Shown here: positions 1-64,000 of the stretch, in pieces
Position numbering within the stretch: position 1 is the first letter of the stretch
Layout of the letters: each line of letters opens with the position of its first letter
Assembly: GCA_011109175.1 (NCBI GenBank)
Contig: RDEW01000010.1
Span: 665,837-729,836, forward strand
Reading direction: 5' to 3'
DNA: 64,000 bases
DNA from: Dicyema japonicum
Lineage: Eukaryota > Animalia > Dicyemida
Notes under the pieces: generated by a model
What the model saw: only the letters and a program-made list of their open reading frames with translations
Database searches by the model: none
Told to the model about the DNA's origin: nothing
Position numbers and translations under genes: made by a program

Positions 1-150
1 CCTTGTTTCTCCACTGCGAAAGGAGTCAAAAACAACACGGCACACGTTATGTAACAACAGTTTTTTGTGGTAAAAAAAGTACCTTTCTTTTTTCTGGGTC
101 CGTCTTTGATTTCTGCAGCATACAATTTAATGAACTCTAGAATCGTCCAT
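1..150 (-). CDS. Possible 5' end of a spliced host gene running off the left edge (MDDSR-KSKTDPEKRK-WRNK...)
   Basis: ATG at 150(-), then a 23-nt GT..AG intron and a longer GT..polypyrimidine-CAG intron that keep the frame open; no recognisable homology. Confidence 0.3.
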
Positions 151-364
151 TTTTTATAGCTGCTTTCCTATTATCCGTCGGTTTCCTTCACTTGAAAAAA
201 CTGGACGTATATAAAGCGATTTACCGACATCTTCAACTTCGGAAGTGTTCTCTCGTGATCCCTAATCTTCTATTAATATCAGAAAGACATTAATATTTTT
301 TATTATATATTTCAAACCACGTGCTTTATATACAGATTTACAAAACTGCTAAACTCAAGAGTTG

Positions 365-790
365 AGAAATAGGTCTGCTTTTTTCCATCTTCATCTCACG
401 TCCTACCATCCCGGATATCACTTCATTTTTTGGCGGGAGAGTTTTCATAATGTAATCTTCACTAGAAGCAAGCAAAGCACAAACAGTCATGAAAATGTTA
501 GAGGGCGGACCTAATTCTCACCGTACAATCTTTGGTAAGCAAAGCAAAAACAGTCACAAATAATTAATCCAAAGAAAGAACACAAAGGAGAACTCTGCTT
601 GTGGCAACCAAATTCATCTTCCAATACTTCATTACAGGTTTTCCCCTTCCGAAGAGAGGTGGGGAAGGAGGTCCATCCTCTTCCATTTCGTCGCATGTCC
701 TAACGTTGCAGACATCACTTCGAGAGTTTTCATAATGGAAAATCTTCCCTAGTGAATTTGGCCTGGGAAAAGGTTGAAAGATCCCTTTCA
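365..790 (-). repeat. Two adjacent partial copies of dispersed repeat family A (probable retroelement 3' end)
   Basis: Reverse complement matches 935-1215 and 27008-27180 (CATTATGAAAA..GAAGTGATGTC..CCTGTAATGAA.TATTGGAAGATG..TTAATTA). Confidence 0.75.
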
Positions 791-934
791 ACAACTATGT
801 GGTATCAAAAGGACTCATTGCCCATCTGTTTGAAGAGAATTAACCTTCGCTGAAAACCTCATCTTTCGAACCAATATGTGTCAGATCCGATCTCATCAGA
901 CGAAGACCTTTATTTGTTTTTTAATATTACTATT

Positions 935-1215
935 ACCTCTCCCTGACCAAATCCTCTGATGAAGCTTACATTATGAAAAAACTATTCCGCTGAAGAATGA
1001 AGTGATGTCCGCGACGGTAGGATGTGCGACGAAATAGAAAATGAACCTCCTTCCCCACCTCTCTTCGGAAGCGGAAAGCCTGTAATGAAATATTGGAAGA
1101 TGGATTTGGTCGGCACTAGCAGAGTTTTCTCTTAGGATCCTTCCTTGAATTAATTAGTTATGACTGTTTGTGCTGGGCTTACAATGGTAAGCCTAAGGTT
1201 AATAATAATAATAAT
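935..1215 (+). repeat. Family A copy with 3' hairpin (GGCTTAC-aatg-GTAAGCC), GGTT and (AAT)n tail
   Basis: Similarity to 365-790(-) and 27008-27180; ends in an (AAT)n tail typical of non-LTR retroposons. Confidence 0.75.
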
Positions 1216-4200
1216 ATTATTATTATTAATAGCACTTTCGAAGAACCAAAAAGTAATTTATTTAATTAAGGTTCCGCTTGTGCCGTATTTTTCTTCAGGT
1301 TATTTTTCTCCGCAATTCTCTTAACTAACTTCCTCCATGCTCCATGGTTACTGGCAATTATTCTGAGCGTATCCAAATCATCTCCTGTTTTCAGCTTTCG
1401 TCTACATTGGTCAGGTCCTTGTGTAGAACCTCTGGCAAAATTATGCGAGGTCTTCAACGGAACGAGGTATTCACTTCTAGGCAGAAAAAGTTCTCCATTG
1501 CTATTTTAGCAGGCGTCATCTGGCTCATCCGAAGGATGTAACCAAATAGACGCCATCTTGATTCAGGGTATCAAGACTCAATGGTCTTGTATTACATACT
1601 TTGTATAGATTCTTGTTTGTAATTTTTTTGGCTAGTTGATGTCAAGCAACAGTCGGAGTTGTTTACGATGGAAGGCATCTAGTTTGTCCATTACCGCTTG
1701 TGAGACTCCCCAGGTTGCAGCGTTGTACATTAGGACCGGTTTCACGAAGGCATTGTATAGTCTTACACGTAATTGTGTGCTAATTTGTTTACGATGATTC
1801 CAGACTACTCCCATTTTTCTAAAGGCCGCGACGGCCAACATCTTCCTGTTAGTGATATCCTCAGCGTCTCCGAGCAACGACCCCAATTTTTTACAGTATC
1901 TCCATTTTTCATCAGTTCGGGTTATTCACGGCGTATGGTAGTTGTCTCCGTCTTTTCCGTATTGATTTTGATGAACCATTTTTCTAGGACATCTGGCATC
2001 CTTGTCCGTATATAGTTTAATGTTTTCTCGTCGCTGGATATATAGTCGATATCATCTGCATAAATCACTTCAGTTTGAGGTAGATCGCCAATTAATAGTC
2101 TGAAGTCTCTGAGTGCCGCCTCCAGATATGTCACAAAAAGTACCGGTGACAAGGAATCTCAATGCGGTGCCCCGAACATTGTCTCGAATGGGACAGACTC
2201 CAAATTTCCAAAACTTACACTTAGCTGCGTTGTTCTAAGTAATAGACGGATGATTCTGACACTGTCCTCGTCAACCAAATTTTCCAAGATGTCGAAAAGT
2301 CTCCCTCCGTGTATAGAGTAAAAGTCTTTGGACATGTCCATGTCAAGGATGCCAGTAGCCCCTTGTACTTTTGATGTGTTGCAAAAAGCCATCGATGTCC
2401 CCAGACCACATCAGCTGTAGATCTTCCTGACCTGAATCCGCTTTGACCGTGAGAGAGAAAGTTCTTAATGTCAGTGCAATCCTACTCAGCACTTTAAGTG
2501 ATAGTGTCTTGCGTAGAGTCGTCAGTAGTACGATGGGTCTTAAATTCGTTAATGGGGCCTTTAGCTTTGCCCGGTTTTTGTAGTGCAATTAGTGTGCCAT
2601 TACCTACATCCAGGGTGAGTTGTATTTGAATGTTTTGTTGTATATCTCAGTTAATAGCTCAGAGATCTCGGTCGGTGCATTTCTGAGAAGTTCTGCATTT
2701 ATATTGTCAGGGCCAGCAGCTCTATTGTTGTTTAACTCGTCCAGGGCAATTTTTGTTTCCAAACTTGTTATCGGAATATTTAGTTCTCGTCTTTCACCAT
2801 CGAATTGTTTGATGTTTCCTCGTGGTTTTGATTGAAGGCCTGCTGATAATGGCTGGATATGGCCGATAAAATTTCATTTTTGTTTAACATAGTCTTTTCA
2901 AACGGATTATGTATTGTGATTTTTGATGACTGCGTGTCTCTATGTAGTAGGTGAACAGCAATGAACATCTGCGCTCCGTTTTTGAGCTTTTCTACTTCTT
3001 TAGCCATTCCAACAAGTTTATTTTCCTTTATTTCCCTCGTTCTTTTTTTTATTTTATACAGGGTTTGGTTCCGCATGACTCTTAGAGTGTGTTCCTTTGC
3101 CTGGTCCTGACAGGTTTCGACCTGTAGACGTAGGTTCCTCTGCGATTTGGATAGTTCTTCAAGCTCGTGGTCATAGTGTCCGTTGAAATGCTTCGGTTTT
3201 ACTCCAACTGTTGAGTGGGCCGCACACTTTATTGCATCGATAGTGTCTTGCCACAGCTCCCCAGGCATTTTTTCTTTATTATACTGTCTGATCTTTTCTC
3301 TCAGTGTGTTTTGATAGCTTTCCCGAGTCGGTCCCTCCATACAGAGTTGTTCCACTGCGAACCTCTCTTCCGATACCCTCTTGCCAGCGGCTTTAAAAAC
3401 CCCAAAATATCGTTTGAAACGAAAGCGTGCCACAACCAATCTGTGATCACTGTCCACTAGTGTCCCACTGTAGCTCCGGGAATCTGTTAGTAGTGCCTTG
3501 TACGGTTGTTTGCAGATAATGTAATCTATTTGGTTATATATAGGCTTGATGTTTCCAGATTTGTCCTTTCTGTAGCAGCTCCATGTCGTCCTATGTCTTG
3601 GTAAGTGCCTGAAAGCAGTATTGCATAGAAATAGTTTGAATGTATTGCAAAATTCGATAAGCGATTCTCATGAATGGTTCCTGATCCCTTCTATGGCTTT
3701 CCATCAATTCTTCGTGATTACTCACACGTACTGCCTTTTCGTCCCAATCTTCAGCAATGTATATCATGAACGATGTTTACAAAGATGCATATACTTGCGA
3801 CAAGTAAGAATAGAAGTCGTCTAATTCGTCTCCATTGATTAATGCTCTCACTCAAGTTGGTGCATATACATTAATAATTGAAATTATGGAATTGTTCCTT
3901 TCACCGTATTGTAATTGTAAAATACATATTTTATCACTCACCTTCCACGTCTTGTAGATTCAACTGTTCAGTTTTTTTGTATTGCAAATCCCATGCCGTA
4001 GTGTGGGCAATTCGAAGGGTGCAGAATCAGGCGGAAATCATTGTTGATTTCATCTAGTCCGCCTTTTACTTTCGTTTCCTGTAAGCACGCCACGGTTACC
4101 TTGTACGATCCAAGCATAAATTTCTTCTTTTAGTATCCGACTTTAATCCTCTTACATTGAACGAGCTAATAGTGAAAGATCCTAAAGAAAAGCACGAAAA

Positions 4201-4238
4201 GACATGTGTGCAATAGAGCCACGTCACCAGCTCAACCA
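1216..4238 (-). mobile_element. Near full-length decayed RTE-clade non-LTR retrotransposon (APE + RT)
   Basis: APE motifs FNVRGL, NQIDYI, DSDHRLV; RT motifs LRPIVLL, YADDID, GSLLGD, YNAATW, RWRLFG; (TAA)n tail; flanked by cct(a)aggttaataataa direct repeat. Confidence 0.92.
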
Positions 4239-4406
4239 CCTAGGTTAATAATAAGTTTTTTTATTAAAGATCAAAAATCACAATTATATTAAAAGAAAAA
4301 TAAAATTTAAAAAAAATTAAATATTATCATTTAAATTAATAATTAAAATTATTAAAAATTCAAATAAATCACGTTTTCACTGTTTTCCTTTCTTGTGCTA
4401 ATCGAC

Positions 4407-5485
4407 ATGTCCAAAAAACAAACAAAAAAGATTAAAAATGTAAGGATATCTTTGACGTTAATTAGAACGACAAAGTGTTGCAACAACTAAAAACGAAAAA
4501 TCCCAAGAAACTCCCTGATAAAGTCCCCATCCAACTTCCTGCCACTCGTTCTTCAGATCAAATCAACAAGCAAAAAGTTGTTATTTAAACCCAATTTCAG
4601 TCCCGTTGGACAAACAGACAGCGAGTTTTAGTTTTTGCCTCCCGTGGGATCTCTTGCAGAGGCAAACATCTCATGAATGACCTTCGAACACTGATGCCTC
4701 ATTCAAAGACAGGTAATTTACTCAAAATTGACGTTCAGACTCCAAATTTGACAAAAATCACAGCCTTTCAATGATACCGGAACTCTGTGGTCTTAAAAAC
4801 GCCAACAAATGTATATATTTTGAGGCTCGCAAAAAACGGGACCTCTACATGTGGCTCTCCTCCGTCACTGATGGACCGACCGCCTATCTGTTGGTGGAGA
4901 ATTGTAGTCAGTTTGTTGATGTCTAAGACCACACAATGGCTGAGCTAAAATTGACAGGGAACTGTCTTAAAGGGAGTCGACCTTTGCTGATGTTCGACGA
5001 TCGCTTCGAATCTGAGCCACATTTGATGGTCATAAAAGAGTTGCTTAATCAGGTTAGCTTTTTTTCGTCATTTTGAAGATGTTTTCAGTTCCCGCCTATC
5101 ATCCTAAAAGTCAACCTTTTTTCGACCACGTGTTTTCTTTTCTGATCGACGAAAACAGAATATGGTTCAGGAACTACCAGATTGTGGACGAGAAGACATT
5201 AAATTTGGTGGAAATTGGTTGGATTTGTGTCTTTTATTATTACAGGACCAAGATTTGCCCTGAATCCGATTAAAATTTTCGAAAAGAGTTTTGGGGGATC
5301 TGTCTTGTACAGTAATAGTAAATATATGTCTCCAAATGAAGTATTTACTTTGTTTATTGCAGCATCGGAGAATCTTAAAAAAGGAAGCAGAGAATAGGAT
5401 TAAAGACAGATTGGCTAGTAAGCTGAATCCCAAAGATCATGGACCTGCGTATATTGGAGATCCCGCGGATGATGTTTTTAAATAA
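4407..5485 (+). CDS. BRIX1: Ribosome biogenesis protein BRX1 (Brix domain), 8 exons
   Basis: Spliced translation gives WTNRQRVLVFASRGI, LMPHSKTDSKFD, FEARKKRDLYMW, HTMAELKLTGNCLKGSRP, HPKSQPFFDHV, WFRNYQI, EIGPRF; seven GT-AG introns of 26,24,26,24,26,28,22 nt. Confidence 0.96.
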
Positions 5486-5619
5486 TTGATTTTTAATTTG
5501 ATTTTGAAAGTTTAATAGGATAATTATTTTTCTTTTATTTATATCTCGGATTGATGGTTGTACTCGATGAGCTGGTGACGTCATTGAATTTCATGTATAT
5601 CTAAAACACACCATTGATA

Positions 5620-5990
5620 ATTTGTAGTTATCAATCCAACATCGATACACAGTTTTTAGATTGAAGCACTTGGATACAATTATTAATAAGACCCGATTTG
5701 GATTATTTCGGCACATATTACAGATGAATCATAGCGTTTCTGCTTACGATATTATGGAATCATACTTCTTCTGTCAGGGGTTTTTAGAGAAAAGCCACGA
5801 ACAACTTTTCCATCAATAACGAACATCGATCTAAAGCATGCTAAAATAGTATTAGAAGACGCAGATGATCAAAACAACCCCGAAAATTAGCAATCTCGAG
5901 AAGAGCGTACAGAAGTCAACAGACTGGATCATCAGGGGGAGTGACATAAATAGGTAATATAACTATTTTATTGCTAATGTTCACTAATAC
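5620..5990 (+). mobile_element. Decayed RTE 3' fragment
   Basis: Translates to TRFGLFRHILQM..AYDIMESYF..KPRTTFP, matching the RTE C-terminus near 45400-45600. Confidence 0.65.
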
Positions 5991-6129
5991 TGAGTATTCA
6001 AATGAAAAATTAATATTTATGTCAATTCCACATAGTTTTCTTAGTCATAATTTGTTCGCAATGCTAACAAAAATAATTCTAAAATTTATAGTATTTTTCA
6101 ATACATAAAAAAAATAAAGTTAAATTTTT

Positions 6130-7835
6130 ACGGTTAAAAATGTACGCTACTTTCAGTACGGAAAACTTAACTTCCTCGGAAACACGATATCTACTTCAAT
6201 ACTCTATTTTAAAAGAGGGCCCCCTGCAACAGATTCAGTAACCAATGAAAGAAATTATTTGAAAAGCCCCAAAATCAATCTCAAAAAATCAAAAAGACGA
6301 TTGAACCCTGATAAGATCACAAACAACATATAAAAAACAGAAGAATAACTGGAATACCAGGAACTCAATCTCACACATAAAAAAATATCGAAAATACAGC
6401 CAACAGCAATGTAATTTAATAAGCACAGAAACTTAACTATTCCCTCTTCGAAACCACTATTGAACGTATCGACCAAGCGACCATACCCGTTAGACTGTGG
6501 GTATTGGGGATACTTTCACCAATGAATCAAGCTTGCCGCGCGTATCTGCCCTCTTTGGGCTCCAGCCGACTGTTGATCAGGATGATTCTCCATTCCAAAC
6601 AGAATCGTCTGAAATCACAGATATGGAGCATTTGAAAAAGATGAGCAGAAAGACTAGGACCATCTGCAAAAGATAAATATGAGAGGCTTCTGAACAAATC
6701 AAACCAATACAGACCTGTTTAGTCACTGGAAGATGCGAATGGAGTATGGGCACCATTCCCTCTCGTGTCCAAGATGTGCAGGACGATCAATTTTTATGGC
6801 ACGTTTTAGTCATTTAAAAAATATACAGATATTATCCATAAATATTGGGAGTGACCTTGGACCTCTTGTTCTCTTTTCCTAATTTGTAAATAACGTTCTG
6901 GCAAAGTGCCTCCAGAAAATCTACATCAGTGGTTTTCAAACACGGTTGCAAAGCATATGAATTCATATACTGATAAAAAATTTTGAAGGAGGCTATTACA
7001 ATATTTGCCGAAAAATGTTGTTCTCAAAGTATCCAATATATAATGAAGAAATTAATACTCAGCAATGATAGAGTTGCTAGAAGAATTGAATATATATCAA
7101 ATAGTATTCATGATCAACTTGTTGAGTAAATTTTATGAAATAAATATTTTTAGTGATGGAAAATGTTCGTAAAAAATTGGCGCCCCTGAAAATAATTAAT
7201 TTATTGATTTGGCCCATGGGTCAAAATTCTTGAGAACCACTGCTCTACATCATTAAATCAATTCTAAACTGCAGGCCTCAACCGTTAAGAACAAATAGTC
7301 CGCTTGACTAATTTCTTTGTCCAACTATTCTACCTATCACTTGAACACACGGCAATCCAGAACAATGAATGTGGTTTCATCACTATTTGCGGCTCCCAAT
7401 CAGATCGTTTCTATCAATCAGTGTATAAAGCCTCCAAAACACGTAAATAGAGGAAACAACATTTTGGAAACAAATTCCCTGTAATTGTAAATTTTCTTGC
7501 TGAACAGACAGTTACAAAAAATATTAATATGAGAATACTTCACAAAATAATGAAACAATCATGGACGAATACTAAAAAAATCGATCGTGCAAAAGAAGGA
7601 TATCAAAGTCACGAAGCGGTGGAGATATGGGAGACACAGGACCGGACCGACTACTCTGGAGGCCCTCATAAAACTAAACTCCGGCATGTGGGAAGGTAGC
7701 CCTGCAAATACAGTCAGCCGACCAGTGCGAGCTTGTGTGGGCACGAGGGAGGAGCACCGGGAAAGGATGAGGATTTTAGTGGAACGCATCGTGATCACGT
7801 GATAGTTCGTGTGGTTTTCTTGGTTGTTAAATAAA
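6130..7835 (+). mobile_element. Highly decayed I-group LINE remnant ending in a family B tail, interrupted by a hAT MITE
   Basis: ILGVTLD RT remnant near 6845; 7560-7835 matches 45000-45280 (..ERIVIT*) plus AAT tail; left boundary approximate. Confidence 0.6.
6927..7242. mobile_element. hAT-type MITE (316 bp)
   Basis: TIRs CAGTGGTTTTCAA / TTGAGAACCACTG; 8-bp TSD atctacat (6919-6926) / ctctacat (7243-7250). Confidence 0.85.
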
Positions 7836-8389
7836 TGAAATCGGCAAATGTGGAATTGAACTAAATATTAATTTTTCATTTGAATACTCAATGTTAATGG
7901 AATTCCGGTCATTATCAATTATTAATTTTAGCAAAAAATAGAAGTTTCAGCCGAAAAAGTAAAATATTATCTAATTTTGTGTTTTTACTAAAAATAATCA
8001 GCTTTTCATTTTTAGGTACCTTTTTGTTCCTTTAATATTGCTGCATTCAACTCCGATCAAGTGTTTTCAAAATACAAATGTTGATATTAGTAGGTCTACT
8101 GGATTAGCAATGGAAAAATAGTCCGAGGTTCAAGAAATGGAGCAAGTTCGCCATCTTTTCTTTAAAAAATGGAATCCAATTTTTGTCGCTACGGTGTGGC
8201 CAAAAAGTGAATCATTTAGATACACAATGTAACATAATCATCAATTTACGCGCAATAGTTAAGTTGTAAGAAGTAAACGTTAACGTTTTTGTCGTCAATT
8301 TGGATTCAAAAGGCTAAAAAATAAAAACACACACAGTCCAGTTGATCGCATCCGAGTAGATATGAAGCTGCAAAAAATTTTCAAGCCAT

Positions 8390-8505
8390 ATTATGGTTAA
8401 GTGGTGACGTGCTTCTGTTTTTCCTTGGAAAAATTATGTCTTTATCATGCTTGAATTCAAACTATTTGTTCACCATCGCCACATACAACGTTCGAGGACT
8501 CTCTA
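8390..8505 (+). mobile_element. RTE 5'-end fragment
   Basis: TGGTGACGTG box as at the 5' ends of the two long RTE copies, followed by LFTIATYNVRGL (APE motif I). Confidence 0.65.
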
Positions 8506-8989
8506 ATCCATATTAATGTATATTTTTGAATAAAAATATATTCAACGTTGAATGAAACAATAATATATATTCTCTTAAATACAGCATATTCAACATTGAA
8601 TGACATATAAATATATCTTCTTAGAAATAATATTAAATAGTCGGGATCATAGGACAAAAATTAATCGTAGAACATCCTGAAGTGTATTCTAGTGGGCAAA
8701 AACCCATATCACCTCCCACTCGTCTGGAATTGACAAATACTGACAAATAAAATAATTCACAAAATAACTAATGTTAAAAAACAGGTTTTATCAAAATTCC
8801 CATTATTGAAAGAAAACATGTTGATTAGAAATTAGCAAAATAGTAGAACGTCCAATATTTTGATAATAAAACAAATTGACTTCAATAAAGCGAATTTATG
8901 AAATCCCACTAGAAATACTTCAGCATGCTGTTTTAATAGTTTTATATTTAATTCTTTTAAAAATATTATTCATAAAACATTTAATATTT

Positions 8990-9360
8990 TAATTTATTTA
9001 CCCTGGATACACCGAGAAAGAAGTTAATAGTTAATAAATAATTCACGAGGAGACTATGCTTTTTCAGAATCGGACAGTCCCTACTCTCGTCACTTCAGAG
9101 TCGTCAATACGAAGAAATGTCCGCGATTCTCAAGTTATGTCAAGCTCGAAGGAATCTACTATGCTCATCCGTATTATGTTCTGAAATGAATGGTCCTTCA
9201 TTAGACATCTGTTTCCCATCAACTTCTTATGTAGGCACAAGCGGAGATACTTCCGGGACGCTATAAGGTTCCTCTATGAGCACAGGAAAAAAATGGCAAG
9301 TGGTATAAGGGGAACCGGGATCACCAATTATTACGGTTACTATTACCTTCTCTTTCGATG
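8990..9360 (-). repeat. LINE-tail-like remnant
   Basis: Terminal ~40 nt (TTAACTTCTTTCTCGGTGTATCCAGGGT-AAAT) match the 3' end of 27700-28290; upstream boundary approximate. Confidence 0.5.
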
Positions 9361-9419
9361 TTTTTTGAGTGATGTAAATAAATAATTAACAAGCTTCAAT
9401 GAGTCACAAAAATCATCCC

Positions 9420-9910
9420 AAATCCTTTAGGATCAACAATCGTCAATACTTTGGGGACACAACTACTCCGATATCCAGCAAAAAAAAAAATTCTTGGAGT
9501 TAGACACTTCACACTAATTACCTTCTCTCATCATTCTGAAAAAGTCTTGACCAAGGGACTATGGAAATTAATTTTGGTGCAAACAATTAAAAGAAGAGCC
9601 TCTTTCCTGCATATCCAGACTACAACCAGGTCATTGCCCTTGTCACGCATGGATGTTTTCTGTATCCTCCTCAAAACTCGACAAATTAAATTCAATCAGA
9701 CGAACTTCACGTTTGGTTCTTACATTGCTACATCCCACCCCCTCCTTTCTCTGGGGAAACGGCGAGGAATCATGACCCTGTTTCATACGAATAAGGGAGC
9801 CCATTGGCGATGCGATTGCTCACGCAAAGGAACGCCGATCAGAAACTTCGAACGAGTTCCTATATTGGCATTCGTGGAAGCTCTACCGCTTTACAATTGG
9901 AGCTAACCCC
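9420..9910 (+). mobile_element. Decayed I-group LINE 3' fragment
   Basis: KILGV RT remnant; 9680-9900 matches 11975-12210. Confidence 0.65.
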
Positions 9911-10017
9911 CGTCTTAATAGAAAATTTTTGAAAAAATCAAGCTCAGTGTATAATGCTAGTAACTCCCAATACTGATAACTGCACCTTTCATATTATTAT
10001 TAATAAAACAACACATT

Positions 10018-10960
10018 TTACATATCCCCCAAATATCTCTCAGTAATCGTCCCAATAAAGTCATTATCCTCCCCATCATTTCCCATATTGTGTGAAACCA
10101 ATCCATGGTAGTCACGAGCTTCCATCCCCACATACGAACATCCGTTAGCTCTATCCACACGCTCAACACTCTAAACATGGTATCCCTGTCCTACAATTCA
10201 ACCAATCCCCAAACTTTTACACTCAATGGAAGAAATGACACGAGGGAGTAATCCCTCACCACATCCGCCAGAGCCGCAGTCACGTGTCTATACTTTGGCA
10301 TCTGTTCTTTCCCAATCACATCAATTAAATAGTCGAGATCCTGAACCTCTGTATAAAAGTCCAGTCCAAATTGTAGTCTCCCATGTTCCTTCACCAAGTC
10401 AATCTTAGAAAGAACGTTCACGTGGGGGAAAGCCATCTAAAATAACGACAAAACCACATTCAGCATAGATGATAGACACGTGAGCAAGGCAGCGATGTAT
10501 TTTGACCCGTCTATGCAGTAAAAAGAGTCCACCAAATTCACCATGGTCAAACGGAGGTTCACAGACACCTCCAACTCGTGAAGTACCTGGGTAACTGAGT
10601 TATGGTGGGTAAAAAGTTCGATTTGTCCCGGAAAGTCGAAAATGAAGTATTTGAATCCATCAGAAATGGCCTTTTTCAGTTTTTCCGTGAGCCAGTCTAT
10701 ATTTCGAGCCAGTTCTTCAAGACAAAATAGAAGAGCTCCATTAGGACCTAGATCTTTGATGTCCATGACTTCCTCGAGAGTCACTAGTTCTCTGATGTCG
10801 ATTAGTGGCTTATAGTTTGTGTAATCGTTGGCCGGATCCATGTTTATGATGGCGGCTGATCTCTTTAAAGTCTTTAAGTATTCCTCCATGGCCGAACAAT
10901 ATGTTGATTTCCTGAGCCCGGAGCACCAATTACAGCCTGTCCATAAACTGGATCTGACAT
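10018..10960 (-). CDS. GPN2: GPN-loop GTPase 2; two apparent 1-nt deletions in the sequence as given
   Basis: YGQAVIGAPGSG[K]STYC, INMDPAN, LGPNGAL, DFPGQIELFTHH, PHVNVLSKIDL, YTEVQDLDYL, VDRANG; introns of 21 and 24 nt; frame breaks near 10909 and 10159. Confidence 0.92.
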
Positions 10961-11054
10961 AACAACATAAACGTTTATTTGTAAGCCTGGTTAATAAATT
11001 AAAAATAAACGTAATCTTTACAATTTTTTATTATTTATTTATAATTTAAATTTA

Positions 11055-11798
11055 ATAAGCGTAAAGATCCCTCACCGTGAACAGGGAAAAAATATAACGG
11101 ACAGAAATAAGACGAATTAATAACTCAGTCGAAGAGATATGGAGACACACAAAGAAACTTGGCTTCTTTTTAGGAGATAGTGAAGATATCATACGGAGAA
11201 AAACCATGGCAAACGCAGCATTACACAGGCTGAAAAACCTATGGCTAAAACCGAAAGGAAATAACATAAAACAAAGGATAATGTTATACGACACCTTTAT
11301 CAAACCAATTCTCTTATACAAATCTGGGACCTGGGGCACCTCAAAAGAGGAATTGGAGAGGATACACTCGTTTCACAGGAATCATCTAAGAAGCATAACT
11401 GGAATATCCTGGCCATCCAAGATCTCGCGGAAAGGACTGTACAATAAGTTTGACTGTACACCATTAAGTCTCGAGATTATTAGCTCTCGTTGGAGACTTT
11501 TTGGACACGTCCTGAGGTTGGACCCGATATACCACCCTCCCGAATATCGCAATAGAAGATTACTCCTCCTCCAATGTAAAACGCTTTCGTTGAAGACCGA
11601 GAACAACCATCCCGGTTGGTTTTACAAGTCGATCTGAAAGCCGTGACAAAAACATTGGCATTTGGTAACGATCTGGACATAGTGAGGGACCTGGCTAAGA
11701 ACAGAAGAATTTGGAGCAAGCTAACTCTTTCTCTAATATTTTTTGCTGCACATGCGGGTAAATATCATGGCTCTCGTGAAAGTGCTAATAATAATAAT
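11055..11798 (+). mobile_element. 5'-truncated RTE element
   Basis: KLGFFLGD, KPILLYKSGTWG, RWRLFGHVLRL; 3' end ATGGCTCTCGTGAAAGTGC(TAA)n. Confidence 0.88.
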
Positions 11799-11799
11799 C

Positions 11800-12295
11800 C
11801 CTCTAACCATAAACCTAAAAACCATCTCCAGAAGTTAAATGTATTGAAGTCATTTATAAAGAAGTGCCCCTTCCCTCTTGCGGACTGCACATCCAGAATG
11901 TATAGCAAGGTCATCGTTCCAACAATTGAATATGCCTGTTCCGCATAGAAATTTGAAATATTTTCTTCTAAACCTAATAAACTAAATTCAATCAGACGGA
12001 GAACTTGCATCCCACACAATTAGATCCTCCCTTCACTCTCCTTTCAGTGGAGTCCACGAGGAACCATACAAGCTGTTTCCTATGTTTCTGCAAATAACCA
12101 AAAACCCAATGCTCGATGCGATTGCTCTAGCAGAATAACGTCGATCGGTCCTAAAGAAGGAGTTCTTTTGTAGGCATTCGTGGAAGCTTTTGCTTTACAG
12201 TTGGACACAAGACTAAGCAAGGAGAGTCCGGAAGCTGGGATCACTTAGTGTTTTTTACACTTTCTTGGTGATTTTGGGTTCTCAAATAAATAAAC
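11800..12295 (+). mobile_element. I-group LINE 3' fragment ending EAGIT* with terminal stem-loop
   Basis: KLNVLK..MYSKVIVPTIEYACSA thumb region; CTGGGATCAC/GTGATTTTGG stem; (AAAT)n tail. Confidence 0.7.
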
Positions 12296-12309
12296 CTATA
12301 AACCAAAAA

Positions 12310-14863
12310 TCCTAATGCACGCCTACTATATGGAAACGGTCAATCTCTTGATGGAAAAAAAAGTTCACAATCTCTTTGCTGGAAGGGATCACCTCGAATC
12401 GATGTGAGATTAAGGATCTCTAAGAGCAACTTGTTTCCTAACGATCGACAGCTTCCTCTCAATAATTTTATTTTGGCTATAAACAAAATCCAATTTTCGA
12501 AAAGCTTTATTTGAAAGCTGTTAACGGACGTCACAAACTTGTGATGCCTTAACTAGTAAAAAAGAAATGAGGACTATTCTCAGGAGATTCACCAGACAAA
12601 TCACTGTAAACATAACGCTCTGGATGCACTTTGTCGTAGGAGATTTTGCGTCATCAGAAAAGCTTATTCGTCAAGTTATTATTATGTAATGTGGCTCGCC
12701 GACGACGTGGTGGCATTTGAAAAAAAGAACCACACTTTCCCCTATCTTCACGGGCGGACCAATAAGGAAGGCCTGCGCCGCTGCGGAGACGTTGAGGCAA
12801 ATTCTGGACCAGCCAGAATAGTCCAACTAAACATAAATGGAATCAAGAACAAAATACTCGAACTTCGGACATTTGTGAAAAAAAATCACATTGATCTGTT
12901 GCTAATTCAAAAGTCTAAACTTTTTCCAAAGAATTCAACACCAGTATTTCCGGGATTCACAGTAATTCGCCGTGACAAAATTGGCAAACTTAATGGGGGT
13001 CTTCTCACAGTTATCCGCAACGGCATTCCGTTTGAGGACTTAACTAACAATGCTTACACTATGCTTAAAGGATATGGAAATCTCGAACTTTTGGTTACCA
13101 AAATACGATTTCCAAGACTATCAATAATAATTGTCAACGCATTTCTCCCATTGCTGAGTTCCTGCTCGTCCAGTGCCCAAGACTCACTCCTCTCGCATCA
13201 CTGAAGGATGTGATTATCTGTCGTGACTTCAATGCGAAGCACCCACTGTGGCTGACAGGACAAGCCTACGACAAAAGAGGGAAGATGATAATTGAGGACC
13301 TCCACAGCCTATGTATACTCAACGATCCTGCATCTCATACAAGAACACCTACTCGACGTAACGATAAACCTTCTTCTATCGACATCTCATTGTCATCACC
13401 GTCCTTGGCCCCACTTATTGACTGGTCAGTGAAGTATGACAACAGGAGTGACCACAACCCAATATTTTTGGAGGTCAAAACAAGGTCACGGATAAAAGGA
13501 CTATGCCAAACAATAACTAACTACAGTCTTGCGAATTAAGGACGTCGATAATTGTATTGGACTATTAAATTTCCCCATTTTTCCTTCCGTCGAACAATTA
13601 GTGAAATGGTTCAACTCCATTATAAACGATGCGAAAAAAAAGTACATTCCTATGGGGAGACAACCAACGTCATAAAAACGTTTTAACACAACGACGAAAC
13701 ATCTGATCAGAGAACGAAATAATCTAAAGATTGTAAAATCGCCAACAGAAGAGAACATCAGGAAAAGAATTGAACAGAGAGATCGACAACAACATAAAGA
13801 CAGAAAATGCAAATAGATGGACGATACTGTCGAAATCTCTCTACAAAAACCCCCCAATGGAGAGAGTGTGGAAGTGTATCAAAAACATCAAAAATCCTCC
13901 CCAGAGAGAAAAGTTGAAGTCTACATAAAACCAGACACTCTGATAAAATATTACACATCTATATCCTACAGGAAGTTTTCAAAAGAACACCAAGTATTCC
14001 TGAAAAAGATTGAACCGAAACGCTCCGATGACTGGATCCTATTTACTAGTCAGGATGTTCGCAGAGCCATATCAAGGCCAACAACTCAGAAGCCAAGGAA
14101 CCAGACAACATAACCACATGTGAACTGAAGCACCTAGGGGTTCGACTCATCACAAAAGGGTTCGACTCAGTCCCTAGGAAACTCCTAGCAAAGAAAATAT
14201 ACGAAACCAACATCCATCCGAACCTGAAACTTTGGCTTGGAAACTTCCTAAATGGAAGACGAGCACAACTGTATCGAACCAAAAGTCTTTATGAAGAACG
14301 AAGCTATCTCTATTAACAAAACACCAAAGATTCTGGGAGTAACCTTTGATCGGGGACTCACCTTTATCCGGCATGTTGAAAACAAAGTAACTTCTGCTCT
14401 GAAAAAAATGAGAATTTTAAAAGTGCTCTCAAAAACACTTAGAGACCAAACCGATGTCTTTGCCACGATTTACAAACAATTTATCCGACCAACGATGACG
14501 TATGCAAGTCCTTCATGGGCAATGCAAATGTCACGATCTTCCTCATTGAAACTATCCGCAATCGAGGAGACTGCAATACTGTTAATTAGATCAGAACAAA
14601 AAATCCAACCCATAGAAAACGAACTACAACGGAAACTATTGAAGGAAGCTATTCTACCGATCTGCCCTCTATTCCAAATACAATCGAATTATCTACAATA
14701 ATACAAAAATTTTGAGTCGATACCAAGTCCAATTAGAAGAGCTGTTCAGGATTCTCGACCCCGCCGGACTCGTCCTCACCTTTGTCAGTCTGGGATCACT
14801 TAGTTAGATGAGAACTTTTATTTCTTTTTCTTTGAGCCAGTGATCCTGACGGTAATAATAATA
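12310..14863 (+). mobile_element. Ingi/Vingi-like non-LTR element: 2A-like peptide, APE, internally deleted RT
   Basis: LRRCGDVEANSGP then RIVQLNINGI, GGLLT, DFNAKHPLW, SSIDISL, SDHNPI; KILGVTFD, YKQFIRPTMTYASPSW; ends SGIT* + stem-loop + (AAT)n; 5' boundary approximate. Confidence 0.85.
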
Positions 14864-14879
14864 AGTTGTAAAGTTGCTG

Positions 14880-15750
14880 AATTGCCTAATGAGAGATTTC
14901 AATTGTTCTGATTGATCTTAAAGGTTTAAAATTTATTAGTTATTATTGTAGATTTGAGAATCAAAATGATCATTTTTCGTTGTTGTTGTCAATTATAGAT
15001 GGCTATTCAAAATATGGATTTACAAGGAACCTGGAAAATAAAAGTGGAATCGAGGTGGCCAACAAATTAGAAAAAAATTTTCATGGATTATGGCCCTTGT
15101 AGGTTTCTACATTCCGACAACGGCACAGAGTTCAAGAACGGTCATTGTGTGAGGATTACAGAATTACTCAAATCCATGGAAGACCTAACAATCCCTAGAG
15201 TAAAGGGATTGTTGAAAGATTCAACCAGACGATCTCACAGAGTTTACCGAAAATGATGGTTTCGGATGACAATAAAGAGTGGATAAAGGCTGTATTTTTA
15301 TACAATCAAACGCCTCACTCATCCACAGGTAAATTTGTGCTTTTATTTTTTTATAGATGTTAGTCCGTTTCAGAGATATCGAGGGATTCCGGGCTACAAC
15401 ACAATTGTGAAAAATACTGTAACAGAGCCAGACGGTAAAGACAGCCCCGAAACATATAGTAAAGGTTTTTTGTCTATAATTATACAAAAGGTGATTAAAA
15501 ATTTGATTTTCCTCGGATAGACTTTAATTCTTCTTATTATAAAAGGATGAATAAAAAGATGGGAGTGCATCGATCGAAATATGAATTTAACATTGGAGAT
15601 AGTGCATTCAATTTATAATTACTTAAAAGGTTCGTATTCAGAAGGACTACGGAACTAATCCTTTACTGCGTCTGCAAAAGTTTGAGCATCCCTATGGAAA
15701 TGTTGTCACTATTGTTGCAAATAGTCCAACAATTTTGTCAATATTAAAAA
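14880..15750 (+). mobile_element. Decayed Ginger/KRBA2-like DDE integrase remnant
   Basis: LHSDNGTEFKN, IHGRPNNP*SKGIVERFNQT; 15550-15600 shared with 24800-24860(-). Confidence 0.75.
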
Positions 15751-15899
15751 TAGTGAGGGAATTGTGAAGAAGGTGCATTCCAAACGCCTTAAAAAGATAA
15801 TCTAGACGCATTAAAAGATTCAATAATAAGTTAATGTTTGCTTTGAAATAATTGATTATTTTATTTTTAGACAATGATTGACATTGATTTCAGCTATCA

Positions 15900-16200
15900 A
15901 GGTAACGTCTGTGGCTCGCGACAGTTATGGGCCGATTCAAATATAGTTGCATAATCGAATAATTCTTTACTGCCCTGTGTCTTTTTCAAATCTTTAGTGG
16001 CACAATATCACCCATTTGTCTCAAAAGACACCCAGTGTCTGGGCAGAATCCGAATAGAACCTCTCTTTACTAAATTGGTGGAATTTCTACAATTAACTTG
16101 CTGCTTGGAAAGGACACTTTCTACACCGACTGTATGAACTGGATATGCTCTAACTAGACTCTATTCTCTGTTCGGTATATCCGAGGTTTAAAATAAATTA
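15900..16200 (+). repeat. LINE 3' tail remnant (family F-related) with GGATATGC/GTATATCC stem
   Basis: Weak similarity to 27710-27900(-); stem 16141-16182 followed by GAGGTT-AAAATAAA. Confidence 0.5.
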
Positions 16201-16513
16201 TCTCTTCATCTCTTTACAGTAACTCCATGATTGTTAAATAAATATAAACAACTCAAAATACCACGCTTCACTAATTCATATAAGAGAAAAAGCTGATGTG
16301 ATAGAATTAACTATAATGGCAGTTCTCAGGGCAATCAGCCGTTCCATTCTCACCGCTGGGAAAATGTCAGTCCTATGAACTTTAAATAATTGCTTTTCCA
16401 GTGCAAAAAAAGTCACTAATTAATAATATCAATAAAAACTACTTAAATCATTTAAGGCAACTATAGTACTCAAAAATATTACCCACAACCAATAAAACAG
16501 AGAAATCATAAAA

Positions 16514-17337
16514 CTAATGTAAAGCCTTCTCTACCTCATATACTCTCAACAAACTCATAATAGATGACTCCATAGACTCATTAGACACATCAGGACATAA
16601 TATCTGCAATCACTACAACACTACCTTCCACCAGTCATTCAATTGGGGATCAAACTCTGTCATTCTCCAAGATATCAAAATACAGGCCATAGCGTGTACC
16701 TGTGCCGGGATGTCCACGAAAGAACACGTGCACAAACTGTCCTGAAAGACCGCCCAACAGGTCCTCCCAAACAACGACTCATCCCATGACTTTTTACCGA
16801 CCCAGGACTTTAACGCCAACATAAAATATCCAAGGTACTACAAGTGTCATAAAAAGCAAACCTCCTGAGGTTGACGGAAGATGATCTTAAACCTCATCAT
16901 CCTGAGGATAAGGAGTTCTGTCAGTGATATGGACTGTTTAAGACTTCCAACTTCGTTTTCGAGATTCAATGGCTCGGACTTTAGGTGCAGACAGCTAAAA
17001 TAGTGAGGTATTCGTACTGATAGGCCACATTAATGATGTCCCTTATCCTCATGGGCTCATCCATGGACTTTGTGGCCAAATACAGAGCGGAAACAGCAAT
17101 TAGCTAGGATTATGAAAGACCTTACATAAGGATCATAGGACTTGATGTCGGCGAACTTGAAGAATCGGTGGTAGAGGGCGAGAGAAGTAGATATTGTCGT
17201 GAATCTCAGATTTAGCTTGCGGCCTTTATAAAATAATTTTTTAAAAGAAGATAGTCGTGACCTACGTTTCGAAGAAAATTTGAGACTCTGTAGTGACTTT
17301 TCTCAACTGACGTGACTGATGAAGACACACTCACCAT
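16514..17337 (-). CDS. CCNQ: Cyclin Q (FAM58/cyclin M), 6 exons
   Basis: Spliced translation HYRVSNFL..LYHRFF..YDPYLIAVSALYLATK..RIRDIINV..ELLILRMMRF..CWAVFQDS..DWWK matches the FAM58 pattern; introns 38,22,23,24,21 nt. Confidence 0.9.
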
Positions 17338-17399
17338 AAACAAAATTGATAATGCTTTTATTTAAATGTATTTAAATTATTTTCATTTATTATTAATTT

Positions 17400-17730
17400 A
17401 TTTTTTAATATTTGTACGATTTGGGCGTGACACTTGATATGCATTTTTGTTTATCAATAACGTAACGTCGGCCTTCTGGACTAATACGAGGAAGATCGAG
17501 GAAATGCAAAGGAGGGCTTTCAGAGTTACGAAACGGTGGATTTGTGGAGAACATCGCACCGGACAGACTCCCCTGGACGCTTTCATGCGACTGGAGTTCA
17601 GAATTTATTTGGTAGGCCACCCTTCCGAAGGACGTAGAGTGAGGAGGAGAAGTTCAAACGGTTCTCTTTAGTGCATTACTTGCACCGGGCGCCACAACAA
17701 CAGGTGAACCGCATGACGCCACGCTAAAAT
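17400..17730 (+). mobile_element. LINE 3' fragment: family B-like thumb region joined to a different tail (family C)
   Basis: TNTRKIEEMQRRAFRVTKRW as in family B; 17600-17730 matches 32250-32385(-) instead. Confidence 0.7.
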
Positions 17731-19082
17731 TCAAACTTCAGAAAGCGGCCATTCATTAGTAATGTTTAGAATGGATTATTAAAGACATGTTTGTTAGCTT
17801 CTAGTGGACTGAAAATTTCTTCATTTATGGTTTGTACTTTTTTGATAGAGCCTCTTTCTTCAATTGGAAGTGGAATTTTCATTTTATTCATGAAGTGCAA
17901 ACCTAAAAGTAGGCAAAATGCTAAACCTGAACTTAAAATGTTGAATTTTTAGTGTCGGTAATATTATTTGCTGATATCTGTAATTGGGTGATATTTGCAA
18001 ACAATCCGACTCTTTCTACCAATTGTTGACTCAGTATATCGGTTCCTTGAAATTATGTCGATTTCTAGCGAATTCTGTAGGGAAAGTTGAGCCAAAGAGG
18101 TGTTTAATGGAGTTTATGCGAAGTAATGTTGGTTAATTCTGGGTTACTAAACAAAGAAAATCGCTTGGGTAAATAATATCGAAAATGACCAATGAGCGTC
18201 TGAAATGGAATGGCTGTTCCAAAAGAATTTTCCAGGCAGTTGCCAGGGGAAACAGACACTCAATTCTTTCAGCTGAATTAATTTGATTGTTTTGTTCTTT
18301 GGAGCAAATTATACTAAAGTAGTACTAATCGACCGATTGCTCAACTAAGTAATAGTATCGAGTCCCATAATTCATGAAATTAATGTTTATTCTACATCAC
18401 ACCAGAGTATGATTGCATCCACAACATCTCGAATCCTCAGAGGAGCAACATCTGGCCTCCGTGAATAATCTGAGTACGATGTCATCATCATAAAAAGCCA
18501 TTTCAGTCCTCACATCGACTGGGAAAAGAAACAAAGACAAAAATATATTAAAAAGGGTAGAACTAAGAACCGACCACCATCGAATCCTATTGTTAGAACT
18601 ACACAAACTAGATCAACAATCTTTATATCGTACATAGTTCATATGGCCTTCAGAAGCTAGAGATCCAGCTCCTTATTTCTTAAGAGATTCACGTTTCAAT
18701 CTGGGCGCATCGGAAGTCATCATCCCATATCTACCCGAACGCTCTTTTCGGAAACACCACGGTGCACTGTTTAATTTTTGTTTGACGGTGGATCTGAAAG
18801 TAAACCTCCAACGAAAGTCACAGCAAAGTCAACCCTCACGGAACCGCATATAAATGTCAGAAAGAGTGTTTTTTTATTATGTACTCCTTGCTAGCCTTTG
18901 GTGTATCACTCTTTCTAAGCAACAAACTAATTAGGTTATAGATACCAAGGTCTTCCCGGGGTTTTCCTGATTTAAAAAAACTAATCCCGGTTTCTTCCAA
19001 CGCCTGGAGACTTAGCCCAACCTGAGGGGACCGTTAAACATCCTTACACTAAACTTTGAGGTGACTTTTGTAAAAAGTCATC

Positions 19083-19890
19083 ATTATTATCCAAAGATCA
19101 CTAGGTCAAAGAGAAAGAAGTAAAAGTTTTCAACTAACTACGTGATCCCAGACCGACAAGAGAAAGGACGAGTCCGACGGGGTCGAGAATCCTGTACAGT
19201 TCTTCTCATCGGACAAACTTTCTGTATGATTGTAGATATTTTTATAGTATATGGAAGAGGGCAGCTCGGAAGACTAGTCGCCTTTAAGAGTTTCAGTTGT
19301 AATTCTATTAAGAGATTTTCAACGAGTTGGATTTTGTGTTCTGGCTCAATTAATTTTATTGCAACCTCTTGGAATGCAAATTGTTTCATGGACGAGGAGC
19401 GTGAAATCTGATTGCCCACGATGGACTTTCATAGGTCATATTGGGTCAGATAAATTGTTCATAAACTGTAGCAAGGCTCCCAGTTTTGTCCTTAAGTGTT
19501 TTTGAGAGCACTTTTAGGATTCTCACTTTTATCAAAGCAGAAGTTACTTTGTTCCTGATCAAAGGTGAATCCTCGGTTTTTTGTTAATAGGAATATAGGC
19601 TCGTTCTTCATTAGGATTTTTTGTTCGACAGAGGTGTCTATTGTACGTGGTAAGGATTTTGTTGTTGATGTGTTGAGCCTCCGCTCAGTTCCAGCTTGTC
19701 AAGCATTTGTTGGGCGGACTGAGTTGCTGATTGAATGCTTCTGTTCTTGGAGGCAAGAATGATATCGTCGGCGTATGAGAGGATTAGAAAGTTCTCATTA
19801 CAGGTTTGTGGTATCTCGTTTATGTAGAGGTTGAAGAGTTGGAGTGACAGTGGGGAGCCTTGAGGGACTCCATTTGGAAGGTAGATTACA
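19083..19890 (-). mobile_element. Ingi/Vingi-like 3' fragment, same family as 12310-14863
   Basis: PNGVPQGSPLSL, SYADDI, VRILKVLSKTLRTK; ends RSGIT* + stem-loop. Confidence 0.85.
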
Positions 19891-19909
19891 GTCTTTTTCC
19901 AAGTATTAT

Positions 19910-21280
19910 TTTTTTTAAATCAGACCTGCTATGGCTGGGGTAGTCTCGCAATGAAAGTTTGTTTGTATGTACTCCTCGACGATGTCCCTAAAATAAGCAT
20001 CCACCATCGTCAAGCCTAATTCTCTGCAAGCTTTCCCTTTGAGAAAAGAGAGTCTTCTGACTGCCTCCAGGTTGTCCCAGTTGCCACTGCTCAACTGATT
20101 GTAGCAATCTGGGACCTGGGTTCAAACATGTTCGTGAAACTGGAGGAGAAGCAGTCCATGTTCGCTTTCAATGTTCCTAAGCACTCGATAACAAGTCCTC
20201 TCTGCCAAAGTCGTTTCGGTGGTTGGGATCGGTGGAGGTTGCTACTGACATTCCAAGTCCTAGGCAACCTCAATCAGAAAGATTGCCATTTTATTGGTCT
20301 TGAAACAACCAAAAGTTTTATGTTTAGAATTAAAATTTAGAATAATACAATCGGAATGCATATCACAGACTGCTTTAATGTGATCCCAGTGAAACTTCCG
20401 TGATTGAGAGTGTATCCTCTAACGATTTGCATGGAAATCCGCTCAATCAGCCATCCCTTTTCTCTGCTGGCCCTCGCAGAATCAAAGATGCTTAGCATAC
20501 ATTGCCTCAATTATAAATGAATAACTAGGTAATTTTTCACGAAAGAAATTATGGAAGCAGGGCGAGGTACTTTGGATGACTATTTCAAGACTCGTCCTCC
20601 AATAAATACTGGTGCCCAAACCTCGATGTGAATCACTCTAAAAGAGATGGTAGTTAATATACCAGTTTAAGTCTCAGCAGCCGTATCCCTTAGCTTTGTC
20701 TCTTTTAGGAATAAAACGTTCACCTTAACGGAAGCCTTTCGAGGGTTTCCCTCTTCATCTGGTAAATCTAGCGTTCGCCGAAATGACGTTGAGCAGCAAT
20801 TCGATCCAATCTTCTTATAACATCTCCAAGGGCATTATGGAAAAGTGGAACCACTACTGCTACTCTACCGTATGATGGATAGCGCTTTCATCACTATCAA
20901 CCCCAGGGGAGGTCACACGCTGTCTCCCATATAGTACATTCTCGAAACCTTTTGATAGATCAGGCACTTGGCATAGCTTGCCTCGTGTCCCTCATTGCCA
21001 CAGTTGACGCATTGAGAGACCTTTCCTTTGACTGACTTTCCTTGAACGGGGTAGACCGGACAAGAGGTGATTCGTCTTCTGGTTTTCACGTAGGTCACCT
21101 GCTCGCAGAGAAAACTGCCTACATTTGTAGCGAACAGACCCAACTTATTTCTCTTACCAAGCAACTCCAAATAGTTCGCTTGGTAGTAGCTACGTGACGT
21201 GCGCCAAGTTACCGTTCCCAGATTTCTGTTGTTCACCTTTGTTACTTCTTCCTCGTGATTCAGAGAATTAATAGACTATT
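19910..21280 (-). mobile_element. Fragmented LINE remnants: gag-like CCHC knuckle, APE start and thumb region
   Basis: CVNCGNEGHEASYAKC (20913-21236), VNVLFLKETKL near 20710, QLSSGNWDNLEAV near 20080; may be more than one element. Confidence 0.6.
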
Positions 21281-21284
21281 TTTT

Positions 21285-21610
21285 TTAATAAAATAATTTA
21301 AAAAAAAAACCAATGTCAATTGAGGAAGCCGAATGCGTGGATTGCGAACGAGTTTCCTCGGAGTATGGCATTCCAATCTTTTGTCTCATCCATAACCCTT
21401 CTCGTTGATCCCTTTTCTTTCTGGCAAGCATTCCTCCGAGTTTTCGCAAGAACTCAGCCGTCATTGGACCAACGGCTCCCGATGATTCGGTCGCAACAGG
21501 AATAAATCGGTAGCGGTCTCCGAGGCAAGAATATTTATTGATTTTTAGATTCTCCGCAGTCAAAGCAGCTGCTCCAGGTGTCTGAACCGATTTGAAATTA
21601 GACTAATTAT
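21285..21610 (-). mobile_element. CRE-like element 3' remnant (RLE end)
   Basis: KINKY..YRFIPVATESSG..FLRKLG..WMRQKIG. Confidence 0.85.
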
Positions 21611-21619
21611 CACTACATT

Positions 21620-21835
21620 TATCCAGATGTACTCCTGGAAAGTTCCAGTCTCCAATCCCTAATGCGCAAGAACTGAGGAACCTGCCGTCGTGACTACGAA
21701 GATCAGTTATTCGGTCGATGCGGCTTGTGTGGCGTCGAGGGAGAAGGATCGGGCCAGGTTGAGGTCTCTGCGGGATCGTGTCGGAATCACGTGATTAGTT
21801 AGTTTTTATGTTACCGTGGTCTTTGGTATTATTAT
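21620..21835 (+). repeat. Family B LINE tail
   Basis: Matches 25820-25980; ends GIT* + stem-loop. Confidence 0.75.
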
Positions 21836-21889
21836 AAGTTTAATAAACATCTCACAATAAAATCAACCAAAAAAGTTATAATAGCATAA

Positions 21890-22733
21890 TTAGTACCAAT
21901 ACGTCTTTTTTCTGATAGTAGTGTTTTTGGGAACTCCAAGTGAGGCCATAATGTCATCAGAGACAAAGTTAAGAGTTGGCTTAAAAGTTATCTCTGAGAC
22001 CAATTGGGGATTACTGTCCTTTGGGGCATCTGCGTGTTATACGACACACAACCAGTTAACTCTTCGGGGACAAAATATCCGTGAGTGGGATCAAGAATGT
22101 CAAATGCACTCTTCGGAATTGGAATTTCTATTCCACTCTTTTCAGAAATTCTGACGTAATTTCCGTTTTCTAAAAACCGCCAAGTAACGGAAGTCGATTT
22201 TCTGTTAATTGAAAAATCTCTTACTTGACAACCGGATCTACCAGTTTTACTTCATCGACTACACAGAGTGGCATCTCCTTAGATGAATATTGAGTTATTC
22301 CTCTGTAACCTCCAATAAATTCATATTTCTTAAATAATAAAGTAAATCAACCATATTTAGTCCTTTAACATAGCACCAGTTCCTCTCAGGAAAAATAGAG
22401 ACGACAATTCCGTGTTTTCCCTTATCTTTCCCAACCATAACTTCAACCTAAAGTGAACAGTCACAGTACAGTGTCCCCTCTGAAGATATCCCATTTTATG
22501 GACTCAACTAAATCAAATTTATATTTTTTATTCTTATTATTGTCCATGAATTTACTAGTCCAAGGTCGGGAATCATCAAAATAAAAGAATCTTTTTCCTT
22601 GATTGATGAGACCACGAATCGGTCGTTTAAACCTCTTTCTGAATGGTTCATAAGCCATTCTGTAAATAAAGTGCTGCATCCATCTCATTCCATCTGTTGG
22701 TACGGGATTTGAACGAAGGTATTTACTCCCCAT
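21890..22733 (-). CDS. MRPL24: Mitochondrial ribosomal protein L24 (uL24m), 5 exons
   Basis: WDIFRGDTVEVMVGKDKGKHG, ERNWCYVKGLN, VKLVDP, WRFLENGNYVRIS..SGIEIPIP, C-terminal KTYWY*; introns 22,23,23,23 nt. Confidence 0.94.
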
Positions 22734-23044
22734 ATGATTTACTACTAATTTTAATTTTGAATGTTTATAATATATTTTATTATGTTAAATATTATTTTTA
22801 TTTTGTACACGTCCTTCTTAAACATGTAGCCTTTGATAGAGATTCCGTAAAGAGCTCACCTTTATCCGGCATGTTGAAAACAAAGTAACAGAGTTTTGGC
22901 TCCCCTCATCTGACCAGCTTGAAATCAAATCCTTTCCGTGGCAGGACCACCAATGACTCTAAGGGACGTGTGGTAGCGCCTAACACTCTCAGTTAAACGT
23001 TTGATGGCAGTCGGACATGTTAATGAGGTAGTGAAGAAAAAAAA

Positions 23045-23364
23045 GTAAGCACTCCCGCGTTGCCATAAGCACGTAAAATGCCTAGGGTTTCGCTCGTGCA
23101 GAACACACACTTTATTTAAGTAAAGAACAGTTACTATAACTAATCGTAGAAGGAGAACCAAGGAATGCTCTTCACTTCTTTGTTTTCTTTTTCTTGGGTG
23201 TGTGTCCTTTTAGACTATCCAGTTCCGCAGTGAATCTCCACTGATGACGGCGTCACTCGTCAAGCCTTTTTAGCACCGTAGATGCTTGGAACCTTACCAG
23301 CAGCGAGAATCAAACCCGTGACCTAAGCCACTTTTCCCGACACCTAACCACTATGCCATCTGGC
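23045..23364 (-). mobile_element. tRNA-derived SINE with RTE-like 3' end (copy 1)
   Basis: A-box TGGCATAGTGG, B-box GGTTTGATTCT; body shared with 32565-32920 and 43921-44245; 3' ATGGCAACGCGGGAGTGCTTA. Confidence 0.8.
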
Positions 23365-23869
23365 TTAATGAAGTAGTGATGTGGTTTATTTTCTCAAAAT
23401 ATTTTTAATAAAGTCTTTAAACCAGTTAACTGAGTTGATAATAGCGCAATAAACGTCTACTTTTCTTCATGACTGATATAAACTATTGTTTTTTATGTGA
23501 GCATGGACGAGTTGATTGATTTTTGGAACATCAAAAACCCGAATTTCTGAACAAAAGAAGTGTTAACTGTAAGTATGATCCGTCTTTGAATTCAGCCCAG
23601 TCAGAAATTGAAAGAACTTGGGGGATCCTCCATCAGAAATTAACTTCGAGTTCAGAGCCTTTTGCAATAGGATGATTAGTTATTCTCATGACTTCAGCGC
23701 ATGCCTGTGTTCGACTATCACGCTCTCCAAAGTTTTTTTAATCATTGTAGACTGAACGTATGCCCTTGTCAACCATGTTGCTAATAATATTACTTTTTAC
23801 ATTGTAATTTTAAAAATAATTGTTTTAAAGGCAGATAATCAAATAAAAAAATATAAGTGTAAAAAGTAA

Positions 23870-24090
23870 TTATTTTATTCCTTCCACTTTATTGATGGTG
23901 TTTCCTCTCTGGACTGCTATGGAAACTAACTGGATGAGCCATTGCGTTTTCAGTCATCATGGTTTCTGAATCCGAGTTTCTTGTGGAAGACCAGGGACTT
24001 ACTGATCAGGTTATGTCGGAAGGTATATCGGTTGAGAAGTCCTCAAATGCAGATTGAGTCTAGTTGGCTAGCTATCTTATCCAGTTTAAG
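23870..24090 (-). mobile_element. CRE-like 3' remnant
   Basis: WLIQLVSIAVQRGN. Confidence 0.65.
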
Positions 24091-24159
24091 ATCATACACA
24101 AAAAAATATTTTAATAAACAAACTATGTCCCGAGCGCTGAGAGTGATCCATTTATTTTA

Positions 24160-24310
24160 TTTATTGTAATAACTCCGGGAACACTGAGAAAGAAAGACAA
24201 AAGAGTCAAACAGTTAGGTGATCCCAGTCCCCGCAATCAATTGTGCCATACGACGTCTGTGATCTTCCATTGTCCCCACTACTTTCCGGAAGAACTTCGA
24301 GTGTTCCATC
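24160..24310 (-). repeat. LINE tail ending MEDHRRRMAQLIAGTGIT* with stem-loop
   Basis: CTGGGATCAC/GTGTTCCCGG stem and AAT-rich tail. Confidence 0.7.
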
Positions 24311-24439
24311 AATGTCAAAAATAATCTATTAAATCAAAGTTAACTGAGACCAATTATTGACAATTAGCAAAAATAATAATTGACTATTATTTTAAGTCGG
24401 TTTAAATTTTTTAGTCGTTGTGATGAACTTTTTTAATAG

Positions 24440-24760
24440 ACTCAGCACTATCTTCGAACAAAATTGTTAGATTAATTCTTGCAACATACTCCAGAGTGCC
24501 TCTGGAGCCTGTTCTGCCGCTGAGAGGCCGAAAAGTTGAAAAGGGAATAGTACGCGACCCATTTTGTTCCACTCGCCGCTGAGACGTCTGGTTCCCTTGC
24601 GCTTGCGACGCTGGAATTCTTGAGTCGTCTAGGAATCGGATTCCTACACGAGCGCTGCTGTTATTTGAGCGAATCTCGCTCTCCATCCTTAGAGGGAATA
24701 GCCACGCAGTCAAGGCAGCCGCTATATGACCATTTACTCTCTTTTGTTTCCTAAATAAAA
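24440..24760 (+). mobile_element. CRE-like 3' remnant
   Basis: HFVPLAAETSGSL..FLSRLG, RISLSILRGNSHAV. Confidence 0.8.
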
Positions 24761-24769
24761 AAGTTTTCA

Positions 24770-25420
24770 TTTCTCGACAATAGTGACTGGATCCCCAAAT
24801 GAAAATATCTCCACATCTAATTCATATTTTGATCGATGCACTCCCATCTTCCTATTCATTATTTTATAATATGAAGACTCCAAATTCACCCTTTCAAAAT
24901 TAAACTGGAGCTCATCATCTTTACTATTAAATAACGATTAAAAACTTTCGTGAACATCTGATTTCACAACAGTGTCGAATACAGGAATAACACGATATCT
25001 TTGGAATGGACTAACATCTACAAAATAAAAAAATCCAATTTACGTCATATTGTTTCAGTGGCACTGCAGACTGGCATATGTCTCTTACCACCTAAAGAAT
25101 AACGTCTTTTTTAATAATGCAGAATCTTTTCCACACAATTCTCCAAAGCATTATGTCCACAATGCTTTGTGTCATGGATCTCTTCGGCAATTATCCGCAT
25201 CTCCTGTGTGTCGGTTGAGGCGATAATAGCTTGTGACTAGATTTTGAATCTTCACGATAGAGCTTTCAGTCCAAGCAGCTGATACATCCAGGTCTTGTCT
25301 TTCGAGGATGAATTTTACCATGTTGCACACTTCAGTATTTTTTACGAAGTTTTTGTTGACAGGACAACATGGTTAGTGTGGTAACTTTATTGATTTCATT
25401 GTCAAAAATTATGGTATGCC
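24770..25420 (-). mobile_element. Ginger/KRBA2-like integrase remnant
   Basis: EIHDTKHCG zinc-binding remnant; shares GATGGGAGTGCATCGATC with 15558-15575. Confidence 0.6.
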
Positions 25421-25619
25421 AACAAAAATTGGTGAAATCTTTTATAAAATACTTCTACTCATAATAATTATTATTACCCAAGATTAACCTCTATTAGTAA
25501 AAATAATGATTTCATATAAAAATGCAAAAAAATATTCATAAACTTAAGTATTGCGACAAACTATTTCGTCATTTTATCCAAAAACTTATTTTCTTAATTA
25601 AAATGGCGAAAAAAATCAT

Positions 25620-25985
25620 CCTTTTTTGAGTAATATATACAAACAATACACTGAACTATGCATCTCTTACGCATGTGATAACTGGGACCCATTCAGCTAT
25701 TGGACAAAAGTCTTAAAGATCTAGGATGGCCGAAAAAAGCCTCCAAAATCACGGAACGGTGGATTTCTTGCGAGTTCCAGTCACCAATGCCTCTTGAAGC
25801 CATGATACGAATGAACCATGGAAAACTCAGTCGTGACTGCGAAGTTCAAGCCATTCGGCCGATACGTGCTTATGTGGCGTCGAGGGAGGAACATCGGGCC
25901 AAGATGAAGTCTCTGCTAGAGCGTGCTGAGATCACATGATTAGTTAGTTTGTGTAACCGTGGCCTCTGGTGTTATTATTATTAAC
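25620..25985 (+). repeat. Family B LINE tail
   Basis: ORF 25700-25939 ending LLERAEIT*; stem-loop and (TTA)n tail. Confidence 0.75.
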
Positions 25986-26305
25986 AAAAATTATAGATAT
26001 AATATTAATAGAGATCCAATGCCTAGCCGGCATCTAAAAGGATCTACCTTAGTGAGTAGAGGCCCAATGCCTAGATCCAACTATTCATTCCACCGTGAGA
26101 CAATTTCGCTCCCAGGCAACGAGTTCTGAAATCGACCTCAGTTCCAAGAAAAGCCTCTCTTTATCACTGTGTTAGGGTTTTACCAAAAGATGTCAGGATC
26201 AAGTAATTAGTTTGGTTTTACCCTTAGTATTTGAAATAATTTAATTAATTAATTTAATACAAAAAGACCAGAATTGAAAATTATAGAGAATATCACCAAA
26301 CGTAA

Positions 26306-26817
26306 CTAGGAGGCAGGCACTGGGTCTTCCTCACCTGACACTTCCACAATCTCATTGTCGGCAGCATCATCAAAGTTCTTTTCTAGTTCAGGGATATCGT
26401 CATCATCCACTACAAGTAATGACCTCAACAACCTGGCTCAGATGGCTTCTCAATGTTCAAATTCTTCAGAAGATCTGGGAGAATGTCTGTTATAGTCTTC
26501 ATTGTAGAAGTCCCAGTTACAGCGTAGGTACCTGTCATTTTAGAGTTGTAGTGCTTCACATTGGACAGACAGATCACAGTACCGTCAGCTTTCACAATAT
26601 CAACCTACGTGGGTAACTAAAAATACCTCATCAACTCCAGGGTACAGTATCAGACCGAACTTCTTTGTTACAGCCTGGAGTTTCTTCTCATCAACTGTGT
26701 ACCTTTGCACGATCTTCTTCTTTCTCCTAACAGTTCCCTTAGATAAAGTAAACCCAGACAAACTTTCCCTCCAATTCTGACGTTGTTTTGTAGTTGTTTT
26801 AGTCTTTCGGGGTTCAT
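26306..26817 (-). CDS. BTF3: Nascent polypeptide-associated complex beta / BTF3, 4 exons
   Basis: MNPERLKQLQNNVRIGGKGTVRRKKK, DEKKLQ, PGVDEV, TDILPDLL, DDDDIPELEKNFD; introns 26,22,23 nt. Confidence 0.93.
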
Positions 26818-27007
26818 AACAAGAAACACAAGTTACACGAGTTTATAAACCTTTAATTTAAATATAAAATATTATTTAACTTTTATGTAATTTATTATAA
26901 AACTAAGAAGTTATGTATTCTGAATTGGCTCTGTTTCATAAGTAGACATTTTATAAGTCGGATTTTATTAAATAATTTAATAAAGTTTTCCACAAGTTTT
27001 TCAAATC

Positions 27008-27180
27008 GACTGGTAAAGATCACCATTATGAAAACTCTTCTGCAGGAGAATGAAGTGATGTCCATTTGATGAAATCCACCTTTCTTCTGAAGCGGATGCC
27101 TGTAATGGACTATTGGAGAATGGATTTGGTCGACACAAGCAGACTTTCTCCCTTGGGTTCCTTCCTTGGATTAATTAGTC
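27008..27180 (+). repeat. Family A copy
   Basis: Matches 960-1160 with an internal deletion. Confidence 0.75.
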
Positions 27181-27209
27181 GATTTCTCATCTATTATAAA
27201 ATATTTTAT

Positions 27210-27400
27210 CTTACCAACATCATCGGGAGTCTGTAAAGCCATTATCCGTCACAGAAAGCGCAGAGACGACTAGAAAGAAGAAATAACAAGGGCTTCTCGA
27301 CCGGTTCACGTTCCACGCATTTGCTGTCGAGACTACTGGAAGGATAAGCAAGAAGCCTTTGTCTTTCCTCAAGACTTTTGACTACAATTAGAAGCCATGA
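27210..27400 (+). mobile_element. CRE-like 3' remnant
   Basis: AETTRKKK*QGLLDRFTFHAFAVETTG. Confidence 0.65.
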
Positions 27401-27699
27401 TGTCATAATGCGGTTTATGTGGAGAAATTTAACTGAATATGGTGGAAAATATGGTTATAGATATGGTTATTGAGTAATATATTGATGGAAGGAATCACAA
27501 GGGAATACTTTTTGTGGGAAGTACCAGACTTGAACAAATTGTAAATGTAGATAACCACTGTTTTAGCAGAACAGAAGAATGAAAAAGTTCTATTTATGTA
27601 AAAGAACAGTCAATCTATCAGGTCTTTTCTTTCTATAGCTCTATCGACTCGATGCTGGCATCATTTGCATTCAGCATGAGGCCGCTGATTAATTTTAAT

Positions 27700-28290
27700 T
27701 TATTAACCCCAGATACGCCGAGAAAGAAGTTAAGCAACTAGTTAAGTGTATCCAGTTTCCAGTTACAGAAACAGAGTCCTTCAACGTCACACAAGTCCAT
27801 ACAGAACCAGCATAAAAAGTAAAAGACGTCAATTCCTTGCATTTGTGGAAACCCCTTAGTGAAGTAGGGGAGAGCAAATGATCGTTTTTCGTGCTAGTCT
27901 GCTACTGGACGCCACCTGACTCAAGTGGATAAATGACGCTAATTTTGTAGGAAGGAGAAGAGGAGGAACGGACAAAACAAACAGAAAACTTCAACCAATT
28001 AGCCACACAGCACCACATGGCGCCACGCGGCGAAACAAGATATTGAAGCTCAATCGTCCCATATTTGCAACAGAATGATTCTCCTTTACTCAAATTTAGT
28101 ATGGGCAGGATTTGAACCAGGATCTTAATCCAACATTTCCTTTGTTCAGAACATCATGGTTTCGATGTCTCCAAATTCCAGCATCTCTTCCACGCCCAAG
28201 AGAAAAAGGGAAGACAAGGGCTTCCATACAACATGTACCTAAGTAGACATTCCGGGAATAGAGGTACGTCACTACGTCAATCAGTAGGCT
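27700..28290 (-). repeat. Family F short element or composite (GTGACGT 5' box, stem-loop 3' end)
   Basis: 27745-28040 matches 51270-51560; 28095-28280 resembles 48850-49035. Confidence 0.7.
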
Positions 28291-28729
28291 GTCGAAGCTT
28301 ATATGAGGTTTGAAATTGTTTGATTGAATGAATTTTTATTAACACAGAAATTGAGTTAGAAATGAGGGAAAGTTGAAATACTATGGGTCCTGCCTCGAAG
28401 GGCCTAGACTCCTCACTAGAATTCCGTCATCAGCCATTCATTTTTCAGTAAACTCGACAGAAGGCAAATTACAGTCATTCATAAGGAAGGTCGTTATTTT
28501 CTCCTCCCCAGTCACCCTCACTGGTCTCAATAGTTATTTCTGGTACTCATTTAACTTTGCATCAGACTACACATGAAAGCAAACCTCATAACGATCTCCT
28601 TTTGGAGTGTAAAATCATTCTTCCCATCCATATAAGAATGATTCCTTTGAAAACAAAGAAAAAAGTATTTCACGGAATTGGAGCTTTCTCATACATAATA
28701 TTTCCAGACAGAGCTCCCTCTACATCGCA

Positions 28730-28831
28730 ATTATTATTAGCACTTTCACGAGAGCCATAAAATTTATAACAAAAAAATATAATAGAAAGAGTTAGCCTGT
28801 TCCATGCTTTTCTGTTCTTAGCAAGATCCCT
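28730..28831 (-). mobile_element. Severely 5'-truncated RTE copy (~100 bp) with 13-bp TSD
   Basis: Close match to 11690-11795; cctctacatcgca at 28717-28729 and 28832-28844. Confidence 0.85.
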
Positions 28832-29494
28832 CCTCTACATCGCATGTAGTGCACAATTCAAAGGGACTTTCCTGAGATCGTTTGATTTATGGGAATATCA
28901 ATTTAAATAAAATAATTGTACTAAAATAAATCCTTGGAGTCTGTCTTTTATTTACGACAGTGGACCTTTTAGTATTATTTTATTGACAAAAATTCTTTCT
29001 ATAAATATTAAATATCATTTACAATCAAAACTCAATCAATGACGTAAAATATCCCAAATTACGTTAGCAATGACAGATTTTTATGGCAAACAATTAAATA
29101 TCATTTTGGTAACCTTTAGTGAAAATAATACCTGGGATGGAATTATCTCCAGATTTTTCAAGGGGCACCTGGATGCCATCAAGGTGGAGGAGAGGGTCAA
29201 AGCCTATATACAAACGCTAGTGTTACGGAAAACTGGATGTCCCTAACGATGATACATGAATTCGATTCCACTAAAACGGAGTCATGCGGCTTTTTGTCGC
29301 AGGTGGGATAAAAAAATTCATTTGTTATCTCTCACCCCATTGAATTAGAACAGGATGTTTTCTTTCATTAACATTAGTTCTGGATATACTTGTGTGATAT
29401 TGGAAGATCCACCTGCTTCTGCAACTGTGGGAATTGGATACAATTAACTCGGATTATTAAAAATTATTAATTTGTTATTACTTGATGTACTTTT

Positions 29495-29712
29495 TTGTGA
29501 AGATCCTCGACCCGGACCTACGCCTCTGGAGGCTCTTATGAGACTAGACTCCAGATCACGGGAAGTTGGCCCTGAAAATTCAGGCAGCCGTTCTGTACGT
29601 TCATACGCGGGCACGAAGGAAGAACAACGGGCAAAGATGAGGTCTCTGTTAGAATGCATCGGGGTCACGTGATACTTAGTTTTGTTTTACCGTGGTCTTG
29701 GGTTAAATAAAA
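29495..29712 (+). repeat. Family B LINE tail
   Basis: GPTPLEALMRLDS..LLECIGVT*; stem 29660-29700. Confidence 0.8.
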
Positions 29713-29759
29713 AAATCACTTGATGTACTGGCTATCCTTCAACATTTTATCTGTATCGG

Positions 29760-30220
29760 CATCCAAATCCAAGTTCACCCTTTTTACTATAGACAAGAAG
29801 TACAAGAGTGAACCGTTGGCTATTTAAGAGTACTTCCCTCGCAATCCAGAAGGAATAGTCATTTAGCCAGGGCTGCAGCCCCTAACTATAGTTTTTTCAT
29901 GAAAAAAAATATAATAATTTGTCCATCCAGTATTGTCGAAAGCGCGGTAGACACGCTGTATGCCGCGGAAAAAGTTATGAAGGCCAAGGGATAGAAATAC
30001 GAAATGCTGTTTGACTGATTCACGTTACAGTTTATCGTACTTGAGACAAATGGAGAAATAAGTGGGAAATTGCTTCATTCCTTCAGAAGCTGGAACGTCT
30101 AGCTACACTCAAAAGCCACAAATCACTTAAAACTCAGTGGCTCATCCAGTTGATCTCCACTGCAATCTTGAATGGTAACACAACGTCGATTAAGTTGCCT
30201 GGGAGCATTTTTGATTAATT
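29760..30220 (+). mobile_element. CRE-like 3' remnant
   Basis: LETNG, WLIQLISTAILNGN. Confidence 0.6.
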
Positions 30221-32249
30221 TTTGATTTAAGATTAATAAATTTCTAACTCAAAAAGTACTTAAAAATTACTTTTCAATATGGAAAACTATAATTTTTGAA
30301 AGATTACATGAAACATGAAATGTTATAAAATGTCGTAAGAATACTTTCGACTAGTAAATTAGGTTTACTTGATTCTTACTGCACAAATTTTGTACCAAAT
30401 CAAAGAATTTATATAATTTGACCTTAAATACTATTAAATGTTCACTCTATAATTTTTATTAACATCAAAAATAAGAGTACACTGCGTCACAGAATTAAAT
30501 TAAAATTTATAAAAAATTAATGTTTTGATAACAACGAATATAACGTCATTTTTTATGTCCAAAAATTGTTTACGTTAGTTTTTTTTGCGTCGAAAAGTCG
30601 TTTGTGATGCCATTAACAATATATAAATCTCAACACTATTACTTTAACAAATGCTCACTTGCCCCTACTGTGGAATGATTTACTACTCTCCTTACCTTTA
30701 TAAACTACACTTTACTAATCACTGCAATAAAATGCCGTACCGTTGTAATGGTGACCTGGAGGCATATCTTTGGGCAGATATTTGCATTTATTTATTAGAA
30801 TAGGGATCTTTTCGCCTACGAAAACGCTAAGAGAAATCATAAAATGTGCTTACTAAAAAATAAAATTACAAAGCTTGAAGATCAGCAAAAGGTTTGAAAC
30901 TTGTATTTCAAGCAGAAATGATGAATTATTTAGATTTGGTGCAAACCAGGTTACAAACACTATAATCTTAAAAGCTGATCTATAAGGAACCCGATTTATT
31001 GCGGCGGATACTTCGAACCCACGTGTCTTGGAAGGTATTATTTGAATTTATATTTTTGAAATTTCATAACCGGACATGATAGAATTGACTGTAGAATAAG
31101 GTTTGAAACTATTAATTTCACGAATAAAGAGATCTACGGAGATTTTATGAAATATGTGGGGATTATGATTACAAATTAAAAAAGAACTTACTAATGCTGG
31201 AAGAGGCGGCTACTAGATTGGAATAACCGGAGTAATTAGTCGAACTCACAATAACACTAAAACTTATTCCCTCATTTTTTTAACCAATCGATTTTACGAT
31301 TTATTTAAAGACGCGACTCAGCATTACAAAGTCATTAGTTGACCCTGGTCTTTTTTCATCTTCGCTAAATGTTCCTCTCGGGGTCTCACGCAATCTCTAT
31401 ATTCTCGTATTAGAGGTATTGTTTGCATGAGATAACTTAGGTGCCAGTTTACCTTACAAAGGCTTCAAAGGTGATTTGACCCATCAAGGTGCAGGAAAAC
31501 TTCCGTAGAGTTTTAATATCTGTAGACAAGAAGCTTTCGACGATTTAGAATTTAAAATTAAATTTAAAATAGAATTTTCTGTATAAAAATCCATTATAAA
31601 GTCTGCTGACCTGTACAAAAGAGACAAAAATGGCCTGACGTAATTACGATCTTTTTGTTAGAGGAAAGGAAGTCACAGGTATAGACGACAGACATGACTC
31701 CATTTCTCCTACAAATATTATCGGGAGTGCGGAAACTCATGATCCATTCCAGATAAGGCAAAGAACTCTAAATCATAGTAACTGTTATATACGAGACGTC
31801 TTGAACGTTAGGCCCAAACACTGCGCAGTTCGTAAAAACCACCTGGCGGCTTGATGAACACATCTGAATGAACCGAGAACAATGTAATTCCTCTCCCATA
31901 GCATGTCTTGCTATCATTAGGGGCAACTCTTTATTCGTTCTGAGCGTCATCGCATTTTAGTCAAACAATTTGTTTATTTGACTTATTTATTTATCCTCGG
32001 TCCCTTCTAGTGGAGGAAATCAATGACTAACAGGAAAATAACATCAAAAAGCGAACGCTCCTATTATGGCGGGTAGATTGAAAGCGGACTAGAACAAGAG
32101 AAGATGTAATCGGTTTTGTCGTCGCCGAGTAGTCAAGAAGGGCACATAGACGAATTTTATTGTCCGATTTTGTTTATACACTTATGAGGCTTGGTATGAC
32201 CATCTTGGTATTTTTGGATTGTGTTCAATGGCCATAATCGAAAATAAAA

Positions 32250-32390
32250 TTTTTTTAGCGTGACGTCATGCGGTTTACCTGTTGTTGTGGTGGCGCTCAG
32301 TGCAAGCTCTGCATGGAAGAGAACCGTTCGACTTTCCCTACCCTTCTACGACCTTCAGAAGGGTAACTTACCAAATTACTTCCGAATCAG
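32250..32390 (-). repeat. Family C tail
   Basis: Reverse complement matches 17600-17730. Confidence 0.7.
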
Positions 32391-32564
32391 ATACATAAAT
32401 CTAAAAATATTATAATTTGTGTATTCTTTTGATTTGATTTTGTTTTTTATTAATTTTTAACCAAAAAGTAACAGTTAACAACTGCTGGCTGCTCTCATAA
32501 AAGAAAACGCATTTCCTCTGACGATTTGCAAGGAAAATTTTAATAAAACCTAATATGCAATAAT

Positions 32565-32920
32565 AAAACCGCATTTTTCGCGAGAGCCATGTTACCTATA
32601 ACTCCGTTCAGACAAGACACACAATTTATTTTAGTAAAAAACACTTATGATAACTAATCGTAGAAAAGGAGACCAAGAAATGCTCTTTACTTATTTTTTT
32701 GTTGCGTGTGAGTACCTTATAGACCTGGGGTGTCAAACATACGGCCCGCGGGCCGTATGCGGACCTTGACAAGCATAAGTGTTCCTCAGAGAAATATTCA
32801 CTGATGCCGGCGTCACTCGTCAATCCAAAGCATCGTAGACGCGTGGAACCTTCAGCCAGAATGTACAGCATCGAGATTCAAACCAGAGGCGCCATCTTTT
32901 TGTCCGGTACTGTGAACCTA
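32565..32920 (-). mobile_element. tRNA-derived SINE copy 2, containing a ~50-bp hAT-end insert
   Basis: B-box GGTTTGAATCT; shared core; 3' ATGGCTCTCGCGAAAAATGC; insert CTGGGGTGTCAAACATACGGCCCGCGGGCCG at ~32725-32775. Confidence 0.78.
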
Positions 32921-32944
32921 ATGTATAAGTTATATATTTTTTGA

Positions 32945-34330
32945 ATAAATGGTCATGCATCGGCCACCCAGACTGCGTGTCGATTCCATCTCAGGATAAC
33001 TAGTGAGATTTGTTCAAATAACCACAGCGCTCACTGGGATATCCTGATCGTGTAGAAATTCGATTTCTTAGACGATTCAATAATTCCAGCGTCGCAGGTG
33101 CAAGGAAACCAGACCCAAAACTTTATTAGGAATGGCGTTAAGCCAGGCACCGCTCTCAGAAGACACTCCCGACAACAATCAGGCACGGCGATGTTGGTTA
33201 GATGACATCAGCAGATCTTCAAAAGACTTTCAACCTACAACATCGACCAGACAGCATTTGAGAGAACATGAAGGTGGGGAGACAATTGATAGGTACGATT
33301 CCAGGCCTCATGACCTCACGATCTTAGTCATTAGAGAATTAAGGGTGAGAGTTTAGAATCCTCTTGACAAGGATGTTACAGGCTATTAGCGACGAGTGAT
33401 ATGCAGGGAGAGATATGTCTAAAGAACTGCGAATTCCAAGCCTTTTAAGTCTGACCGGCAGTGTTGCCTGCTCTATTAGTATTCCTCAAACGGACGTTGA
33501 ACTGAAAATCCCGTTAATCTGTGCGATTAGTCACATTGGGTGAAATAGAGAGCAGTCTTTAAGACATATGCAAGCCTCTGTATGTTGAGGCTGCTCTTTA
33601 TGAAGAATAATGATGTATGTACGTAAAGTAGACACAAGTGGTCTAGAGTCTTTCCGAGTAACAGTCGTTTTTTCCGTATAGCTCTCTCATTTCATGCAAG
33701 GGGATCCGAGGAATATGAGGTCTTCATCGGGCATGGAAATACTTTCAGGTAGTAAATTCGCGGAATATGACACATTTTTGAATAAATAAGACTATTGAAG
33801 GCGTTCTTAATGTCTAGTTTGACAAGGACATGCCCCCGGGAATCATGTGTACTGCGGTTTAAATTTGTTCTTACTGAATGGACAGCGGCCTCGCATCTCA
33901 GCGAACACCGACGACTACTTGAGATAAGCTCAAAAATTGTGTGACGAGTGGAATAAAATGTCTGGAGGCAATCTTGGCAGTCAGTCTCCTGAAGACATAC
34001 CCGACCGCAACCGGTCGTACTCCTTAGCCCTTCTTATCGAAGTCTATCAAATTGGCGGAGAACAGGGCGTGGCGGATAACTTCGGGAAGTACTCCAGACA
34101 GAATCCGGTTTAAAAAAACGAATGTTGGTCCTTTTGCGGTAGCTAGAGACTCCTTTCCGTGACCATCTCGATCAAGTCCAATGCGGAAGGCGCAAAACTA
34201 AGTAGGCGCACCCAGTCCTGTATTGTGTTCGTCCGGAGGGCATCTTCGATCGTATTGGAAAGGGCCTCCGCTGCGACAGGGCGTACAGTCTTGGGGATCT
34301 TCACCGGGACAATCCTTGAAGAACGTCGCT
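32945..34330 (-). mobile_element. CRE-like RT remnant
   Basis: LFSANLIDFDKKG*GVRPVAVGYVFRRLTAK, CEAAVHSV, VKLDIKNAFNS. Confidence 0.85.
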
Positions 34331-34509
34331 CAGAGTAATAAATTATACTTTTTATTTGCTTTATTTATTATTGATTATACATTTCTTTATTATCTTATCA
34401 AAAACTATTTATCTGCAATTTCTTATCTATATCAATCTTTTATAGAAAATTATTAATTGCATTCAAATATTCAATATTTATCTAACACTAAAATAAATTA
34501 GCTACCATC

Positions 34510-34860
34510 TTGTTAATTCAGGATTTTCAAATTTAAAAGGCATAAATAACTGAATTGGCCGACTAGTGGAAATGAAAGAGTGAGCTCTGAATGAGACCGT
34601 TTTCTCAAAACGTTTCTTTTTAAAAAATGAGATAAAACTATTAATAAGCTCGGAATATCTGCAGCTGTTAATCACCAATTAACTTTATATGAATCTCTTT
34701 TCAGTGTCATGCGATGAGGGAGCCGATCCTGTTTAGCAGGGTTAGTTACCTGCTTCCAATGATTCCTGTCGTTTCGAATGCCACTGGTTCGAAGATGAAT
34801 TGTCCTCCAAAACATGCGTATTTTTTATCTTTAGGGTTTCAACCTTGCTAACTGTTAGTT
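34510..34860 (-). mobile_element. CRE-like 3' remnant
   Basis: QFIFEPVAFETTGIIG; same subfamily as 52960-53230. Confidence 0.7.
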
Positions 34861-34939
34861 TTTGCGTTTATTGTATATTTCCACAACATTATTGATACAA
34901 CGTTGCCTTCCAAGATATCAATAAAAATTAAATAAGGGC

Positions 34940-35290
34940 CCCATTGGGTTTCGTGGATCTTATGGTTTCTGATTGTGGCCAGACGATTCATGTTCTCGAG
35001 AAAAGACAGACTTCCTACTTATCACTCCAGTTGTCTTGACACCAATCAATTCTAGTAAATACCTATCGAGACTACGAAATAAATATAAACATTATTGCTT
35101 GAATACAGACAGACAAAACCTTATAAACAAAAAAGTAATATGACAAATCAATAATAGGCTAATCGGACGGTTTTGCAGGAAAGCGGAAGGGTGAATTTAG
35201 AGCTTTTTCAGAAAATTAGGCTCGCAATTATGAGAGGTAACTCCCATTGCTTGGTCAATGCTTGCAGACCATACCTGTCATAACAACTTT
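34940..35290 (+). mobile_element. CRE-like 3' remnant
   Basis: LFQKIRLAIMRGNSHCL. Confidence 0.6.
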
Positions 35291-35700
35291 ACTTTATGTT
35301 AATATATTTTAATAAATTGTTTTTTGGAAAAAACAATAAAATGTACTTAATAGATAAAATTAGTTGGATATTTTTTACCAATGCATAAAACGAACATCAT
35401 CATTTATCAAAGCAAATTTTATTTATTTAAAAGAAACATTCAATCGAGGGTATACAGTATCCGGCCGCTCTGACTGGGTTACTATTTTCCCTCAGGATGG
35501 CAAGCGAGATCAAAGGAAATTCACTCTTTTTATAATAACTCGCTATATAACTACGTTATTATAATATCATTCCTCCTAATTATTAACTTTTTAATTTTTG
35601 GAAAATATTTAATGATAAAATTCTCTAATTGTTAAAACTTTCAGCAGCAATAACAAAAAAAACCAGTTAACTAAACAAACGATAAACGTAAACAAATTCA

Positions 35701-36250
35701 CTATTTTTTCTTTGATCTTTTGGTTTTGCTAGGTTTATCTATTTGTACTTGACTAGATGATGGTTTTTGACGTTTTCTTATAGTTCTTTGTCTTTCGGTG
35801 ATTCTGATTGGCGTCACTACGGGAATCTATATTTTAAGCCATAGAAGAACAACCTTCTCTTCCTTTGTACCATAAAGAGCTGTGAGAATTGAATTTACTT
35901 GTTTGCTTGCTAAAAGCAAAGTTTATTTAAGTTATACTTTTCTGATCTTCTATAGTTTGCAAAATGAGGGTTTGATTCGAAGCAGAAAATATATTTTCAG
36001 TTATTGGGTCATCTGTAATTTCACAAGAACTACGTCCATAATTAGATGTGCATGAGGTTGTCTTATGAATTGCAAAGTCCATCAAATTCCGAAAGAGTTC
36101 GCCACAAACCTACAGATATATCACGATGATGTTTTTGTTTATATAAACAAGGATTTTACTTTACACTCGACGATTATATCTGCGTTTTCTTTAAGTGTTG
36201 TAATTATTGTATTTGATAAATTTTTTTTCCGACTTTTTCTCTTCAGCCAT
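35701..36250 (-). CDS. Putative spliced gene with a C2HC zinc finger (ZNF800-like N-terminal motif); 5' end unresolved
   Basis: Introns of 50, 28 and 27 nt keep one frame: LKENADIIVECKVCGELFRNLMDFAIHKTTSC ... KTKRSKKK*. Confidence 0.5.
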
Positions 36251-37261
36251 TACAGTAATATGTTTATGAATTACTTATATAAAGAACGAATATTATCGAT
36301 TATTAATGAAATCAGTATTATTCGTAATCGTTAAATTGATTGTTTGAAATGACCGCATGAATGATTTTATGGTAACCGATTTTTCGATAAATCTCGCTCT
36401 ATTAAAGTGATTTATCAGAATTTCTGTTAGAAAAAACAAGATAAACACGAGTATGTATGTACTGTTCACTAACTGTCGATCACTCAAATATTGACAGTTC
36501 AATCTAACATGATTAATTTGGATATTTGGATATTTATGAATTTTATTAAGAACAAATGTAGTAGTAGCGAAGCATTATTTGTCTGGAAAGAAACAGTAGA
36601 CATTATCTCGGAGGATGATCATTTCCAAATGTTAAAACTATCTCCTTTTACTTTTTTACCAATTATTTCAACCGCTCTAGAGATTCTGAAAGCTATTGGA
36701 AAAGACAATATTTATGGATTAAATGCCAATATTTAAAGTATTTAAAATTAATTTGATTTATGAGAGCAGCCAGCAATTATGATAACTGTAAGTTTTTGCG
36801 TTTTTCTACATTAATTATTATAAAAAATTTGATTTATTAAAGTTATAATGGAAATTAATTTCTTAAGATTAAAATTAAAATGTTTAAATAAGTAAATTTG
36901 TTTAAGAAATGTAACAAATGATGAACTCGGCTAAGAAGATATGACTATTTTTCGACAACTTAACGCTCAATATGTGTTAAAATAATAGATGCATTTTTAT
37001 AGACATATACGTGAATGCTTTTAAAAAATAAAGTTGCTTCTAATTGAACAATTCTTGTTGATCAAATATCGACTATTTTGAATAGCTGATAAAATTACAT
37101 TTCAAAAAATGAGTAAAAAGTTGTCAACGAATAGAAATGTGATTATGGCACGACTGAAGCTGTTGCATAATTTGTTACTAATTTCTTTGTTTCTACAAAT
37201 CAATATAATAAAACAGTAATTTTTTTCGTTAAAGAATTCCATTTTTATTACTTTGGATAAT

Positions 37262-37670
37262 TCCTTCTTTTTTTTCTTTTTTTTATAAATAATTTTTTTT
37301 TTTTTTAAACAAAAATTTATTAACAATAAAATATTATTTATTAACTATGGGGGAGAGCGGCTGCTGACATCACGGAGTAAGCGTTTCCGCGGATAACTGC
37401 GATACCAATTCTTTGCCTCAGCCAGACCGCTTCCTGCACGTCTTTCTTGCGGTGGGCCAATTTTCCCCCGATTTCCTTTAGGAAAGAGGCTGTAATACTT
37501 CCAGCCGCACCAGACGTCTCGATTGCTACCGGTACAAAACGGTAGCGGTCTCCAATTTCGCCATATTTTTTAATCTTGATTTTTTCGGCCAGATCGGCTG
37601 CCGATCCAGCAGACTGCGCCGAGCTGAGCATCATCGAGTTCGAGAAAGAATCCACAACAGTGCAGTCCCA
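37262..37670 (-). mobile_element. CRE-like 3' end with A-rich tail
   Basis: WDCTVVDSF..AEKIKIKKY..FVPVAIETSG..RQRIGIAVIRGNA; long T-runs on + strand at 37262-37306. Confidence 0.88.
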
Positions 37671-38599
37671 TATAAAATAATTAACTTAAATTTTATTTCG
37701 CTATGTTCTCATCAATACTAGATTTATTTAGGTATGCCAGTGGTTGATTGGTCAGAAATTTGAGAGGGTGACGTATCTATGGTACACTATCCCAAATCTC
37801 CAAAACACTTATATTTTTATTTCCTCAAAGTAAACATAACCACAACTTGTTCCCATTCTTAATGGATTCAAAAAACTTCGGTAACCGGAAGTCCAGTAAA
37901 TAAAACATCGTCGGATGCGCCAATGTTTAGATTGGAGTCATGTCTGGTCAAAATTAGATGAACTTGGCAAATCTGCTTTGATGAAAAAAAAGTAATTAGT
38001 TAATTTTCGAATGTTCTCTTAATACTAAAGGTCAAGTTTGATAATATTGATTCCATTATATGAATTGTTAATTATTCGAAATATGATATTTTCTTTTATT
38101 CCAACTAGTCTATTAGTTTGAGGTTTGAAAATTAATTTCTCGAACATTAATTTAATTACCACTTTATGGTTCTTAAATATAATCAGTCAGAAGCATTCTT
38201 GAATATTCTTATTAACAGTTCACAGATTCTATTAGCAAACAAAAAGCAAATAATTTTATTTAACAAGAGATTAGAAGTTAGAAAGTATTTTATTAAAGTT
38301 CTGTTCATAGGTTAAACAATCTGCCAGATTTCTTTTTCTCTTTTGTCAACAAACCGAGAAACCCAGAGGCAGTCCAAACGGGGGGTCTAACGACCGTTCA
38401 AGAACCGAGTAGTCATTGCAAAACTCTCAACTAGAAATATTTGAATGACTAATAGAGCAGGCATCTCAACGTTCCTTTGTTTTAAATGAGTTCTTATAAC
38501 ATTGGAAAATTGATTAAAATTAACATGAATCAACTTTATAGTATAATAAAGATCAGATTTTAATTTTTGCTTTCTTAAGTTTTAAAGTTAAATGAAATT

Positions 38600-39650
38600 T
38601 ATTATTTGCCATAAACTCCCTGTTGCTCCCCATCTCCACATCAGATTCAGTCTAAATATCTCCGTCAGAGTCAAGTGGGCTGTCCTCACGGCATGCCAGT
38701 TCCACAAATTGAGAGGTAGCAGAAGCGTACAATTCATCGTATACCTTTCATCTTATGCTTATGTTCAATGAGCATACTTTTGAGCGTTCTATTCAGCACA
38801 ACCGATTGGATGTAAGTCCTCGTTGATTCTTCAATAGATAATTTATTCATATGATTCTTAAAGCATCTTGAGACAACTCCATCCATGTCAAAACCACTAA
38901 AATAATCTTCATTTGAAAAACACTAAACTTTTTGTTACACATACAAATTACATAATTTTCTAAATTTCCTGTAGAAAATGTCTGCTGATCTAAGAAAATT
39001 CTTTATCTCAGAGAAACATTGTTCAACCAAGCACTAAGTTGGCTAACAATTCAGGAGTAAGAATAATCGGCAGGAGATATGTGTGAATTAGTCATTTTAA
39101 TTATGTTTGAAATATCATTTTTTTGAAGCCTTTTATTTATGTATTCTTTAATAAATTTGTTGTCATTTCCAAATTCCAACGATTCTAAACCATCACATGC
39201 TTGTTCAATTCTGAAGCGTGTACTTTGATAATATCTGCAATAGCGACATTATTCGGAAACCTGGAATGTTCGAATAGCTTCAGATAAGGTCACATAGACT
39301 GCTAACTAACGGTAGAGGGAACTCGTACAGAGCCTCCGTAAAACAATTCTCTAAGCCACGGCATAGATAGTTTGTTTAGTGGAATATCAGACTTTATAAA
39401 TGCTCTGGCGTTACTTGTAGAGTCCAATCATCATTTTTGGAAATATTGGTCAATGTGTGTTTTGTGCGATTCGGTCAGATTATCTAGAAAAAATAATTGT
39501 TGTATCGCAAAACTCAATGAATTTTCATCAAAATAAATTTTGATGGGAATTACAAAATGCCTTTTTTTCCTTTTCTCGCATTTTATATTACACAACAGAG
39601 TCGACAATATAGCGCACCATCCTCAAGAATCATAAATTCTTTAGGATAAT
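38600..39650 (-). mobile_element. Highly decayed hAT (CGGBP1-like) transposase remnant
   Basis: RAFIKSDIPLNKLSMPWLRELF near 39340-39410 resembles the ANIPL.KL..P motif; boundaries uncertain. Confidence 0.4.
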
Positions 39651-39729
39651 CTTTACAATGGCCTTAGCTTTAATTTGGTACTATTTTGCTATCTTAGGTG
39701 TGTCAAGCAAAAATTTTAATGGGAAAATA

Positions 39730-40100
39730 TATTATTAATATTATATAAGCACTTATCGCTATGTCATAGGACTTGACAAAGCATGCTGCAAACACGAGTT
39801 AGCAAATCAACTGGTTAGTTTCATCCACTTCCTCCTATTCAAAGCCGCAGTGCGCAACCAGTCAAGATCCTCTCCACTTCCAAGATGCCGTCCCATTTCT
39901 TGAGGTCCTCGTCGAGAACGACTGCCAGTGTCGTCCTTGGGCGACCACGGGAAACGGGGGGCCTCCAACATTAAGTAATCCCTCCATGGCTACGTTCGCG
40001 GGGGCATCTAGGTCCAGTCGCAGAATATGGCCGAAAGCCTCCATCGTGTATCCAGAATCTCATTAGAAATTTCTGAGGTCTTCGTCCTCTTATAAAGAAG
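39730..40100 (-). mobile_element. RTE 3' fragment
   Basis: FGHILRLDLDAPANVAME, RPRTTLAVVLDEDL; AAT-rich tail. Confidence 0.8.
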
Positions 40101-40259
40101 ACAAAACATCTTTTGAAAATCTTTTAAAACATGCCATTTTCGGAAGATTTTAACTTTATAATTTGAAATTTTAACTTTTTAACCTAATAATTTTGTTGAT
40201 ATACATTTATTTATAATAAAATAAAGTTAAAAATCATTTTAATGATTATTTATTAACTA

Positions 40260-43200
40260 TTATTTAAATTTTACTTTTTTTAACTTAATTCGCCTAGTCA
40301 TAATCGAAGTGTTAACTCTAATTTCGACATTTTGATTCGTCAATATTGACTGAACCGAATGTCCTTCTAATTTCCTGCTTCTTTTGATTCTATAAATTCG
40401 ACAAAAATGAAGAGGGATGCACTTTACCACTTCATTATGTCTTCGAAGATAATCACTATTTAGCATTTTACCACACTGACTGGCCAAATGATCAACAGTT
40501 TTCTTGCTTTTTTTACAATGGTTGCATAATGACCCCGTGTGTGCAAAAAACAAATTCATATTTTGCAAAAAACAGTACAATACTTCGCTCCGTGGGCCGT
40601 TATTTTCTCCTGATAACCATTCCGAGGAAGAAGATATGTCGACATTTGGTTCATCCATACATTTTAACATTATAAAGTGTAGTGTTCTGCAATTAATTTT
40701 ATTTAACAAATATTTCTTCTGAATGTCCTTGTGGGACATAATATACATGCTTTCCATGTCGGCAATATTTAGAGGCAAAAATCCTGCGATTGAAGCCAAG
40801 TGTTATTTTTTGTTTTTATTTCTCACAGAATCTCCGACCTTCGCAAACACACAGTCGACTGATTTTCCAAACTTTTAAAGAACTGGAATAGTATTACTTC
40901 GCTCTTAAACAAAATCGAGGTAAGTCGATTTCCAAAAGTTTTCCTGTCCAAATACAGCCTCTCTTTATTTGCAGGTTTGAGGTGCAACTTGAGTGACGCA
41001 AGCAGTTGTCGTATTTGTTGGTCAATATCATCAAATTCATAAGGTTCAATATTAATTAATCATAATAGGGGAATTGCGTATTCATTTATTGCACGAAATA
41101 AGTTCACAGAATTTAACTTTGTTTTTTAAAGCATGGTTATTCTCTTTTAACATTTTCAAGTAAGGACTCCATAACTTTGTTTTTAAGAACATTACTTCCC
41201 TCATCTTCAAAAACACCCAAATATCGATATCCACTGACTCCTTCCAGAATCTCACAACATAATAAAGATTTAACATTAGAAAGTGACTTTTCCGAATTCA
41301 TCTCCAAGCCGGCAACATGAAAGAAATCGCGAACAACTTTCATCATTTTAATAACAGTATCTTCTTTTAGCCCAAATATCTTTAGGTCATCAATGAATAA
41401 CAAATGATTTGTAGAATAAGTCAGTGTATTAGGATCCTCCTGATTAATTTGGAGTCTTGGGAACATAGAGTTAAGGGTCCTGCTCAAGGGTTCCATTACC
41501 ATAACAAATAGTTGAGGGGATAATGAATCTCCTTGCAAAATTCCACGTCCCAGTTTTACAGAACCAATTCTTCTTCCATCGAAGTGGAGATTTACAGTCC
41601 ACTTCTTGACTATGTTCTTTACAAAGTTTACAATCCAACGGGGTATTCCTGAGCAGTCCAATACATGAAATAAAAATTCATGGTCAACAGAATCAAAGGC
41701 CTTCTTCACATCCACCCAAGCAGAATAAAGGGCGTTTCCATACTCCTTATTTAAGCATTGATTAATAAGGGCCTGTTCCTTAGCGCCCTGACAATGTTTC
41801 CTCGTTCCCAGCTGATTGTCAGATAATAGCCCAAACGAATCCACAAAATCTGAGAGTTTGGAATTAACACATTTGGTAATAAGTTTATATAAAGTTGGCA
41901 TACACGTGATAGGACGTAAGTCATTAGGAGTCTCACAATCATCCTTTTTAGGAATTAAATAGGTTATTCCAGTATAAAACCAACTTTCAGGCATATATTC
42001 CCCATTAATAATTCGGTTAATCTCAGTACATAAAAAGCCATGTAAAGATTCCATTTTCTTAATAAAGAAGTTATATGAGCCATCGCATCCACACGCCTTC
42101 CAATCAGGGAGCCATTTAATAACATCCAGGATAAACTCATTTGTGAACTCTGGCAACATGCCTTCAATACCAGTATTTACTTTACCCACACTGTCATATG
42201 GCACGTTCATCTCTTTTCTTTTAGACCACACTTTTTCCCAAAACGACATACAATCCTCATCATCGAAACCATATAACGTTACTTCATTGCTTGCTGATAG
42301 GTTCCGATAAAATCTTCTTCGATTTAATTCAAAACAACAGTTGTCCTTGCGAAAGTTCTTCCTCGAATAATGTGCAGCTATTTGCTTCTTCTTGATTCTG
42401 ACAAGGTCACATGGTAGAGCCTCAATCCTGACAACCTCCCCTTTTTGGCCCTTTTGTATCCATAGGCACAAAGAACATCCATAACCTTTTGTTTTTCATA
42501 CAAAGGGAGAACCTGTCTGGAAAAGCGATTGACAAGTTCTAGTTCTGCCATCAGCTTTGAAATTTTTTTCTCAGTGTTTTCCAACCAGGTACTCTGCGGT
42601 TTAACCTTCGTAGTTAAAGCCATATAAGCACACTGTGCAGCATATAGAAAATCAGTAATTTGATTGATATTTTGAGGCGGATTATCTTTCGTAATATAAT
42701 ATATTGCAGAATTTAGTCCCGACAAAACATTAACTCTGACATACTTTCTCTGAATTTTGGGTGTTGGTTTTCGAGTATCCCTCAAAATTGACTTAATTTT
42801 CTCAATTTGTACTTTTAGTTCCTCAAGGCAATTTCTGAAGGTGGAAATTTCATTTATTGCACGAATAAAGGAAACTATATCCCTGATAGACACTAATTCC
42901 CGAATATTTTTTTGAATTTTTTTCTAAGCCCATAAGTGTAACCACCTAGGCTCGGGCAACACCCTAGGCTCGTGACATATTATTTCGCACTTTGAAACAT
43001 TCGCCTCCTTTTACATTGTTATTCCGATTTCAGGTTTCAGCATCTTTTTTAGCTGACATAGGCTGGAACTCTTGGAGTACTTTCATTGAACTTTTTAAGT
43101 ACAAGGTTCCAGCCACCTCTAGGTATCCTTCCGAATCTTTGCTTCGTGGCAAGAAAAATCAGAGATACCACTCTGTTTCAGAGAACACAGTGGACCTCTT

Positions 43201-43400
43201 TAATAATGGCAGATAGTGAATGCAAGTTGGTTTTGGCAACAATATTCCCAACGATGTTGATATTAGTTCTTGTGACATTTTCCAGCCCCACAGACGACGG
43301 TCCTGCTTCTACTATCTTCTTTATTTGATTTTGCAGGAAGGCCCATAGGATTGGATTTCTCGGTATGATTAGAAACGGACATGTACAAGACCACAACAAC
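40260..43400 (-). mobile_element. R4/Dong-like RLE non-LTR retrotransposon, frameshifted and 3'-truncated
   Basis: 444-aa RT ORF (LPDWKACGCDG, LRPITCMPTLYK, DVKKAFDSV, GILQGDSLSP, LFIDDLK, YRYLG); CCHC CNHC..DHLASQC and YLRRHNEV. Confidence 0.9.
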
Positions 43401-43920
43401 AAAAATATTAGTTAAAGTTATAATTACAATTATAATTAAAGTCGATTATTCTAATTTGGAGTAAGTTTTTCGATATCTAATTTAATTCAAAGTTTCTCTA
43501 GGCTCTTATCAACATTGATCATTTTGTGGAGTCTATAGGTTTTAAATAATATTCTATTTTCCACAAAAGTTAGTTAGTTTAGGAAAGAACATTTAGTAAG
43601 TTTAGGAAAGAATCTATTGATTTTAACCGACAAAATTGATTCAAGATAGCGATAGGGATCAACTAGAGGAATTAGTAGATTTCAGGGACGTCCTAGCTTC
43701 TGAGTCTAGCCAGACGTCTCAGGCTCTTTAGGCAAGATAAAGACTTCCCGCTTATCCATCCTGTTGTCACGACAGCAACTGCATAGAACGCGAACAGGTC
43801 AAAGACTATTCTTAACTTGCGAATTTAACAACTCAAACAAATTATTTTGAAAGTTATATTTATCTCATACAAATTATTAAACATAGTTAAATGACAGTAT
43901 AATAATCTCACATTATTGTT

Positions 43921-44245
43921 TCCTTGGTGCAGTGTAACGAGTGTCGGGCAAAAAGGACTGATGACCCTTAGTTTAATTATCACTCCTGTACATTTCGGCT
44001 AAAGGTTCCACGCATCTACGATGCTTTGGCTTGACGAGTGACGCTGTCATCAGTGAACATCTCACTGCGGAACAAAATTGTCTTCAAAAGGACTCACTCA
44101 ACAAAAAGAAAAAAAGAAGTAAAGAGTATTCCTTTGTTTTCCCTCGTCGATTAGTTATGATAACAGTTCTTTACTTAAAATAAAGCTGTGTCCTGTTGGG
44201 TGAAGCTATAGCTAATATGACTTCCGATGTGTGTAGTATTATTGT
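43921..44245 (+). mobile_element. tRNA-derived SINE copy 3
   Basis: A-box-like TGGTGCAGTG; core AAGGTTCCACGCATCTACGATGC..TTGACGAGTGACG shared with the other two copies. Confidence 0.75.
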
Positions 44246-44329
44246 TTTTTCCAAAAATGGCATGTTTTAACAGATTTTCGAAAAGATGTTTTTTCTCACG
44301 AATTCAGTATGTTTCCAATAATGGATTTA

Positions 44330-44720
44330 AACCTCAGAGGTAGTTACAAGAGGCTGGATAGCGCAACAACCATGCCATGGAGCCAAAGGAGGTATCTTGC
44401 TTTGGATTCTACGTGCACGGACAATTTCTTTAATGCGAATCTCTCAAGTCATTTTTACGCGCCGGTTCCGCAACAAACACTCTTGAAGATTCGAAAAGGA
44501 GGAAGTACCCCGGCATTGGGGACTAGTTCCCCTTTCCAGCCGATTTCCGTTGAAACGACTGGTATTATTAACCAGAGCAGGTCTGAGTTTATCATGTTAA
44601 TGGAAGGGTGATCCTAGAATGACACAATGACTCTTCCAGAACATTGGGCTTGGGATCATGAGGAGTAGCTCCCATTGCGTTCTCAATGCTCGCCGGCCAT
44701 AATGGAGACCTTGTAATAAC
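44330..44720 (+). mobile_element. CRE-like 3' remnant
   Basis: KRLDSATTMPWSQRRYLALDSTCTD (PD..D-type RLE), FQPISVETTG. Confidence 0.8.
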
Positions 44721-44889
44721 AGCTAACTTTATTATTATTTTACATTAAGCTTAATATAGATCAAAATACAGTAAAGTCTTTCAGATCAGCCCCTCGATAC
44801 AAAAAATATCGATTTTTAATCCGGTATGGAATTTTGTCTAATTTTACTTTTTAGAATGGTTTGTAAAATTTTTAAATAAATTTTACAAA

Positions 44890-45281
44890 TAATTATTCGA
44901 CTGATTTAACAAAAAGTATTTAAAACAGCTAGACCGCCTAAGCAGATGGCTAATTTAAACAGATTCTCGTACGCGTGTGCTTCGTGGGGACCTTCATTAT
45001 CATGGACGAATACTAAGAAAATCGAGGACGTACAAAAGAAAGCTTTCAGAGTCACGGAGCGGTGGACTTGTGGGAGACACAGAACCGGACCGACTACTCT
45101 AGAGGCCCTCATAAAACTAAACTCTGGCATGCGGGAAGGTGGCCCTGCAAATACAGTCAGCCGCCCAGTACTAGCTTGTGTGGGCACGAGGGAGGAGCAC
45201 CGGGAAATTATGAGGATTTTGGTGGAACGCATCGGGATCACGTGATAGTTAGTTTGGTTTTACCGTGGTCTTGGATGTTAA
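44890..45281 (+). mobile_element. Family B LINE 3' fragment (RT thumb plus short C-terminus)
   Basis: YACASWGP..KKIEDVQKKAFRVT..ERIGIT*; stem 45233-45273. Confidence 0.85.
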
Positions 45282-48200
45282 TTATTATTATTAAGGCAAT
45301 TTACGAAAGCCATAATGATTATAGCCCCGCATGTGCAACACTCAAAGAAACAATATTTATAGTTTGTCTTTTCCATCTTCCTCTGTAGAATGCGAGTGAT
45401 CTCAATTCGTCAAGGTCGTCCCTCGTCTTTAGATTTTTTCTCACACGATTTAAGTCTTTGTTTAAGGCAGTCGGAAGTGTCGATCTAGGCCGTCCGCGGA
45501 AAGGTTTTTCGCAACTGTCAAAGTAATCTTCCATTGCTTTGTTAGCGGGTGCGTCCGGGTTCATTTTTAGTACATGCCCAAATAGCCTCCACCGGGCATC
45601 TATCACATCCTTGCTGATGTAAGAACACATACACTTGTTGTAGATACCAGTGGTTGATATTCTACGTGGCCACTCCATTCCGAGTAAGCTTCTTAGTTGC
45701 CTTCTATGGAACGAATCCAGTTTCAATAGTTCGTTGAAGGAACTTCCCCATGTCCCAGCGTTATACAGTAGGATCGGTTTCACAAACGCGTTGTAAAGCC
45801 TGCATCTGATGTCAATTCCAAGTCCTTTGGCCCTTAGCCATCCTTTCTTCAGTTTAGCCATTGCCGCATTTGCCAGTGTTTTCCTCCTTAGTACATCTTC
45901 AGCGTCTCCTAGTAGAGAGCCGAGCTTATTAGTACGTCTCCATCTTTCATGAGTAATATCGTCTTCTCTTTTGATTTCCGTAATTTCAGTTTTGTTAACA
46001 TTTACGCTGAGAAACCATTTCTCAAGCTCCGCAGGTGCATTTTCTAGCAGGTGTTGGAGTGCGGTCACATCCCGTGATACAAAATCCACATCATCCGCAT
46101 AAGATGTCTCTTCTATGTCTCCTATATAGCATTTACGGAGGTCGCGGAGTGCAGATTCAAGGTATATGGTGAATAGTAAAGGGGAGAGGGAATCACCCTG
46201 GGGTGTCCCAATCGTTGTTTTGAAACTGCGGGAAGTTGCTCCTTCTGTCCTCACAGATAGTCTTGTGTTCGCAAGTAGTAGTCTGATTATCCTAACCGAC
46301 GATTCATCCAATATTTGCTCAAGCACATTCATCAGTTTCTGTCTGTTTATTGAGTCGAAAGCTCTGGAGAGATCTATTCCCAACACGGTTGTTGCGCTCT
46401 TGAATCTTTGGTGCGTTGCGCAGCGCCATCTGTGGCTCCATACAATGTCTGCCGTAGACCTCCCTTCTCGGAACCCACTTTGACTTGCTGGTAGGTATAG
46501 ATCCGCCACACCCTTTATCCGGCTTAGTGCAATGTTTGCCAGCACCTTGCGTATCGAATTCAGAAGTATTATCGGGCGGAGATTTTCTACTGGTCCTTTT
46601 GATTTGTTCGGTTTTTGTATGGGTATTAATAATCCATTTCCAAGTCCTAGATCGGTATTAGTTTCAAAGACGTCATTTAGGGTTTTTGCAATTGTGTCGC
46701 TAAGTTTTTTTGGCCCATATTTTAGGAGCTCAGGGCTTATGTTGTCCGGCCCAGCACTCTTGTTGTTCTTCAGTTTATTTATCGCTAATTCCACCTCTTC
46801 CACTGTGATTGGGATTTTTAGCGCCTTTGCTTCTCCTTGGAAAGGGGGAAAGTCATTATTTTCTTTATTCAACAGTGTTTCGAAGTGTCGTGCAATCAAT
46901 TCTGCTTTTTCTTTCGGGTTACCCACGAATTTTCCATCTTTGTCTTTGATGTGAAGGATGTTTTGTCCTTTCTTTGTCCGCAGCAGCCGCAAAGCCGCAT
47001 ACATCCTTGAATTGTCTTTTAGGCATTCCACATCTTTTAATAGGGATGTAATAATTTCCCGTGAGTGTTTTCTGTTCATCTTTTTGATTTTCCACTTTAG
47101 TTCCCTTTGTTGGATATTAAGCTCTTTTTTTTACTCTCGTCTGACGTGTTTGCCGCTTTTAGTCGTAGCTCTCTGCAATGCTTTGCCATATTTGGCACGT
47201 TCGGGTGGTGATCCAATTTTAGGGCGTGATGATTTCGGACTCCAAGGCATATTTTGGCCGACTTGGAGATTGCCTGTTTTGTTTGATCCCACAGAGTTCG
47301 TACTGATGATTCCGGTGCGGTTTTCACCATAAGAGTCTCGATTTGTTCGTGATATTTAGCTCTACAAGTTGGCTCTAACCACAATTTTTCTGTCTGAAAG
47401 TATATATTGGGTCTTTGTCTCGCCTTCTTCGCGTTTTCAATGTATTTTTTCCCAGTCAGGTGCTTTTTTACACAAAGTTTTGCAATGACGATCCTGTGGT
47501 CGCTGTCGGTTGTTGTTCCCTGGTAGGAACGTGCATCATTTATCAGGTGTTTATCAGACTTTCGGCAGATAATGTAGTCGATTTGATTATATATATTCAC
47601 GGTCTCTCCGACAGAGTTTTTTCTTTGTCCGTGCCACGTCGTCTTGTGGCAAGCTGAGTGCGTAAAGGCCGTGTTGCACAGGAAAAGGCTATTTGCCTCG
47701 CAGAAGTTTACCAGAGAGGCTCCAGATGCATTTCTCCTTCCGCGCCCGTGTCTTCCAATAGAGGATTCTTCGGGCCCCATTCGCATTCCGGCCTTTGCAT
47801 TCATATCTCCCGCAACAAAGACAAGAGACGAGGAAGCATTGTTAGAGTATGTGCTTGATAGTTCTGAGTAGAATTCCTCGAGTTCACGGGGTTCTTGATT
47901 ATTCGTTCACAGTGTGGTGCATAGACATTTATGACAGTTAATAGACTCTTGGACGGGCATAGTTCATTTAGTTTGACTTGTAGGACACATATTCGGTCGT
48001 TGACTCTCCAATAGCGATGTAATTTTTTGAGGTAATCCACGTTTAGGGCAAATCCCATGCCATAGTGCTTGCATTCAGTTGAGAAGAAAATCAGTAGGTA
48101 GTTGTTCCATGTCTCATCGCGTCCATTTTCGATTTTCGTCTCATAGATATTTTGTATTTCTTGAGATCGTCACAAAGTACTTTCCTTGTCCAATCTTTCG

Positions 48201-48321
48201 ATATTCCCGTACGTTGAACGTCATTAGTCTGACTTCTCGATTGTATAATGAGTGTTTTTCAGATATTTTTCTTAACCGTTGTACAGAGAAGAAACGAGGC
48301 ACGTCACCACCTTACCAAAAA
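45282..48321 (-). mobile_element. Near-intact RTE-clade retrotransposon (APE + 586-aa RT ORF)
   Basis: MTFNVR, NVYAPH, AGDMNAK, NQIDYI, DSDHR; LRPIILL, QSGFR, DLSRAFDS, GTPQGDSLSP, YADD; TSD tgg(a/g)tgttaa. Confidence 0.96.
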
Positions 48322-48559
48322 TGGGTGTTAAATAAATAATAAATAAAGAACAAACTCATTGTCCGCGGGGGAATAAATGACAAGCGCAACAATATGCACC
48401 TCAATACAAAGATGAGCAACTCTGCATCATCTCTGATTTTAAAGAAAACAAATACCATTTACAAACATTAAGAAAATATTCGACGGTGGAAACGTGATGC
48501 ATAAATTAGACGTTAATTAACTTACTCTATTGATATATCCGGTGGTTTTTTGAGATGAA

Positions 48560-49040
48560 TATTTTCGTAAAACATAAAATTATAAAATTTATTTGACAAA
48601 ATGATAAAATCTCGCCTTTTCAATGTACGACAAAAGGCATGATAGTGTAACGACCATGTCATTAAGCTGAGGGAGGTGTCTTCCTTGGAACTCAGCGTGC
48701 ACGGATACTTTCTCAAACACAAATTCGCAAGTCATCTCCATGAATAGTTCCGCAGCAAGTAAAGGGAGAATACACATATATAGAATCAAATTAACCATCA
48801 TCCTATATGTGGAGTTTCTAACAGATGATCCTCCTAGCTTTTTTCCATTTTGAGTTTAATACGAATCAAATTCAGATCCTAAGAGCATCCGACACTATCT
48901 TTGTTCATAACTTCGGGTTTCTGATGTCTCTAAAAAGTCATCTTGTCTATGATCATGAAAAGAAAGAAGACAAGACTTTTCATTCATCATGAAGCTAAGT
49001 AGATATTCTGTGAAATAGAAATACGTCACCAATCCAACCT
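48560..49040 (-). repeat. Short element with GTGACGT 5' box, related to 28095-28280
   Basis: Shared TTTGTTCA.AAC, GAAGACAAG and CTAAGTAGA.ATTC blocks; 3' boundary uncertain. Confidence 0.5.
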
Positions 49041-49169
49041 TCAAATTAACCCCTTTTCTAACGTGACTCAATAATTTAAAACAAACAAAAGATAACTAGA
49101 GAGTTTTTTTAAAGAAACGGGCATAGAATACACCGAAAAAGAATTTAACAGTAAATAACTAATTAAGTG

Positions 49170-51225
49170 ATTGGTTAGCTTTGAATATCACGTGGCGTGT
49201 TGTTTGCGGTTGTATTTTCTGCTTAATCAGGCTTATTGAAGAATTTTTGCTAGTTTAATAATGTGGTGTGTCTTGTCGAAAGTTTGTTTATTGAAGAAGC
49301 AGGTTTTTGGGCGCCATGCGTTTTTGGATGACTTCATCAGTAAGAAAGATATTCCATGAAACATTTGTTCCCGGGGTGACAAGCGAAAGCTCAGGAGCTG
49401 ATGTTTTGATTGTACCTTGTCCTTCCACGTGGAATGCGTCAGGCTGTAAAGGAAGTCTTTGAAACCTTTATCTTCTTCGATTTCCCTTGACTGTACCCCA
49501 AAAATGTGATTCCCTTACAGGATTTACTAAATCCTTCTATATGTTTGACCTTATTTCTGGATCGTCCATCGATCACGCTACATCTGAAAAAATTCTACTT
49601 CTTGCGTCGAGGTTACGAGTACAGAGGCGTATTCCTTTGAAGATCCTAAGGTCCTTGAGGGGGTGGTGGCTGAGACTCTTATCCGCGTTATTGACAAGGC
49701 TACCTCGTCTTTGGAGACTGGATTGGATTTTATTATTTCTCTTTCCCCTTATTGCAATTGGATCGGACTCTAATCGCCGAGGAGTTTCTACAGCTGCAAT
49801 CTATTCACCCTCTCTCCATTAGATCTGAGAGAACTTTCAATCACATTATATTGGCCCTCCCGATGTTATTCACCGAATCTGATGTAATGGCTGGGATAAA
49901 ATCCTTTTCACCAAGCATCAACAGGGGTTTGGATATTGTAAGCATTGGGCATATCAGAGACCTTTCGTCATTCTTAACTTGAGACCGGGAGCTCACCTTG
50001 TATCATCGTTAACCAAACTCTTAAACCTGTTTGCACCCGGAATATCCTTCCATCGACGGTAACTTTTTTTCTACCTATTGTTTCGCTTCTTGAAGCCTGG
50101 TGGGGGAGTCAGGCCTATTGCCCTTGAGAACTTGCTTCAAAACTTTCGTGCTGGCATGTCATCGATGATCTGTTTAGCGAGCTGAAAGCTTACAATTCGG
50201 AGTGGGCATACGCAGAGGGTGCGAATCAGTTATTCATTATACTCGTTCCTTTGTGAACTATTGTTAAGAGGATAACCCTGGATTATTGTGAAGTTGGACG
50301 TTTCCAACGCCTTAATGTCTTTTATTCCAGATGCTGCTATTACCGACTTGGAACTCTATGATATTTGGCTCACCCATNTATTTCCAGCAGGATTATCCCT
50401 CATATTCTTATAAGCATATTCCTCATTCTGACTATTCTTCCAGAATTTCTGCAAATCAGTTCTGGACGGCAAAATTGCTGATAGGTTGAAGAGTTGGTCG
50501 CTCTTGAAGAAACCCCTTCTTGATACACACAGACTGAGGAACTAGACCAACGTTATGTACAAGAATACTTATTCGACCCTTATGGAAACGGACGAATGCA
50601 CCATAGGGATTGCATTCTGTCAGCCTCGTCCCCCTAACGTGTTCCCATCATCAATTGGTTCCCTTCTAGAACAGAACGCTCTCAAAAACGGGATATCCGT
50701 ATCGGGATCGACCTGTGCCAGCCTTATCTTGTTGTGAACTGAAAGGACTTCACCCACTCTCTTGCCGTCTCAACAGTGGCCGGTTCCCGAGATATGCTGC
50801 CATCAACGGGGTTGTGAATCGCTTTCTCTGGAACCGGTGGAACTGGATCGTGGAGATGGAAAGACCCCGGTCGGGGTAACTGTCTTCCACCTTTCGCTTG
50901 ATTTGGGATAAGGCCTGCACCGACACCTTTTCCCAGTCGAGACTTGCAGGTTCCGCGTTGAAAGCTAAGGAAGCTGCTCGGAATTTCGAAAATTTCAAGA
51001 TAAAAAATACGACAGCCTCTCCGCCAGATTCCATGTAGAGCCCCTTGTCGTCGAGACGAGCGGAGTTTTCGGGCCATATACGGTCTCTTTTTTAAGATCG
51101 CTTGGGTCAATGATATGGAAAGTGAGTAATGAGCGCCTAGAAACCGAGTGGCAGTTCCAAAAGATTTCTCTGGCAGTTGTCAAAGGAAACAGCCATTCAA
51201 TCCTATCAGTTGGATGATTATTTTG
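49170..51225 (+). mobile_element. CRE-like element with decayed PHD finger and internal deletion
   Basis: CFDCTLSFHVEC remnant; KPGGGVRPIAL, VKLDVSNA; RRLDGMTV, FHVEPLVVETSG, FQKISLAVVKGNSHSI. Confidence 0.85.
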
Positions 51226-51239
51226 ATTGTATTGTTACG

Positions 51240-51565
51240 TAATAAACTGTTTTTGTATTAAAAAAATAAGTGTATAAGTTTCCACTGTTACAGAAACATA
51301 GTCTTTCAACGTCACACAAGTCCATGCAGAACCTGCATAAAAGGTAAAAGACTTCTATTCTTTGCAGTTGTGGAAACCCATCAAGTGGAGTGCGGGAGAG
51401 CAAGTGATTTTTTCGTTTCAGCCTGGCACTGAGCGCAACCTGAGACAGATGGATTACATGACGCCACTCTGGTAAGAAGGGGAAGAAAAGGAACAGACAA
51501 AACAAACATAAAACTTCAGCAAATTACCCACGTAGCACCTCATGGCGCAACGAGGTGAAAATCAC
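51240..51565 (-). repeat. Family F copy
   Basis: Colinear with 27745-28040. Confidence 0.8.
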
Positions 51566-51821
51566 ATTTGGAATATGTGATTTTCATTATAAACGCCTTT
51601 TATAATATATTAGATCAGGAAACTTGATTGTGTAGTTTTTTTATTTAAAAACTTTTGTATTTTTTATTTATTTAATTTTTACCTTCTTTATTGGAAATTA
51701 GATAAACTAATCAAAAATCTTCAAGTACTCCTTCCCTTATATTTTTTTAATTTAAAGGAGAATCTTTCCATATTTTATTGATAAACTGAAACAAAAAACT
51801 TAGAAATGATCTCGAAGACAA

Positions 51822-51960
51822 TCGACGTTCGTTATTTATCTCTGTCCCTTCGAGTAAAAGAAACCGGTGGCTAAAAAGAATGTCATAGCCAAGAGCGGAC
51901 GCTCCCAGAAATCCGACAGGTATATTTGGTTTTGTAGACCCCGATATTCGACGAGGAATC
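51822..51960 (-). repeat. Family H tail (second copy at ~31980-32140)
   Basis: Shared TTATTTATC..GTCCCTTC.AGT..AGCG.ACGCTCC. Confidence 0.55.
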
Positions 51961-52379
51961 AAAATGTTGAAATATCAGTATTTGTAAAAGATAATTGATA
52001 TTAGATTAGATATAAAGCTAAAAATGAATTTTTCTTATTAATGATTGACACATGTAAATGCTGCAGTTTTGACGTATGTCAATTTGTCCGTAAGTTCAAT
52101 GAGACTTAAGTTAATTAAAAACACTGCCACGTTTCCAATAAACATGTAAATAAAAACAAATATTAAAAAAAAGAAACAAATCAGACGCAAGTTGCCAAGA
52201 AACAATGACCATTTTCGCAAACAAACAATTCTGAGACGTTCGCGTAACAACGTCGATCCAAAAAATTTTCCAATCTTACATAATATCTCGGAGATAACTC
52301 TGGTGACAGGCCTAGCCAGCATATAAATAATCATGGCTTTGTTTGCGTCATATTCCATAATGTACTTTTTGCTAGTTGA

Positions 52380-52870
52380 GACTCACAGACTCACACAAAT
52401 CAGTGAGGATCCAATTAGAAATAACGTAACCTCAAATCCTCAGAGCCAATGGGGAACAAAAAACCATTCTATTCCTCCTACTCAGTCACATTGTTGTATA
52501 GGGTGGTTCTTTTTCTCGGGTTTGCTGAATGTGCTTTGTGAAGACGTAGAACAGAACATTAGATCGTTTTCCTTCCTGGTCATCTTGCAATTGAAAGTAA
52601 ATGGAAGCAAAGTTTTGGAGCGACATGCTTACTGACGGATCACAAAGTAAACATCGTGGTAATCCAAGAAACAAAATTATCAAATTCAATGCATACACCA
52701 CGTTTCCCAAGCTATGTGATAGTCACAAAAGATCGGACAGGTTCTTAAGATTTAAAATTGGATTCTCATTCACGGATGTTTCCTATTGTTTCTCCGAATT
52801 GTGGAGGGCGAAGGAACATCGCTATCGGGTTCTCGTTCTCACATGCAGTATTACCTACATTCATGAATTT
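52380..52870 (+). mobile_element. Decayed 5' part of an Ingi/Vingi-like element (APE start)
   Basis: VILQLKVNG, HKVNIVVIQETKLS. Confidence 0.6.
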
Positions 52871-52959
52871 CTACATCAGTGGTTCTTAACCTTTTTTAAG
52901 TCAGCGCCTTCTTTGATACAATTTTGAAGCTTCAAAATTTCAGCGCCACCTTAAGATAA

Positions 52960-53230
52960 AATTTTTTTCAATTGCGGATTTATTTGCAAGGAAGTGAGCT
53001 TAATGAGCCAGCTCCATTCTCCCATATCATTTTTTTGGCGATGAGCGAGCCGATTCTGTTTAGCAGGACCAGTGACCTGTTTCATATGATTCCTGACGTT
53101 TCCACGCGACTGGTTCAAAAGTGAACTGTCCACCATGACATGTGTATTTCTTTAACTTTTGGGTCTCAACCTTCTCCAAAGCAGAGCTGGCTTAGTTGCT
53201 GTCGTTACATGGTTGAGGGAGAGAGGCTAT
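52960..53230 (-). mobile_element. CRE-like 3' remnant
   Basis: VETQKLKKY..QFTFEPVA..LLNRIGSLIA. Confidence 0.7.
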
Positions 53231-53309
53231 CAAGAAAAAAAGAAATAAAGAACACTGGGAAAAGTTAAAACTTTGACATTATAGGAATAGAACAATGAAA
53301 TATTAGCTG

Positions 53310-53480
53310 TCGACAAATATGAGGAAAATTGAGGAAATGCAAAAGAGGGCTTACAGAGTAACGGAGCCTTGGAATCGTGAAGATCACCGAACCGGATCTA
53401 CGCCTCTGGAGGCCCATATGAGACTATACTCCAGATCAAGGGAAGGTGGCCCTGAAAATTCAGCAGCCCTCCTGTACGAT
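53310..53480 (+). repeat. Family B fragment, 3'-truncated
   Basis: RKIEEMQKRAYRVTEPW..TPLEAHMRL. Confidence 0.75.
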
Positions 53481-54490
53481 ATGGAACTCGGTTAGATTTT
53501 TTAAGCCGATTTCATTCTTTAATCAAGGCCGTCTTCCCTCGACGAATTTAAGTAATGTTTGGTTATAGCCCTTGATCTTGCTTCCAAGATTATTTGGGTA
53601 AAGTAGCTGATGGCATTCTCCAGAGAACTGAAGCTACCCAAGTAACAATTCTTCATTTTATCTTCTGAGATTTCACGATACAATTTCCAGTTAGCACATT
53701 TGTAAGTGTAGCTGCTAGGAATTCCCCTCACGTTGGCCTCTCTTTTGATCTTCACCACAATTGGATTATGGTCGCTTCTTGTTTCGTAGAGGACTGACCA
53801 ATCAATTTTTGATAAAAGCGACGATGAGCAGAGTGTTGCGTCCAGTGAGGTAGGTTTATCTGTCTCTCTCAGTGGTGTCCTTGTATTTCTCGATGGATAC
53901 TTCAATATCGTTAGGGAGTCCGTTTGCGATAATAATAGTTTCCCTTTCATGTCAGCTAGTTGAGTTGACAGCCATGATGATCTCGTCGAGTGAAGACACT
54001 TGATAGGTTTGGCATAACATAACTCTTTGGACAGGAACCAGGAGGCTGAACGTAGATATTCACAAGGCATAGTCTTCTTTCCGTTGTCCAGAGCGAGATA
54101 CCAATTATTTCTGTTACATCATCATCCCCAACAAGTTTCCTCATTTCCGAGGAGATATCTCTGCATTTCAAGTTCTTTTTGAATAGAGTGAGCAGACCTC
54201 CATCTTTTTTACGGTCCTTCCTGATTGTTTGTATCCTGGGAATGTAGGGGTAGGGTCATTAAAAGAGAGTTTGGTCTCTTGAATCATCGCAACGTTAATC
54301 TTTTTACAAGCCAGGAGTGAGCGGAGTTCCCTGATTTTTCCTTTAATTCCATTTATGTTTAGCTGGAGAGTCGTAAAGTGCTTTTCTCTTCGATGGGCAG
54401 AAGATTTCCACCGGGAAGGTTCGATCTTCCGTAAAATGCATCGCCCGGGGACGAGAATGTCCCCAGGAGGATGGGGTTTATCGGATTAAA
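53480..54490 (-). mobile_element. Ingi/Vingi-like 5' fragment (APE domain)
   Basis: TTLQLNINGIKGKIREL..MIQET, LVNIYVQPP, TSLDATL, RSDHNPI, ANWKLY. Confidence 0.85.
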
Positions 54491-54690
54491 TAATTTAAAT
54501 AAAAAACAGATTTTTTTATATTTATTTAACACCCAAGACCACGGTAAAACCAAAACTAACTATCACGTGACGGTATAGATATAAATTTATTAGAAAAATA
54601 ATTTTTTTTATTTTAAATTTAAATTATTTTTTAATTTTTAAATAAAAGTTTTATAATCTAAAATTCGTTAATCTTATTAAATTTAAAATT

Positions 54691-56195
54691 ATGATGTATA
54701 AACTTTATGAGTATATAACACAAGTTTTTGCTAATTTAAACATGTAGATTTATGGAATTCAGTTTTATTCAAAATTTATTCTATTGACAGTGATATACAG
54801 AATAATATGCTTTAATTTGATTAAGAAAATTACTCCTCGTTACATTTTTAGCATTTCAGTTGGATTATTTTTTATTTTCGAGAATTTGGCATGTTGTTTT
54901 TTTAATTAGAATTAATAGAGAAGGATTGCACTTGCCGATTTACTCTCTGCTGATATATTTGATTATATTGTACTTCCCTCATAATAGGAAAGTCGCCTGC
55001 ACTTTTGTTACGTCGTTCATCTACTTGGAGGCGCTTCATTTCTCTAAAGCATGGACAAATTACCTAAGATTAGACAAGCCGGCATTGCTAAGTAAATATT
55101 AAAAATATTTAAGCATAATATGGTTGCTGTACAAAAAACAACAGCTCTGATAATGTCATACAACGATACTTACTACAACGATAAGGTTGAAGAAGAAAAT
55201 AAAAAATATGTCCTCAAGTTTTCTCATCTTTTATTTTAGGAAACCTCCGTCCTTTTTACAATTTATTGCTTACATTTTCAGCTTCCATGGAGCGTTAATG
55301 GGTCCCTTCTTTCACTTCAATGAATACATTGACTTCATCGAATCTGTCCAAGTAATCCCTTTTACTTTCACGTAAAGAAACCGAAATTTTGCTTAAAGGT
55401 TGTGTCAATCAAGTTGACCTCTTCATATGTCTTAGCAATTTTAATCAAATGGCTGTATGGTTACGCAAATCCGTGTGGATTCACGGTTTTAGTTTGTTTT
55501 TATTATGTAGGACAATCAACTAAAATAAATTCATTTTTTTCATTTTTTCGATATTATTTTTACATATATCTGTGCACTCTTACAGTCAGAATAGAGTACT
55601 ACTTTTTTTGGGTGTTATGTTAGCGTGTAGTTTATTTTAGCCGATGGTCTGTTTAATCTACTAGGATTTGGATACGATAAGGACAAAGACACGTGGTCGA
55701 TGACGACGAACGTGAATATTTTTGGTTTTGAGGTATTTTTAATGTCAAACTAAGTTCCCTACGTCAATTCAAAAAAGCTGTGTCTAGTTGGAACACGTGC
55801 ACAGTGAAATGGCTTAAGTATATAATATACAGTAGAAATATCCCGTATAAACGAATTATGCTGTTCCTGTTTTGTGCAGCCTGGCATGGAGTTTACCCAG
55901 GTTACTACATTTTTTTCATAAACTTGTATATGTTTATATGCAGTGCCATCAAAGTACAATATTATTTATCATGTGTAGATGTTTAAGTTCGCAAAACGAA
56001 AAAATATATCACCAGAATTGTCAGCAGCAGTGCAATCAATTTGGGCTTGGATTTCTCTTGGTTACATCTCTCTTCCATATGTTGTCCTAACACTAACAAA
56101 TACGTTTGAAATTTACTGGTAAGAAATATATTTATTGAAGGTCAATTGGTTTTTCGCTACATTTGGTAGCTTTAATACCCATTTTAGTACTTTAA
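54691..56195 (+). CDS. MBOAT-family lysophospholipid acyltransferase (MBOAT1/2-like), multi-exon
   Basis: PSFLQFIAYIFSFHGALMGPF, RIEYYFFW..ADGLFNLLGFG, SSWNTCTVKWLKYIIY, CAAWHGVYPGYY; tiny introns; one probable 1-nt deletion in the T-run near 54870; start codon tentative. Confidence 0.88.
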
Positions 56196-57138
56196 TTATG
56201 ATAAACTAATTAATAATAATTTTACCAATGAATTAATGATATCTGGTAGTTAGTAAAAATAACATAACGAAATAAGCAAACATAATTTTATAGGCAATTC
56301 AAAAAATAGTAATTTATGAGGCAAAATCAATGTAAGTTCATGGCCTGTTTAATGATCCTTTATTTTGTTGAAGTCTGTTAATAAGCTCTCGTTTTCTAAA
56401 AATACGTTCCATCTAATTTGCGCTTCATAAATAAAGAAAAATATATTATTCACTGAATCAATTATTTCAATGAAAAACCTTAAGCAGGGAAAAAGTTCAT
56501 TTATTTTTTATGTTATTTTATTGCTTCGACAAATAGTAACTTTCAATACCAACTTAAACAATCACCAGCCCCATGCAACCTAAAATAAAAACAAACATGA
56601 AATAGTGTTTCGTATTAGATGTTTCACGGTTTTAAGATGTGTATCAACGTATTATTTTTTATCACAGTTAACAATAGAACGTTTTTGACAAAATAGTTCC
56701 GCATCTAAGTTAACTATAAACTCTGAATATTTATTGACATAAAATATGCTTTATATATTCGTGACCCTAGACCCATCAATCAACGAGAATAATAAACACA
56801 TGTCGAGTATTTATTTATTTAGTTTATTTTTGAAAAAAAAACTAAATTAATTATTTAATTATTTTTATCAAATTCAAAACTTCTGTTAAATTAAATTAAA
56901 AAATTAATTACATTAAATTAAAAACTTCTGTGCATTTTTATTAAATAGCATTAGCAAACGTGATTAATAATAATCGAAACATTTAATGATTAAATTACAA
57001 TAAATGTGATAAGTAAAGCATTTGTCACATTTTGGAAAAAAATCTTTTTAAATAAGATTTTTAATTTAATTTTTTATTAATCAAAAAAGAATAAAGATTA
57101 ACGAAACTAAAATTAATTTTCCTGTCTTTCATTTGAAT

Positions 57139-57471
57139 TCAATGATGGTGAATCACTTTCAACTGTTGATTCAACGTCTTCTTCAGATAATGGTGAATCA
57201 CTAAAAATAACATATTTTTGTGATACTTTTGATCATCATAGAACGGTACTTCGAAATAAATTGGAGCAGATTCCGACTCTAATATATAACTCCACGTTAG
57301 TTCATCATAATTAACACTATTAATAATGAAATATAGTACTTTTCTTCTAATGGATAAATTTCTGGTGGTGTAACATCGTATGCTAAAATTTAGTAAAAAT
57401 AATATACAATTGCATTGGCAAAAGATCATTTTGTTAAAGCACGAAGAACAATAACTGTCTTTATAAGTCAT
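57139..57471 (-). CDS. Unidentified 110-aa ORF or exon(s) in very AT-rich DNA
   Basis: Open frame with CSSC..CQCNC; no recognisable homology. Confidence 0.3.
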   Translation of the reverse strand: MTYKDSYCSSCFNKMIFCQCNCILFLLNFSIRCYTTRNLSIRRKVLYFIINSVNYDELTWSYILESESAPIYFEVPFYDDQKYHKNMLFLVIHHYLKKTLNQQLKVIHHH

Positions 57472-58408
57472 CTAGAAATTAATTTTATTATTTTTTAAGC
57501 TAAGATATTAATACAACCTGTTTGTTGATAATATTTGACTATGAAATTTTCAACGCTTTTTATATCAGATACCGTTTATCGCTGATAAATATTATTTTGG
57601 AAATAACTAACCACCAATTTGTAAAAAAAATATTTATTGTAAGTTCAATAAGTAACCATTGCAAAAGATAATTTAAAGGATTTACGTATTATTTAAATAT
57701 TCAAATTCATTCAGGTTTTGAGTTAAAAAATGATAATAAACAAATGGTTCTGAAGAATTTTAAAAAGAAAAAATATAAATAAACTTTGTTTTTATTCTTT
57801 AAAATTAAAAATGGAATTTTTTATATTTTTATTTTAAGATTATGAATATGATAATCATTTAGATTAAAAAGATTACATTTAATTGTGATAAAATTAAAAA
57901 CTTTTGATACAAACTATTTTAAGTGAAAATAAAATCAAAGTCTTTTATAACAAATCATGTTCCAGCTGCTAAGATACAGTGGGAATTCACTTGGACGATG
58001 GCCATTCCTAAGCGAAGTAAAATAATATTTTTTAAGCATTATTATATTTAAGTATCTCAATAAAGAACAAACTGTTTAACCATAAAAGCAAAATTAAAGT
58101 TAATATTTTAAGCTAATTGTACGAATTATCGATCTTATTTTCTTCAACAATAATTTATTTACCTAGATAAATCGAACCTTCAATTATTCAATGAAATATA
58201 AATCTTATTGTCTTAAATTATTATAGTTGAATGTGGAAATCACTAATTTTTACTGAAAATAAATTGAAATATAGATAGTTATTTTGTATTCTTTGTGTCT
58301 TAAATTTAAAGTATTAATATTTCGTTTTCATCAAATCGATGAAACTTTCAATCTGGATTGTATTATCTTATATGATCTCGTTGATTCTGCGGTCTATCTT
58401 TAATTTCC

Positions 58409-60150
58409 TAGTATCAATAAGTCATGTTCAAAACCTCATTACAAACTCAAGAAACTCATTAGCCACGGGACCCGATCGGATCAGCATATTCCACCTAAAA
58501 CACCTCGGTCCAAACGGGCTCTTGGCACTTAAAGATATCTACAAATTCTCCATCAACAGGTGTTTCATCCCGATGTTATGGAAGAAGTCGAACATTATCC
58601 CAATACTCAAGAACAACAAAGCCTCCTCCTTGCCCTCTTCGTTCAGGCCAATTTCCTTAACATCTGTTGTCTCAAAAATCCTCGAAAGGATCATTCTTAA
58701 CGAAATCACCCCCTACCTCGACCTCTCCGACTCACAACATGGTTTCCGTCCTTTACACTCGACCACCACGCACTTACTGACACTAACCCAATACATCTCC
58801 AACGGTTTCAACAACTGCAAACCCCCGGAACGAACTGTCTTGGCCTCTATTGACCTAACTAAAGCTTTCGACAGAATCTCCCGTGTGGTCCTCTGCAACA
58901 AGATCTATTCTTCAAATATTCCCTCTGTATGGAAGTCATGGCTCACAAATTTCCTCTCGGGAAGACTGGGTCATACGTGTCTATATTCAAATCTATCAAG
59001 ATATCGACTCCTACCAAACGGTGTTCCCCAGGGATCAGTCCTTTCACCCTCACTTTTCAACCTTTACGTCAAAGACATCCCAACAACCCAAAATACGTTA
59101 CTATTGACATATGCCGATGATCTAGTAATCGCATCCAGGAGTGGCGATGTTCGACTGGCCACCGAAAAAGTGCAGTACCACCTGAACTTGCTATCCGACT
59201 GGATGAACTTAAACTGGATGAGTGTTTCCACCTCGAAGTCATCAGCTACCCTGTTCACAACCGATCGAAGACAATTCAACCTAAACCCCACACTCTCGTT
59301 GGGTGACGAACCACTCCCCTTAAATAAATACCCGAAGATCCTTGGAGTTGTCTTCGATCCTTCACTCTGTTTCAACAGACAAGTGGAGGAAGTAATGACA
59401 AAAGCCAAGCGGAAACTTAACATATTACGGGCAGTAGCTGGCCACTCAAACGGTCAGCAAAAAGAAAACTTAACTCTTCTCTACAAACAGTTCATCAGGA
59501 CTACACTCAACTACGCCTCACCAAGTTGGGCCCCCTCAATCTCCTTGTCCCTTTCTCAAGAACTGCAGAAAGTGCAAAACTCGGCGCTGAGAATAATAAC
59601 TGGCTTTAAAGTCAACCCCCACCGACCATTTACATTGGGAGTCGAAAATCCTCCCGCTCTATGACCACCTGGAAATGCGTAATTTACAATTCCTACGGCA
59701 GTCGTTCGACCCGAATCACCCAGTTCACGCTTGCTAAGTAACAATAACCGCAGATACATACGCAGGACCCTCTTTGACCTACAAAGAGCCTTGTCGAAGA
59801 TCACCCCCCCTCAAGAAGACTCAACTTGGACCCGCCGAATCCATGATTTCATCTCAACACGGGCCATTAGGACACTTCAATATAACAAAGTCTTGGAGCG
59901 CTTCTCCCCTGATATCAGTCCAACGGAACAATCGCTCCCGAGGAAGATCAGAATCGGACTGGCTCGCCTACGATGTGGACACTACCCTTTTCTGGCTGGC
60001 AGAGTAGTTCGGGACCTTTTTCCCTGCCCTGGACCACCGGATGCAAAGGTCGAGGATCTCTGGGAGCGGCCTGTCCGGACTGCACGCTCTCTGATGGTCG
60101 CCGGCTTCCACTTGCTGGCGAAGCCGGGGTTAATAATTTAATTTATTTAA
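58409..60150 (+). mobile_element. 5'-truncated Vingi-like non-LTR element with intact RT core, flanked by an 83/84-bp direct repeat
   Basis: ATGPD, FRPISLTS, QHGFR, IDLTKAFD, GVPQGSVLSP, YADD, KILGVVFD, YASPSW, LARLRCGH, DLWERP; flanks 58326-58408 and 60151-60234. Confidence 0.93.
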
Positions 60151-60714
60151 TTTCATCAAATCGATGAAACTTTTCAACCTGGATCGTATTATCTTATATG
60201 ATCTCGTTGATTCTGCGGTCTATCTTTAATTTCCCATTTTTTTTAATAAATTTCATGTATTTAACATAATATTATTTTAAATTCACTAGATGTTGTCATA
60301 TTTTTTAGATTTAGAGAATTACTGCTATTAGGTCAGAATCAAATTCTTTTTATTAAATTTTTATTTTTTATTATAATTGCACAGGTAGAAAAGAGAAAAT
60401 ATCAAATCTAACTAAGTGATCCAAGACAGAAAAGAGGAAGATCTAAAACCGTCGTAAAAAGGACATCTTGACTGTTCTCATAACGGTGCTCAGAATATTT
60501 TTTTAGGTATTTCTTTTTATTTTAATGATATTCTTAAAAAATTTCTAGTTAAATCTATATAATTCAATTCTAGTTGAAATATACGACTCTTTCCCTCTAA
60601 ATAAGGTGGTTAGAACTAAACTCAAACCAGACATTTATCCATAAAACTCATTATTAAGATTCCCAAGGGGGCTTCTATATCGTGAGAGACAGCTCATACA
60701 AGTATAATAAAGAA

Positions 60715-61040
60715 GGTTAAGCAAATCCTGGTAGATTCACAGTTTTAGTTTGTTTTAATTCGAAGAACAATCAACATAAATAAATTTATTTTTTCACTAT
60801 TATTTTTTACACTTAATTTGTGAATTATTAAAGTCAGAATTGAGTATTACTTTTTCTGAGTGTTATGTATAGCCTTTAGTTTCTTTAGCCATGCCTTTGT
60901 TTAATCGAATAAGGTTTGGATACGATGAGGACAAAGACAAATGGTTGATGTAGTTGGCATTTCGTATAAAATAGTAATTTATTAAGCAAACCAATCAAGT
61001 GATCGTTTAATGTTTTTCATTTTCTAGAATCTGCTTGTCT
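60715..61040 (+). pseudogene. Decayed partial duplicate of the MBOAT gene and its 3' flank
   Basis: 60715-60950 colinear with 55460-55700, including intron positions, but with stops (e.g. W codon as TGA in YYFF*VL). Confidence 0.8.
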
Positions 61041-62014
61041 TTTCTAAAAAAATATGATTTTTACTATCCTGTTTTGGTTAGAATCTGAAATACCATCTAA
61101 AATTCAAATACACATTTTATCGAACAAAATATAAATTAGCAATAACCCAATAATCCAGTTTATCTCTATAAATTAAAATATTATAAATTATTAATAATAT
61201 ACATTAAGTTGCCACATTTTAGCCAACATCTTTCCATTTCATTGAATTAAATAGCAAATTTATTTTAACTCAATTTTTAAACCTAAACTAAAGAAAATCA
61301 AATAATAATTCTATACAAGAATTTTCGATTGATGGGAAATTTAATTTTTTGACCTTTGCTCTAAGCATTCTTCATATATCGACTATTTTGTCGAACGACT
61401 TTGGATTTATCACATTGAGGTTAATTCTAATCTTTAATCAGATTTTATGTGGTTATGGTAGTGTTTGATTTTTCTTGTGATAAGCTAAGGATAGGAAAAA
61501 GCACTATAAGTTGAAGACAACTAAGAGACCCTAAATAAATATGACAAATCATCAAACGGACCGAGATAATCTTTTACAAGCGTGTAAATTATAATTCCAT
61601 ATTCCTTGTTTCTGAATAATAAAAGTACCCTTGACATCATCATTAACTGGCACAACAAATCATGTCTTTTACATGAATTAAACTCTTCCAGTAGTTTAAC
61701 ACTAGGATTATGCCTGTTTTATGTTACATCGCACCATGCGATGTACAGATCTTCAAAAGATTGAAAGAGTAGAATTCTGTTCAGTCTATGAATCGGTCGA
61801 GTCCTGGAATGTTGTTCTATTTACTTCGAAAACAATAACAACGCGAGCTAAAGAATCTAAGAAAACAAATAATTAACTGGATAGTCGTAACGAAATTTAA
61901 AATACCAAAATTTATAAGAATTCTAATTCTTGTTGTTCCGAAATTCTATCCTAAAATAAATTTTCTGAAAATTCGAATCAAACCGGTTCACAAAGAAATT
62001 TATGTACCTGTTCT

Positions 62015-62263
62015 CTCTAATTTGCGCTTCATAAATAATAAGAAAAATATATTATTCACTTAATCAATTATTTCAATGAAAAAACCTTAAGCAGGGAAAA
62101 AGTTCATTTATTTTTTTATGTCATTTTATTGCTTCGACAAAAGTAACTTTCAATACCAACTTAAGCAATCACCGGCTCATGCAACCTAAATAAAAACAAA
62201 CATTAAATAGTGTTTCCTTTAAGATGTTTCACGGTTTTAAGATGTGTATCAACATTATTTTTT
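62015..62263 (+). repeat. Duplicate of 56412-56660
   Basis: Near-identical non-coding block CTAATTTGCGCTTCATAAAT...GATGTGTATCAAC. Confidence 0.9.
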
Positions 62264-62264
62264 A

Positions 62265-64000
62265 TGTTGATGTTACTACCCCATCTAAGAACACCTCATG
62301 CATAAGGTTTTTTTTTAATGATGTACTACACGAAGACACCTCATGCAAAGGGTGCAGAGTATCCAATTCTCGCAAGTGCGGGATTCGATGTTCTGTATGT
62401 GTTGGTTACTACCACATAGGTTGTGAAAAACTATCCAAGAAAATTGCTCGATCACTTCCCTCGTGGTCGTGCCGGTCGTGCCGTCTGGAACTCACTAAAA
62501 TTGAACCTCATGATCATTTTGTGTCATCATCATCTGTATCAGACCTTCTGGAAGCCATGTCTCCGGAGGATTTTCTGGTTTTATTATCAAACACGCGACA
62601 AAGGAAGATTATCCCTGTCAGGATCCCCAAGGCTTCCCGGATCTCAATTGCTTCTGCCCTTTCTTCTTGCATTGAGAAAGCTGTGTCCAATGGCTCGAAA
62701 AAGGATTGGATGGTTCTTTTCTCTTTCCCTGTCCTGGCTATGGGTTAGAGCGTAAGCCTGCCCCATCTTCTCGGAAACCCTCTCTATCCCATGTCCTGAA
62801 GAAGCGCGTGAGTGCCTTTATGGATTCATGGGAGTCCCTGGCTGAAGAATTATTTGTTTCCCCAGTTGATTACTTCCCAAAGTCCAATTCCAAACAATCC
62901 AGTATGGCTCCTGAGAGGCTTCGCTCTCGTGTCAGGAGGAAATTGATGGAGGGCGATCTTACTGCTGCAGTTCGAACTGTTTGTACGGATTCTGACCCGA
63001 AAGCCACTCAGGAGACACTCTGTATATTGGGACAGAAACATCCTCCAGAACCAGAAGACTTTTGTAAACCTGTTCGTCCAGAACAATCTATGCATGATAT
63101 TTCCACTTCAGCCATTTACAACGCTCTTTGTTCTTTCCGAAGAAGTAGCAGTGGAGGAGTTGACGGTCTCAAACCTGGCCATCTGTCAGACTTGGTGTCC
63201 CATTCTGTCGGCAGGCCTGGATCGCTACTCTTGGAGCGAACCCGGGATCTCGTAGCTCGCATGCTTTCCGGAAACGTTTCCGATTTTGGTCGGAATCTCC
63301 TCTTTTCGGCGAATCTAACGGGCCTTGGAAAGAAAGATGGTGGTATTCGCCCCATTGCAATTGGAAACGTATTTCGACGTTTATCCGCAAAAATGGCTTG
63401 TCGTTTTGTTATCTCCCGAATTTCAGCCGAATTTTGTCCTTCGCAGCTTGGTGTCGGAATCAATGGCGGCTGTGAAGCTGGGATCCACGCAGTGAGAGAA
63501 TTTGCGTCACAATCAGCTGAATTGAATGTTGAGGACAGAGTTTTATTCAAATTGGACCTCCGGAATGCCTTCAATTCAGTCAGAAGGGACACCGTCCTTG
63601 ATACCTGTAGGAGGAGGATTCCTCAGATTTATCCCTTTGTATATCTCGCGTATTCGGATCCATCCCCTCTTGTTTTTGGCAGTGGAATTATTTCGTCCGG
63701 ATCCGGAGTTCAACAGGGGGACCCACTCGGTCCTCTTCTATTTTCCTTGTCTATCGACCATATTGCCCAGGACCGTTGCACTCCACTGAACGTCTGGTAT
63801 CTGGACGATTGTATTCTCGGTGGAAGTCCCGATGATATTCTCTCCAAAGTTGCGTCGATCAGAAGTTTGTGTGGAAAAATCGGTCTGGAATTTAACAATG
63901 AAAAGTGCGAAGCAATTAATCTGAATTTGAGTTCCGATTCATTCTACCTTTTTCATAGAAAACTCTGCGATATCATCCCAGGGGTTAGGGAGACTCATAT
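62265..64000 (+). mobile_element. CRE-like RLE non-LTR retrotransposon with N-terminal PHD finger, running off the right edge
   Basis: CKGC-x9-CSVC-x4-HIGC-x13-WSCRSC; RIPKASR; GVDGLKPGHL, KKDGGIRPIAIG, QLGVG..GGCEA, LDLRNAFNS, GVQQGDPLGP, WYLDD. Confidence 0.93.

What the first reader, a model, noticed from the sequence alone, without database searches (positions are those of the whole stretch)
12235..60135. Covarying 3'-terminal RNA stem-loop shared by otherwise dissimilar LINE tails
Seen: about ten elements with different upstream sequence end in the same architecture: an 8-10-bp stem whose 5' arm encodes the last residues (usually GIT), a 20-40-nt U-rich loop opening with stacked stops (TAGTTAG, TGATAG, TAACTAG), the 3' arm, G(G)TT, and an AAT/AAAT tail. 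Arm pairs: TGGGATCACT/AGTGATCCTG (14791-14848), GGGATCAC/GTGATCTT (19149-19094), CGGGATCACG/CGTGGTCTTG (45233-45273), CGGGGTCACG/CGTGGTCTTG (29660-29700), GAGATCAC/GTGGCCTC (~25928-25966), CTGGGATCAC/GTGTTCCCGG (24227-24175), CTGGATACAC/GCGTATCTGG (27755-27709), GGATATGC/GTATATCC (16141-16182). A shorter-loop variant CCGGCTTC/GAAGCCGG ends the Vingi-like copy (60101-60127). Changes are compensatory or G-U, implying RNA-level selection. Knowledge: stringent LINEs recognise 3' stem-loops. Inference: a common RT-recognition signal straddling the stop codon, which could couple translation termination to cis-capture of the RNA and allow cross-mobilisation between families.
Basis: partly seen in the sequence, partly recalled or inferred. 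Interest (0 to 1): 0.78.

Follow-up and report, generated by a model that had tools for sequence, protein, structure and literature searches.

The report
Stop-straddling tail hairpin of Vingi-like LINEs
Several diverged families of jumping genes (LINE retrotransposons) in this genome end in the same small, predicted RNA hairpin that begins in their last three codons, likely the handle by which their reverse transcriptase recognises its own RNA: a new variant of a known signal, with no evidence yet that it is tied to the end of translation.

Summary
The hairpins are real. All 9 quoted arm pairs are at the stated places. They belong to 6 families, not about ten unrelated elements; a seventh family ends at 12236. 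Eleven of 19 related ends keep both arms. In codon register 98 of 110 pairs are standard, and G-U outnumbers A-C 14 to 1 with one copy per family, which points to selection on the sense RNA. True two-sided changes are few and come from about three stem types; the covariation signal depends on the alignment. Two families fall in a Vingi-type clade by tree, two more carry a Vingi/Ingi-like RT thumb, and the rest cannot be placed. RTE elements in the same window have their own unrelated stop-straddling hairpin, and 14 outside Vingi/Ingi-type ends show no general version, so this is no pan-LINE signal. Best reading: a lineage-specific, stringent-type 3' recognition stem-loop that overlaps the ORF because the 3' UTR is very short. 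Coupling to termination and cross-mobilisation are untested. Side finding: families A, B and G lack about 100-150 C-terminal residues, yet A is under coding selection.

The parts
45233..45273 (+). Family A tail hairpin; 10 of 10 standard pairs; stop at 45243
44964..45242 (+). Family A body: 5'-truncated RT thumb plus short C-terminus (91 codons from thumb motif to stop)
29660..29700 (+). Family A tail hairpin (second subfamily)
25927..25967 (+). Family A tail hairpin (third subfamily), one internal A-C
21782..21824 (+).
7788..7830 (+). Family A tail, 3' arm decayed
54526..54574 (-). Family A end truncated inside the 5' arm
26193..26222 (+). Decayed family A end
14791..14848 (+). Family B tail hairpin, 38-nt loop with a predicted inner stem; stop at 14801
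12560..14800 (+). Family B body: frameshifted APE endonuclease, RT fragments, thumb, short C-terminus (100 codons)
19093..19150 (-). Family B tail hairpin, second copy (72% identical over 592 nt)
   Evidence: recovered by a model built without B, E 0.0034
19141..19919 (-). Family B second body with RT motifs
60406..60433 (-). Family B 5' arm and stop, no 3' arm
12236..12276 (+). Family G tail hairpin
11826..12005 (+). RT thumb fragment upstream of the G tail (weak, E 0.001)
24176..24226 (-). Family C tail hairpin, one U-U; C-terminus related to family A
9242..9325 (+). Family C second C-terminus and 5' arm; stop and 3' arm decayed
27710..27754 (-). Family D tail hairpin with three two-sided changes against B
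8988..9027 (-). Family D loop and 3' arm only; this arm is a perfect complement of the 5' arm at 27755
51267..51560 (-). Family D body and 5' arm remnant
29377..29449 (+). D-related body end and 5' arm remnant
16140..16183 (+). Family E tail hairpin; stop shifted by one base
60101..60127 (+). Family F (Vingi-type) short hairpin, 8 bp; no stop at the loop start in this copy
58318..60141 (+). Family F body: RT and frameshifted C-terminal domain with part of the Cys/His region missing

Best explanation
The last three codons, stop and 30-55-nt 3' UTR of a local group of LINE families (Vingi-type where they can be placed) carry a predicted RNA stem-loop under selection on the sense strand, which is likely the stringent-type handle that the element's own reverse transcriptase binds to start copying at the AT-rich tail just behind it. 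Shown: the arms, their register with the stop, the G-U bias, a few compensatory changes, and the position next to the tail. Inferred from L2 elements: ORF2 binding and priming in the repeat tail. Inferred: the overlap with the ORF follows from a very short 3' UTR, and the module is shared by descent, kept while the bodies diverged and while A, B and G lost their C-terminal domain. The near-invariant 5' arm plus the following YTAG would be the part read by sequence.
For: Register table: 98 of 110 standard pairs; one copy per family 59 of 63, G-U 14 vs A-C 1 (binomial p 0.0005). 3'-arm G bases opposite C are kept in 10 of 11 ends at two positions, while C bases opposite G often become T. GGG and ATC codons recur in A, B, C and G although they are 24 of 124 Gly and 57 of 177 Ile codons in the window's LINE ORFs. 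Two-sided changes at stem positions 4-7 between GIT, GYx and GFH types. Alignment A5: 85% paired, covariation 0.464 vs 0.291 +/- 0.041, 0 of 500 shuffles. The sister copy at 9027 lacks the A-C mismatch seen at 27755. F and B fall in an RNase-H-less clade, SH-aLRT 100, quick tree. Family A ends sharply at 45281 in run X1. Vingi has SINE partners that share its tail (PMC3747384 table, passages; PMC5786205, passages). Stem-loops are required in ZfL2 (PMC4176376, section 13).
Against: No binding or mobility data. Covariation rests on about three stem types and vanishes in alignments A6 (376 of 500) and A7 (55 of 500); RNAalifold found no structure on A6, where MAFFT had shifted rows out of register. 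Family A stems are weak, and other folds win in 80-nt windows for most A copies. Coding constraint on Gly could explain part of the G-U bias. A and G cannot be placed firmly: the best A thumb hits score 33 bits (Vingi-type) and 32 bits (a CR1-like row). C, D and E have no detected RT. Outside Vingi/Ingi-type ends show no general stop-straddling stem (14 loci, permutation p 0.69).
Confidence: 0.62

Rival explanations
1. Translation-gated capture. The ribosome melts the stem until it terminates; the hairpin then folds and is taken by the just-released ORF2 protein, and the shared arm lets one RT move several families.
For: The stop opens the loop in 9 of 11 two-armed ends. The common loop variant in family A changes TAG to TAA and stays a stop. 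Arms of A, B, C and G pair interchangeably. RTE ends here show the same geometry with other sequence.
Against: Geometry alone gives this pattern for any compact element. E's stop is shifted and F has none there. The second stop is not conserved in frame. Vingi-1_Acar donors with only UTRs are mobilised in trans (PMC13708176, passages). ZfL2 specificity is in the loop (PMC4176376, section 13), and loops differ here (21-38 nt).
Confidence: 0.12
2. Tail capture. One 3' module was swapped onto unrelated LINE bodies, possibly from different clades, by template switching, so the sharing is horizontal rather than by descent.
For: The last 22 residues before the shared tripeptide do not align between A/C, B, G and D (z below about 2), yet B, C and G share a 10-nt 5' arm exactly. 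A and B thumbs share 7 of 28 residues (counted). A's clade is unresolved. Tail exchange is reported for SINEs (PMC5786205, abstract and passages).
Against: Loops and 3' arms differ between families, so any swap is old. A25928 carries the YKQ motif of the F/B subclade. F's end aligns with the natural end of outside Vingi proteins.
Confidence: 0.12
3. No selected RNA structure. The arms are a relic inverted repeat kept by Gly-Ile-Thr coding constraint, C-to-T bias and occasional template-switch repair.
For: Folding z-scores are modest. The arms contain short palindromes. 8 of 19 ends are partial or decayed. Covariation depends on the alignment.
Against: The 3' arm is non-coding yet keeps its G bases and gains an A-to-G change in family A, against the AT bias. 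Synonymous positions in the 5' arm are fixed. Decayed ends are expected of dead copies.
Confidence: 0.08
4. The hairpin serves RNA 3'-end formation or stability for transcripts that end in TAA/TAAA repeats, and is not an RT handle.
For: It sits directly before the tail. An unrelated hairpin occupies the same place in RTE ends.
Against: A near-invariant arm sequence suggests reading by a protein. Published cases at this position are RT handles (PMC4176376, PMC1636434 abstract).
Confidence: 0.06

Closest known systems
Stringent-type LINE 3' stem-loops: ZfL2-1, ZfL2-2, UnaL2 (L2 clade)
   Same: Stem of 8-10 bp right before a short-repeat tail; wobble and mismatch tolerated in the stem.
   Different: Here the 5' arm is the last three codons and the stop opens the loop; the loop is 21-38 nt rather than short; one arm sequence is shared by families about 25% identical in the thumb; function untested.
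Vingi clade non-LTR retrotransposons (sister of Ingi, no RNase H)
   Same: F and B group with RNase-H-less APE-RT elements; F's C-terminus aligns with theirs; short 3' UTRs and triplet-repeat tails also in outside loci.
   Different: A, B and G have about 91-103 codons after the thumb motif against 200 in F and 207-250 in 8 outside proteins, and lack the Cys/His domain; the hairpin sequence was not found in 27 outside loci. No named Vingi reference was available, so the name rests on architecture.
Plant L1/SINE 3' hairpin with compensatory changes (Ohshima, PMC3747384)
   Same: Covarying 3' hairpin with conserved loop and flank bases shared between elements.
   Different: Other clade; in the 3' UTR; there the stem bases vary, here the 5' arm is nearly fixed.
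RTE-clade 3' ends (this window; BovB from recall)
   Same: A stem whose 5' side lies in the last codons, with the stop at the top of the arm, then TAA repeats. That the BovB ORF runs into its tail hairpin is recalled, not checked.
   Different: Unrelated sequence, with an outer GCAC/GUGC stem and a bulge; not matched by model R1.

Membership tests
Stringent-type LINE 3' stem-loop | Stem-loop at the 3' end directly before the repeat tail | tested here: met
Stringent-type LINE 3' stem-loop | Structure conserved by compensatory and wobble changes | tested here: inconclusive
   Met, not; about three independent stem types
Stringent-type LINE 3' stem-loop | Lies wholly in the 3' UTR with a short loop | tested here: not met
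   5' arm is coding in A and C; loops 21-38 nt
Stringent-type LINE 3' stem-loop | Required for retrotransposition and bound by the cognate ORF2 | not testable with these tools
   Needs mobility and binding assays
Vingi clade | APE endonuclease before the RT | tested here: met
   B: PF14529 E 5.7e-14 at 13069-13536. F, A, C, D, E and G copies show no endonuclease region in the window
Vingi clade | RT groups with RNase-H-less elements next to RNase-H-bearing (Ingi-like) ones | tested here: met
   F and B only; quick tree, SH-aLRT 100, no named Vingi reference
Vingi clade | Same placement for families A and G | tested here: inconclusive
   Thumb fragments only; Vingi-type and CR1-like hits score alike
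Vingi clade | No RNase H domain | tested here: met
   No RNase H by Pfam in the F and B pieces or by motif in the F RT and B thumb pieces; A and B have about 100 codons or fewer after the thumb
Vingi clade | C-terminal Cys/His domain as in outside relatives | tested here: not met
   Absent in A, B and G; partly deleted in the F copy
Vingi clade | Single long ORF | tested here: inconclusive
   No intact full-length copy in the window and no genome held
tRNA-derived SINE (considered for D) | Pol III A and B boxes or a tRNA-like head | tested here: not met
   One B-box-like word at 28118 without an A box; no tRNA found
Any Rfam 15 family | Match to a covariance model | tested here: not met
   0 matches at E up to 1

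The most novel reading that the evidence does not exclude
A set of LINE lineages that have shed the C-terminal Cys/His domain but remain under coding selection share one sequence-specific RNA key that can fold only after the ribosome leaves the stop codon. Termination hands each RNA to the RT, and the common key lets these families, and a full-length Vingi, mobilise one another.
Probability: 0.12. Interest if true: 0.72.

Novelty: new variant of a known kind. Interest (0 to 1): 0.36.

Why it matters
It adds a predicted 3' recognition structure for the Vingi group, for which eight literature searches returned no such description in the held library; the paper that defined Vingi was not held. 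Vingi is used for RNA-only gene writing with donors flanked by UTRs (PMC13708176). If in some lineages the handle starts inside the ORF, a 'UTR-only' donor would lack half of it. The overlap also makes the old question of how LINE proteins prefer their own RNA testable by moving one stop codon. The short-C-terminus families are natural tests of whether the Cys/His domain is needed.

Tried and rejected
No genome is held, so no genome-wide tail alignment could be made. Rfam: no match. Homologue searches with the A C-terminus and the B thumb, and a profile of A/C C-termini against 1.84 billion representatives, found nothing; these are weak negatives. The ESM Atlas gave only hits under 0.9. The tail pattern is absent from viral contigs. 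The 72 loci from prokaryote genomes and 4 from viral contigs were mostly distant RTs and gave no usable tails. By eye several outside Vingi ends seemed to straddle the stop, but the shuffle and permutation test did not support this (14 loci, mean z +0.09, p 0.69; 1 of 14 at p below 0.05); only L087 shows the same register. The narrow read-laying on the A hairpin listed no substitutions at all, not even the known loop variant, so it says nothing about the arms. In one search none of the 40 shown substitution rows fell in the arms, but 32 rows were hidden and only 1.3 were expected (p 0.26). No RNA holder listed. D as a tRNA-SINE was rejected, and D as an RT thumb was not detected by profile; its coding frame stays unresolved. 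An alternative frame for the B C-terminus was not excluded: substitutions in its last 30 codons are flat across positions. The careful tree did not finish. Three look-ups of earlier findings returned nothing.
Full report
Setting. The window is repeat-rich DNA (37% GC) from a eukaryote: Pfam finds a GPN-type ATP-binding protein and an MBOAT fragment above cut-off, and NAC and mitochondrial L24 fragments below it. It holds many broken non-LTR retrotransposons: RTE-like, R4-like, CRE-like and Vingi-like (these clade labels come from recalled motifs, except where the tree is cited). No genome is held.

Observation. All 9 quoted arm pairs are in the sequence. BLAST, motif and profile searches extend the set to 19 related ends in 7 families: A (7 ends), B (3), C (2), D (4), E, F and G. 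Eleven keep both arms; 8 are truncated or decayed. With the 5' arm taken as the 10 nt before the stop and the 3' arm located by eye, the 11 give 98 of 110 standard pairs, 27 G-U and 5 A-C; with one copy per family, 59 of 63, 14 G-U and 1 A-C (p 0.0005). As a chance control, each of the window's 7,377 stop triplets was given its best stem: 10 of 14 ends are equalled by about 4% or fewer, and 4 are not. Against shuffled downstream sequence 7 of 14 reach p below 0.05. Folding is modest: z -1.0 to -2.8 for 8 tightly cut tails and +0.9 to -2.8 for 16 fixed windows, where most A copies prefer other folds.

Covariation. In codon register there are three stem types: GIT (A, B, C, G), GYx (D, E) and GFH (F). 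Between them positions 4-7 change on both sides. Own-arm pairing beats permuted pairing for 7 families (46 of 5,040 as good) but not within A, B, C and G (18 of 24). The tool count on alignment A5 gave 85% paired and covariation 0.464 against 0.291 +/- 0.041, 0 of 500 shuffles, with the two B rows out of register. On A6, where MAFFT shifted rows, and on the model-fitted A7, the signal was absent (376 and 55 of 500), and RNAalifold found no structure on A6. So the main pattern is a nearly fixed 5' arm with a wobbling 3' arm, plus a few true compensations. Two points favour nucleotide-level constraint over peptide constraint. The GGG and ATC codons recur across A, B, C and G although they make up 24 of 124 and 57 of 177 such codons in the window's LINE ORFs. 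The non-coding 3' arm keeps G opposite C in 10 of 11 ends at two positions.

The stops. The GIT frame is coding in A: no stops in that frame across four pairwise comparisons, with the best synonymous share in three of them, and 11 of 18 major variants among contigs of run X1 are silent third-position changes. It is probably coding in C (4 silent vs 3 replacing), unresolved in B's last 30 codons, and unresolved in D, E and G. The stop opens the loop in 9 of 11 ends; E's is shifted by one base and F has a sense codon there, at the point where outside relatives end. Two in-frame stops occur only in some A copies; the following YTAG is better read as a loop motif.

What the elements are. In a quick RT tree, F and the B thumb fall in a 24-row clade of RNase-H-less elements (SH-aLRT 100) beside RNase-H-bearing ones, which fits the description of Vingi (PMC13708176, passages). 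A and G carry an RT thumb; A's best hits are Vingi-type, with a CR1-like row one bit behind, so their clade is likely but not settled. C is related to A by its C-terminus (z 4.5). D and E show no detectable RT. Family A is abundant: 5,422 contig pieces of X1 lie on 451 bases and summed depth is about a thousand times that of the flank, which the tool warns is no copy number. It ends at 45281.

How far the signal reaches. A covariance model built without B recovers B19149 (E 0.0034) and, weakly, B14791 (E 0.41), and hits no RTE, R4 or CRE end. It finds nothing below E 0.28 in 27 outside loci. Fourteen outside Vingi/Ingi-type ends have 3' UTRs of 12-99 nt but no general stem across the stop (p 0.69); L087 alone has the same register. 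The four RTE ends of the window share a different predicted hairpin. In the two with an intact frame the stop sits at the top of its 5' arm (z -2.2 and -1.4; the other two -1.3 and +0.2). Overlap with the stop is thus a recurring outcome in compact elements here, and the sequence is clade-specific.

Mechanism. Most likely the stem-loop is the stringent-type handle. The RT binds it, reads the fixed arm and loop motif, and starts cDNA in the AT-rich tail a few bases downstream. The structure and its constraint are shown; binding and priming are inferred from ZfL2, where the stem is needed as structure and the loop gives specificity (PMC4176376, abstract and section 13), and from UnaL2 (PMC1636434, abstract). 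A ribosome at the stop would cover the 5' arm (general knowledge), so the hairpin would fold only after release.

Known and new. 3' stem-loops are described for L2, R1, R2, RTE, Tad1 and plant L1 (PMC5135761 and PMC3747384, passages). Vingi shares tails with SINEs and makes internally deleted derivatives (PMC5786205, passages). The defining Vingi paper was not held, and no supplements were read; either may already describe the tail. Eight searches (listings only, except the papers named) showed no Vingi tail hairpin and no link to termination. Verdict: a real feature and a new variant of a known kind; interest 0.36.

Noticed in passing
window 45290-45345 (-), 1225-1290 (-), 11738-11795 (+), 39738-39800 (-): Four RTE-like ends share their own predicted 3' hairpin (outer GCAC/GUGC stem, bulge, inner stem); in two with intact frames the stop sits at the top of the 5' arm.
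   Followed up: partly
window 44970-45242, 14501-14800, 11826-12245: Families A, B and G stop about 91-103 codons after the RT thumb motif and lack the C-terminal Cys/His domain; A's short C-terminus is under purifying selection and has no database relative.
   Followed up: partly
window 45319-47906 (-): Nearly intact RTE-like element (endonuclease plus 603-aa RT frame, one frameshift) lying tail to tail with the family A end at 45273.
   Followed up: no
window 54526-54574 (-) and 8988-9027 (-): Two copies are 5'-truncated inside the hairpin itself, as if reverse transcription stopped there.
   Followed up: no
window 45238-45247 and 21787-21796: In some family A copies the end of the 5' arm and the stop form a short perfect palindrome centred on CACGTG, which offers a competing fold.
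   Followed up: no
window 40260-42923 (-): R4/Dong-like element with RT and a restriction-like C-terminal region.
   Followed up: no
window 21285-21602, 37341-37685, 50969-51217, 62194-63475: Several CRE-like fragments; the one at 62194 carries a weak PHD-finger match.
   Followed up: no
window 27740-28272 (-), 48887-49029, 23498-23564: Family D body of at least 580 nt with unresolved coding frame and a lone B-box-like word at 28118.
   Followed up: partly
L087:3520-3563: An outside Vingi-type element with a perfect 9-bp stem in the same register around its stop, unrelated in sequence.
   Followed up: partly
L005, L010, L012, L018, L025, L061: Eukaryote-type LINE RT sequences inside prokaryotic MAG records, probably contaminating contigs.
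   Followed up: no
window 10191-11027, 21988-22784, 26600-26842, 55732-55986: Host gene pieces (GPN-type ATP-binding protein, mitochondrial L24-like, NAC-like, MBOAT) interleaved with the repeats.
   Followed up: no
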